Positions 1 to 64,000 of a stretch of DNA of 64,000 nt are shown here, piece by piece. The position numbers and the translations under genes are program-made. Position 1 is the stretch's first letter, and each line of letters opens with the position of its first letter. This DNA comes from Psammoneis japonica. Taxonomy: Eukaryota. The stretch spans positions 682,001 through 746,000 of the forward strand of contig QPGO01000011.1 of assembly GCA_008632985.1 (NCBI GenBank), given 5' to 3'. The notes under the pieces were generated by a model, which saw only the letters and a list, made by a program, of their open reading frames with translations, had not been told where the DNA came from and did no database searches.

Positions 1-130
1 TCAAAGAACCACTAGAGTAAACAGAACTCTACTCTACTCTAGTAGAGAGTAACAAGTAAGCAAGCGAAAAGATAAATAGAAGGTAGAAGTAAGTAGCTAC
101 TTTAGCTACTAGCTAGCTAGAGATACTTTC
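1..130. repeat. CTAG/CTAC/GTAG-rich quasi-palindromic intergenic patch (similar patches at ~8090-8135, ~10615-10680, ~26440-26650, ~33610-33760)
   Basis: Runs such as actctactctactctagtagagagt and tagctactagctagctag. The same vocabulary recurs between genes. Confidence 0.6.
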
Positions 131-472
131 TTGCTTGCTTCTTGCTTTATTTGTTTGTTTTTCTAACATCGTACGGTACAGCACAACCGCCGAGCATACA
201 TCGTGCATTTTCTACGAGCTCTATTTTACTGTAGCTCGCAAGATATCCGGTGGCCAAAAAGAACGAAATCAAAGCCCTCAGACATGAAGGCTTCATATCT
301 TCAAATTCTGGCGCGATTTTGCTTGCGAGGAGTCAAGTGCGAGTTCACAAAATCCACACATCACACCGGTGTGTTGTGTTGTGAGTTGTCTGTTGCTGTC
401 GTTGTCATTGTCGGGCGCCAACAACACAAGGACACGCATCATCCATAACACTGTCTTTGTGTTTCTGACTGG

Positions 473-3400
473 ATGGTTAGGACAATGGATGTATCAGACG
501 CTCTTGCTGCGATTGCAGAACTAGCAAGGCAACGAGCTGCGGCTGCTGCTGCCGCCGCCGCCCCTGCTGCTGCTGAAGAAGACGAGTCGAAACCCGCCGC
601 CGCTGAAGACGAAGATGGGGAAGATCAAGACGAGGACGCCGATGATGCTGTTGGATACAAGCCTTACAAGCCCTCCAAGCTGACCTATGGCTGCCCGCAT
701 CCCGACCCGGTTGTGGAGAATGCGTCACTAGCCGCCGTGGAGCCTCCCGATATCTTTTACAACCTCGCCATACCGTCAGCCGTCATTAGCGAAGGCAAAC
801 TGTCAAATCTTCAGCTTGAAGCAATTGTGTATGGGTGTCAACGTCATCAAGTGGACCTGCCGATGCCTCCTGAAGAGAAACCGGAGGCTACGCCAGACAA
901 CAAGAAGGAAAAGAGTGACGACTCCAAGAAGAGCAGTAAGAAACGTCCGCTCAATCCAGAAAAGCCCCATATTCCCCTTCGAGCTGGATTTATGCTAGGA
1001 GACGGTGCAGGTATGTTTGTTTTTGTATTTCTCGTTTGTGCAATTCATCGATATCATCAGCTTACGTGACGGAATTCCTTTCGGATAAAAAACTTCAGGC
1101 ATGGGCAAGGGCAGGTATGTTAGTATATGTTTGTTTGTGTATTTCTCGTTTCTGCAGTTGTCAATATCATCAGCTGTACCTAACGCATTTCCTTGTGGAT
1201 GCAGAACGCTAGCGGGATTTGTCTATGAAGCGCTTGCACGTGGCATTCAGCGCTCGGTATGGGTGAGCGTGTCGAGCGACCTGTACATGGACGCCAAACG
1301 AGACTTGGCGGATTTGGGACTCAAGAGCTACGCCGACAAGCACTGCCACTTGTTGGGGGACTTGTCCTACAAGGAGTTGGAGATCGGTGACGGACTCATT
1401 TTCTGTACCTACCGAACTTTGATTGGGGAATCAAAGAATCGATCGCGATTCGATCAACTCTTGGAATGGTGTGGGGGGGACGACTTTGATGGACTGCTCT
1501 TGTTTGATGAGTGCCACAAGGCGAAGAATATTAGTCTGGATGAAGAGACCCAGCAAGCTACCAATGTCGGATCGTCTGAGTGCTCTCAAACAGCCGCCTG
1601 TGTCGTTCGACTGCAACAGAGCCTCCCTCGTGCTCGTGTGGTGTACTGCAGTGCCACAGCTGTATCCGAACCGCAGAATCTTGGATTCATGAGCCGCCTC
1701 GGTCTTTGGGGGCCCGGGACCGAGCACCCGTGCGGCTTTCAGCAGTTTTTGGAGTCCTTGGAACGCCTCGGATGCGGCGCCATGGAGCTGCACGCCATGC
1801 ATCTCAAGTCCAAGGGGAGTCTCTTGGCTCGGACGCTCAGTTACGAGGGATGCAGTTTCTCCGCGGTGGAAAACGTCATGTCGAACGAAATGTCACACGT
1901 TTACAATGCGAGCGCGGACTTGTGGCGTGATATGGGGGTGGCGCTGGTGAATGAAATGGCCAAGCGGAAAGAACGCCATGACTTTATGAAGCGATTGGAG
2001 CGATGCTCAAATCAACACCTTGACCCCGAAATGATGAAGAAGCGCGACTTGTACGCCGACAGTGATGACGAGGGAGAGGAGTTGACGGAAGCGGAAAAGG
2101 AGGCAAAGAAATATCGACAGAAGTGTCGTAATCGTAAACCCCACGTTATCAATTCTCTCTTTTGGGTAAGTTTGCTTCTGAATGATATTTTGTTGTCGGT
2201 GTTGGAGAAAGTATCTCACAAAGTGCGAATCTTCTTCTATCTACTCGTAGGGAGCGCACCAGCGATTCTTCCGGTCGCTGTGCATTGCGTCAAAGGTTGA
2301 CAAGGCGATTGAGACTGTAGAGGAGGCGATAAATGAAGGGCACTGTTGCGTGATTGGCCTCCAGAGCACTGGAGAGGCGAGAGCGAAGGACGCTGCAAAA
2401 CAGGCAGCAAGCGCCGCGCACCAGGTTGACGACTCGTCGGACGACGAGGCTGTGTACTTGGAGAACTTTATTTCTGCTCCACAGGAGGGGATGCTTCGTA
2501 TCTTGCAGAATATTTTCCCTCTTCCGGTAAGAATTATGATTGGATCTCGCGATTGTTATCTTTGCATGCTGTAACGTCTTATACACATGCTGTCGGCTAT
2601 GTTCCTGTCGTCACGTTTGTCCCCCAGCCAAAGCCTCGTGGTGTGCTTGCTCCCGACTTTTTGACGCCCAAGTGCGCCGACGATCCCAAGAAGGATGACA
2701 CGGCTACTGCGCAACCCAAGAACGACACTGAGAAGCGACCAAAGCCTCTTGGAAATATTAGCAACGTGGAAAAGGCAACAAGCAAGCCCAAGAAGGATCC
2801 GTCCCAGCTCACATGGATGGACGATGACGTTGACTTTCTGTTCGATTCTGATTCGGATGATGATGGGGACAATGTCGGTGCTCCTTTAGGTACGAAAATC
2901 CCATGGCAAGAGATTCCGCTGACTGGTAATCCAGATCGAATGGCCAGATGCTCGGCAGTCACCTTCCTTCGCAGAAAGGAGTATCGTCTCGCCTGCGAGC
3001 AGCTCAAGAAGTGGCACACCGCGGTAAAGTCGCTGCAAATCCCTCCGAACCCGTTAGATCGTCTGCTCAACGAACTCGGCGGTCCAGACAAAGTCGCGGA
3101 AATGACTGGAAGGAAGACTCGGATGGTGCGTCGCAAGGATATGATTACCGGGAAGGAAAACATTGTCTTCGAAAAGCGAGACTCGGAGGACGGTTGCACC
3201 GAATCCATCAATAACGAGGAAAGACAGAATTTCCAGAGTGGTAGGAAGCTTATCGCGATTATCTCCGAGGCGGCTTCAACCGGTGTTAGTCTACAGGCCG
3301 ACAAGCGTGCACTAAACACGCGTCGTCGAGTTCATATCACGTTAGAACTTCCATGGTCTGCCGACAAGGCCATCCAACAACTAGGGCGAACGCATCGTTC

Positions 3401-5841
3401 GAATCAATCGTCAAGTCCCATTTACAAGTTTTTGCTTTCAAAAGTTGGAGGAGAGGCAAGATTTGCTTCTGCCGTAGCAAGACGCCTTCAGAGTCTTGGT
3501 GCCTTGACTCAAGGAGATCGTAGAGCCACGGGCAGCGCTCAGAAACTCGGTTTACAGGAATACGATATTGATAACATTCATGGCTGTCGAGCCTTGAGTA
3601 ACATGGCCGAGTGTATTCGGAACTGCGAATTGGGAGCAAACAATGTTGAGGCACCGGAGCTTACGCACGAAGACTGCGTCATGGCCCTTGAAAGGATCGA
3701 CGCTACTTTGGAAAAGATGATTGAGATCGGAGCACATGGAGAGTGGGTCACGACAAGACCACCGTCCAATGAAATCGATCTTTCTCGAGCTGAAATTAAC
3801 GATATCGGCATGTTGCAGGAGCTCTTCAGAACACCATCCGGCCTTAGACTTGCCACTCATCGTGAAGAAGCAATCAAATCCGACAACAGCGTCGCTCGCC
3901 TTCTTCAAGAGGATCAGGAAAATGAAGATGTTCGAGCCAGCTTGTAAGAGCAAGTTTCAAGCTCGAGGCAGAACGGTCTCGTTTTTCTATTAGTTAGCAA
4001 CCTCTGGTTTCACGATGCGGCTTTGTCGCCGAAAGAGTTTGGTGGATCGGGGAAAAAGAGCAAGCAGCTGCCCAAGTTCCTCAATCGCGTGTTGGGAATG
4101 CGTCTTTCGCAACAGACTCAAGTCACAGATTTCTTTTACACACAATTCGACTACGTCGTGAAGCAGGCTAAGCGATCTGGAGAATACGATCTTGGCATCA
4201 AAAACCTCTCTGGACGTGAAGTGCAGTTTGAGGTATGTAACGTTTACGCTTGTCCAAGGTTGAAACTTCGTCGCACTTACCTTTTACGTGTGACACATGC
4301 GAACTGACAGGGAACGCCACGCGTCTTCTGTTTTCGGGGTCTCGAAGCCCCAGAGGAACGGTTGTACTTATATAAGGTCAAATGCGATTTCGGCATTGAT
4401 TCAAACAAGGCGATGGACATCTACAGGGAAGCGAAGGCTGACGAAGAGGCAGTCGTACAAGATGAGGTTGTCGTCAGCACTGACCGCAACTCTCGAATTG
4501 AAACGGGCTTTTACATTGACGATCGTCCCGCCCTCTATGCAGAGACAGCGAAAGTTTTCTTGATTATCAAGAGGACCGGAACTCTGAGCGACCGAGTTCT
4601 CGTCGTTCGACCCAACCTTGGTAGAAGTCTCAGATCGGCAAACGAAGTGTATCGTGACATTTTTATCAAAAGGAACTATATGCGGTGCGACAACGACCAG
4701 AAGATTCAAAACGCTCTAAGGATTTGGGATACAGAATTCAGATTGGCAGATATTAGTTACAACGAAAAGTACCAATTCTCTTGCGCTGGTCGCCACCATG
4801 AAACCATGATTCTCACTGTAAGTAGTTGGCGGTTTGAATTGTTGTACGTTGCGTAGCGCGAACTCACCCCAATACTGAATCTTAAACCGTGCTTTGCAAT
4901 AGGGACACTGTGTTCCAGTTCTGCAAACGATCTTGTCAATCTTAGACGGCAGAAAACCAGATGCAGTAGACTTCTCTAAAAGCAAATCTAGAAATCTTCC
5001 AAAGGTTGTTCGAGTGGAGACCGGGTTCGATGTGGCCTTGTCGGGAAACACTGAGAACGGAGAGGTTGGGATTGGTAGTCCAGGAGATATCTCAGAAGCA
5101 GTTCCAGAGCCATCTCTCGCTGGTACCGAGGTAGTGACTCCTTCGCCAGAATCTCATAGTGCCGACGTTGACGTTGGCACTCTTGTTGCAAAGCGACTCT
5201 CTGGAAATGGAATTTTTCGTGGATCTATTACTAGCTATCGTGATAACGATGCGTATGAAGACGAACCCGAAAATACCGGCACATATATTGCGAAGTTTAC
5301 GAACGGTAGGAAGTTGAAATTGTCTCATTCAAAGACGAAAGAAGCCAGGTAGGTGGATGGTTGGATACGCGGAACGGCACTTTTTATTGTTGCCCAACTT
5401 TTTCTGTTTCCTTATCTTATCGACAGAGCGCTCTTCGAAAAGGAAGTTGCAAATATGGTCGCCACCGGCATGTCAAGGACGATGGCCACAAGTCTCTCGC
5501 GAAATGTCACCGTCCATCTCGTTGAGCAGGATGCTACGCCCGTTCTGTCGGTAGAGGAAGACGAAGATCCTACGGACTTGGAGCAACGCTACGAGCTCAT
5601 GTTTGACGGTGAAATGCCATCTTGTATCGTCGGTCTCGAGCTTCCGGAGTCTAAGCAATCCGGTCCGAATACTTCGTTTGTAAATCCAGTTTGGAAGAGG
5701 GTTCTAGAAGGATTATCTAAGAAAATGATGCAGCGTGGCGTTGAGTCGACGAGGGAAGTTCACAATCTTGCCAAAGCCGAGCGCCTTCAAAGCAAGAGAG
5801 CCCGTATTTGTACACTGGAGAATCAAGAGAATGCTCTCTAG
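473..5841 (+). CDS. SBNO: Strawberry notch (SBNO/FORGETTER-like) helicase-family protein, multi-exon
   Basis: Motifs HPDPVVENASL, LSNLQLEAIVY, spliced P-loop GDGAG|MGKGR|T, FDECHKAKN, YCSAT, VAEMTGR, ISEAASTGVSLQAD, LELPWSADKAIQQLGRTHRSNQ, FLNRVLGM. GT-AG introns at 1011-1098, 1115-1204, ~2166-2250, ~2527-2627, ~3944-3993, ~4233-4310, ~4818-4901, ~5349-5426. Confidence 0.92.
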
Positions 5842-6126
5842 AAGTTTGATTCCTAGAGATTGTAGCATGGCTGTTGATCGTGTGGTGATCTGCTACACTT
5901 GTGGGAATATTATCCGTCTCATCTTATTTGATGGGACGGCAGCAAGCTGTACCGGTAAAAACACTGTTTCTCTGAAACTCAAAACCGTTTTTTGCGTCAT
6001 CATGGATAGTTTGTATGCGTGAATTTCGAACAAGAGTTTGCGTGCGCTGCACATTACGCGTGTTAACTGCTTCGAATAGCTGATGCCAAAACAGGACCAC
6101 TATGCAGGCAGACTTCTTGCAACTAA

Positions 6127-6922
6127 CTAGTACTTGCCATCCTGCTCGGTTTTCGATAACTTCTCCCCTTGGTCGAGTTTCTTCTGGAGGGACGCTTTGA
6201 TTTTGTGATTCCCCTTCTTAACCCCTCCTCCGTACGTCATACAGCTTTTCTTGGTTACAAACGAGAACGCATGATTTATATTTTGCTCTCCACACCAATA
6301 GACAAGTCTCGTCATTCTGTCTCGATGGCCCTTGGTCTACTACGAAAAACGAAAAAGAACTTTGGAATGGGTGAACGAATGCGGTGTTGTGACTAAAGAA
6401 GAAGTATTGAAAGGTTACCTTGTTCACTCACGTTTTCGCAAAATGTCATCCATTGCTTAAGTAGGGCCTACAGGCCCAGGGGGCACGTGGCATGGACTCA
6501 GAAACATAACCGGCAAAAAGACTTTGCCCCACTTCGCAAATCCGATTTGGCCAAACTCTGTCCGCACATCATCCAGTATTTCTGAGAGAATTCTCTCCTT
6601 CTGTTCTTCAAACTCTCGTTTCATAGCATCTCGTTGTTGCAAGAGAATTTTGATTCTTTCTGACGCGTACTGGTTCCGCCTGTTTCCTTTTCTCACGACC
6701 GTTGTCCTTCTTGGCTGCTGAGGCTGACTTTCCCTTCTTACCAGCCTTTCTCGGTTTAACCCTTCTCGTTGACATTGTCTTCGGTCACCGAAGACACTTC
6801 GGTCCCCATACTCAAAGACTTATCCGGCTCCTCACCGGGCAGGAAGATCTTCCGCTCAAGCTGCAATCGACGTTGCTTTGATTTTCTCCCCGTCTTTGGA
6901 TTTGAGTGAGTCGGCTATTCAT
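6127..6922 (-). pseudogene. Frameshifted gene or pseudogene with a PWWP-like domain
   Basis: Fragments in several frames: a Lys-rich linker, FGQIGFAKWGKVFLPVMFLSPCHVPPGPV and RLVYWCGE. These resemble PWWP-like domains as I recall them from diatom proteins. Stops and frameshifts are present. Confidence 0.4.
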
Positions 6923-7178
6923 GGACTATTCGCTGTGGATGACGTCACGCGCGATTGACTTGGACGCGACATTCAACATTGGGCCGCCGCCGCGATCGCG
7001 CTGAAGAGGACGCGATCTTTTCTCTTGATGTCCGATGATGCGACATCGTGGACGACGACAAGAAGAATCAAGAGGAGCGACAGCGACAATAGCAACACTC
7101 TCCGTCGTTTCTACTAGATCTGAGACACTGTCAACGAAACCGGTCAAGCAAAGCAGTTAAAACCATCTCAGAAACGCC

Positions 7179-7922
7179 ATGGATAACCTGTCAGACGAAG
7201 AAAAGTTGAGGATGGCGGGGAAGTGCAACTTCACCCTCGTCACCCTGTTCGCCACGGCTGCATTCATTTGCGGCATTTACGGCAATTCAGATTGCAATTT
7301 TGCGGGACGCAGTCTTAGCTTTGTGAATGGTGTTGACCCCGTCCAGGCATGTGATTCGCTGCAAGAGTCTAATGAAGTGTGTTTGACGCTTGTCCAGGAT
7401 CACGCCGTTGGTTTCTATGCGTGGTACGGGACGATTCCTGTCGATCAGCAGGTCTGTCTCTCTTACACCCAATATGTACCGGGTTTGGGGTATGTCACTC
7501 CTTCCTTCGATACCAAGTTTAACTCTGCCAAGGCTCTGGGAGTAACCGCCAACGTGTTCGGATTCATGGCCTGGTTCACGCTCGTCCTTGCCTCTTGCTG
7601 CCCCATTACTCAGGAGCGTCTAAAGTGTCTTGGCATCTACTTTTCGTTCGCCACGTTATTCCAGGGTTTGACCTTTTTGTTGTGGAGAAGTAGTATTTGT
7701 ACCGTGGGGTTCTTTTCACCCTACTTTCCCAGTGTAGACGACGTTTCTGGAGTGATTGATGGTGTCACTTGCAGTCTCGCAACCGGATCCAAGTTGTCTA
7801 TTTCAGCAACCGTTTGCTACTTTATGTGCATGTGTCTCGTCCCAGGAGCGGTTGCTCCCAAGCCAGTTGCATTCAATGGAGAAGAAAATCAGGCCCTTAC
7901 TGATGAAGAAGCCAATGATTAA
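7179..7922 (+). CDS. Four-TM Cys-rich membrane protein (claudin/LHFPL-like topology)
   Basis: Single 247-aa ORF with four hydrophobic segments and Cys-containing loops. Confidence 0.7.
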   Translation: MDNLSDEEKLRMAGKCNFTLVTLFATAAFICGIYGNSDCNFAGRSLSFVNGVDPVQACDSLQESNEVCLTLVQDHAVGFYAWYGTIPVDQQVCLSYTQYVPGLGYVTPSFDTKFNSAKALGVTANVFGFMAWFTLVLASCCPITQERLKCLGIYFSFATLFQGLTFLLWRSSICTVGFFSPYFPSVDDVSGVIDGVTCSLATGSKLSISATVCYFMCMCLVPGAVAPKPVAFNGEENQALTDEEAND

Positions 7923-8282
7923 AGCATCGTTCGTCCTATTAGAAGTGATGCTATGGTTGATACCAGGTTAAAACAGATAGCAAAGTCGCTTTTGTGACGT
8001 GTGCTTTCTACTAAAGTATAATGAGGAGGCCTTCTCCATCGTCTGAAGATGCTCCATGTCTGAAGATGATTCAGTAATTTCAAACTCGTCGGGTAGGGCT
8101 CTCTAGAGGGCCCTAGATACCGTAGAGGCTACCTGAAACGAAAATAAGAATAACGAAAACGATGATTTTCTCGCTGTTTTGGCGTTTTAATTGCTCAAAA
8201 ATATTAAAACCGATGAAATTACGTTTTTACTATTTTCTCGTACGAAACTGTCCAAATCGCAGTGTACCGTATCGACCGATAG

Positions 8283-9859
8283 ATGGCAGAGGGCGGCGAC
8301 GATGGCGAATTAGCCTCGAAAATGGGGCGTCTCGCAGTCGACGGAGCCGAGAATAGCACTGCTGAGTCGGACTCACTGCTGGGCCTTGCGGATGCCCCTC
8401 GTGATTATGACGAGGCCAAGAATACCTATCGTAATTTCGTTGTTTTTCTGGCTCTTTGCAGCCGTTCCTGCAGCTGCGCTGGCTTGTCTGTCACTTGCCA
8501 CGGCTCGTTTAGGAAGTGTTGGTGCATGGCAAAGCGGTATTCTCTACCTGACATACACTTTGTCAGCTATCATGGGAGCTACGTACGTTAGCAAGAAACT
8601 GGGATCGAGGAATGCCGTCATTGTCGGAATGACGTTATTCTGCTCGTACGTGGTGTGCTTCCTGTTGGCTACAATCAATCCCTCTTTAGCCAAGCCCTTT
8701 GCCTTAACGGGTGCTGGTATTGGAGGAGTAGGCTCTGGGATATTATGGACTGCACAAGGTGTCTATTTTTCACAGGCTGCAGAAGAATATGCCCTCTTTT
8801 CTGGAACAGATTGGGCTGACTCCAACTCGATGCTGGCCGGAACGTTTGCCTTTATCTTATTGTTTGAAGAGACTCTACTCGACATTCTTTCCACCGCTTT
8901 CATTAGACTTTGGCATATTCCATGGCGCTTTATCTTCTCATTGTACGGTTGCATTGCTGTCTCGGCCACGTGTGCAATGACACGTCTGGTCAAGAATTAT
9001 CCATCCACAGATGATGGTGATGCGTCACTTGGAAGCATCTTTGTCAAAATATCGGCCGCCTTTAGCTTACTGATATCTGATTCGAAAATGAAATACATGA
9101 TTGGACTGAATGCGGCGTTTGGTTTTTCCGGTGCTTTTCTCAATTCTTTTGTTTCTGGCGAGGTTGTACCCGTCGCTCTCTCGGACTCGAGTTCCTCGTT
9201 CGTAGGACTATTGGTTGCTATCCACGGCGGTGTTGCTGCTTTCATGTCCCTTGTCTTTGGTCATTTGTCCCAAAAATTGGGAAGGAGCCGTTCTTGTGAT
9301 TGGCACGTTATCCTTTGGTTCAGTCGCCTTTCCGTTCTTGATCCAGCCCGACTTGGAGGCTTGGACGTGGGCTTCACTCATTATGGTGTACACGGCACAA
9401 GGTATTGGGCGGGCGACGTTTGAAGGAACTTTAAAAGCCGTGTTTGCTGATTTCTTTCCGTACGAAAAAGAAGGCGCGTTCTCAAATATTATCCTTCAGA
9501 ATGGCTTATCGAGTGCAGCTGCTTACGTGCTGTCCTTTCGACTTACATGCTCAACACGGTCTGACTACTGCATCGAATATCGGGACGGAACCCTACACGA
9601 TCTGTTCGCCTTTGCCATGCTTGTTGTCCTGACAAGCATCGTTGCCATTGTCGGTTATCTGCGTGCTGCTTGTCTCGCCACTGGTGGCGATGTTGTCGAC
9701 CGACTTTCGCGCTACCGAAGCCAATCGGTTCGGTCATACCGAAGTTCACGAGTCTCTGCGTCTGGCGTCTTTCTTGACAGACGCACCTATCAGAGCTTGG
9801 AGGCACAAATCGAGGATGAATTAGCAGCAACCGAAGAGACACTCCCAGAAGTTACGTGA
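8283..9859 (+). CDS. UNC-93-like MFS membrane protein (two apparent frameshifts)
   Basis: GVGSGILWTAQGVYFS motif and ~12 TM segments across three frames. Frame switches occur at a T-run (~8443) and a G-run (~9280). Confidence 0.8.
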
Positions 9860-10113
9860 TTGATGGGTGTCCACTGAACTCGTCGATGCAAGTCAGAGAC
9901 GTTAGATCTCTCAAAATTGATGAGAGACTCCGTCGTTGCATTTCTACGTTTATACCGGGATGTTATGAAGTCGGGATTCTAGTGCAAGCGAAGAACGGAA
10001 AGAATCCTCACTATATGTTTATGAAGTTTGAAGCTATGCATATGTGGCGTAGGGGCGAACTCCGTACGATTCCGAACGTAATCCGTTTACCTGGGCAACG
10101 CGCCTGCATTAAT

Positions 10114-10383
10114 CTACTTCGAAGACTGTTTCGTCGGAAGATGCTGAGCTGCCTCAACCCGGTTCGAAGCTGGAGGAACGTAGCCACGGGACGACCAATA
10201 GGTAGGGTGATTCGGGTTATGCATGACTGCACTCGTCACCTGTGCTTGTGTCTGTTTGGGACCACCGCCATGGGATTTTCCCCCACCTCCCTTGTTTCCT
10301 CCACCGTGAGAGGCACCGCCCTTACTATTTCCACCTCCCTTGCCGCCGCCACGAGCACTATTGCTACTGCTACCCTTTGCCAT
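10114..10383 (-). CDS. Small Gly/Lys-rich protein with an NPNxxxYWxSRGY motif
   Basis: ATG at 10383 after caac. Sequence MAKGSSSNSARGGGKGGG...HNPNHPTYWSSRGY. Confidence 0.55.
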   Translation of the reverse strand: MAKGSSSNSARGGGKGGGNSKGGASHGGGNKGGGGKSHGGGPKQTQAQVTSAVMHNPNHPTYWSSRGYVPPASNRVEAAQHLPTKQSSK

Positions 10384-10706
10384 GTTGACACTTTCCTGAA
10401 TTTGAGACGCCAGAAGAACTTTGGGAGCAAGCCTCAATCCTTTTGATTGGCCAAGAGCGTCCGCAACGAAAAATTCAGTCGGCGTACACCGCTGGTACTG
10501 AACTCAGAGGATTTGCAGTTCCGTGTCACGGATGCGAACTTGCAATTTTTATGAGTACTGTACGCCGAATTCATTTGCTCGTGCATAGTGTTGAAGAAGA
10601 ACTAGCCCGCCAGCCACGCCTAGTAGTACCCAGAGTATTCTATCAATAGTTTCTCTAGTTGTACGGTTCTACAAGTACAAAAGCCGCTTGCAGCTCTCTT
10701 GCGTGT

Positions 10707-12979
10707 CTATCTATTTGCCCGGTCCTCGTTGCCTCGCTTATGTCGACCGGATCTCATAGCGCTGTAGTCCTTTCCGTTGTTGTCCCGGAGTAAGGGATGG
10801 CTTTCTCTGGATCTACCGCCACCCACAAAATCGGAGCCCATGTCCTCGAATGAATCCACATTATGTGCTTCGAAATTGTTGTGTCGTTTATCCTTTTCCC
10901 GCGACCTCGCGTCTGAGCCCGCGATAGTTTCATTTTCCTCGAGGGAATGCCGCATTTGAGTGGGACCGTTGCTTGGAGGCTTTCGGTCAGACTTTGACGT
11001 ACGTGACATCAATCGTGCTACGGCATCAGTTGCTGCTATTGCAGCTCGCTGCGTATCCGAGATAGTTTTTTTCGAATCACCGTTTTGCCACTTGAAGCGA
11101 GATCCCGACTCCTTGCCAAATGGTTGTGTTCCTGTTTGTCTCCGCCGCCATCATCAAGAGTGTCACTATTGAAGCCCTTTCCACGTTTCGAGCTTTGTTT
11201 CTCTCCAAAGTACTTTCTTGACTGGGAATGGAATCCAAATCACTCTCTGAAGTATCTGCGGGAGAATTGGCAGATCGATCACTTTGCTGTGCTCTGTCGT
11301 CTCTTTCTTTTATGCTTGTGGCGCCGCCTCTGTCCATCAGCAATGGTGGTCTTGTCAGAATAGGAACTTGGCAGCAAGATCGAGTGTACTTTCCCATCGC
11401 CGCTAGCGGTGCGTGGTCTATTATTGCTTGCACGCCATCGTCAGCAGATTGCTCAGTCTCACTGCGCCCTCCATCAATCCATGCATCGATTGTCGCACTC
11501 ATTTTGTCCTCGCTCGAATCCACCGACGAGGAAGGAACCGCTAGATTGTGAGGTCGACTTGGCGCCTGCGTAGCTGAAGCATCTCTCGGGTTGGGTCTGG
11601 TGGCCTTGCAGTCGCATCCATCAAGTTTCTATTGGAAGACGACGTATGGTCCCGGGAGAGCGGGCTGTCAACAATGACAGGTGTAGAGCTATTCAGCAAG
11701 TTATCGGCAAAGCGCACGCTGAAGATGTACGCAAGTGACGATGCGAGGGGCGAGCAATTTTCGAGTTGGCTTCTTGTGGAGGCGGCGGAGGGGGCGGCAC
11801 GGCCGATTCTTCATCTGCCGGACGAGACGATTGCTTTGCTGTGGTAGCAGCCGCTGGTGAACACGCATCGTTCCATATCTCAAGTCCAGGCAAAGAAGAC
11901 ATTGATACGGCGCAGTCGAGGGGTTTGGCCGGGTACCGATATTGTCGCATAATACTTGTTTTACTTTCCAGCTGTCGAGTTGCCTTGGCTAGAAGATTAG
12001 CGTGCAATCCATGCGGTAGTAACCCGTGCTCAAAATTCGTCTCAAAGATACGTTGTGACCCCATTGCACCTGTCGCCGTTCAGTAAGAATAAGATACTGA
12101 GTTGTCACCGCTCACCTCATTCAGAACGTGTGACGATCCGGCTTTCAGAGGGACTTACCTGAATGCATAATGATTCGACCAAAAGCGCTAAAGACCACCA
12201 CAACATGCATGAATAGAAAAGCGTGACAATCACCATTAGGTATGACCAGAAACCAGCTGGGAGCATGATGATGCAGAGAAGCAAGATCCAAATCAAAAAG
12301 CAGTACACTGACGCAACAATGAAGCGCCCCGGCAATTCTGCCACGTATTGACCAATCGAACTCCTCAAGACGCAGTGCGCGTTTGTATCAGATATCGCAT
12401 TTACCATACCCCAAGCGGTGAAGGTGCTACCATACGTATGGGGAACGAGAAAGATTCAGCGTCACAGAATCAGATGGGTATGATCGACATGGCTGAAAAC
12501 ACACACAAACTACTGGTATGATAGTAATCTTACCTGATGATTGACAGAATCGTAAGAACAACTGATAGAAGCATTGAAAAGCCAGCCCAGAACTTGATTG
12601 TTCCAAACTTGCCGTTCCTCATGTCTTCGCGAATCTCTGTCGCTAAAAAATCAGAGTTGAAAAGCACATTCAAGACGGCTCCCAATAAGAGCGACATGAA
12701 CACCATACTGCTAGCATATCGCTGACAGATATACCCGCGCAAATCAGATCCCTCTCCCTCCATGGCCCAAGCCATGTGGCGTCGCCAAATAGAAAAGTTG
12801 TCGACCGTGATGAAGAACTCGCGTGGTTTCAGCAATCGTAGCAAGGACAGCAACGTGTGCGAATTAAAGTCTTTTCGGGCATCCTGTGAAGACGTTCGTT
12901 GCTTCAACGGAAGCGGGCGAGGAGTCGTAGCGCTGCTTCCAGCAGTCCAATCAGAATCGGCAGAGAATGTGAAACTCAT
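10707..12979 (-). CDS. Uncharacterised multi-exon protein: N-terminal TM domain plus long disordered C-terminus
   Basis: Collinear minus-strand ORFs (12530-12979, 12117-12407, 11693-12064, 11077-11523, 10707-11012). GTAAG donors near 12533 and 12158. Probable frameshifts in the tail. Confidence 0.55.
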
Positions 12980-13500
12980 GTTGATGATTGTTTTCGGAAC
13001 TGAGATTCAACACCAACAACGAACAACATTTCAACATGCCAAATTTTTTATGCGGCTTTGAACGCTTCGCATGCTTCGCACCTATGATACAGTACAGATC
13101 GCAGGCTTTGAGCTTGCAAAGCTTGCACGCGCGGATGGGTGCGATTGAAAAGATAACTTCATGTACGATGATTGGATTCAAATGCACTTTCTTCAGCACC
13201 ATAATAATTATTTTGAACATGCCCCAGGATGCATGCGCGTCCGCATACTCCGCGCGCTACGTCATCATTTGAAAAAGCACATAAGTCTATATCTGATTGT
13301 GCACGTCGGCGGCGGTTGAAGTTTTGAGTTTTGTGAAGCGTTGAGCGCGCGTTGAGCGTTAATTTTTATTGCGAGGTGCGATATCATACACGGTACGAGG
13401 GGCGAGGGGCATTGTTGTTGAGACTGCTGTTGTCATATACCGGTACATGCCGTACCTTTGCTGCGCTTTTGTGAATCGTTTTTCCATATCACATACCATC

Positions 13501-14847
13501 ATGCCTACTTCTGCACCTCCTATAATATCATCCTTGTCTCGCCGTCCGGGTCGTCGTAAAGATTATTCGAAAAGAGTCGTCGTTGCGATTGGCTTGGGCT
13601 TGGCGGCTGTGCCTTCTTTGAGCATTGCAATGCTTTCCTTTCGATTGAGCCCCTCCCCGATAGTTATTCCGCCTGTTTCTGGAAATATGCCTGCCTTAAA
13701 TACGATGACTAGAGATGATATGACGGGGTTACTAGCAACAGAAGCAGCGGCAGCAACATCAGAGGCAACAACTTCAGCAGCGGAGAAAGTAATGTCTAGA
13801 ACCGACGCTGCAGCGACAGAAGCAGCACTGCTTAGTACGCCTGCTTCTGGAGATGTGCCTACCTCGAATACAATGGCTCGAGACGTTGCCGCGGTGGAAA
13901 TAGCAGCAACAGAAGAAGAAGAAGAAGAAGAAGAACCACCACAAGCAACAGAAGCGGATACAGCTACGTCCACAACCGACGCACCTCCCACGACAGCGAC
14001 AGCAATCCCCGTTCAGGTTACCGACCCGGAAATCCTCGAGCGCATTCAATACGCAAAAACCGTCGCTACCGAAGTCAAAGAGGATCACCCATGGTTTGCA
14101 GATTTTGATTTTTCCACGGGTTGGGCCGCTGCTTGTGGCTGTAATAAATGCTATTATCCTTCCATTAGCGATCCGACAGCGGGCTACTTGGTCGCCCGCG
14201 AGTCGCAACTTCCACAAATGATAAAGGCCCACAACCTTGAGATAAGCATGGAAAAGGATTTTGGAACGGCACGTTTATCCAAGTCGGTTGAACTCATCGC
14301 CAATGTTACCAGAAGCATGGCATGGGTTCTCAAGCACTATACTCGTCAATGGGGATACGAAAAGCAAGTAGCAGCGTTTTCCACCTCAAAGACACGCAAG
14401 GTCGTCTTGCAACGCGTCCACAAGGCACCGCAACCGAGTTTAACGGTTGCCTTTACACCTCGCAAGGGCGGCAGCATGTTGAAAAAAATTCCCTGGTTTA
14501 TTGAACAAATCAAAGATCCGGTCGCTTTTGCCAAGCAGTTCCGAATAGAACAACAACGCATGCTCCGAGTCATGGCTGCCTATTCGCAATTGTTTACAGA
14601 CATGCAATTTATTCTTGATACGACGGGACGTCTCTATCATATCGATTTGGATCGCAATGGTGATGACGACGAGGATGTGATTATCACCGACAAGAAGGAA
14701 CTGCGAGAAGAAGTGGAATGGCTCGATGCTGACTTGACGTGGCTATTGCAACACTTGACTCCGTCCTTGTTGGGGCCTGACGAGCACATACAAAAGTGTC
14801 AACATTCATTTTGCAAGAAGAAGAAGGAAAAGAAAAGCGAAGAATAG
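13501..14847 (+). CDS. Type II membrane protein with an Ala/Thr/Glu-rich stalk and a possible kinase-like lumenal domain
   Basis: Basic N-terminus then one TM segment. Duplicated stalk, CGCNKCYY, and DMQFILDTTGRLYHIDLDR. Confidence 0.65.
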   Translation: MPTSAPPIISSLSRRPGRRKDYSKRVVVAIGLGLAAVPSLSIAMLSFRLSPSPIVIPPVSGNMPALNTMTRDDMTGLLATEAAAATSEATTSAAEKVMSRTDAAATEAALLSTPASGDVPTSNTMARDVAAVEIAATEEEEEEEEPPQATEADTATSTTDAPPTTATAIPVQVTDPEILERIQYAKTVATEVKEDHPWFADFDFSTGWAAACGCNKCYYPSISDPTAGYLVARESQLPQMIKAHNLEISMEKDFGTARLSKSVELIANVTRSMAWVLKHYTRQWGYEKQVAAFSTSKTRKVVLQRVHKAPQPSLTVAFTPRKGGSMLKKIPWFIEQIKDPVAFAKQFRIEQQRMLRVMAAYSQLFTDMQFILDTTGRLYHIDLDRNGDDDEDVIITDKKELREEVEWLDADLTWLLQHLTPSLLGPDEHIQKCQHSFCKKKKEKKSEE

Positions 14848-15651
14848 CGGGATGCACATACAGAACCGAAACACTAAACGGTTTGCTTACAAAACTAAAG
14901 TACAGACCGAAGCGACTGGGAAATGGCTCATTTTCACCCCTTCTTTGATGGAAATCGATCAGTTGGGAATTTGCACAAGATGTAACAATACGGGCATTTT
15001 GCAGTGTACTGCGGTTTTTGCCCTCGTCGTCTTGATCAACTTCATCATTTCTCTCGGAATACGCATAATTAAGTGTGATGGCGGTGAGAATACCAGCCAG
15101 CCACCACCTGTTCAATGTAGTCACATTACTTTTTCTTTCTGGCTTTTCTCAGCTTCTTTGACATGTGTCTCATTTTAGCTTGCTGGTCGCACCGTTTCTT
15201 ATGTTCCTTGTGGGTCACACGTTGGCATTCTTTGTTACAAAACGCTACGCTTTTGCAGCCAGCGCATATCCTTAGGTTTTTCTCCCTTCCACAAGCCAGA
15301 CAGGCCGTGGTAGTCGGCCTGGTGAGGAAGCGATTCTGTCTCTCGTGATCTTCCTAAGGCACTCCGCCCAGGAAGACTTTTCGGAATGTCGTCTCCATGG
15401 CGGTCCCTTTGTAGTAGCTTGGAAGGCGCGCTTTGAGCAACCCCCGTGATTCGAAGCTAGACGCAAAGCACAACGTCAGAGCATCGCAAGCTCATCTCAT
15501 AGACACGTTCGCATGGCGGTTCTCGCTTCGGATTTTCCATCTCCCATTTCGCGGAAGCAGGTCCTCAGAGTTCGGGAAAAGTGCCAAACTCTGCTTCTGC
15601 TTTATGCAACCGGTAAAAATAGGTTTCCATTCTTCCAAAAGATTGACCGGC

Positions 15652-16800
15652 TCAGTAAGGAAAACCGAAATAGTTCTCATAGACTCGTTTAGGTGAAAAA
15701 CGAGTGACCAGAACGCTGTTGGTTGGGTCTACTTTTGCCAAAACGATTGGCCTGAGACGCTCTTCGTCGCCCGATGAAACCGCATTTTTGAGGTAGAGTG
15801 ACGCCTCGTGAGGACCAAAATCGTGAAATTGCTCATGAACAAGTTCTGCTTCGGCCGCGTAAACGACCTCCAGACGTTCTAAATTGTTTGGGCACGGAAA
15901 AATGGCGAACGTTCCCTTTGCAACAGATTTGGTTCGCAAATCTCCATACTTAGTCTTGTGGCTTTGGAAATCCGAGGAAGTGCCCATGGTGTCAAACTCG
16001 AAACTCACGTTGTTCTCCGTCAGTCCGGAAGCAATAGAAAGAATAGTATCCTTTTCGTGGAATCCATCCAACGAGCCTCCATTCTGTGCGATGTTGAAAG
16101 CCCTGACTAAATTCAAGTCGGGCAGTTGACAGAGCGTTGGACGAAGAGGGTCGTTGCTACCGTCACGGGTGCTGGGCATTCTTTTCGAGAATATTCGAAT
16201 CATTCCAAGGAGGCCATAAAAACGAGGAAGTTGAGAAATCTGCTCTTCAGGAATCTGATGCAGCAACTCATCAAACTTCACCTCGTCCTCTCGACCATTT
16301 ATCGACCAAGAGAGGCGCGATCTATAGTCATCCGAATCGTCTCCCCGCATGATTGTCTCTTGATAGACCATCAGGTACAGAGGCAGAGGATGGTTGAGCA
16401 CAGAAAGATTTTCCATCTTTAGAAGCTTGAATTCTGGGTCAAGCCCCGGGATCCACACCATTAATCTGTCGTTCTTCTTCCCGGCGAAGATGCCCACTGC
16501 ACCGTTCAATCGTTTCCCTTTCTCACTCCGCAGATTGCAAATACGAAATCGTGTGCCACTGATTTTTCCGGTGAAACATTCTGGCTTTTTGCCATCCACG
16601 TCTGGATCAAACAACTGGTCATTTACCTCGGAACCGTCGTATTGGCCTATAAAGTTCGCCATTATTTGGTGACGCGCAGAATGTGAGAGTTCACCTCCCC
16701 CCAATAAGCTAGCCAAGTCACAGTTCCGGTAGCTCTCCATCATCTCTTCCATGGATTTATTTGGGGCAAAATCGTTAAGGTCAAACGGAGGGGCACTCAT
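15652..16800 (-). CDS. Uncharacterised 382-aa protein
   Basis: Intact ORF starting at aaaaATG. Contains GTRFRICNLRSEKGKRLNGAVG, an SH3-like segment of a kind common in algal proteins. Confidence 0.7.
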   Translation of the reverse strand: MSAPPFDLNDFAPNKSMEEMMESYRNCDLASLLGGGELSHSARHQIMANFIGQYDGSEVNDQLFDPDVDGKKPECFTGKISGTRFRICNLRSEKGKRLNGAVGIFAGKKNDRLMVWIPGLDPEFKLLKMENLSVLNHPLPLYLMVYQETIMRGDDSDDYRSRLSWSINGREDEVKFDELLHQIPEEQISQLPRFYGLLGMIRIFSKRMPSTRDGSNDPLRPTLCQLPDLNLVRAFNIAQNGGSLDGFHEKDTILSIASGLTENNVSFEFDTMGTSSDFQSHKTKYGDLRTKSVAKGTFAIFPCPNNLERLEVVYAAEAELVHEQFHDFGPHEASLYLKNAVSSGDEERLRPIVLAKVDPTNSVLVTRFSPKRVYENYFGFPY

Positions 16801-17204
16801 TTTTTGTTATCGATTGTTTTGTGACGTCGAGGAAAGGTGCTACTGTAAAGGTTGGTTCGGCCTGTTGTCATCAAAAGCAAGAAGATATTTCACCATGGGA
16901 TGATGGTCGGGTGATCTTCGCGAAGACTTCAAGGTTCGGAGGAGTCAGTTGAAGTTGAAGTAACTTTCCGTTGAACTGCTTAGTATCATTTTTTTTAATT
17001 GAAGGTTTCAATTAATGCCGGAATAATTGAGAAACCTACGTCTCTGTATGCATCATATTTCGGCAAACGCAGAGGTTTTCTTTTTTTTTTTAGAAAATCG
17101 ATCCTATCCTCGATCCCTTATCATTTCCGGATACCGGATCTTCTGATGCCCGCCAACACAACTCCTTGTTATTTCTCAGCACAAACTGACTGCTTGGAAG
17201 GACC

Positions 17205-17981
17205 ATGCTCTTTAACCCAGAAAATGTCAATGTCGTCACGGTGGCTTGGGCGTTGCTCTTGATTGGAGGAACGTGGGCATTTCGGAATCAACGCATCAAA
17301 GAATTCTTGGTCATTGCGCTCGTGGTTGCGCTGGTACTCAGTCACTACACCAAGCGAAAGGAGGATGAATGGATCGAAGAACCGGCTCTGGCCTATCTTG
17401 AGAATGAACTGAGTCAACAAGACGATGGAGCCGAGAGACTAGAGAAATGGAAAGAACGGTTCCCGGGTCTGGCTGGAATGACAATGGGCGATGTCGTCGA
17501 GACAATGTACGAAGAAGGCATTCAACAAGTGCAACTTGCAGTTGTAAACAAGCAAACCGATCACTTGATTGTACAAGGCGTGATATTTGGCAAGGTTGCG
17601 GCTGAAATGCTTTCTCAAGCAATTAGAGAAAACTATATTTGGAAAAGGGTGTCATTCATTCAATGCAGCCTTGATCCCACGTCTGCTTTGACGATTGGAC
17701 AAGGATTCAGAGAGAATCAATTGATCTATCACGTGGATTTTGATCAAGTTCTAATGAACCAAGAAACACTACAGGCGGTCGTATCAAAACTGGTCATCCG
17801 AAATAAATCAATACAGATTCTCTCTATTGAGAGTTGCGGCATTGACGATGAAGGAGCCGCCCATTTATCGAACGCCATGAGAGAAAGCTCAACACTTCAG
17901 ACGTTGTCTTTGAAAGGAAATGACATTAGTTCAGACATGCTGAGCATTATTGAGGGTGCAGTTCCAACACTTTTGATGTGA
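17205..17981 (+). CDS. Membrane-anchored RNI-like leucine-rich repeat protein
   Basis: Two N-terminal hydrophobic helices, then IQILSIESCGIDDEGAAHL and LQTLSLKGNDI repeats. Confidence 0.6.
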   Translation: MLFNPENVNVVTVAWALLLIGGTWAFRNQRIKEFLVIALVVALVLSHYTKRKEDEWIEEPALAYLENELSQQDDGAERLEKWKERFPGLAGMTMGDVVETMYEEGIQQVQLAVVNKQTDHLIVQGVIFGKVAAEMLSQAIRENYIWKRVSFIQCSLDPTSALTIGQGFRENQLIYHVDFDQVLMNQETLQAVVSKLVIRNKSIQILSIESCGIDDEGAAHLSNAMRESSTLQTLSLKGNDISSDMLSIIEGAVPTLLM

Positions 17982-18708
17982 CGTTGGAATTGAATGCTAC
18001 GAAGAAAACGATGCCTTGTGCTGCCGCTGCATTTTCCAACGAAATTTTAATATGCGTTACTTTAGTCTCAATCGTTTCCATTGAGAGGAGCAGCGTTGTT
18101 CATGGTTCATGATGCTCGTGTCAACACACCAGACCAAAAGCACTGTTGTAGCAAAATTGTTTGTTCAGGGATACCAAGTTATTTACACCCACCATTGAAC
18201 CTAGGTCCATGGTCGTGGAGATATAAAAACCTGACGGTGCCAAGAAGGTTGAAGTGCTTCTTTCTACAACTATCTCTTCTAATGGGAAGGTAACTTGTCT
18301 CTAGCTTATCTCACGATAGAGTTGTAGGGTACTCAACGAACTTCAGCGGTCGACGGTCGATCAGACGTCACTTCAGCACAGCACGGAATTCAGCTTGACT
18401 TGTTTTAGTCATGTTTGTTGTAGATGCCCTGTAGCATGTGGTATATCTGCGTCATTCAGTCTGCTGTGCGAACGAGACCGAGATTCCTCAAGACAAGATT
18501 TTCAAGACAGAGGACAACGTCGATGGTCGATGGCGTGCATCTTGGAAGGACCCTCAACACACGACATAAAACACACAACTCACTCGCACCTCGCACCTCG
18601 CACCCTTCGGGATACTGTTGCTGGTGCATTGTCGCCTTTCCTCTCTTTTGTGTATGTCTGCTGTTGCTGTGTCGGAGCTAGGCATTCTGGAAACGTAGTA
18701 TAGCTATC

Positions 18709-21700
18709 ATGGAGGAAGACGATGTGGAGCCTCCGAAAATGGGCCCTGAAGAATTACGTGCTTATCAACAAAGTACCGATTTGCTTCAAGGGACTGACGC
18801 CAGAAGTTTAGCTCTCGATACGGTCCCCACTTTGGTATCTCTTCGTGACGTTGTAGCGGATCCTCCATCGGCAGATGACGGAGCGCTGAGTGGTCTCGTG
18901 GTACCTACAAAGGCGGCTCACGCGTTGTTTCGGTCTCTGGAGAAGTTAGAAGCGCTCGATGCGGAAAACCTCGACTTGGAACGAGAAGCCATTTCCGGAA
19001 TTACAAGAATTGTGACCGGAGCCGCATCGCAGCAAGAGTTAGACTCGGTTGGTGGTCCCCTCAAGGCACTCGAGATTTTGGGTGCATCGATTCCTCGTCG
19101 TGTTTGCCAGCATCCTTTTCGTAAGAATGACATTGTGTGGGTGTGTCGGACGTGTCAGTCGGATGAAACGTGCGTCTTGTGTCACCAGTGCTTTACTCAG
19201 AGTCAGCATGAAGGACACGATGTGGCGTTCTATCATGCTCAGGCAGGTGGCTGTTGTGATTGCGGTGATCCAGATGCTTGGGATCCAGCTGGTTTCTGCC
19301 CACATCACGGGCCATCGTCGAAGAGTGGAGAAGGGCTCTCTTCAGAAGTGATTCATCGTGTGCGTGGTGTCGTTCCAGCGTGCGGTGAATGGTTGGTTTC
19401 AACGATAGCTGAAAAAGCTCTCATTGCACATAAGCGTACTGTTGCGCAAAAGACACTCTCCAAGTCGGAGTCCATGCCAGTCTCAGGAAGCAGCACTGCC
19501 ACACTACCACCACCTGGGCGACAACTCAGTATGGGAGCAGAGCCCGACAGCGACGGTATTGAGGAGGCCGATATTGATGATGAGCCCCTGGATGATATTG
19601 ATGAGATGGTTCTAGACCACGGGCTTGTGTTTTCGCCGCAGGCAGCATCTACATCAAAGTCTCGGCATGGTGAATCGATCGGTGGTGGACAGGCTCCCAC
19701 AATGTCCCAGAAATTGGGCGCAGCTGGACGAGAGGGACATGGGTTGTACCTTGTGCTGCACGCAGATGACATTCACACTACAACTCCTCTTGTCGACGCA
19801 CTACGAGATGTGTTGGGTCCAGCGTCCTTTTCCGACAGTATCTTGGGTCGAGTAGTCCGCTCCCTCCGCCAGCATGGGCAACTTGTTGTGTGGGGCACCA
19901 TGGAGCTCTTGGCCGAGTGCAGCGCTAGTATGAGAAGCTTATGGTTGGATGGGGATGACGTAGCCTCGTCGCGTATTGGTGCCATGATGTTGGATAGGGC
20001 TAGTCGGTTGGTGAAGCATGGATTGGTGTGTTCGATCCATACCCGTCGAGAGATTTACGAAGAACAACGTGCCGTGGCAGTGTTAAAATGGCTAACGGCG
20101 CTTGCTCGGAGCTGCGACCCCCTTTGTCAAACAGTCGCGGAATCTTTGAGAGCTCAAGAACACCTTGTACCCATGCTTCGTGCCGACTTCCAGTTGGGAG
20201 CGCTCATTACCAAGTCTTGGCATTCTCTATTGCTCACACTCTTGGCGGTTCCCATTTTCAAGAGCCGCTTGGCGGCGGCATATTGTGACACGTATCGGCA
20301 TGTCACTTCAGAGTACGCTCGGGGCTTGGGCGTGTTGGAGAGAAGCGCGTACACTCTCAGTGTCCAATTCTTGAACCGCGTCACTTATGTGGTAGGTTTG
20401 GTACAAGGAAGGGATTTGCTCGGAAAGCTCGGCAAGTCCTTGTTCGAGACATTATCCGTAGCGACAAAGAAGAGCCGTGGTTCCAATAAAGTGCTCCCGC
20501 GACTCAACCCAAACCACTTTGTGCTGACCCACCGTAGATACTCTCCGTGCATTTCGGATCTTAAGTGCGTCTTGAACGTCAAGGGAATGTCGCGCTTGTT
20601 TGCATCGACTGGTGGGACGTTCCTTCAGGATTGGATACAAGCACTGAGTTTGGCGCAGTACATGGATGGCCAGGTTTGGCGTAGTTGGTCACAGGGTCAC
20701 GTGGAAGTAGAGCCGAGAGGTTGGGTTGGTGCATTCAATGCGTCAATATCACTGGGATCAATTTTTGAGCGGCTTTTAAGTTGGAATGACGACGATCAAT
20801 CTCCCATTGATCCTGGCGCCTCGCCACTTGCAACTACCATGCAGACCTGTATTAGCCTCACAAGCTCTATAATGGCAGATGGGCTTACTACTTGGCAGCT
20901 ATCGGAAATGCTGAGCCACCGCTCCACTGCAAACGCTGCGGCCATTGAACCGCACCGACGGTGTCCAGCGAGTTTGCCGTTTTCCACCGTGGCACACAAT
21001 CATGGCGCTGCTCTAGCGATGCGTGCGCTTCCTATTGCACAGGTGTCATCATGGAGTTTTCATTTACCTCTTCATCGCTTCGTGGCGAGCTGTCTCCGCG
21101 AGGCCTGCCGCAGATCGCAGGACCTTTACGTGGACGACCTGATGCGGGCTTTGCGGCAGAAAATGACGGAATCAAATCACGACTCCCTCTTTCGGGGGTT
21201 GATGGAATTTCCTCTACTAGTGTTGACCCGATCTGCCCAGATACGCGCTGGTCTATGGAAACGCAATGGACCCGGAATGCATGATCAGGTGCTCAATTAT
21301 GCCGAGCCACCGTTTTGCAGAGTGCTTCGCGATGCGGACCTTCTCTTAGTTCAGTTTTCAATGCTAGGAAGAACTCTTCATCAGAGTCCGAGGAACAGGG
21401 AATCGGATGATGTTGGTTGCTGCTTTCTTGTCAACCTTCTCCTCCACCGACTGGGTTTGTTTGACTTTGTCGGTCTCGGTAAAGCTCCCAATTCTGATTT
21501 TTCTGGGTATACCGATGAAGTGGGAGCGGGATTGTATCAAGCTGAGCAGACATCAGATAACAACGAAGATGACACAGACTCGGTGTTGGTGTTACCCTGG
21601 ACTTATAGCCCTGCCAAAGATGTACCATCGTTGATGGCGCTCCTCGAGGAGTTTCTGCACATGTTGATTGTGCTAATCACTGAATTGCCGCCAGTCCCAC

Positions 21701-24700
21701 CTGCAGACAAGGCCGACCACACAGTCCAGGCAAAGCTTCGATTGCGCCGGGAAGTTATACACCGTTTGGCGTCGGGCCCGAAGACACACAGCGAACTGAC
21801 TGAGGTTCATCATGTGCTATCACATATGGATAATGTCTGTTTAAGCGAAGAGGGTAAAATGCTTAACCCTGACGATGCCACCGGCGCTGCACTCGAGGCA
21901 GTTCTTTCAGTGGTTGCCGACCGAAAGTTGGGTCGCGGAAGGTTAGCTCCAGACCAATGGGAACTGCGCCGGTCGGCATGGGACAGCTACGATCCGTCAT
22001 TTTTCCATATGAGCCAACGGAGTCATCAAAGCGCTGCAGAAAACCGACCTCCTCCCAAAAAGTCGGATACACCACCCCTATTTGGTGTCGAGGCACAACC
22101 CTATGTACCGCACATGAGTGAAGCCCACGCGTCGTTTCAACGACTCCGTCGGGACGTTACAGCTGATTCCACTGTTCTCGCTGTCGTTTACAGAACATTA
22201 CACATACACTGTCGAAATGCACAGATTCCCAGGGATACGTCGGACCTAAGGGGTAGATATGCATATGATAATGACGCCATGAGTGAAACGGCTTTGGCGC
22301 GATCGGTTCATCTTCTCACATTGGGTGCTTTTGCCTGGCAAACCGCTTTAGCAACCGATGACGCCAACACATGGAAATGTCGCGGCGGTGGATCAGTCGG
22401 AAGTGTGTTTTTCAATATCGAGAGCTCATTTCCACTGCCGACTGCAGAGGAATGGGTTGATGCGGCGCTCCTTTCTACCCCACGTGACTTGGTTGACGAT
22501 GACTGGTACACTGGAGAAGATAACACTTTGATTTTGCTTCGAAGGTTGGCAGTCGATGGAGGTAGCACAAGTGGTTTCGTCGCACAAGATCGAGCTGTCC
22601 GAGCTGGAGCCGCGTGGCTGTGCGACTTCGCAGTCAAGCACAATCCTCGAGCCGCGAGTTTGATTGGTAAACATACCTCGGCAAATGCGGAGTCTGTCCA
22701 AAAAGAATCGGAAAAGGAAAAGCGAAGGCGTGAAGCCAAGGCCAGGGCAATGAACAAAATGAAGGCCGAGGCTGCTAGATTTGCGGCTATGATGCAAATT
22801 GACGCAGAAGATGATAGTGATAAGGCCGAGGACGACGCAGTTGAAGATACAGGGGCACAAGGTGGCCTCCGTGCACCGCTTCGTTTGCGGAGTATGAGTA
22901 GCTCTTCGGCTCATGGGTCTGAGGTCAGCCTCCCGTCTACAGCTAGTGCCGCGTCACCTGCAAGAAGTGAAGCCAGCTCGAATTCACCACATGGGGCAAG
23001 CTTTGACATGAACAACGAAGAAAGTCATATCCCGGAGCGGTTGCTGAAGCAAAGACCTCAGTGTATAATATGCGTAGATGAGAGCGGTATTGGTGCGCGA
23101 AGAGCGGAAAGTGAGCTGAGTCGCGAAGAAGAAGAGTTAGGGCACAGGAAGCGAACACGGAGAAAGGCGGACGGCAGCAACGCACTTGGTTTTGTGGGAT
23201 ATGTGCAAGCTAGCGCGGTGCTTAAAGGAGGCGGAGGTCCACCACCGAAAAGCGACTCGACTACTCCTCTTTCTGTTGTTCGTCGGTTTGTTGGAAGCCA
23301 CGTTACCTTGTGTGGACACGCAATTCATAGCCAGTGCTGTGAATCATATTTGTTGTCGCAAAGGGAAGATAGATCAACCGGAAGAAGAGAGGAGTTCCGC
23401 TGCCCTCTCTGTCAACGCCTGAGCAACTGCCTTGTTCCATTCATCGACGTTGGCGTGGACTGGATTGACGAGCCTACTTGCTTGCCGGTCGGCAACGATC
23501 TTCACGATGCTGCTGAAGCCAATGTCTACGACTCCAATGTAGCTCATGGTGACACTACCGACAGTCATGATGGAACTCAAGAAGCGGCGTTGCATCAATT
23601 TCTTTCCTCAACTCCATGGTGGGTATCTAGAAATGACGAAAGCGTTGTGTGGGATGGGAGGTGTGCCTTTGTTGGGCTGCAGGAATCGTCCATGACCGAG
23701 AATGACAACAGCAATAACGAAGATACGAAGATGCAGTCGACTTCTCCGGACAACAATGTGGACCAAGAAATGAATCTGGCGTATCCCCGCCAAAGTCTCT
23801 GCGGCGGCGCAGCGTGAGATCCTTGAGGAAGAAGGACCTATACTCAGCTTGGAATGCCATGATGCGCACACCACGCTTCATGCGTAGGAAGAATCGACTC
23901 AAGAAGAGCAATGAACATGTGCAAGTGGACGCGTCTGCTGCAAATGATGGCTCTACAGGAGGTGTCCCACAGTGGTTGCATGTGTCGGATGATTCATCAG
24001 GAGAAACAGTTGTTTGGAGGCGACTTATGGACCTTATCGCAGACGTAGCATACAGATCCGATGGCAAGCGACTTGGTGACGAACAGTTGCACTCATATTT
24101 TGGTGAATTTAGACACTATCAGGTAGAAAAGCACGCCTACAACGCCTACAATCGAGCTGAGGGCAAAGAAAGCGTTGACGTAAGTGACTTTTGTTTCCTA
24201 TCTTATGTCTTTGTTTCGTATGTCACCTAATGGCCTGACCTCTCCTGCGATTTAGTGGCCACTGTGTATTGCTTCGACGATATCCGAGAGTCGACGCCAG
24301 GAGCTTTCGCGCGAAAAGGCCGTGTCCAAACTTCTGATGTCCATTCAGTCTCTGACATACAGCGCGTGCTCAGAGGCATTGGAGGCGCGCCGACTGCTTC
24401 GCAAGCTTAACATTCCCTGTGGGGAACCAGATGATATGGACTGCGATACGAACAGTGTTAAAGATCTTTATTCCAAATTCGGCGTCAGCGGTGTTTCGTG
24501 CGATGGTACGCTTTTGCTGATGCCCATGCCTTCGACCACAGAAGATGAAGGTGCTCAGCCATTCAATGGAAGGCTCGGGAGGCTTAGATACCTTGGGTTA
24601 TCAGTGATGGCTGCTGCAGGTGCTGTTTCAGCAGATTTGGTTCAATTGGTTCTTGGTTTGCCTATGCGTGGTCGATCGCAGCACGATCGTGCACACTTGC

Positions 24701-26311
24701 GAGCTCCGATTGTGTACCCAGTTTTGTTCGGTCATGTCTTGACTCATGTCGTTGCTGCCATGAGTGCGGCGTGTGGGCGGGCTCGGGCTAGAAGCGACTC
24801 TTTAGAGTTTACGTGGCCGCTGCCTTTCTCTCGTGGCGGCAGCTTTAGCGGAGGAGTAGCAGAAGAGTCTGGCGTACATACGGTTGATAGTGTCTTGAAG
24901 GATTGTGAAGGGTTCATAGGGCTCGGTCTTTTGGCGAGATTGTCACAGGTTCTTCTGGGTAGCCAAGGATTTGGCCCGGGAGGGAAACACTGGGATAACA
25001 GGCACGAGGTTGGCCCGTTGCTTCTGGATGCGTTAAAGCAGAAGTACGAAAAAGTGGACGGAACAAAGGCTGGTATGGTCGAAGGGGGTGTTCATAAGGA
25101 ATGGTCTAGGTCTTGCATTGCCCTTCTCGAAGTAGTGCTTCCTGGAAAATTGGATCCTTCTGTTGAAGAGAAAAAACTGCCTTCGAATGCAAGCCAGTGG
25201 ATCGATCAGTTTTTGAAGGCCTGTTCAATTGCTATCGACGCGGCGTGTTCGTATCTAGCAGATGCTGCTATCATTGTCCAGATCCTTGTACCCGGGGCAG
25301 TGTCGAAATACGCGCTCGATGATGCTGTTCAAGATAGAGCCTTGCCGGAATCGGTACAAACTTTTGACACATTTGAAAAGCTCCGCAAGCGATTTGGGTT
25401 TGAACCTCTTCATGTGATGCTCCAGTCGGACTTGGTGGTTGAAGTAGTGACAAACTGGTGTAGAGAAGCCTCAGAGTACACTGTAAATGAAAGAATGCAA
25501 GACGCAGTGGCTACGCCTGACTCCTCTCTAAGATCCCACCTCATGATGACAGACGGATTTCGAGTTCTCGACTGGCCAATGCAGTCTGCTCGTGATCTCT
25601 TTAATGATGGTGGCCTCAAGTTGTCACTCCTCAACGTACCGGCTGAGCCCCAGAACGACGTCGCTGCCATGGAGATAGATACTTTTCCTACGAGACGACT
25701 CGGTTCTCCGGAGAACGCATCTTTCTTTCCTTCTTACAGCCCGAAAAAGCTGGTGCCTCTCATTGGTGGCTATTGCGATTGTGGCGAAGATGTTTTGGAA
25801 GGAAGATCGAGGTCCGCAATATCTATGCTTCCCACTTCGTACACTGATCTTTATGCAGAACTTGGTGCGCTTTGTCCTGATTGTGATCAGATTGGCTTGT
25901 GTTTAGTTTGCGGTGAGGTGAGTCTTGGGTTGCATCGATCGCGGAAGATCACTCCTTTTAGCAGTTCGATTGACATTATCTTTCTTTGCCATTGTTTTGA
26001 TAAAGGTTCTCAATGCCGGCGGTAAAGGAGAATGCACCCAGCATTCATTCAAATGTGGCGCCGGTACTGGCGTGTTCTTTCTTTTGCAGGAATGTGTTGG
26101 TCTGATCATGCACATCGGGAAGGCCGCGTATGTCCATAGTCCATACGTCGATAGTCACGGCGAAACGCCCCAGTACCGAGGAAGGCCGCTGAATTTGGAT
26201 CTTGACCGCTATAACATACTTCATGAGATGTGGTCAGGACACACCATTCGTCAAAAGGTCATAGCAGAGCGCGGAAGCTCCAGGCAGGTCATTATCGCTG
26301 ATTTCTACTGA
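18709..26311 (+). CDS. UBR-box N-recognin E3 ubiquitin ligase (UBR1/PRT6 family)
   Basis: UBR box CQHPF...CRTCQSDETCVLCHQCF...GGCCDCGDPDAW, SFHLPLHR, REVIHRLA, RING LCGHAIHSQC...EFRCPLCQRLSNCLVP, C-terminal CLVCGE...SPYVDSHGE. Introns at ~24180-24255 and ~25918-26004. One apparent frameshift at ~23770-23815. Confidence 0.93.
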
Positions 26312-26924
26312 TGCTAGATTCGATGTTGTCGGTTAGGGCCCTAGGTTAAATGCCTTTGCAGCCGTGTTTGAAGGACTGTTGAATACAGGAGCGAAATGTT
26401 ATTGCATTACCATAGGTAGTAGGAAACCCTGGTCGTACCGCACTCTATACTAGAGAGTATGGTAGTCTCTCTTGATAATAGACCAACTTGTTGCTACTGC
26501 AGTACAGCTCGAGAGAGACGAGACTCTCGAGTATTCCCTCTTAAGAGCTCTCTCTACCGGTAGCTCTACTCTAGAGTAAAGATTAGCTACAGTAGAGAGT
26601 ACAGAGACTCTAGCTACTAGTAGCTAGAGTAGAGAGTAGCGAGTAGAGCCACAAAGGTTTTCCTTTTCGTGATGTAGCGGCAAGCGAGCGGATAGGCAGC
26701 ATGGGCCAAGAGATGACTCCTTGGATTGGAATTTTCCAAGTTGAAGTTGAACCCCTCACAAAATCCCTCCATCACATCACACACCGGAACCGCCAAAAAA
26801 TCCTTTCCACTTCATTTCACTCCACTCACACCACCTCAAAAGAAAAACAGAAGTCGTTGACAAACCGTTGGGAACCATCCTTGAAAGAAATCGCTCGCTT
26901 CTGCCTTCAGTATTGATTGATACA

Positions 26925-27593
26925 ATGAGACATTTCATTGTTCTGATTGCCTCATCTACGATGATGACAGCTGTAAATGCATTTGTGTTCCCTACACAAC
27001 ATATTCACCGGCCTCCATTGCGACAGAGTTCCATAAAGCCTCTCGTATCCCTGTCCATGGAGTCGGATTTCGGCTCAGCAATGCCGCCCAAGCCTGAGCA
27101 AAGCCTGGAAGAACGTATTGAACAGAGCGCTACTGAGTTCATTGCTTCGTTTACAGAACGTCTTGGCGAAGGTGAGTGCACTTCATTACGACCCGACAAC
27201 ACAGAAATCACGTCACGACACATATCTCACTCTTGTGCGTTTGCAGGCGTAGAAGCGCCTCCGGAACTTGAAGCGCTCCGGGAGGCACGTGACAGTGGTG
27301 AAACGACGTCAGTCATTGCGGCTCGCATTTATGAACTCATGTTAGAACAAGGCATGCTATATGATGTCCATCCTGAGACCGGCATCATGACTCCAACCGA
27401 ATGGAATATTAAAGAAAATTTGGAGGAAGACGCTGTAAAACAAGAGTTTTATTCATTGTACTCCTATGGCATCAAATTGGCGCAACAGGGGTTGGTCCCC
27501 GCCGATGAAATCAAAGAAATTGTGAAAAAGCGATTGATCGAGAGAACGGGCAAGAGCCCAGAAGAATTCGACAAGTGGCTCGGCTTTTACTAG
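26925..27593 (+). CDS. Plastid-targeted protein of unknown function
   Basis: Signal peptide ending VNA|FVFP (ASAFAP-type). Intron at ~27172-27246. C-terminus LIERTGKSPEEFDKWLGF. Confidence 0.75.
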   Translation: MRHFIVLIASSTMMTAVNAFVFPTQHIHRPPLRQSSIKPLVSLSMESDFGSAMPPKPEQSLEERIEQSATEFIASFTERLGEGECTSLRPDNTEITSRHISHSCAFAGVEAPPELEALREARDSGETTSVIAARIYELMLEQGMLYDVHPETGIMTPTEWNIKENLEEDAVKQEFYSLYSYGIKLAQQGLVPADEIKEIVKKRLIERTGKSPEEFDKWLGFY

Positions 27594-29147
27594 GAAGGTT
27601 GTTTCCCAGCAATGATGGCTTTGAGAATTTTCTGACTCTGCGATTTGCACGAATGCCCACCGGTGCATTGTCCACTGAGATTGTCTCTAGCGATATCGAC
27701 CAGGTGTTCAAATAGATAGGATCGAATTGCAGTCGTGTCGTTCTTTGAAACTCCAAAGCCTTGGATGATACCTTTCCATATTAGATCTTGATGCTTCAGC
27801 TGGCGACGACCGTGCTTGTACGGTTTGCGGTCTCCGTATTCTCCCATAATGACTTCTTTCATTCCTGCACTCGTAGGTGTCCTGGCACGAATCGCGCCAG
27901 GATACAGTCTACCGAATCTCATGATGCAATGATCTTTTGTCTTATTGCTGCAGGGCTTGACTACACGGTGCAGTTTCGCATGCATCCCCGCTGGTAGATC
28001 TTCTCGGGTCACATTGAGACCATATGCCGCCGTGAGACCTGGAGTGATACATTCGCCACGCTTCGTAGCGACCAAATAACCAAACGGATCTTCATCTTTA
28101 TCATAAGTTGTCCAGGGTGAACTGGGATGCCATTCCAAGTGTGAATATGAACAGAACAACAGCCAGTTTTTCTGGTGCACGACGTTTTCGTTTTGTAGAA
28201 TAAGAGACGAATCGTGCTGTACATTTTCAACAAAGCCAATGTGCAATCCATCATCTGCATCCAAGCGGCTTTCCAGCACAATCCTTTGTTGGGCCTCTCG
28301 GTGGAAGAGTTCTGCCAACTCATAGCTTCCACTCCACACGTCGTCTGCCGTAAAATCCAAACCTTGGTCCTGCCTAAATCCCTCGGGATTGTTGTTGGAC
28401 GCCACAATCAAAAAGTGACTAAAAGGCTGTACCAAAGCAAGTAAGCGCCCCTTCAGACTCTCATCCAGTTGGGGGTCGGTACGAATGATCCACAGATACT
28501 GCTGTGACGTCTGATTGGCCATTGTTGGGAGGCAAAAATGTTCAAAAATCTCAAGTCGAGCCTTGCCTAACTCAACCAAGTGTGGCTGTTGTTGCATAAG
28601 TCTATTTGAAAAAGGGAAAAAGTAGAACGCGTCAGTCAAACCTAGAAATGAAATATAGCAGCGTGTTTGCTTTCGAATCCTACCTTGTTTGAACGACGTG
28701 AACCACATCTCCGTACTCCCACTGCAACGCAGTCTCTTGATGATATATTTGTGGTTGTGCCAGAAGGCGGCTGTGCTCGGAGAGAAAGGTTTTCATCGCG
28801 CAAGCTAGCACTATGAGAACCCACATTGCGGTCCAAATAATCTTGAATTGGTAGTTTCCGCGTCGAGGGCTTCTCAGCAGTTTTCTCCGAACTCGTCTTT
28901 TTCTATTTTGTGGCCACATCGGCGGAGCGGGTAGGGACGATTGCTGATCCTCGGGAAGAGAGGGCTGATGATGGGTACTACTACTTGTTTTGCGAACAAC
29001 GATTCGGGGCGACGTTCGACGTGCCAATACGCATTGCGATGGAACTGAACCGAAAGATGGCAAATCTCGTTGTCGATTACGTGACATTGTGTGCATATCG
29101 TTCGGGGGGACCATGTTGCTGCAATCCACGCGGCTTGTAGATTCCAA
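27590..29147 (-). CDS. Putative rhamnosyltransferase-like glycosyltransferase, type II membrane
   Basis: TM anchor, then VHVVQTR|LMQ, ARLEIFEHFCLPTMANQT and ESRLDADDGL (DxD). Intron at ~28605-28683. Confidence 0.75.
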
Positions 29148-29894
29148 AACACGGCTAAGACCGACTACCCCTCCTGCCTCTGCTTCTTGCTCTTCACTTA
29201 CTGCTCTCCTTGCTCTCCGAGAAACCGTTTTACTATTGTACTTGAGAAAAGTGCGGAAGTTGCGTCGTGTCTACACCAGCTCGACTAAAAATTCGAACCG
29301 GAATTGCGGCGAAGCGAAATGTGAGTGGATTTGCTTGGCCTCGTGAACGGAGTTGCAACGATATATTTTTCCGTTCATTCTCACGTGGTCACGCATTCCA
29401 ATAATGACATATACGTTCTTTCTTTTATTTATATTGGTATTCGAAGAATAACATGAATCGTGCTGTGGTATAATTGAATAATTAAAATATATGAATTTAT
29501 ATAAGTTGGATACAATATAACCATTATTCAGTTCTGTAGCTTCGCAATAATTAGATGTCCTTTCCGCAGTTTTTCTGCCTATCTTTTATAAGAAAATGTG
29601 CTTTAAATATCATTGATGTCATGTTGATGTCATCCTGTCCACGTCAGGTGATTTCAACTTATGTAAGTTGCGGAAACGGCAGTTTGAAACAAGAAAGGAC
29701 GATGACGTGGTCGCGCCAATGTTTTCCGCCACTCACATCACACATCTCAGATCTCAGCCGTGTTGTTGTTGCACTCAACACGCAACACGTCTTCACTAGA
29801 AAGCGAAACAGAATAGAACGCTTCTTTCGACCTCTCATTACGCTCTTTCGTCGGTGTACTTTCTGTTGTCACGAGATCGTAATCCCTTGGAGCC

Positions 29895-30782
29895 ATGCCC
29901 TACCATCTCGCCGACGCCAAAGCTGATTCTCATCAGTTCCTGGAAACACCACCGATTCGTGGTCCCAAGGAAATCGGATGTGCTCTCGGTGCTTCTCTTC
30001 TCGTCAGTCCTATGGTTTCGATCATGGACAAAGCCATGGTTCAGCCAATTAGTGGAGCTGGTCAGTTCATGAGAGCTGTCGGTGCCGCAACTGGACAGAT
30101 GTTGACCCAACCAAAGGCTTTCTTTGGAGGTCTCTCGTTCCGTCTGACTGCCATTGTCTACTTTGGTACTTATGCTGCTGCCAACCTTAGCGAGCTCGGT
30201 CTTGACACGCTCAAGATTCGTGATGAAGAATCGAGAAAGACCATCAAGGTTGGCAATGCTTCCGTTGCCAACATTGGTCTGCTAGCATGGAGAGATTCCA
30301 TCTTTGCTCGCGAGTTTAGCGGCGGCACCACCAAGCCAAAGGTCACTCCCATGCGCACAGTAAGCATGTTTGCTGCTCGTGACTGCGCCACAATGATTGC
30401 TACTTTTTACGTTGCTCCCAAGGCATCCACCTATCTCATCAAGGAACACGAAGTCAACAAGCACGTTGCCGAGGTTTCAAGTGCTCTTGTGGTTCCCGTG
30501 ATTGCCCAGATCTTGACTGCTCCAATTCACATCCACGCCATGGATTACTACAACCGTCCCGTCGCCACCACCGGAGAGCGTATGCAGACAATCAAGAATG
30601 AATTTGGAAAGATTTCTTTTGCTCGCGGCCTTCGTATCCTACCAGCCTTTGGCATTGGATCCTACTCCAATAACAAGCTGCGCGAATTGTTCATCCGTCA
30701 GCCTAATGAGGACCTCTTGCTGAGCAAAAAGGTCACCAAGCTCTTGCAGAGACAAAGGAAAGTCACCTACTTTATTCGCTAG
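29895..30782 (+). CDS. Membrane protein, possibly distantly related to the mitochondrial carrier family
   Basis: Intact 295-aa ORF with carrier-like PxxxxxD segments (SPMVSIMDK, APIHIHAMD). Confidence 0.55.
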   Translation: MPYHLADAKADSHQFLETPPIRGPKEIGCALGASLLVSPMVSIMDKAMVQPISGAGQFMRAVGAATGQMLTQPKAFFGGLSFRLTAIVYFGTYAAANLSELGLDTLKIRDEESRKTIKVGNASVANIGLLAWRDSIFAREFSGGTTKPKVTPMRTVSMFAARDCATMIATFYVAPKASTYLIKEHEVNKHVAEVSSALVVPVIAQILTAPIHIHAMDYYNRPVATTGERMQTIKNEFGKISFARGLRILPAFGIGSYSNNKLRELFIRQPNEDLLLSKKVTKLLQRQRKVTYFIR

Positions 30783-30880
30783 AGAGATGCTTTCCGTGTA
30801 ATGGTAGCTTTTAGATTTTGTTTATCCTTTCGAACCTACGTATCATTACTTGCATTTCGGTAGGTCAAACTCTAAGTCTT

Positions 30881-32104
30881 TCATATCGATTGGCACCTCC
30901 GGAATATCTCCCGACCAGAAAGCCAACAGCCAGAATCATGTGCTACCCACGATCCTCCACACCTTGCTACTCGCCCTTTGCGTCCTCTCGGCTGAAGTCT
31001 TGGTTTCTTTCGGCACAAACTGTTTTCCCGCCGCTGCAGATTCTTCACCCGTTCGAGAAAGTCTGCAATGGCGCTGTTCAGTTCTCCAGTGGCATCCAGC
31101 ACGGATATATGCCCGGAGCCTGCAAATAGCAAAGTTTCCGAAAGCGTCAATTTAGCATGCATCTCCTCAATGATGACAGGTCGAACTATGTCAAACTCTC
31201 CCGAGTTCAAAAACATGGGCAGATTTGACAATTCGCCGAGACGTGGCATGGCGTTGAAATTCTTCAAGGATCCTGTCCAGGGACGAAAGTCCGACGGGCC
31301 CTCCATCAATGCAAACAGCTCTGGATTCACTTTAGACAAAGAATCCAACGCACAATCAGGAGGGATGTCACTTCTGTGTGTAAAAAGATTCAAAAGCACA
31401 GTTTCAATTGCTTCTGCTTCTGGAGACTCAACGTCCTGTTCGGTTGCTTTAATGCGAGAACGAAGGTGCGGAGGAAGTCTGCCCAATGTTCCATCTTGTG
31501 GATCCCATTGGGCAGCAGTGAATTCTTTGGGATGCGGCATTGGTGAGTTTAAACTGATTGACACGAGATGTCTGCGGAACTCGGATTTGGAATTCAGAGC
31601 AAATTCAAGTGCTGTCATTGTTCCAAAGCTGTCAGCAACAATGTGAAAATGCTTTATGCCCGCATCTTCCAAGACCAATGGAAGCTCTTCGTGGGCCTTG
31701 TATTCACATCAGCAGCAAAGGGAAAGTCTTCTGCGGCCGTGGCATTCGGAGGAAAGCTGGATTTTCCTGTTCCAACTTGATCATAGAAAACAACCTTGCG
31801 TCCCTTGCAAGCAAGAGCCTTCAAAGGAATGACGCAGTTGTGAGGCAATCCAGGTCCACCATTGACCACGACCACCGGAGATTTGCCGTTCCAATGCAAC
31901 CATCGGTGTGTAAATGAAGTGGGCCATTGAAAGGTTGGCTCTGGTGGGAACCTTCACGCGTGTCAGCTTCAGATCGTCGCACAGATCCGGTGTCATGTCG
32001 TCGCATGACCAACCCTCCCAGTCATCGTCTTGATCTTGCGCCTTCACGCAAGAAGTTAAAAGGAGAATCAGCAAGGCAAGTCGAAGACAAGACAAGTTCA
32101 TCAT
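30881..32104 (-). CDS. Secreted proline iminopeptidase-like alpha/beta hydrolase (apparent frameshifts)
   Basis: Signal peptide, NGGPGLPH, FYDQVGTGKS, nucleophile-elbow ADSFG, GEFD and SGH, spread over three frames. Confidence 0.75.
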
Positions 32105-32375
32105 TTTGGGCTCTCAGCAGAGACAATGAAGGTTGATTTTAGATCCTGCTCATCTTGAGATCGTGTTGAGGAGAGCCTCACAATGTTGCATGCTGTTTGC
32201 GGCATCACGCGCCGAAATTCAAATTTGAAATTCCTGCGGACACAAATTTCCCACGGTCTTTTTTGAGATGTGTGACGTGTCGGAGGGAATTCTCGATAAG
32301 ATGAATCTTTCACATCTTGGATCTATCGCGATTAAAGTTGCAACAGTTTATTGCGTCTCCGCCACTGCGACCTCA

Positions 32376-33587
32376 ATGTTTTCGGAAATGGCAATTGACG
32401 ACAAGGTGCTCGCCTTTCGTAGTGTGTTTGAGGAGTGCTTGACAGATATCGTTGCGGAAGCTGCAAAAGACAATACGTCTCCATGTCTCATTCTTTCTGG
32501 AGGCGTCGACACGTGTGCAATTCTTGAGGCAGCCAGCAAGCTAGACATTAAGTTCGCCTGCGCCGTGACTGTCATTACCAACAACGACAATGACACTGTC
32601 AGTCCAGACCGAAGATTTTCCATTGCTGCGGCATCCCAACACAATCTTGAGCACCACGTGATTTCAATTACTGCGGATCAACTCGTTTCGACCTTTCTTC
32701 CGGTTGCTGTACAAGTTCTCAAAACCTATGATGGCATGACTCTGCGCAACAGTCTCGTTGTGGCTGCTGCATTTCAAAAAGTCTCCGAGCTTGGCTACAA
32801 ACACGTTGTCGTTGGAGACGGTGCAGATGAGCTTTTTGGAGGATATTCCTTCATGTGGGGTTCTGCTGACGATCCAGTGCTTTGGAAAGACAAGCGAGAC
32901 AAAATGTGCGCAAAGTGGACGTTTGCTACCGGTGACCTTGCAAAGTATTATGGGATGGTCTCTTATAGTCCATACATGTCAAAGAAAGTAGTTGACTGGG
33001 CGATTTCAAATACAGAACGGGATGATTGTATTGGAGTTCGTCCGATTTGTCTTGTTCATGGTGGTGCATTCCAGGAACATGAGACTGGCAAACTCATTCT
33101 GAGGTTAGCTTATGATACGGTGGCATCTTGGCGTCGAAAGGACCCAATCGAAGTCGGTTCAGGGGTAACAGTCATTGGGCACGATAAATACTGGGACGAG
33201 CGTTTACCACACGATGAATTCATTGCCGAGAAGAACCAGCTACTTGAATTGGGTTATGTCATCAAGAACAAAGAACATCTCGTGAATTTTCGTGCCTTCC
33301 AAAAGTTTTGGGAGGATGGACACCCTGAAAAAAGAAGGCTTGAAATTGGTGAAGGTTGTGCAGGATGTTGCTATGATATCAATGGTGATACGTTCTGCTA
33401 TATTTGCGGCGCATTCCCAGCGCAGCGAGAAAGAACCAATGAATGGGCCATTCTCAAACTCGTGGGCATCTCCTTCTCCGCTGCTCTACCCCAGTCCGCG
33501 GGTTTGATGCAGAGAGGCAATGCAGCAGTGCGCAACGAGCCTCGTGTTCGTCCCCTCTTGGGCTTCTCGCAACATGGCGCAACTTAA
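32376..33587 (+). CDS. Asparagine synthase C-terminal (ATP pyrophosphatase) domain protein without a GATase domain
   Basis: LILSGGVDT PP-loop, VVVGDGADELFGGY, GKLILRLAY, WRRKDPIEVGSG, and a C-terminal CxxC...CxxC. Confidence 0.78.
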   Translation: MFSEMAIDDKVLAFRSVFEECLTDIVAEAAKDNTSPCLILSGGVDTCAILEAASKLDIKFACAVTVITNNDNDTVSPDRRFSIAAASQHNLEHHVISITADQLVSTFLPVAVQVLKTYDGMTLRNSLVVAAAFQKVSELGYKHVVVGDGADELFGGYSFMWGSADDPVLWKDKRDKMCAKWTFATGDLAKYYGMVSYSPYMSKKVVDWAISNTERDDCIGVRPICLVHGGAFQEHETGKLILRLAYDTVASWRRKDPIEVGSGVTVIGHDKYWDERLPHDEFIAEKNQLLELGYVIKNKEHLVNFRAFQKFWEDGHPEKRRLEIGEGCAGCCYDINGDTFCYICGAFPAQRERTNEWAILKLVGISFSAALPQSAGLMQRGNAAVRNEPRVRPLLGFSQHGAT

Positions 33588-33932
33588 ATGAACGGTGTTG
33601 GCTGAGTGAACTCTAGAGTTTATTGGAAACCCTCTAAACACAAATGTGATATTATAGCTAGTAGTGCAGTGTGAGAGAGTTTAAAAGAGTTGTTAGTCTA
33701 GAGTACAGTAGCTAAGATAGAGTAGACCGGTGCGGTACTTACTACCGTACCGGTACGAGGAGTTGTTTTCACTCCCAGATAAACTCCCCAGCGGTCGTGT
33801 TTCAAACTGTGCACGAAGCTTTTACGAGGAATTCGAATTTTGGCGAAGTGCGCTTGACAGGGATACGTACGATGCGCGCACCTACCGGTACCGGGCACTG
33901 GCCATAATTTTTTGAACTTGAGCTTCTCGACA

Positions 33933-36687
33933 ATGGCTTGCGCCGCCTGCGATGCTGCAGAGATCTTTAGCATGGAGGAGAAAACAGAAGAAGCAAACGT
34001 AAATGAAGATATGAGTGGTGTCGAGCAGGGAGAAGTAGACGTCATAGAGAATGACGTTCCACCGACGCTCTCGGTCACTGTGAACAACACGGACGAGCAA
34101 TCCGACGAGATGACAACACCAACAACCTTGAGTCCGTTGTCTCAAGAAACGCCCGTATCGTTGACGAGCCCGTCCAGTTTACCAAATATCACGCCCGTGC
34201 CTAGACCGTCGCTTTCTGCAAGTAAAAATCGGAACTCTAGCTCAAAGAAGACCAGCGTCAAAAGGATTTCTACATCTCAATGCATCGCCACGGGGAAAAC
34301 AGGAGCTGTGACCGACGTCGAAATCGAGGTGAGTGGCAAGATGTTGTGCTGTTGGTAGAGTACATATGATGGTTCTAACAAGCCATACAATCATTTGGTG
34401 GTGAATTAGGTCTTGGAAGACTCTACTCGTGAACCCATGGACCCGAACGAACGCCGCAAAAAGGAATTCAAACACAAACTGAAGGGCAACATTGGTGCAG
34501 GTAAGAATCTGTTCAAGGCGGCAGCGGAAGCCATTGTCGCTGAAAACAGAGTTCAAAAACAGACAAGTAATATCGACGAAGACGACGATACGGATAAGGT
34601 GAAGGGTGGTGCAGACTTGTTTCGTGATGTAGCTCAAGAGGTGGTTGCCAAGAATCGAATGATGGGATTGTTTCATCGACATCGTGACGAGCCAGAGGAA
34701 CCGGCGCAATTGCATGGACGACTTCAGGTACATACTTCGCGCCACGTGGATATACACAATCTATCATCTTGTGACGAGGAGAGTAGTAGCAGCAATAACT
34801 CGGAATGCAGTAAGAGTGCGTGCGATAGTGACGAGGAAAAGAAGAAACTCAAGAAAGCCAAAAAAGCGAAACAGAAATCACACCCTCATTACCGATTGGC
34901 TCTTCATAAACAGCCTGAAGGCAATCTCTGCGTCCGTCTGTTACGTGCTGTGGGTATATCCGCTGGCTCTGATGGCATTTACGATACGGCGGGAGGAGGC
35001 AACTCGTGCACTTGCTTTGGGTTTTCTCTGAATGACTTGGTCACTTCCTACCTCCATTGGACGTTTCGTACATCCTTTGCCACATACTTTTGTCTGCCTT
35101 TTTCGGCTTTCTATGCGTGACGGTGTCCTTTGCTCTGCTCATGTGGTGGGTGGGATCATACAAACCGCAATGCATTCATGTAAATGGAGTTGAATTTGGT
35201 ACCGAGAGCCCTTGGGGCAATTTTCTTGACGCTTACGCGCTAAGCTGGACAACGTTCAGTACAGGTTGGTACACCATGATTCAGCAGTTGTTAATGACTT
35301 GGCTTTTATCCGCTGTATACTCACTCGTTGATTTTTTCGTTGCTACTCCTTTGTTTTGATTTCCGGTATAGTGTACGTTGATGTACCTTGAGATAATACC
35401 TTTTCCTATTGTACGTGATACTCGTTTCACTCATCTCTTCTGCTCCTTATGTCAGGGCTATGGCTTGGTATTTCCCGCCACTTCAGCAGTTGTCGATGAC
35501 CACCACAAGTGCTCGGGGATCTCAGTTCTTGCCACCTTCGAATCATTCGTTGGAATCCTCTTTTCTAGCATGACAGGTGCAATTGTGTTTGCAAAGATCA
35601 CTCGCGTTCGCAGTCAAGCTCAAGTATCATTTAGCGACCCTATTGTCATCAAGTATGGTACCGGTGCACTTGAAGTAGGGGACGATGATTCCACAACCAA
35701 TAAATCTGGCAGTCGCGGAAGTAGAAATAGTAGCCTGAAAGGGATATTCGAGTTTGGCCCCTCACCTTTCCAGTGTTGGAATTTCAGGTCGTGAATCGTC
35801 TTCATTCAAGTATCAAGGGGGAGGTAAGAAGGATTTTCAGCATTGAAACTTCTTCCCACAACAAACTCACATGCTTTTCCGATTAGATAATGGATTGTGT
35901 CATGCAAATCGTCGCCAGCGTCGATGCTAGGAATGCAGACCCAACGATCCAGAAGATGGCTGGTCACCTGCGTCGCCGAAAAGGCAAGAAACGTGGTGTT
36001 CGCAGGACGTCTCAGCAGGCCGGGTTCAGAAGATCATCAAGTTTTTCAGACCTTACTCATGCCACAATCACGGAAACGAAGCCTCATACATTTCCTGAAA
36101 TCGGTCGTACCTCATCCAATGTATCCGCTTCAGATCCCCGCAACACTGATACTGTTGAACGAGTAGTCACTCGGCGAAGAAAGCACACTGCATTTGACGA
36201 GGAGATTGGTGGCAAGTTGGTCCCACGGCGGATATTTTCCAAACTTGAAATCGATGGCGGGCCGGATCATCCCTTCTTCAAACGCGTTTGGCTCGCACGG
36301 CACACACTCGATTTGCACTCACCTCTTCTTACCTTTGAAGCACGTCAGAAAATACGTCTTAATGGTGGTAGATGGCCATCGGAAATGAACACCCACGAGG
36401 CTGTACGCGACGCGGTAAGCTTTGATCAGATCTTGGTGAGCTTTTCTGGCACATCCAATGTTGATGCAAATTCTGTGTACGCACAAAAGGTATACGAGTA
36501 CGGCGACATTAATGTTGGCTATAGCTTTGTATCGATGTTGTACCGTGACTTTAAGGATGGCAGTCTCAGGGTTGACTTGACGTTGTTGAACGATGTTGTG
36601 GAACAGTATGGGGGAGGCGGAGAACCGTTGACGGGGATTGAGGATCACGAGTTTCACGACCACCTTTCAGAGATTGTAGTTTTGTAG
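33933..36687 (+). CDS. Inward-rectifier (Kir-type) potassium channel-like protein, multi-exon
   Basis: DAYALSWTTFST...GYG pore, FESFVGILFSSMTGAIVFAKI, VSFSDPIVI, HTLDLHSPLL, ILVSFSGT, YAQKVY. Introns and probable frameshifts at ~35105 and ~35770. Confidence 0.78.
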
Positions 36688-37070
36688 GTTGCCGACAATC
36701 TAGTCTTCTTCTCCTGTTGCTCCCTCTACGGTAGTCCATGCTTTTCTTCATTGCACGTTGGAGCTATCGAGTGGAAGATCACTCTGGGATGGTGAAACTA
36801 GACTCGATGCTGGTAACGCTATGATAGAGAGCTACAAAATGGAGAGAGGCTATCTGTCTCCGGCACAAATTTTTCTGTGTGGATAAACACGCGTTGAGCC
36901 GCTTCACGGCTTCAACAGCCTCTGAAAACAATTTAACCAAGATTTAGCCTAAAATTACCGCTGCAGACGACTACAGTAAATTCTTCACCCTTAAAATCGA
37001 GCCTCATCGCATACCATCTTCTCTCCATGCGCTGTTCTAAAACATCAATTCACAAAATCACTTTCTTCTT

Positions 37071-38963
37071 CTACTCTCGATAATTCACGGCTTTATCCCT
37101 CTTGCGCAAGCTCGGGTTCGTCTTGCTACAGTGAGGACACACAGATACTGGCAAAATGCGCACCTCGTCAAACTTGTGATTCTTTTTTGCCTTCCTCTTG
37201 ACCATGACGGTTTTCGTCTGCTCGGTCCATGCTTGAATCGGTATGGGCGCAACCGGCGTGTTGGAAGTGCAAGATTTTACCGTGCACAGAAACTCTGCAT
37301 GATATGTCTTTTTGGTGTACTTGTACATATGAAACGAATTTATGGGGTTCAAAAAATCCAGATACTCCGTGCCGAATTCCTCACCCTCAATCAGAAACTC
37401 TTCCAACTCATAAAACGAAGCCTGCTCGTGCTCGTTTAGACCACACTCTCTACGAGCCGCGTTAACTTCCGAAATCGGCGGCGGCAATCCCGGCAATGGG
37501 TGTAGCGTCACGAGCTCTGCCCCGGGCAGCATTTGAGTAAAGAGCCCGGCCAAGTAGTCATCTGGGGTGGCCTTGATGGTGTCTTTGTTTGTTGCCCGCC
37601 CTCCAAAGACCTCACTAAAATTGTTGCAGAAAAGACGGTTCACCTGGTCTGTCAAGAACATGCGGTGGGCGGGATCTTCCAACCTTCCGTGCCTTTTTCA
37701 AAAGGAAAAGAATTAGTACAATATCCATTGAGACCATAATTTGATACTGGGTGGCAGAAAACACAATATCAACTTACCGAAACCGGACAAGGCCATGTCG
37801 GAACTTTTCGCCTCGGTTTCTTCGTTGCTGGAGTTTGTCCCTAATGTGGCTGAGTATTCCGCAGGCAACGTTATTGCGTGCCCCCTGGACAAAATACAAG
37901 AAGCAGACATATGAGAAATGGGAATAAAGCACAGTGTTCAATACGACGCAGCAGCAAGTCTTACAAGTACTTCAATGCCTCTGGCTTCACAGCCTCTTGT
38001 AAGTGCCACTTGCGTACAGACCGTTCCAAGCCCATGCCCAACGTCCGCAAAGACATCAGATTCTTCAAGTGACGTGTAAATGGTTTCTAGTTTCTACGTA
38101 ACAGAGACAATGAATGTTATGAGATAGCGCATCGCAATGTCAACGTTGCATGAAAAGAAAACACAGAAGCATCTTACCGTGATGAGAGCAGGCAACGCTC
38201 TTCCATAAAATGCCAGCTCTTGTTCTGTGCTATCGTCCTTGGACACGTCACATCCCTTGACAGCTCGGTTCCCTTCAATGTAGGCCAACGTTTGTCCCAA
38301 GTCTTCCTCAAAACCTCGAAACAAGTCTTGCACTTGATCCACTGTCATCAAGGTTGCGCCAGCGTCGTTTGCTTGATCCAACCTGCCAAGGGTTACATCG
38401 GGACAGTTGGCCAAGAGAGTGCCATCAAATTCTTCTTCAATCACATCGACATCGTCCGCCGCCTGGTCTGGGCCTGCAGCTATATCCGCGTCTCTTGCCG
38501 ATGGCAAACGAGCAACCGCATCGGGTGCTGGAGTAGCAGCCGCAGCAGAAGAAGCAGCAGGAGAAGCAGCATTAGTTCTGGCGGAAGAGGCTGATGCTTT
38601 CTCCTGACTCTCCATAGGAGGAGCAACTTTTCTAGGGACTTTCTGGCGAAATGCAGTCGAGGACGCAGCGGCAGTGCGAGGAAGTGCTGCTCCTCTTGGA
38701 GTCTTCGGAAACCCTCTCGATTCTTCATACGATCTTTCCAAGTCAATGACGTCCTTTGCTGCCGGTTTCCGATCATCCTCGTCGCTGGAATAATTATTGA
38801 CAAGCACGTCCTCCTCCTCGCTTTCGCTTGACGAGTCAATAATAACAAACACATCTTTGCCCTGTGGGCTGCGTTCAATCCTCGCCACGTGTTGTTCGTG
38901 GCTTCTCTTTGTGCCACGCTTCTTACTGGAGGCACTTTTACTCCTATTAACGTACTGGTCCAT
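37071..38963 (-). CDS. DOT1-like SAM-dependent (histone H3K79-type) methyltransferase, 4 exons
   Basis: Exons 38963-38178, 38093-37965, 37884-37778 and 37692-37071 are all GT-AG and in phase. Spliced protein: FYGRALP...DVFADVGHGLGTVCTQVALTRGCEARGIEVL...RHGRLEDP...LFCNNF, which matches DOT1 motifs. Confidence 0.8.
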
Positions 38964-39102
38964 GGTTGCTGCTGCAGTCCGGCGAAATGTGTGAGAGGTG
39001 AGAGCACAACACACTTACGACGCCATCTTTGAGGTCAGCATCTATCAGTCTATCAGTTACAGTGACCTTACTGTAGACTATGCGTTGCTTTAAAATAGAA
39101 GA

Positions 39103-42100
39103 TTAAGGAAGCCTATGTAGAGCGGAAGGTAACAGCAGAGGGAGGCACGGAGGTAGCTGTAGGGACGGTAGAGTAAAAGGGTCGAAGGACGCAAGACGAA
39201 GGGCGTTTTGTGGAAGGTATGGGTGAGGAGGGGGCAGGGAGAGAGGAGGTGAATCGGAGGATGTGCGTAGAAAGGTGAAGAACAACGTTGTAGCCAAGAG
39301 TTTGGGTGGCCCACTGGGATGGGGTGGCTGTACGGTAGGTGCTTCCAAAGCGATCGGCGGACAGGCGACGCCATGCGGAGTCAGCAGAGGGAAGATTGCA
39401 GACGGAGACGATAAAGCGTAGAGGAAGGCGGAGTAGGAGGCATCGGAGTGACGAAGGTCAGAGGAAGAGGACCAGGGTGGCTTGGGCTGAGAGCAGACGG
39501 AGGGGGATGTAGAACCAAAGAGCAAGCGGTGGGCAAAGTAGCCGAGACCACCAAGGTGATCTACAGTGAAGGGGAGCAGGAAGATGCCATTGTTGTCAAG
39601 CGAAGAAACAACAAGGGATCCATCGGTGGAGGAAGTAGAGGGGCCAAGAAACTTCAATCTCGCGCTCGAGTGGTGTGCCTCAGTTAAGATAGGAGAAGAG
39701 GGGGCAGGCAGACCTGGAGGAGGGCGAGAGGAAGCTTGAGGGACGGTGACGTCCACTGCAATGTAGTGATGGCGGGAGGGAGCGGAAAGGGAGGCGGGAG
39801 GGGGATGAAATGCCGACATCGGCGGGACGGAGGAGCGGGCGGGTGGGGAGCAGGTTGGTGGGTTCAAGATGAACGTCATTGGGGGGATCGACAGAACTCT
39901 GCAAGAGGACCCAAAGTTTGGGCTAGGATGAAAAAGTGTCACGGAGACCATTGGAAAGCTTGGACTTGTGAGCACGGCGGCAAGAAAAGGCATGATCACC
40001 ACAGGCATCCAGAATGGCATGGCCACAGGGACAGGGAGTGTTGACAAGGGACGGAGGAAGGATGGGGAGACGAAGCTTACGAAGGGCGGCAACAGCGCAG
40101 GCGTCCGAAGAAAGGCGGGAGCTTGGAAAGCGACGAGAGAAGGAATGAAGAGGGAGGCTTGCAAGCGGAGATGGCAATGAAGGGAGCGAAGATTGCACGT
40201 CGTAAGATGAGTTAGCAAGGATGGAGGTCACTGCTTGTTGCTGATGTTCATGGTAGAGACGACGGGCCAGGCCGGGGAGGGTGGCCGATTTAACCAGGGC
40301 AGCCAGGGAAGAAGAGGAAAGGGCAGAGGCGGAAGCCAGAACGGGAGCACAACGGCGGAAGAGCGCACAGAGTCGTAGGGAAGAGCGAGGGTTGGACCAG
40401 GAAGACAGGGAGAGCCGAAAGCAGCGCGGAAGGGAAACAGAAGCGCCAGATGGCAGGCTGACACCGTGCGAAGCAAAGCGGAACGAGCGGAGAAGCGACA
40501 CCAAGAAGGAAGGAATGGCGGCAGCTGTTGGGGCCCGGAGACCAAACCCGCCCAAGGAGGCAGGAAGGAAAGCGATGGCAATAGAATGGTCGGGAAAAGG
40601 AGCGGCGAAGGAAGTGACGTAGTGTAGAAAGCGGTGAGCAACGGTGAGGAGGAAGTCTTGAAATGGAGAGGTCCAGAGAAAGGGGTCGGGAGGATTGTCG
40701 GGGTCGAAGTTGCAGCAGAAGTCAGCTCCAAGGAGGTGAGCAGAGGATGGAACAAAACAGTGCTTGAAGAGTTGAGCCTGGGTTTGTTCATCATGGAGAC
40801 GGGTGAGAAGCATGTCAACTTTGTCGGAGAGAGTGGAGGAAGTGTTGGAAAGGAAGGAGGTGGCGAAGTCGTGGGAGCCGAGGGGCTGTCCAAGGAAGCG
40901 AACACCAGAGGTGAGTTCGGGGTTGTAAGAGGGGTCATTGGTGGGGTTTAAGAAGGAAAGTGCAGCACGGAGAGAATCGGCGCGGGAAGGGGGAAGAGCA
41001 GGGATGGGGCTAACACCGGCAATGGAGGTGAGGATCTTGGTTTTACGGAGGTTGAGGGAGATTCCGCAGGGGGCACCGAGGGCGGAGAAGCGTTCAAGGA
41101 ACCATGGGAGTACGGAATGGGGAAGGAAAGCGTGAGCATCGTCAATGTAGGAGCCAACTGAGACAGAGGAACGGCCAGGGATACGTTCTTGAAGCTCTTG
41201 GTTAATCGGACGAAGAACCAGAGAGAGGACCAGGCTGGCGAAGACAGGGCCGAGAGGGCATCCTTGGGCAAATCCCTCTTCTTGAAGAAAGGAGCCCCAG
41301 GAAGAATCGGGTCGGCGATGCCAACATGTGTTGGAACTTTGACACAGAAGGTCAAAAAAAGGAAGCAGAGGATGGAAGGCAGGGGTGGAGGTGAGAACGT
41401 GTCGACAGGCATCTCGGGATGCTTCGTTGAACATGTTGACGAGGTCAAGAAGAAGAAGAGCCTTGGCAGAGTCGGCAGAAGAAAGATGTCGTTCAATGTT
41501 GGCAAGAGCAGAGTGAATGAGATAATCGAGGCCACCTTTGACACCAATGCCAAATTGGCCATCTGGGAGGAGGCATTCGGTAAATGCAGAACCAAAGAGA
41601 GTCATGACGACGGAGCCGGCAATGCGACGAAGAGCAGTGCCGACGCCAATGGGGCGAAGCTTGTTGAGGTCGCTGGCATCTTTATGCAGAGCGACAAAGC
41701 AGTTCGAAGCAAATAAGGAATGGACGGAGGAAGGAATGGAGCCATGGAGTAGAAGAAGGACAAGCTCACGAAAGGATGACAAGCAGGGGCGTTGAGCAAC
41801 ACCTGTTGGGGTTTTGGTAGAATGGAGGGCGTGGGACTTGAAAAGGTCGGTAGAATCAGCAAAGACACCGGCAGCAGTCCCAGGCTTACATTTGGAGAGA
41901 GCGGAAAGAAGAGCATTGGAGGAGAGCTCAACAGGCTCATTATGAAGGGAGGAGGCCGAGCGAGTTGAAGGAGGAATGGGCAGGTCGGAGGGGTGCAGGC
42001 GAGGAGGGTAGAGCTTGAGGATGGCAGGAAGGCGCTCAGGAGTGACGGCAGCAACAGGAAGCGCAGAGGTGAGCTTGGAGCAGGCCGAGTGAAAGTTGTC

Positions 42101-42841
42101 TTCGTCGGCGCAGACTTGAGCGGAGCAGCAACAGGTGGAAACAGAAAAGTCGGGGGAAGATGAGGAGAGGCGCGGCGCATGGGAGTGGGCTTTGTGGCAG
42201 AGTTGGCCAATGCAGCCACGGCGGAAGAGGGACAAGCGGGAGGCAATGGCAGGGCCAAACTTGGAGCGTGGCGGGACAGGAGCAAGAATGAGAGCTTCAA
42301 AGAGTAAGAGCAGCTTCCAGAAGGGAGCAGAGTCGCGTTGCCACGTAGGAATGAGGTGGGAGGGGTCAGAAAGGGGCTGGGAGGCGGCCAGTGCCCAGCT
42401 TGTCACATGATGAAGAGCAGAGTAGAGTTCCTTACGGGCGGAGGACGAGAGCTTGCGGCGGCAGGAAACTCGGAAAGGTGGAGGCTCGAGTGCAAGAGCA
42501 TGGAGCCATTGTAGCGAGGGGCCCCAGTCACCTAGATTGTGGAAGGACGAGAGAACAATGTCAGTGTTGAGGGAAGAGCGAGGAGCGAAGTGCTTGTTCT
42601 GCAAGTGATTGCGAAGGTGGGTGGTAGACAGGCAGGTGTGTTGGCTGTGATTGCAATGCCTGCAGACATGCAAACCAGCGGTGTCAAAGAAGGACGCAGG
42701 TGCATGAGAAAGCGAGAGGCGGGGATGCTCCTGGCGAAGATGGCTGCGCATAGAAGCAGGAAGGGATGATGCATCAATGGAAGGAGGGGACCAGGAGCAG
42801 AAGGGGCAAGTTGGCGGGGCACGGGCTTCGGTGGGTTCCAC
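39103..42841 (-). pseudogene. Retrotransposon ORF2: two C2H2 fingers, reverse transcriptase and restriction-like endonuclease
   Basis: 972-aa frame 42841-39923, continued after frameshifts (~39930, ~39800) into RPADV...YIAVDVTV...PFTVDHLGGLG. Only 8 Tyr in 972 aa by my count. Confidence 0.85.
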
Positions 42842-44491
42842 GAGGCGATGAGATCGCGGAGGGAGTCGACATCAGGGGCTGCAGCCCGGATGGCTTCTTC
42901 GTAGAAAGGTTGCCAGGTAGAAAGGCGGGCCGGGCAGCAAGTGCCTGCGAAGGCATCAAGGACATCCAAGAGTTCCATCTCGCGCTGGGACTGCTGGGGA
43001 GAAACCGAGTCATCAGATTCGGTCTGCATGGTTGCATCGGGAGCGGTGGGGGGCGGAGAGGTCTGCAAAACTACGGTGGGAATGGCAGGGGGCGGAGAGA
43101 GAGTGTCGGGAGAAGAGTGGGGACGTTTGGAGGGAGGAGGCTCGGTGGTGAGGGAGCGGGCTTGGGGAGGATGGGAGGAAGGAGATGCAGCAGTGGGGAG
43201 CAGATCTTGGGGCTTGGGGAGCTGCCAGTCTTGAGCAAGCAGCTCAAGGGCACGACACGAGAAAGAATCTCGAGAGGGAGCGGGCGGCTGAAGAGCAGCA
43301 GAGGCGCAGGATGGGGAAGTCATGCTGTCGTCATGGGCAGATTCCACCACAGAGGTGAGGAGATCCAAGGGAAAGCCGGGACAGTCATGTGGGTTGGCAT
43401 CCATGAGAGCAATTGTGCACGGAGACGGGAAAAAGAGCAGCTTGCACTTGATTGGGAGGGAGTCATGGGCAGAGAAGATGGGGATGAGGGAGCGAAGATT
43501 GGTTGCAGCAAGGAGACGACTGATGCCAGGTTGGGTGAGAGGAAGGAGAAGACGGTCAGAGACAACCACTTTCATGTTGCTCTGACGCGAAATGAGCTCG
43601 GAGAGGGCGTTGTAGGTGGAAGCAAAGTTGGCCGGGGCTGGGAAGGGAATGATGGCAGTGGAGGTCCCCCAGGATGGAGAAGGAGGCAGGTGGCGCATTG
43701 GATGGATTGGTGACATGAAGCAGGGTGTTCCAGACGGCATCGGAGGCAGTGGAAATGTAAAAAACCGGAAGAGAGCGGCGTCGCGCCTGGGCCGAGTTAG
43801 CGGGGCATTGCGAAGGACGAATTCCAACGAGATTGAGAAAGGTGGGACAGTCTCGGAAGGATTGAAGGATGGGATTGGTCATAGTGCTGGAGATCTTGCC
43901 AACAAGGAAGGAATAAAGGCGGGATAGAAGAAACTCAGAAGTGCGTCGAGAAGAACCGCAGAGGGTTGGAGAGGGGCCAGCAAGGATGCCATGAGCCTTT
44001 TCTTCGAAAGAGTTGCAGGCCGGGATCACAAAGGTGCAGTGCCGAGCCCAAGGATTGTCCACAGCCGAAACCGGAGAGAAGTCAGGGTGGAGAAAATTGG
44101 AAGGGGAGCCAGCGGAGCGGAAGGGGGTGAAGTGCGACGTGGGGTGCAGGTGCCATTTCTGAAGGAGAAAAGAGAGCGCTTGGCTGCGGAAGGATTCGAA
44201 GGAAAAGGTGGTGCCGTCGGGGGTCACCGGGTGAAGAGCAACGTGAAAGCAGGACGCCCACTGATTCTGGTGAGGATGGGAGCGCTTCTTGGTTTCAGCA
44301 AGCGTGACAGAGCCAAGAGTGAGGAGGAGCGGAGAGACACACCGGCTGTGATGCTCCAGCGTCTTAAGAATGATGTCACGAATGACATCAGACGTGAGAG
44401 CAACAGCAGGCACGTCAGGCAGGTCAGTAGGATGAAGGACCTGAGCTAAAAGCTTAACATCAGCAGGAGGAGCGGAGGCGAGAGTAGACAT
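42532..44491 (-). pseudogene. Retrotransposon ORF1, function unknown
   Basis: ATG at 44491 (MSTLASAPPADV). Frame switch at the G-run ~43668. Pro-rich tail overlaps the start of ORF2. Confidence 0.6.
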
Positions 44492-44599
44492 GATCAAGCG
44501 AGAAGAGAAAGTTGCAGAGAGTCGTTGTTGTGTGCGGATCGCCAAAAACAGCGACAAGGTCACAGAGCGTGTAGAAAGATAGGAGGAGGGAAGGTGAAG

Positions 44600-45130
44600 G
44601 CATGACGTGGGCAATCGTACACGAATGATCGTAGGGGGTGCATAGAAACATAGGGAGGAAGGCACAAGCAGAAGCGCGAAGGGAGTCATGGAAGAGAAAG
44701 GGGCAGTAGAGAGGGCCGAAGGGTAGGGGAAGCTGTAGAGGAGTACGGAAGCAATCGTGTTCGAAGGGGCGTAGAAAGGCATGTGGAACGATAGGAGAGG
44801 AGTCATAACTAAAGGCGCGAAGGGAGTCATGGGAGGAAGGGGGGCAATTGAAGGGGTTGCTGGAGGAGGAAATGGGGAAGAGGTCAGGGGGCAGAGAGGG
44901 GCCATAGGGAAAAGAAACGAACAAGGCAGAGAAGGAGAGAGGGCATAAGGAAGAGCAGAAAGGGAAATGGCAGGGGGCAGTTGTTGGGATGAAGGAAGGG
45001 AGTGAGGAAAAATGAAAGGGCAATGGAATGAGCAGTTGGAAGGGCAATTGGCAATCGTGGAAACTGGGGGCCAGTAGAAGGGGCGTAGAAATGTACAGGC
45101 GAAAGGAGCGAAGGGAGTGACCGAAAGGGA
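44600..45130 (-). repeat. Degenerate ~140-bp tandem subrepeats in the element 5' UTR
   Basis: gcaatcgt at 44611, 44751 and 45051. gcgaagggagt at ~44676, ~44817 and ~45108. ggggcgtagaaa at ~44766 and ~45080. Confidence 0.65.
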
Positions 45131-45899
45131 ATGAAGAAAGGAGACGATGGCAAAGGCAAGAACGGTAGGGAAAAGGATCCGCAAAAAGAAGGATGGCCAT
45201 GGCGGAGGGTCGGGAGGCCACTTCGGGAGGTGTAGCAAAGAGCTACTGCATCCATCATGGGACGCCATCGTCATACGAATTACCATGTTGTTGCTTTGTG
45301 TGTTTTTCTTTTTGTTTCTACGTCGCTTTATATATATATGAATATGTTTCGTTTGATTCAAAAAGTGCGGCCGCCAGACGATTCACTCACCCCAACATTC
45401 AATAACATATGTTCACGTAGGAAAATCAATGCAATTCCAAAAAAGTAGTGGAACGACGAACGACGACACGGAACTAAGAGCTCCCTGCCTGTGATGAGTG
45501 ACGTTCAACCTCAACAAATGGCTTTCATGGCACAATGCAACACTCACAAGAGAGCCCAATCAAGAAGATGGAGCCTGTGATGGGCATGTGCTCGTGTGGG
45601 GATCTGATGCCGCTGCAGCCCTGCACTCCAGTGAAATCCTCTCATGCTCGCAGAACACAGAATGTGGCGAGAGACAAACAAAGAATGCAGGTGAAAGTAA
45701 TCTCACCTTCCTGGGGGGGAAGCCAATTTGAAAAAGGGCAGAGAAGACACCTGCATGCTTCCTAAAAGCAGCAGTGCAAAGGGCCAGGAATTTGTCTGTC
45801 TCTTGATGACTTTTTTTTTGTCTCCACACCTGGCTTTTGCACCAAACTTTTGGGTCCTTTTTGCAAGGTGCGTGATTTCATTTTTCAACTCTGTGGCTT

Positions 45900-48800
45900 G
45901 TTTGTTCAAACCCAACTGGACCATGCAAAGACTTTCCACTTGCTTTTTTTAAGTGAAGCCTTGCTCTCATTTTTGTTGTGGTTGGAGCCATCAGAGCCAC
46001 GACTTGCTCTTTGAAGAAGAACCGTGTCAATGCCATGTGCTTGTGCTTCCACAATGTTTGACTTCTGTGGTTCAGTGTGGGACAGGACAAATTCACCAAA
46101 GGAGCATCCAAAATGCTTGTCACAGACAAGGTTTCATCATTGCACAATGGCGAGTGGACTGTGCGTGTCCAAAACTCTCTCTTTTTGTGGGTGGTGCATC
46201 ATGTTCAAAAACATGATGGTGTTCTTCATGACACAGTGTGCTTGCACATCAACTTGTGTGTCATCTTGTGTGTCATGTGGTGCACTGTTGCTTGAGTTTG
46301 CTTTTTCACAGTCTGGGTGCTCTGCTCAACTTCTGGAACATGGCTTTTGGCATTCATGGACATCAACTCTGGGTCCACACCATTGGCAAGAACTTCTGCC
46401 AACATCACATCCTTGAACTCAGGATCACACTTCTTGACAAAATCAATCTTGAATGCAGTCGTGTTGTGCTGTCAGAGGATCATGTCCCATGCATTGCACA
46501 CATCATTGTGATTCTTCCTTGGACTTCAGTTTCACACTGGATCTGCGCTTGATTGTCTTGTCAGTTGCGTGCAAGAGCTCAACTCTGGACACTTCCGCAG
46601 CATCAAAATGCCAAGGGTCGTGCATTCTCTCTGCTTCTTGCACGTCTCAGGTGGCAATGCCACAATGTAATTCCTCTCATGGCAATGATGCACACACTTG
46701 GTCTTCCTTTTAGTGAATCCATTGGTGGGCCCCAAAGCAAATTCTGCCATCAATGGTCATGGTCTTCACTTGGTTTGATTGCAAAAACAGCTTGAAACCC
46801 TTTGCACTGTGCACTCCAGCCTCGCAGCACAGCCTGAGTCCTTCCTTGGCAGTGGCTGCCTCTCTCTCAGAGCAGCCCTCAGCACTTTGTTCCACTGTGG
46901 GAACCACCACTCCAGATGCATCTTTGTGCCACCTGGCATTCTTCTTCTTGTCCTTCTGCAGCATGCTCACATGTGGCTTGCTCTGTTGTGGTTCTCTGAC
47001 ACAGTCACAGAAGCTTGGGGAAAATGCACACAGTCTGATGTTGTTGGCCTTGAGCACCATGACCTCATTGCCAGTTTTCTCATCAAATGGTCAAAACTTG
47101 TCTGCCACTCAGTTGTCGCAGGTTTCGCAGTGCCTTTTCTTCACATCCTTTAGACTGAGGATGTTCACTGTGGCATTGCTCATTCCAAGCTTTGTGTCCC
47201 CCCATCCTGGCATCATGCAGTCTTCATCCAGGCAGGGCATCCACTCCTGCATTCTTTCTGGCTGCTTGTTGTGAACTGGCCTCCAGCTTGCTGCCCAATG
47301 CCAAGAAGCCCAGCCATTGTCAAGGATGATCTCATCAGCTCAATGTTCACTTTGGCTTGGTTCTCATGCTCACTTCTGGTCTCTCACTGGCCACTTGCAT
47401 CCTGTGCCATGCAGCACCTCTGCTTTGGCTTGAGCAGATTGATCTCTTAGATCTGGTGGTGTGTGCTGCTGACACTGACAATGTTCTTGCTGCCCACCAC
47501 CAGTGCATTGTCATTGTTGCTGCCTTGCACCTGTGCATGGCTCTGTCTCCCCCATTGCTGCTTGGTTTCCTTCCAGTGTTCTTGCACCAGTTGTCACACA
47601 CAACGCTCTGATTGTGGTTGCACTTTGAGGAGCCTTCTTTGCCACAGCAGTGACAAAACCACAGGTTTGCTCTTGTTGTTGGTCTTCTTCTGAGCATGGC
47701 TTTGGCCCTTTTGGCTCTTGCTCTTGTTGCTGTTCTTCTTGTTGGTGTTCTTTGGTTGAGTTTTCTGATGTTTGCATGGATCGTCATTCCTTGGATGGTT
47801 CAGTGGTGCACCCATTGCTGCATCCAAGGTCTTTGGACATGTGTCCTTTCCTGGACTGCAGTTTCTTACGAAGCTTTTCTTCAGGGTCTTGTGCAGGTGG
47901 TCATCACTGTTCTCCATGAACAGGTGCATTGTCCACTTCTCACAGGTGGTTTTCTGCAGTTCAGTCTGTTTTGACTGTTTTGGCATTCTTGTGCTCTTTG
48001 GCATTGGAGACAAATCCATCTGACATCCTGTTTCCCAGTGCTTCCTTCATTGAATCTTCTTGTTGGTTCTTGAACCTTGACAGGCACAATCATTGATCAA
48101 TTTGTTGTCTTGCTGTTTCACGTCCATGAGGTTCTTTGTTCACGCCCTTTGTGAGGGTGTGGAATGGATGTCAGCCTCCCATTGAGTCAAATGTGTGAGG
48201 GCCTGGATCAGAGTTTGAGAAATGATGGGATTGGGTCATCCTTGACCTTGTCACACTCAGGATTGCCTTGTGATCTCTGTTTCATCTGCTCGGCACTTGC
48301 TTGGCACACACAACAGTTGTCCAAGATCTTGGCAAATGTGGTGGTCTTGCTCTCTTCAAACTGCTTGAGCTTCTTGCATCAGTCACTTGGCTCCGTTCTC
48401 CCTGTGCAGTGTTCCCAACTGAGTGTGTTTGTGCTCTTTTTCTTTCAGCAGTTCCTGGCACCAGTTGGACTCAGTGTTCTTGAGCAAGTCCACTTTTGAA
48501 GCTTCCAAGGCAGGCACTTCTGATGCAAAGTCCTTGCACTTCATTTCCTTGATGGATCTTGCAGAATGCACTCCCTTCCTGCATTCCTTCAGTGCAAATC
48601 AGACGATCTTCTCCTTTGCTTTTTCAAACATTGCATTGCAAGAGTTGCTGCTCAGCAATGAAGGACAAAACTTCATCTCACAGCCTGAAAGTGTTTCTTG
48701 TCACTGGTCTTCTTGCTTTCAGACCTGCAGCTTCCACCGCCTTTGCCACCTTGACCTCCTTGGTCTCAATGGCTTGATCTGCCACTTTCTCTTCCACTCA
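45900..48800 (-). mobile_element. Degenerate Ty1/copia (CoDi-like) LTR retrotransposon relic: gag, protease, integrase
   Basis: Gag-like HLFMENSDDHLHKTLKKSFVRNCSPGKDTCPKTLDAA. Protease-like DEIILDNG at ~47320. GAG-pre-integrase-like EGCSEREAATAKEGLRLCCEAG. Integrase-like AKSHVPEVEQSTQTVKKQ (cf. EHVPEVERSIRTVKER). Confidence 0.7.
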
Positions 48801-48873
48801 CAGTGTGCAGGCATTCTCTTGACTCAATGAGGTGGTGGTCTTGCAATGGACAAGCACCAACTCAGTGCTCCTG

Positions 48874-49089
48874 ACTCTTTGGAGTGAATGTTGAACTGGC
48901 AACACAATGTTGCCAAAAGGGAACCCTGTGAGGTCTCCTGTTCTGCTCATTGCACACTTGCATTGGTGGTCTCTGGTGGCCATGGCATGCATGCCTGGGT
49001 GTCAAAGCAAACTCTGCAGCTGCTGTGATGTGAGCATCTCTTGACACCAATCAACAATTGTGCAAACCAAACAATTCACTCCAAAGAGT
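48874..49089. mobile_element. ~216-bp MITE-like element with terminal inverted repeats
   Basis: actctttggagtgaat (48874-48889) is the exact reverse complement of attcactccaaagagt (49074-49089). Imperfect pairing continues inward. Confidence 0.5.
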
Positions 49090-52000
49090 GAGAATGAAAC
49101 ACACACATTCAATTTGATGTGGACAGGATCATCAAACACAAAAAAACATTCTTCTGATCCACATCAGAGATCAAAGATCTCCTCTTCAATGCATCCAGGT
49201 CTCACAAGTGCCCTGGATCCCATTTCTCCAACAATTTGAGCAATGAAAAGGATGCATGTTGTCACCATGTTTCTTCCCCTGAAGCTTTGTCACATGGTGA
49301 AAAATGCACAGAGCAGGTTGTTGGTGATGGATTGCTTGTGAGCACACTGTGCCACATGCAGCCAGCTGAATGAGAGGATGTGGCTGATGTGGATGCCACC
49401 ATGTGTGCTCCATCTGTGGAAGGTGGTCATTGTGCCCAAGCAGTCATGAGGAGCAGAAGCCAACAGCTCCAGCTTCAAAGTTGTGCAAGCTGCTTCTTTG
49501 CTTGTTGGGTCTGCCCCAAGGAAATGAAGAGGACCACAGCTGTGACAGCAATGGCAGGTGGCTGGCCAGATGGCGCAGCAAGATTGAATGATTTTGGCAA
49601 ATTAAGAATCCAAACTCTGGGTTGCTTTTGGTGGTTTTGACCACCACACCCTGGTTGCTTGAGGCAACATCTCAGATGATTTCATGCATTTGCTCTCATG
49701 CACATTGAGTTGACTGCCAAACCAAACCACACACCCTGTCACCATGTTAAAAGCTGCATGTTTGACATCACATGAAATTGCAACTTGAGCTTGTTGCGTC
49801 CAATGCAATGCTGAACAAATGAACAAAAACACTGCTTCTCCCACTGTGGGACTTGGCCATTTGTGCATCAGTGGCCACATGGTCAATCAAGTTGAGAGCA
49901 TTGTCACACAACAATGAGATGGTGGTCAACACAACAGTCCTGCTGGATTTGTTGTCACTGTTGACTGTCATGCAGCATTGTTCAGACATGCCAACAAGCA
50001 GCATGCTTGCTGACTTTTTTGCAGTGCTCTCATGACTGTGACATGCCCAAGTCTGCAGCCATTCAGTTCATTTCTGCTGTGGATGACATGAACAGTGCAC
50101 CCAATGAACATGTGCATGTTGTGTTGCATCATGGTCTTTGTTTGGTGACAGGTGCAGAAAGTGGGATTTAGCTGAGATGGCGAGTGTCAATGCCTTCAAA
50201 TCTGACACTTTTTTTGGTGTCAAGCTGGTCTTTGTTGTCACTCCTCAAACTCATTGCTTTAGAAGCCTCGCGTCTCATGCTTTTTCCATCAACCATCCCA
50301 ACAGCTCTTTTGGTGGCATCCTCTCTGCATGTTGAAACTTCTTGTGCTCATGACACCTTGTTCTCTCTTGTGCCCCACAGTGCTGCAACTGCAGTTTGGA
50401 TGTGTGATGCAGCATGTGCAATGTGCTTTGTTGTGAGATGGTGCATGAAACTACCAAACAATGCAACAGATTGAAGAGAGGAACCATCAGAGAATGACAA
50501 GCTTGTCAAGCTTGTTCCAAATCCATGCTCTGATGGTTTGTCATGGCTGTCCTTGCTTGTGTCTGTGCATTGTGTGGACAGAAACTAAATTTGTCATCAA
50601 TCATCAATGGACATGCTGCCAACTGGCCATCTGCCCTGACTGATCTTTTCAATCAGCACAAGGCAAGGAGGGCAACAGCATTGAAATTTGAAATGATGTC
50701 CCTTGCTGCTGTCATCATGTTCATCCTGTGTGATGATGGTGACACTGGCAGTGCTTCAGTGCATGGCAATGAGTTGGAGTTCAATGCTGGTCTCCATGGC
50801 TGCTGTTTGATGCCACTCCAAACATTGCTGCACAGATGACAAAGCTTGTTCTTGCAGCTGTCTGTGGTGACAGGAAATTTCTGGACTGCATTGTGTGTGC
50901 ACCAGCAGCTCTCTGCAGGGATCAATGCTCTGGATGTTGTCACTGCAGCAACAAGAGCAGCTTTGCCAAAGAGTGTGCAACAAAACAGTGTGGACCAGAA
51001 CTGCATCTTAGGAGCTGCACATGCCATGACCTCAAAAAGTCAAGAAATGTCACAACAACAAGGTCTCCAACCCTGTCATGCCAAGAAAAGAGTCATGCCA
51101 GCATCTGCTCTTGACCACCAGAACACCTGGTCTAGTTTTCCCATCACTGCAGTTAAATGGCCCAGCTGTTAAAACAAGATGCAGCAACCAAGAAAGACAA
51201 GGTGCCACCCACAATGAGCACAGCCATCACCTCAACCAACAGGATGACAAAAACACTCGCAAGAGCCCCCTTGCTGTTTTGAAGCATGCCCTGCAAGCAC
51301 TGGCCACATTCAAGAGAGGTTTGAGATGCCCATGAGCAGGGTTGAACTTGCAAGTGCCCATGTCCTTTGTAAACTGGCTCTAGAGAGTTGTGATTCTTTG
51401 CCCTTGCCCCCAAAAAAGGTGGCATGCAAGCCTGGCTTCCGACCCAGGCAGTGACCACCCAGCTCATTTGCTTTGCAGTCACACTGTGCCAGCATTGCAT
51501 GCATCATGGAGAAGTCAAAAAGATGCCAATGAACAATTGAGACAAGCACGGCTGCATTGTCTGCCAAAGAAGTTGACCACAATGCATTGTTCCCACTCCC
51601 AGGCCCTGGAAAAGATGTTCCAGGCTCTCAGCTGTTCACTCAATGCCGGCGAGCATTGCCAACAATTTTAAACAAGAAAAAGAAGGCACTCAGAAGGCAG
51701 CATGCAGATGCCATTGAGTGCCACCAATTGACTGTTGAGAGCTTGTCTTCACATTGACCAGTGGGATGTCCAAAGTTGGCATGAGCAGCAAACTCCATTC
51801 CAGCCAAGGCCATCCTTGCACTGGCAGAAAAGACTGGTGGGCACTTGATGCACTCCAGCTCTGGGTGGGACCTCTCACCTCTCACTGCTGCACTGTGATG
51901 TGAGTGTTTTTTAGATCATGCAGCATGTTGCACATGTGCATTCTGCATGCTCCTGTCTTCCATGAATTGTTTCATGCTCCATGTTTTGCAAAGAGCGAGG

Positions 52001-52729
52001 GGCTTTGTGTTTTCTCCATTTGTGAGAGCAAAAATTGCCTGGCTGCATTCTTCAATGTCAACAGAGTGCAAGCTAAAAATTAAGTGCTTTTTAAGTGTGG
52101 AGGAGGAGATGCATTCACAAAATTGCCTCTTTTTCTGATGGTGATCATTCGTGCATTCATCACCTGACAATTTTGCGACAGAAACAGCGCAAATGTTGTG
52201 CACGGACGAGCCCCACCCAGGGCTGGAATGTGTCACTTCTTGAGTTGTTCCACAGCACATTGGGAGGGACAGAAATGCACAAATGGTGCATCTTGGCTTG
52301 TTTGTTGTTGAAATGAGGGTGGGGAGAAGCAAAGGTGATGAGTTGCTTCTTCTTGCGTGACTTTCGTGCCAATCTGACAGTGCTCAACAATGCCGTTGCA
52401 CTGGAATGTTCTTCAGTCATCACAGAAGGGATGGGCAGGTTGGCATTGGTAAATGAAGAGGTTCAAGGTCAGCGCCGGCTCCATTGATGGGACCGAGTTG
52501 TCGACAGAACAACAAAGTGGGGTGTGTGATGCTGTGAAACAACTTTTTTCAGAAATGCGCAGATCGTGCGGCGGCGCAACAATTCCACTTTGTTTTACCT
52601 TTTCTTTCTACAGGAAAAAAATGGTGTTGTTAGAAGAATCAACCTCCCGGCATTCATTGTACAAGTGACGCCACCATTGTTCAGGACTTTTTTTCTTTCA
52701 TTCGTATTTGCTGGACACTGACTGACATA

Positions 52730-54308
52730 ATGTGGAACCAGCACATCCCTGGCATCTCCAACTCCGACTTGGCAGCCGGGTTAGCTCCCATGGCCGGTGC
52801 CTTCCGTCCCAAAGCTGATGATGAAGCATATTCATACGACCGGGAGCGTGTGAATGATCACGCCAAAGAGAAGCTATTATTTGATGCTATAGAAAACGGT
52901 AGGAAAGATGAGTTGCGCAGATTAATCAGTGAAGGAGTGAACATTCATGCTAGTGATTACGACGGGGACGGGGTGCTCCATCGGGCCAGCGAAAGGGGGC
53001 GTTTGGACATTGTCGAGTTGTTGGTTGAAAATGGAGCAAAAGTCCGTGCCAGCGGTGAACACGGGAACACGCCCCTTCATGATGCTGCGATCTATGGACA
53101 TGCCGATATTGTCCAATTCCTTGTGGAAAACAAAGCAGACATTAATGCTGCTAACGATTGGGGCTGGACGCCGCTTCACTATGCCAGCTTCAGATACCCC
53201 AATGTTGTCTCGTTGTTGCTTGATTCAGGTGCTGACATTTTTACACAGAACAAGCACGGCTATACGCCTTTGGAGACGGCACACAACAAAAATAGACCTG
53301 ACATTGTAGAGCTCCTTGAGACCGCTGCTCGAGAAAGAGGTGAGTAAGGTATGCTGACTTGTCTCATCATACAAGGAACGCATTGGCTCACCGACACTGC
53401 TCTTGACAAAATCTTCAACCTTTGTTTTAGGAGATCACGAAAGTCTATACCAAGTGAAAGAAAGATTGAATGCAGCCGAAGAAGAAAAGCAACAAAAACT
53501 ACTTGACGAGGAAGAGAAGCGCATTCAAGAAGGTTTGTGTCCAAAATGCGGCAAAGCAAAGACTCACCGAGTCGGCTTTTTTTTCAGGACACGGCTTACA
53601 ATTGAGGGTCAATCACGTAATGGAGAGTGCCTGCTTTGTGATCCCAGTGACCCTAGTAGGTGGGCTATTTCGTACAACCAGCTCATGATATTCCACAAGG
53701 AAGCATCGGAAACATTTGGAACCGACTATCCAAACAAAACTATGCACCATGTCGTCCAAGAAATGATTGCGCCAAAGTGTGTCAAAAAGGGCAAGTCCTA
53801 CGCATTACAGTGCAATCCTCAAGGATTGAAACTCGACGTGTTTGTGACACATGCTTGGGATGAGCCGTTTGAACAGTTTGTTGAGTCGATCAAGCAAGAG
53901 TACGGGAGCAACTTGCGCCCACCGAATCTGTGGATATGTTCCTTTGCTTTAAGACAAGGTGACAGCCAGAGTATTGCTGAAGAGCTTGATGGAGATTTGC
54001 TTGAGTCCCCATTCGTCAAGGCGATGAAGGAGGCAACGTCATACTTGGTTGTTCGTAACCACGAAACCGACGTTTTTACCCGAATCTGGTGTGTCTGCGA
54101 GGTCATGTTTGGGCGAAAGTTTGGCCTTATCCCAGAAAAGGCTAGTGCAAGAGGTCCCAAGGCACAGTCCACATCAAAAATTACCTGCTTGGATGCACAA
54201 GCCACAAACCCCGAAGACAGGGACAAGATTGTACTAACACTTCTGAATGAGCACAAGAGGGAAGATATTGACACGTTCATTCATGAGTTGCGCATTCGTG
54301 GCTTGTAG
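52730..54308 (+). CDS. Ankyrin repeats plus zinc ribbon plus TIR/HET-like domain protein, 2 exons
   Basis: Four to five ankyrin repeats (GNTPLHDAA, GWTPLHYAS). In-phase intron 53340-53430. CPKCG...CLLC, DVFVTHAWDEPF, LWICSFAL, FTRIWCVCE. Confidence 0.8.
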
Positions 54309-54346
54309 TAGAACTGTTCAGCTACGAAGAGAAGAGCAGCATGGAA

Positions 54347-55420
54347 CTAATAGTCATTGTTTACGGAGAATACATACGCAGATCCCGATCTATCGCCATT
54401 GACATTAGCATGATCACCAACCCCAACAATGTTTCCGTCTGCCGTCAAGGACACAGAATATCCAAATTATCCGACGCAGCCTCGCTTTCACGAACCCCAA
54501 CACCTGAATCCATTGCATTGTACCGCTGTCGTATTCAAAGAATCTAATTTGACCTGCATTCTCTAATCCGTCTATTCAAGGACACCGACCAACAAAAAAA
54601 AAATCGATTGCTGTAGTGTTATGAGAGTCTGTCCACGCAGTGTCCACGTTGATGCTTTACGGTCATGGACATGCGCAGCGACTCTCTCGTCTTCTGGTGC
54701 GCCTATCGCCATGACCAAGCCGCTGTCATTGAAGGAGGCAGACCGCGTCCAAATTGACCCCCCTGCGTTTCGTCCTTTGATTGGGTCGTCGAGTGGATCC
54801 CACCTTGATGTCGCAGAGTTGCATTCGCATGCAGAGACTTGGCCAACATTTTCTCCACCCGCTTTGGCACCAATGCCAACAATCTTCCTCAATCGACTCA
54901 ACGAAACTGAAACGCCAAACTGATCAGAATCCTGGCCAATCAACCTCTAAGCTGCTCTCATGAATTGGTGCTGCAATTGGACTGAAACAACCAAACCGAA
55001 CCAGAAAAGCTGCCATTTTCCGTGTCATCCACAAATGCTCCAACGGAAAGAATGTTGCCTGATTCCAACAAAGAGATGGAACATCCAAAATGATCACCTG
55101 TTGATTCTCCAACAACACCTGTCCCAAGTTTGGCCCATCGATTTGTCAAGGTGTCACACTCAAAAACACAAGAGAGAGCTTGACCCGTGACAGGTCCTCC
55201 GTTGCCATTGCCTCACACTCCAACCACTGGAATGGTGCCATCACCATTCATTGACACAGAATGGCCAATGTCATCTCTGTTCTCTGGTCCCACCAAGTCT
55301 TCAACCAATTTTGTCCAAGATTGGGTGGCTTGAATGATTTGACAATTGGGGGCAAAACCATGTGGTTGCCTTGAGGTGCTCCCACCGCTGCAGCGCTTCC
55401 ATCTCAAGACAAGGAGACTG
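54347..55420 (-). pseudogene. FG-GAP/integrin-alpha-like beta-propeller gene, decayed
   Basis: Repeats IGHSVSMNGDG, DHFGCSISL...LSVGA, DQFGVSVSL...VGIGA, MAIGAP and GYSVSLTADGNIVGVG. Frameshifts are present. Stop codon at 54347-54349. Confidence 0.75.
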
Positions 55421-58400
55421 ACAAGCCAAACACATCCCAAGCACCATTTCTGTTGCAGACTTGTCCAAGGAGTTGGTGCCATGAAGAAGGAACAGCAGTC
55501 AGTTTGGTTGGTGAGTCCACATGAAGCAGAGCAGACTTTGGAGAAGTTGAGCTCTCTGTTGTCAGAGACAGTGTGGATGGTGGTGTTGCGGGCTTTTGTG
55601 TTGGTGAGTGTCTGTCTTGGTTGATGTTGGAGTTGGCAATGGAGATGGTGTTGCAACCAACACTCACACCCACCAAGTCAACAAATGTGCTGCTTTCTTC
55701 AACCTCACCCAACACCTTCAGGTTGGCATGATGCAGGCCAATCTCCCAGTTGAAGTTTGTGGCAGAAAGGTTCTGTTGCCAAGGTTTCTGTTGACATGTC
55801 CTTGCCCTCACACTCATGCATGAAGCCCTGCGCCATTGTCTTTTTCTTGCACAACATTGACTGTGTCACTTCCAATGTGTTGGCAACCCCGCTCCTGCTC
55901 TTGGAGCAATTGGCCCTCTCCACCAGGGTGAGCCAAAAAGGCACCACCAACATCAATGTAACTTGATGTTTTTCTTCAATTGCCTGTTTTTCCTCTTTTT
56001 TGTTGCCATCTTTGCTTGCTGCCCCAGCAACTCATTCTCTTTCTCTCTCTTCTTTGCTTCTGTGATGAGCACACTTGCTGCACATTGCATTGCCTGGTGC
56101 TTTGTTGGAAGTGTTCATCCATGGCAGCTGACCTTGCTTTGGAAAATTTGCTCTGCAGCAGAAATTGCACAGAAGCTTGCTCAGCCAGAGAGCAAGAAGC
56201 CCAAGTTGACATCTTTGATGCAGGCATTGATGAGGGTTCTCATCTGCACAAATGTTGTCAAAAAGTTCTCAACGTTTGTCGGGCCAAGCTCTTTTGGTGG
56301 TTTTGGTGGTTTGCTTGTCAACTCCTTCATCATCTTGCCTCAACAACATTGACTTTGAAGGAAACTTTTATGGACAATGGTGTTTTTTTGCACCATGTCT
56401 TGCAGCTGCTCTTTTCAAAGAAAGATGCCCATGCTCTGCACACATTTTCAATCTCAAACTTAGAGCACCGCATGGGATGTTACCCATGATCACTGGTTTT
56501 GGTGCTGTTGTTGATGTCCAGATGACACACGCAGCACATTGATCACAAAAAAGCAAGAGATGTTGTGCACAGCGGGGGGTTGTGCCATGCTGCAGCTGAA
56601 AAGGAGGTGGGCTTGGCAAAGAGGACATGGCTGTGGTGTGTGCTTGCTGGTGAGATCCCTCACTTTCATTGGGATTGTCAGAGAGCAAAACACAAAAGAG
56701 CAGCACCACACACATGCCCCACAGTGTTCTTTTTTCACTGGGTTTGAGTGGTCAGGGTGTGCAACAAGCATCTGGCAGCCACTGCACGGCATTGCACATG
56801 ACTCCAGCACTGCTGGCTCAGTTGACAGCTGTGAAGGAGGCACTGATGTCCTGTGCACAATGCCTGTGCACCTGTGTCAGCCTGGGCTCCATGGACAGTG
56901 GAGACAGATGTTGGGTGGTTGACAGAGGGGTGACAGGCATGCCCAGCTCTGCATGTTTTATGTCAGGGCAGCCAGCCAGATGGCAAAAAAGGTGAGACTC
57001 AAACAAGAAGCTGAGCAGGCTGGCATTCACTTGCTCTTGAGCACCCAGATGTTCAAACACATTGGCAGCTGAGGTGGGATCTAGAGCAACCTCAGATGAC
57101 CCAAAATGGCTTTCTCTGCTCAGTGGGGGGCTCCCCTCCCTGATCTGTGTTTGCAGGGTTGTTGTTGAGTGGATGGCTGGCCAGGCTCAACACAATTGCC
57201 TGACTTCAGCAAATTAAGAACCACCTGCTGGTTGCTTGAGGCTTGCACACTTTTGCCATGTGGCATGTGCAGAAAGCTGTGCTTTGTCATGCTTCATGAC
57301 ACAATGCTTTGAAGCTGTGCTCAGTGCAGTGCTTGGAACAAAAAAAAAACATCTCCTGCATGTTGCTGGTTGTCTGTTGTTTGTAAGTTGATGGCTGCAG
57401 CTTTGATCAAGACAAGAGTTTTGTCACACCATCACAGCAGCAGAAAGACAGTGCTTGCTTTGATGAATGTGCTGGATTTCTTGGTGCCATTGACTGTCAT
57501 GCCACACTTGGACACATGCCAACAAGCAGCATGTCTGCCAACTTCTGCAGGGCTCTCAGGACTGTTGTGCAAGCAAGTTTGCAGTCATCACTGGGTTTGT
57601 CTCTGCTGCAGATGCAGTTTTCTGTTGGCATCTGTGGAGTGTGTGTGCGTGGGTGGTGTCATTTTTGTTTCTGCCACCCCAGTTTCTCACAACAGATGCA
57701 GAAAATGACACTTTGATTTCCATCATCAACAGCACGCCATGTGTGGTGCCTGCAGCAAGAAGTCATGGAATTTTTTTCCAAAATGAGAAGAAGAACAAAA
57801 AGAGCAAACTTGTGCAGAAGCTGGATGCTGCAAACAGCTGTCTTTGGCAGTTTTGACATCTTGAAAGCAGCTGTGACTCTCCCACTTAGGCCTTGGCAGC
57901 TGTGTCCATGGATGGTGCCATGTGCGGATGAGGTTTGGTTGCACTTGGTGCTTCTCTCATGATGCTCCTGTCTCTTCTTGTGTTTGGAACATTTTTTCCT
58001 TCTTCATTGTCAAAGCAAGAGCTGCAGTGCCAAAACACCTCATTTTTTCCCCACAGCATCAATGCAGCTTGGCTGCATGGTGCAGCATGTGTGGTGCCCT
58101 TTGTCACAGAACAGCATGTGAAACCCAACAGTGCAACAGACAGGAGCTCCAAGCCAGCAGCACCAATGATTGGATCTAGAATTGGCTTGTCAAGCTCATT
58201 CCAAATCCATGCTGAAATGGGCCAAAGTGGCTGTCCTTCCTTGTGTGTGTGCAATGCCTGCACCGGAGCCAATTTTGCCTCCAGTGGTGCTCCAGCTCTG
58301 GCCAGCCACCCCATCAGCAAAGGTGATGGTGTGCGCATTGCGCATCATGCAACATGGCTGGCTTCTTCAGCAGGAGAAACAGTTGATGGCATGGGATGCA

Positions 58401-61400
58401 GCAATTTGTTTGGCGCACTTTTGCAGCTGCCAACATGCTCGTCCAGCTCCAGGTGAGATCTTGCACTGCTGATCTGTGATGTCAACAGTTTTTGGATCAC
58501 TCTGTGCATTGTGCACGTGCATTTCTGCATGACTTTGAAGGAATTTTGATCATGTCATTCCCATGGAGCAGTTGCTGTTCTTGGGAAATTTGCAATGATC
58601 TGCTCAGCAACTTTTGACATTTTTTTCTTCTGCACCACTCTCAAATGTCTTGGATGGCATGTGCGCCACAAACTTGGTTGCTCAGTCAAACGTTGAAGAA
58701 AAATGTTTCCATCAAACAGAGCACAAACCACAGAGCTTGTTGTGCACAGAAATCTGCAGGCAAATGTCACACATGGAGTCTTGCCCAGGGCTGGAGCATG
58801 CCCACCCCACTGATGCCGGTCTTTGTTGAAGCTTGACAGAGTGGGCAGCAGTGTTGCTCATCTAAGATCAGCAACAGCCCACACAAAAACCCAAGCAGTT
58901 GTCCTGGCAGCCTTCTGGCTGGTGCCACACTGCAACCACATTGCCCACATTGGATGAGCTGGCTGAGCCAAACAAGATGTGACTGCAGGTGCTCCATGTT
59001 GCTGAAGATGGGGCAGCTGGCAAGTGAGCAATGCTTGTTGCATGCTGAGCAGCATGGTTGGGTCTGAGCTTTGCCAGGTGATGACCTGATCTTGCAGATG
59101 GCTGCCTTGCAAATTCTGCACAGCAGCTCTTGAGCTTCATTGTCTGCTGGAGGTTCACAGCAGATGTGTTGTTTGCTGGTGTTGCCACAGTTTCTTCCTT
59201 GGCATCAACAGTGGGTGCAGGGATGATGTCTTGGCTGGAGTCTCATCAGATGGCATGAAGTCAGTCTTGTTGAGCAGCATGATGCCAACTGGTGGCTTTC
59301 ATGGTGACAGGCATGGGGTGCACACAAAAGGCATTGTTGGGGGCACTTTGGGGCTTTTTGTTGCAACCCAGGGCTCTCAGATTTTCTTTTGTTGCCAAAG
59401 TGAGGGTCTCTGCAGTCTTCTTCATTTTGCAAAGGTGCTCTTTGTTCAAATGTTTGCACAGGAACTTGCTGCATCATGATGCGCTGATGATGAAGATGCG
59501 TCAAGAGCATCTGAGCTGTCAAAAGCAGTGCCCACATCTTGGATGACAACCTTGAGCTGGAGAAAGCCTTGGAGCTCTGCATGGCAGGTGAGAACATCAG
59601 GTTGCTCTGTTTTGTGCAGCTCTTGGTTGTCTCAAAGGGGCACTTGTGTTGCGTGGGGTGGCAATGAATGTTTTCATCTTCAGGGCAGTGCAGCACCCAC
59701 TTCCAGATTGCTGGTGGATGATGGTGGTGCCTGAAAACTTGGAGGTTGGTGGCAAGATGCCCTTGTCTTGCAATGTTGGCAGACCCTGATTTGGGCTGAG
59801 CTGGAAGAGCATGCAGAGAGGCAGTTTGTCAGTTTTGGCATTGCCTGCAGCAAATCCCCAGTCTTTGTTGTCTTTTGCAAAGAGCTGCAGTGGATGAGTG
59901 CATGCTCAGTGAGCCATGGCAACTTCTTCACAGTGAGCATGATGCATCACCAAGCATGGGCGCTCTGAGGCAAGGTGTCATCACAGATGATCAAGTGGCA
60001 CAGAAAGACCTTGGCTTCCCATCACTTGATGACATTGACACATGCAGGGTGTCATCTGTGAGGATGGCACATTTGCTGCCATTGGCACAGTTCACGTGGC
60101 CATTGCAGGGCACAAGGTCACTCAAGAGAATGGCAAGTTCTTTGTGCTTGTGCAAAGTGGTTCTTAAAATGTGACAGCTTGGCAACACACAGGAAGCCAG
60201 GGTTGATGTTGTTTTTCCTGCCTGCTTGGAGGCTTCAACAACCTGTTGCCTGTCAAAAAAGATGCAGCGTGCAGCCCAAACTCTGGCAAGGGAGCTTGGG
60301 GATGGTTGTGCACTTTTCTCAGCCACAGCTCATGCACTGCTCTTACAATCTTTGACAGCTCTTTGATTGGCACAGAGCTCTTTCTTTTTGCAGCTTCTGA
60401 GGCTCATGTTGCCAGCAGAAGAGACTGCAAATTTTTTGCTCAGCCATGTTGGTGGTTGGAGCATTGCTGCACTTGGCAACATCATTTCACACCTGGCTTT
60501 TTTGGCACATGCCAGCCCTGTGGCAAAATTGTGACTGACTGCATTGACAAAAGATCAAGCAAGCCAGCCAAGAAAAAGGATGGTTGCAAAAGATGTGCTC
60601 CTCTTGGGCGCAGCTTGCAACCAGATTGGCACTGCTCATGATTGCTGCATCTGCAGTCTGCCAAGTTTCTGCAGCATGGCAGGCCTCTGAAGAGAACACA
60701 TTTGAAAGCACCAAGCAAGCCACACTGTGTGCTGGTGGTGAGAAAGTGAACAAGATGCATCATGGAAAATTTTAAAGAGCATGTGCTGGTTTTGGATGAC
60801 TGTGTCGCTGCATTTGACACACTGTCAGTCGTTGCCATGTTGTTGGCTGATGGTGCCCAAGCTCTGGTTAATTTGGCCCGCCAAGGTCTCCTGCTTTTAG
60901 CTTGTTTTGCTGTGGTCTCATTGCAAGCACACATGAATTGGGAGTGTGTTTTTGCAACTCCCTTTTCACAATGTTCTCTCTGCCATTAAAAAGAGATGAG
61001 TGCACTTGTTGAGGCTTGTTGAGAGGGTCTTTTCTGCCATTCCATCTCAAGCCAATGTCCCTGATGACTGGCCTGCAGACCCAACACTGTCGCTGTCTCT
61101 GAAGAGCAGCAATGATGCAAGTTCCCTGTGGAAGGAATGGAGGTGTTGCATCTGACACCACTGTTGTGGATGATGGCAGTGGGAGTGTGGGTCTAGCTGA
61201 GGCTCTGTCCAAGCCTCTTGGTGGAGCTGCAGTGCTGAAGGCTGTGATTCCCACCACATGAGCATTGAGACATCAAGCCATTCTTTGGAGCATTTGGTGG
61301 GCTTTTGAACTCTGTCATCTGTTGACCTGCTGTTGTTCAACAGAATGCACAGAAAAATCAAATCTGGCAGGCTTTGGAACTCTTTTGTCTGTTGACTTGC

Positions 61401-61500
61401 CACAGAAAAATCAAATGAGATGACATGGGACACAGTTCTGTTGTGACAATTATGACTCGATTCAATCTCTGCCACTGTCATGTTCTGAAACATGCTGCAC
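54900..61500. other. Hypermutated block 2 (unassigned decayed repeats or genes)
   Basis: Same TpA/CpG depletion as block 1, with about 20 TAs in ~6.6 kb by my count, mostly YTAR. Confidence 0.88.
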
Positions 61501-61851
61501 AGAAAATGCCCTGGTTTGCCTTCTATGTGCTGCATTGGATGCTGCCTTCGTTCTTTTTTTTTCTAACAATCGAAATCGAAAAAAGATTGTTCCGCACACC
61601 CAAAGGGATGGGCGTTCTTGCTTTTCTACACAACATATGTTGTCAGTTTGCTTGTCGCGACCACAGCACAACAGCACACGAAACAAAATAGGGTTGTTGA
61701 AAGATCAACATCCCGAGACAGTGTCAACACTGCTACCTGCTAGAGGTGAAGCTGTGCTGCAAAGATTACAGATGCCTTTTTACAACTAGTACATGCTTGT
61801 TATATATACAATCAATCATGCCAAATATACATGGCATCACTCCTTTCTTCC

Positions 61852-61885
61852 TTCAGTTCAGTTCAGTTCAGTTCAGTTCAGTTCA
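61852..61885 (+). repeat. (TTCAG)6.8 microsatellite
   Basis: Read directly from the sequence. Overlaps the stop codon of the DUF202 gene. Confidence 0.95.
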
Positions 61886-63329
61886 TCTCCACACCACCAA
61901 CACAGTCGGGGAAACGGAAAACGCTGTGACCATTGCTTTCGTCGAATGATGATTCGTTTTCCGTCATGCGGAAACTCCATAACTGTGGCGGGAAGGTGTC
62001 CAAGGGCATGTGTAACCACACCGACGACGACTCGACGCGTCGTTCCAGGGCGAGTCCCACCCAGTTGTCATTGTTCTCCGAGTGATGCATTCGTGGGAGT
62101 TCCACTTGGTCCAAGAGCGTGGCTTGCGAGAAATCCCACGCTTCCAGCATGGTGGGACGCAACAGGTACGTGACGCCTTCCAAGTGGTCCATGGCCACAA
62201 TGGGGTCCTCCTCCCGTGATGATGGCTCATCACTGCCATGATTCAAAACCTTCATGTTGAGACTGCCAATACGAACAAGCGACGACGTTGCTGTTCCTTC
62301 TTGAGCAACGCGGTAGGTGTGCATCGTCCCATCCAAATAGAGGTAGAGTTTTCCGTCCGAAAACATGATGCTTCCTGCTGGGTTCGTCGTCGTCGTGGTG
62401 GAGGATGATTCCTGAAGAATAACATGGCGCGACACCAGTTCGTCTTGATGGAATTCCAAGAGTTCCGTCCGGGCCGGACCCGTGGAAAGCGCAAAGAGAC
62501 GATCGCCCACCATGGTTGTGGACTGGATTTCGACATTGGGGATTTCCGAGAGCAGCATGCGGGGTGCGTCGTCGTCTAATTGGTGATGCGAAATCAAGGC
62601 TTGTGGCGTGGCCACAATCAAGTCCTGGTTGTTGGGATCCAGGACAATGTCACGAGGTTGATACTCCAACAGATTGAGGCCCTGGAGCGAATGGCGCATA
62701 CACAGTCCCTCGCGTTCCACCAGTGCCTCGGGTGCGTGTTGCGCCACCGGTGGTACCTCGGGCCAGGAGGGTCGTAGGTGTTGTGCCGGCCTCAAGACAC
62801 GACGATCGTCGTCCTTGTTCTTCTTGCCTTCGCCGTCACCCCAGGGCATGAATTCACTGCCCTTGACGGCATCGGCAAACACAATCGCCACGCCAATGCC
62901 TACTCCCACGGCCAAAACGGTCGGCCCGATAAAATCCAAATACCCATACGCCTCTCCGGCCCGTAACAGGCGAACACGACGAAAGTAGACATAGGCCGCG
63001 TAGCAGACCAACACCAAGGACGCAAAGGCAATGACACTCGACGTGCCGTTGTAACTGCCACTGCCCATCATGATACTCGATACTGTCAACAAGAGCAGGG
63101 ACGCACTGATCCACTGGATAAAGGTCCGTTCGTTGGCAAAGTACGTTTTGGGTTCCACCTGGACGGGCTCTTTTGAGGAAAAGTCGCCGCTGACGGTGCC
63201 CGTGCTCTCTCTCGACAGGAGAGCGGGAGAAGATTTCTTGTTCTTGTGGGCAAGCGCGATTTCAGTTGATTCACGGCTTTCATCATCTTGTTGGCGGCGG
63301 TTGTGTTGAGACTCGAGTTCGAACGACAT
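61878..63329 (-). CDS. DUF202/VTC-type membrane protein with a C-terminal beta-propeller-like lumenal domain
   Basis: VQVEPKTYFANERTFIQW followed by three TM helices (VTC1/DUF202 signature), then a long beta-rich extension. Confidence 0.8.
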   Translation of the reverse strand: MSFELESQHNRRQQDDESRESTEIALAHKNKKSSPALLSRESTGTVSGDFSSKEPVQVEPKTYFANERTFIQWISASLLLLTVSSIMMGSGSYNGTSSVIAFASLVLVCYAAYVYFRRVRLLRAGEAYGYLDFIGPTVLAVGVGIGVAIVFADAVKGSEFMPWGDGEGKKNKDDDRRVLRPAQHLRPSWPEVPPVAQHAPEALVEREGLCMRHSLQGLNLLEYQPRDIVLDPNNQDLIVATPQALISHHQLDDDAPRMLLSEIPNVEIQSTTMVGDRLFALSTGPARTELLEFHQDELVSRHVILQESSSTTTTTNPAGSIMFSDGKLYLYLDGTMHTYRVAQEGTATSSLVRIGSLNMKVLNHGSDEPSSREEDPIVAMDHLEGVTYLLRPTMLEAWDFSQATLLDQVELPRMHHSENNDNWVGLALERRVESSSVWLHMPLDTFPPQLWSFRMTENESSFDESNGHSVFRFPDCVGGVEMN

Positions 63330-64000
63330 GATACTACTCGATCAGCAGGATTATTATTTGTGAGACTAACGCTCTTTGCAGGCCTTTTCGATATGTGAGG
63401 CGAGTGAAAAGTGATGTTTAGTGTGGTGTGAACGAATGAAGAATGAACCATGCTGCCGCCGCATGCATTCGATCTCTGCGGTTCGTTGTTCGGCGTGTTT
63501 GAGATTGTTCTTGATAGCATGCCAATGCGTTGGGTGATGTCATCCGACCAAACGAACACTGACGTGGCGAAGAATGAAATGACGACTGTAGATTCTACGT
63601 AGAACTTTCAGTATTATAGAGCAAAACGGTTATCATGACGTGGTTTACCGTTAAACGTGATGCGTTACGATCAAGTAGAATGTACTCTTTTTCGATAGTC
63701 ATAATTGGATGAGTTTCGAATTCAACGGAAAAAGGGCCTTTTCCTGAAAAAATGGATCGAATTTTGAGATTAATAAGTAGGGCTTCAGAGTGATGTGAGA
63801 GCTGAGAGAACTCGACAACAACAACACAACCTTTGCATGCATTCTTCACATTCATCAATAATGAGGAGCTCAGCGAATACTAAATGAGCAACAATGCCAA
63901 CTATGTGGCCTCCCTCCAGGCCAACCGGGTGCAACAAGAAATGTTGCGAAACGTCCTCCGAAACAACAACAGCAATGCCTTTGCATCGGCGTTTCAGGAT

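Follow-up and report, generated by a model that had tools for sequence, protein, structure and literature searches.

What removed almost every TA dinucleotide from two blocks of DNA in the window analysed here (the whole stretch of 64,000 nucleotides), and did it act on the DNA in place? In the reading that we favour, with a probability of roughly 0.6, two transition processes with specific contexts and a shared footprint rewrote two silenced chromatin-like domains in place; one domain would carry the remnants of a Copia-type retrotransposon, and the other would run into an FG-GAP repeat gene array. A first-pass annotation of this locus knew of no description of such a process. Our literature search returned one description of TpA hypermutation and none besides it, the preprint of Mettrop et al. 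(2026, bioRxiv 10.64898/2026.01.13.699255), in which mutation-accumulation lines of Bigelowiella natans show hypermutation of TpA to TpG/CpA.

Composition of the two blocks and their support by reads

The blocks are delimited as follows.

45476..52450, block 1, a TA- and CG-depleted domain with O/E values of ~0.05 for TA, ~0.12 for CG and 1.8-1.9 for TG/CA
about 54948..61450, block 2, a TA- and CG-depleted domain with 19 TA and 40 CG over 6.5 kb

At the TA O/E of the flanks (0.56), block 1 would be expected to hold ~264 TAs and holds 25 (Poisson P 5e-80), while block 2 has its 19 against ~237 expected (P 2e-75), a depletion stronger than had been stated for these two blocks in the first-pass annotation. 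The TA-free runs named there are present and correspond to TA gaps of block 1 at 47867-49603 (1736 bp) and 45950-46668 (718 bp). The loss of CG, overlooked in the first-pass annotation, is of the same order, with 47 against ~391 expected in block 1 and 40 against ~382 in block 2, and across the blocks it amounts to ~89%, compared with ~91% for TA. The reported excess of TG and CA is also real, with O/E of 1.8-2.0 vs 1.15 in the flanks. Because CpG is as depleted as TpA within the blocks, their G+C stays constant at 0.46-0.51, the same as outside. The locus therefore does not simply represent the “reverse of RIP” that had been proposed: CpG was lost to the same degree by G:C->A:T changes, and no net gain of GC resulted.

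Simulated conversion of TA and CG into TG/CA in the flank sequence matches the block profile (CA 1.97 vs 1.97, TG 1.81 vs 1.90), the ancestral composition of the blocks being approximated from the flanks and related loci. The analysis supports a mutational origin of the TpA loss, through A:T->G:C transitions that struck both strands of the DNA itself, in place. Elsewhere in the window, TA is only mildly depleted over 31000-32200 (O/E 0.09-0.38 across windows of 200 bp, CpG O/E 0.47-0.95), which we judged ordinary.

Composition of this kind might be produced by the base caller, if modified bases of heterochromatin (5mC, 6mA or others) were miscalled in long reads; no record states the sequencing platforms behind the assembly and the runs, a point in favour of this explanation. 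The first-pass annotation had named such miscalls as a risk. We compared the window with X1, an accurate-read run represented by Logan contigs (31-letter words), which is probably the sample behind the window assembly and so provides no independent biological replication. Across block 1, X1 contigs (depth 54-69) agree with the window to within 0-5 differences each, and a contig of 6531 bp (depth 66.6, 2 differences) spans 52108-58637, joining block 1, the intervening gene and block 2. Over the blocks the X1 contigs reach 6.5 kb at a word depth of about 60-67 and bridge into the normal flanks; with 315 kb reached elsewhere and a depth over the blocks equal to that of the flanks, such contigs are impossible with noisy long reads. 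In polymerase-based reads, modified bases are not turned into other letters, and the amino-acid pattern and context rule described below would be odd for a base caller. Since X1 contigs at about 60x reproduce the block sequence, we consider long-read miscalling hardly credible.

The differences between the window and X1 give no evidence of a process that is still active, since 5 of the 10 transitions fall on YR steps, which is the chance level given that such steps contain ~49% of the bases of the blocks. X2 cover inside the blocks is nearly absent (a trace of 1.49 in one bin), which says nothing about silence.

Change in place in a Copia-type remnant, an FG-GAP array and homologous segments

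Several features lie within and around the blocks.

47489..48013, minus strand, Gag-like remnant of a Copia-type LTR retrotransposon, with His/Cys at conserved Tyr positions
46056..46429, minus strand, integrase-like remnant, colinear with the gag part of this element, matching residues 796-840 of the L003 polyprotein (tblastn E 0.009)
49743..50601, plus strand, segment of block 1 with homology to block 2, where its counterpart is 57266..58537 (plus strand)
54368..55439, minus strand, FG-GAP repeat array across the left border of block 2 (Pfam FG-GAP_2)
52634..54308, plus strand, ankyrin-repeat gene between the blocks (Pfam Ank_2, 2e-53), of normal composition
39103..45382, minus strand, neighbouring LINE-like retroelement (RVT_1, YIDD motif kept), with TpA O/E about 0.26 and CpG near normal

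The gag remnant found 2 matches among 1.84 billion representatives in a HMMER search, and in tblastn it reached E values of 5.6e-12, 2.6e-10 and 3.3e-7 against P0002, P0003 and P0004 and of 3e-8 against the L003 polyprotein. For the integrase remnant, reversion-tolerant ungapped scores are 109 and 114, vs at most 78 for the reversed query. The Copia-like element ends at about 45476, where the LINE-like element starts.

In both the gag and the integrase remnant, Tyr of the relatives gives way to His or Cys. In alignment A1, five columns have Tyr in both P0002 and P0003 but H, H, C, C and P in the window. Relative to the L003 polyprotein, Tyr is kept at 0/11 positions (H3, C3, F2, other 3) and Arg at 0/13 (K5, Q4, H1, other 3), the direction of change being taken from homologues and not from parent–offspring data. 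Cys or His in place of Tyr had been suggested before for four peptides. This holds for DTCPKT, RNCS and LHKT in the ORF 47594-48046 (minus strand), where homologues have Tyr; EGCSERE is present in the ORF 46710-47090 (minus strand), with no homologue evidence for an ancestral Tyr.

One can suppose that such a composition is native, i.e., that avoidance of TA and CG had evolved in foreign or selfish DNA (as a means of evading a host nuclease or methylase, for example) before its insertion as the present blocks. However, a working protein-coding element needs Tyr codons, and here conserved Tyr residues are replaced by His/Cys. In 13/13 environmental relatives, TA O/E lies at 0.67-0.82, so TA-freeness is no family trait. 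No open frame in the blocks extends beyond about 200 aa, and the Pfam search of 12 six-frame read-through translations of the blocks detected FG-GAP_2 only and no transposon domain. Together with the evidence for change in place given below, this makes native avoidance very improbable. The blocks also yielded nothing credible in a search for the motifs YxDD, DSG, CCHC and HHCC, no LTRs in a search with exact 32-mers in purine/pyrimidine space, and an RNY periodicity too weak for frame assignment. Converted elements thus escape Pfam entirely, which calls for a “de-TpA/de-CpG” step analogous to deRIP.

The FG-GAP array lies across the border itself. One FG-GAP_2 match lies outside block 2 (54368-54466, E 6e-6) and two lie inside (54985-55104, E 4e-7; 55371-55439, E 0.047), the unmutated units reading FGYSVSL and SAYVF and the mutated ones FGCSISL, IGHSVSM and SLS*DG. 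The presence of these repeats on both sides of the border, on one strand, argues for a change in place and not for the import of foreign DNA. The search for homologous proteins with the unmutated FG-GAP part found nothing among longer proteins.

Copies within the window give a further view of this process. Transition-tolerant local alignment pairs 49743-50085 with 57266-57614, 50348-50601 with 58030-58285, and 51854-51955 with 58442-58537 (scores 200, 172 and 84 vs about 40 for shuffles). Between these homologues, TG<->CA swaps occupy 37 of about 150 YR columns (25%), compared with at most 7 for any other double transition; the other double transitions together fill 28 of about 536 columns (5%), in line with the square of the single-site transition rate. 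The swaps indicate that ancestral TA or CG was converted independently in each copy, on either strand. Transversions between the homologues amount to 10-11%. Nine CA states follow one another at 49743-49884 in block 1, but runs tests for strand-coherent tracts were not significant, and the shared segments have no preferred frame at the protein level.

The label “repeat-associated” is not supported: large parts of block 2 are single-copy (at least 80% identity, in read contigs), and the mutated zone enters the FG-GAP array. The target thus has the look of a chromatin domain and not of a repeat as such. Between the two blocks, the ankyrin-repeat gene has one GT-AG intron near 53338-53428, the spliced X2 contig covering 52689-53337 and 53429-54366.

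Strand-wise context and separability of TA and CG loss

The surviving TAs of the blocks (n=44, part of which may be new mutations) reveal what was targeted. RTAY occurs in 0/44 of them vs 494/1616 in the flanks, and 33/44 are TAR on both strands vs 273/1616 flank TAs (Fisher P 1.4e-16), the TA context baseline of related loci being that of the flanks. As TAR on both strands accounts for nearly all survivors, we conclude that 5'-TAY-3' is the target, each strand being read for itself; this per-strand rule is a new result of our analysis. Preference at the +1 base follows Y >> G > A, with TAT removed at least as well as TAC, and the AA, AG and GG classes survive in roughly multiplicative proportions, fitting independent hits on two strands. 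The product ratio (YTGY+RCAR)/(YCAY+RTGR) is 1.45, close to the 1.42 of a TAY model and above the 1.11 of a random-strand model, in a test that is non-exclusive, as simulation of the CpG process alone, with a strong preference for YCG, gave 1.38.

This context bears on the possibility that no dedicated enzyme was involved and that late-replicating, repair-poor heterochromatin (for example, with weak mismatch repair) accumulated CpG C>T and T>C changes by slow passive bias. Both changes go via G:T or A:C mismatches, active genes flank the blocks as expected of heterochromatin islands, and the transversions between the block homologues indicate that the DNA is not young. Against such a bias speak the near-saturating removal confined to TA, the strict +1 pyrimidine rule on each strand, the sharp borders and the protein homology that is still detectable. 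We know of no passive mutation bias with a per-strand TAY pattern. Moreover, the text of Mettrop et al. gives for B. natans a rate 1000-fold above background, switched on or off between lines. Passive bias is, in our view, improbable.

The borders of the blocks are sharp, and those of TA and CG loss mostly coincide within ~50 bp (overall range ~50-350 bp). Two edges depart from this agreement.

52093..52449, right edge of block 1, with TA 0 vs 13.4 expected (P 1.6e-6) and CG 8 vs 19.8 expected, a partial depletion
54705..54947, left edge of block 2, TA-free with normal CpG

At the latter edge, 54705-54913 has TA 0 vs 6.6 expected (P 0.0014) and CG 13 vs 13.9 expected. The TA-free zone thus extends past the CG-free zone at two edges, which is another new result of this analysis.

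The LINE-like neighbour adds a further comparison. The first-pass annotation had extended the hypermutated range from 39092 to the end of block 2; this is correct for the blocks, while 39103-45382 belongs to a separate element that is merely TpA-poor. In this element RTAY occurs in 2/53 TAs vs 494/1616 in the flanks (P 2e-6), with a class pattern that misfits the TAY model and strands that are compositionally skewed. X1 reaches a depth of about 570 over its 5' part, X2 contributes a contig at 44681-45286, and a PDB search with its ORF gave 0 matches.

Does one enzyme account for both losses? A dual-specificity DNA deaminase, recruited to silenced DNA, could act on A in TA and on C or 5mC in CG, so that one system would remove the two self-complementary YpR steps. 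The equal losses within the same blocks, most of whose borders agree within about 50 bp, are in favour of it, and according to Mettrop et al. the ADAT2 of amphioxus and of Trypanosoma deaminates both A and C in DNA. CpG loss as complete as that of TpA and with shared borders, unlike in B. natans, would also fit a single agent. However, the +1 context is sharp for TA and weak for CG survivors, TA is gone at two edges where CG is normal or half lost, the LINE-like neighbour is TpA-poor with CpG near normal, and the B. natans process, as described by Mettrop et al., leaves G:C pairs alone. A single dual-specificity enzyme appears unlikely to us, and the weak CG context, the overshoot of TA loss at two edges and the composition of the LINE-like neighbour suggest separable processes.

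In the favoured reading of two processes, the first would change A to G in 5'-T-A-Y-3' on each DNA strand separately, so that TA would become TG on conversion of the top strand and CA on conversion of the bottom strand. Its most likely agent would be a TadA/ADAT-type adenine deaminase acting on DNA. The second process may be the ordinary CpG->TpG/CpA decay of methylated cytosine. The coupling of TpA and CpG loss raises the question of whether the same silencing mark recruits both cytosine methylation and adenine editing.

Comparison with known systems

RIP of ascomycetes and the TCG-biased hypermutation of basidiomycetes share with this locus a transition-only, region-limited and irreversible inactivation of selfish DNA, which affects both strands, spreads into neighbouring sequence and renders elements invisible to homology searches. 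The difference is that RIP acts by C->T, chiefly at CpA, and so creates TpA, whereas here TpA is destroyed with G+C unchanged; the fungal signature of raised TpA and lowered G+C in duplicated DNA is absent from this locus. The decay of 5mC resembles the CpG half of the signal, as it turns CpG into TpG/CpA on both strands in silenced DNA with little flanking preference, but it is unable to remove TpA, which the blocks also lost. The earlier argument that neither RIP nor 5mC decay alone explains the loss of TpA is therefore sound.

In the hyper-editing of double-stranded RNA, ADAR enzymes also convert A to G with a preference for 5' U. They are metazoan enzymes that prefer G at the 3' side. Here the 3' preference is different (Y >> G > A), both DNA strands are affected, as the TG<->CA swaps indicate, and the FG-GAP array, which is not a retroelement, was changed as well, in agreement with the previous view that an ADAR route through an RNA intermediate is insufficient.

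A biochemical analogy is provided by the tRNA adenosine deaminases TadA and ADAT2-3 and by the DNA base editors derived from TadA. The U33-A34-C35 context matches the inferred 5'-T-A-Y-3', with one strand being read at a time, and for TadA/TadA* a preference for UACG(A) is given in PMC8052359; the match is one of context only, and the natural enzymes differ in acting on tRNA loops. The resemblance of the TAY rule to the UAC context of TadA offers a biochemical handle for an enzyme search, and an enzyme identified in this way, as a natural DNA adenine deaminase, would interest the base-editing field.

Among the systems compared, B. natans is the one in which TpA itself is hypermutated. According to Mettrop et al., 230/231 mutations in two silent viral inserts are A->G or T->C and every one of these hits TpA; the authors propose a deaminase-type mechanism, with ADAT2 as the candidate, and 124 TpA-poor, CpA+TpG-rich clusters are enriched in transposon domains (reverse transcriptase, transposase). 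In the same account the process leaves CpG alone, 1/211 mutations being other than AT->GC. The differences from our locus are several. Conversion here is near complete (TA O/E 0.05 vs a Rho of 0.45 in the NCLDV region), it affects a retrotransposon remnant and a host-like repeat gene instead of giant-virus or virophage inserts, and CpG is equally lost, while “CpG” occurs 0 times in the main text of the preprint and G:C pairs are described there as spared. The +1 pyrimidine rule is absent from the preprint's text; its Fig. 2B and Table S2 may bear on it. The organism is probably a different one too, intron-poor with 49% GC here, as against exons averaging 159 bp and 45% GC in B. natans. The nearest Protein Atlas cluster, which is commonest in Bacillariophyta (score 0.88), is no more than a lead.

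A wider hypothesis would join the two cases in a single chromatin-guided DNA-editing defence, TadA/ADAT-like and acting on A (in TAY) and C (in CG) of silenced DNA, which would be shared by distant eukaryotes (a rhizarian alga and the intron-poor, perhaps diatom-like protist of this locus) as an ancient GC-neutral counterpart of RIP; we hold this to be rather unlikely. The likenesses concern the adenine process. As far as the preprint describes it, in both organisms TpA gives TpG when one strand is hit and CpA when the other is, delimited stretches of silent foreign or selfish DNA are affected, and the long-term outcome is a loss of TpA with a gain of CpA/TpG. Where TpA hypermutation has so far been represented by one preprint on one alga, the locus described here would add a second, apparently unrelated organism, at saturation, which would suggest that editing-type genome defence is widespread among protists.

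Composition of the two blocks and its read support

Two domains, block 1 (45476–52450) and block 2 (54948–61450), are depleted in TA. In a sliding 1-kb profile, the TA observed/expected ratio (O/E) is 0.00–0.13 over 45501–52500 and 0.00–0.09 over 55001–61500, compared to 0.4–0.8 in most of the window. At the flank O/E, ~264 TAs are expected in block 1 and ~237 in block 2, while 25 and 19 are observed. The TA-free runs named in the first-pass annotation are exact (TA gaps 47867–49603 and 45950–46668), and the TG/CA excess that it claimed is real: O/E reaches 1.81 for TpG and 1.97 for CpA, both being approximately doubled and elevated throughout the blocks at a 250-bp scale. Its account of the composition, correct on the TpA loss, was nevertheless incomplete: an equal CpG loss was missed (47 vs. 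~391 expected in block 1, 40 vs. ~382 in block 2). Because the CpG loss takes away G:C and the TpA loss takes away A:T, the G+C content of the blocks is unchanged (0.46–0.51). A simulation that randomly turned all TA and CG of flank sequence into TG or CA mimicked the block profile (CA 1.97, TG 1.90, remaining dinucleotides within ~0.1 of the blocks), with the exception of GC (1.31 vs. 1.10).

Two sequencing runs of a public sample matching the window, X1 and X2, were used as Logan contigs. X1 contigs of 0.3–6.5 kb cross the blocks at a word depth of 54–69, equal to that of the flanks, and differ from the window by 0–5 letters each; X1 is probably the window's own source sample and confirms its letters, not being an independent biological replicate. 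A single contig of 6531 bp links block 1 to block 2 across a gene of normal composition. Contigs of exact 31-letter words require accurate reads to attain such depth and length, so miscalling of modified bases in long reads is very unlikely, and an artefact in general is hardly credible.

Features of the blocks and their neighbours

39103–45382, minus strand: LINE-like retroelement (RVT_1 3.5e-10, YIDD kept, C-terminal Cys/His motif)
46190–46056, minus strand: integrase-like piece (tblastn E 0.009)
48013–47489, minus strand: gag match (tblastn E 5.6e-12 to 3e-8)
52634–54308, plus strand: ankyrin-repeat gene, single GT-AG intron of 91 bp near 53338–53428, spliced X2 contig
54368–54466: FG-GAP_2 repeat (Pfam), outside block 2
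54985–55104: FG-GAP_2 repeat (Pfam), inside block 2
55371–55439: weak FG-GAP_2 repeat (Pfam), inside block 2

A Copia-like remnant and the direction of change

Pfam detected no transposon domain in 12 six-frame read-through translations of the blocks, only one FG-GAP repeat. A profile-free HMMER search of 1.84 billion representatives matched the ORF 47594–48046 (minus strand) to two proteins, P0002 and P0003; from P0002 we reached a 570-aa relative, P0004, with a CCHC knuckle and a protease motif of the DTG type, both recognised by eye. These three queries revealed 13 related loci in metagenome contigs, one of which, L003, codes for a polyprotein of 1755 aa that includes a reverse transcriptase of the Copia type (RVT_2, 5.9e-9). 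Under reversion-tolerant scoring, where TG/CA may count as TA or CG, the gag scores 145 and two integrase segments 109 and 114, as opposed to <=78 for the reversed query. Judging from the gag and integrase matches, the minus strand of block 1 carries a Copia-like element, truncated at ~45476 where the LINE-like element starts.

When the window gag ORF is aligned with P0002 and P0003, the five columns with Tyr in both relatives show H, H, C, C, and P, and a sixth (Tyr/Phe) shows C. Over the three segments scored against the L003 polyprotein, none of 11 Tyr (H3, C3, F2, S, V, T) and none of 13 Arg (K5, Q4, H, A, E, L) are kept. The replacement of expected Tyr by Cys or His, pointed out in the first-pass annotation, is thus confirmed. 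It was also proposed there that hypermutation would be refuted by intact copies of the same composition; at the family level, represented by the 13 metagenome loci, this refutation fails, as all have ordinary TpA (O/E 0.67–0.82); in 12 of them the CpG O/E is 0.71–1.10. A composition native to these sequences is highly improbable. The remaining locus (L009, a 1084-bp gag relative from another organism) displays a CpG-only pattern (CpG O/E 0.30, TpA 0.72).

Outside the Copia-like remnant, block 1 shares with block 2 three colinear, weakly similar segments. Parts of the DNA outside the remnant have paralogues elsewhere (777 X1 contigs placed); the differences listed for X1 contigs comprise 208 transitions and 82 transversions. 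In the aligned segments, the YR columns include 62 TG/TG, 47 CA/CA, and 37 TG<->CA, while each of the remaining types of double transition at neighbouring sites is seen 1–7 times. Swaps make up 25% of the TG/CA columns vs. ~5% elsewhere, the latter being predicted by the squared single-site transition rate. A simple interpretation is that these sites were TA or CG in the common ancestor and became TG or CA separately in each copy, depending on the strand attacked. The DNA-level, both-strand, TpA-directed A:T->G:C process suggested initially is borne out. Nine consecutive CA states hint at short strand-coherent tracts, without being significant.

Two short segments common to both blocks have a very high summed X1 contig depth (bin means of 9290 at 51712–52312 and 2368 at 58323–58923; peak of ~128,900 at 52138, 59 contigs). 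Loose-end consensus sequences beside their other copies include TA and CG, so this short high-copy repeat is also present in normal-composition DNA elsewhere.

Context rule and footprints of the two losses

We classified TAs by the base 3' of A on each strand.

Classes of the 44 TAs surviving in the blocks and of 1616 flank TAs
Class; blocks; flanks
YY (RTAY); 0/44; 494/1616
GY; 1/44; 451/1616
AY; 10/44; 398/1616
GG; 5/44; 80/1616
AG; 15/44; 132/1616
AA; 13/44; 61/1616

TAs free of TAY on both strands represent 33/44 in the blocks vs. 273/1616 in the flanks (Fisher P 1.4e-16), and the 13 related loci share the flank baseline (YY 31%). Scaled survival (AA ~0.7, AG ~0.37, GG ~0.2) is roughly multiplicative, as expected if the A on one strand is hit regardless of the other, with the 3' base determining the rate (Y >> G > A). 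The product ratio (YTGY+RCAR)/(YCAY+RTGR) is 1.45 in the blocks, compared to 1.11 for random strand choice and 1.42 for the TAY model; since a CpG process with a strong preference for YCG gives, in simulation, up to 1.38 by itself, this test is supportive of TAY but not exclusive. Surviving CGs show a weak context effect (TCGA lowest, GCGC highest). A passive bias of heterochromatin, as the source of these patterns, appears improbable to us.

TA loss and CG loss mostly end within ~50 bp of each other, while at both edges facing the expressed ankyrin gene the TA-free zone extends past the CG loss.

Dinucleotide counts at the edges facing the ankyrin gene
52093–52449: TA 0 (13.4 expected), CG 8 (19.8 expected)
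54705–54913: TA 0 (6.6 expected), CG 13 (13.9 expected)

A single deaminase acting on both A and C is unlikely, though slightly less so than the passive bias. We favour, at a probability of about 0.6, adenine deamination of silenced DNA that would be TAY-specific and read each strand separately, akin to the process in Bigelowiella natans, together with 5mCpG decay in the same blocks. That repeats are what the process targets is unproven.

The ankyrin gene, flanked by both mutated blocks, has normal composition; besides the ankyrin repeats it contains a 316-aa part without a Pfam family. The X2 contig skips its intron (53338–53428), so X2 includes transcripts. Block 2 differs in kind at its left end, where FG-GAP_2 repeats lie on one strand on both sides of the border. 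By eye, unmutated units read FGYSVSL and SAYVF and mutated ones FGCSISL, IGHSVSM, and SCVFE, with a TGA at a position suited to Arg.

The LINE-like element (G+C 57%, Tyr only 0.8%, TA O/E ~0.26) has 53 TAs vs. 114 expected and mildly low CpG (257 vs. 333). Its two strands differ in composition, and its TA class pattern has no clean fit. By the genetic code, pure TpA->TpG/CpA change never creates in-frame stops and destroys TAA and TAG, so its long overlapping frames in several phases are expected and do not prove intactness. With an X1 depth of ~570 over the 5' part, the element may be present in about ten copies; X2 has a contig at 44681–45286. Separately, 31000–32200 is mildly TpA-depleted (O/E 0.09–0.38 in 200-bp windows; CpG 0.47–0.95), with overlapping open frames (30881–31708 minus, 30996–31646 plus).

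Comparison with known systems

ADAR prefers a 3' G, unlike the T-A-Y context of the blocks. The UACG(A) preference of TadA/TadA* resembles this context (PMC8052359).

The first-pass annotation considered the process undescribed, which no longer holds: TpA hypermutation is reported in B. natans by a preprint (bioRxiv 10.64898/2026.01.13.699255), the sole description that full-text searches of the literature brought up. According to its main text, 231/302 nuclear mutations in mutation-accumulation lines fell within two integrated viral regions, 230/231 of these being A->G or T->C, every one at TpA; the rate was ~6e-7 per site per generation, and only some lines were active. The same source counts 124 genomic clusters of windows poor in TpA and rich in CpA+TpG, where reverse-transcriptase and DDE domains are over-represented, and proposes an ADAT2 homologue as the agent; "CpG" is absent from this main text.

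As for taxonomy, the sole hint for the window is a weak Atlas neighbour that is most frequent in diatoms. The window is unlikely to be B. natans DNA. The B. natans genome has 45% GC, exons averaging 159 bp and 7.8 introns per gene (PMC12730881), whereas the window has 49% GC and a 1.6-kb transcript contig that spans just one intron, of 91 bp. An intron-poor genome is also indicated by two genes, the first with a frame of 5.1 kb without interruption:

18682–26308, plus strand: UBR-box/PRT6-type N-recognin gene (zf-UBR 2e-19, PRT6_C 2e-21)
449–4304: Strawberry-notch gene

To the recently described TpA hypermutation, our analysis would add the TAY rule, per-strand independence, saturation, and co-localised CpG loss.
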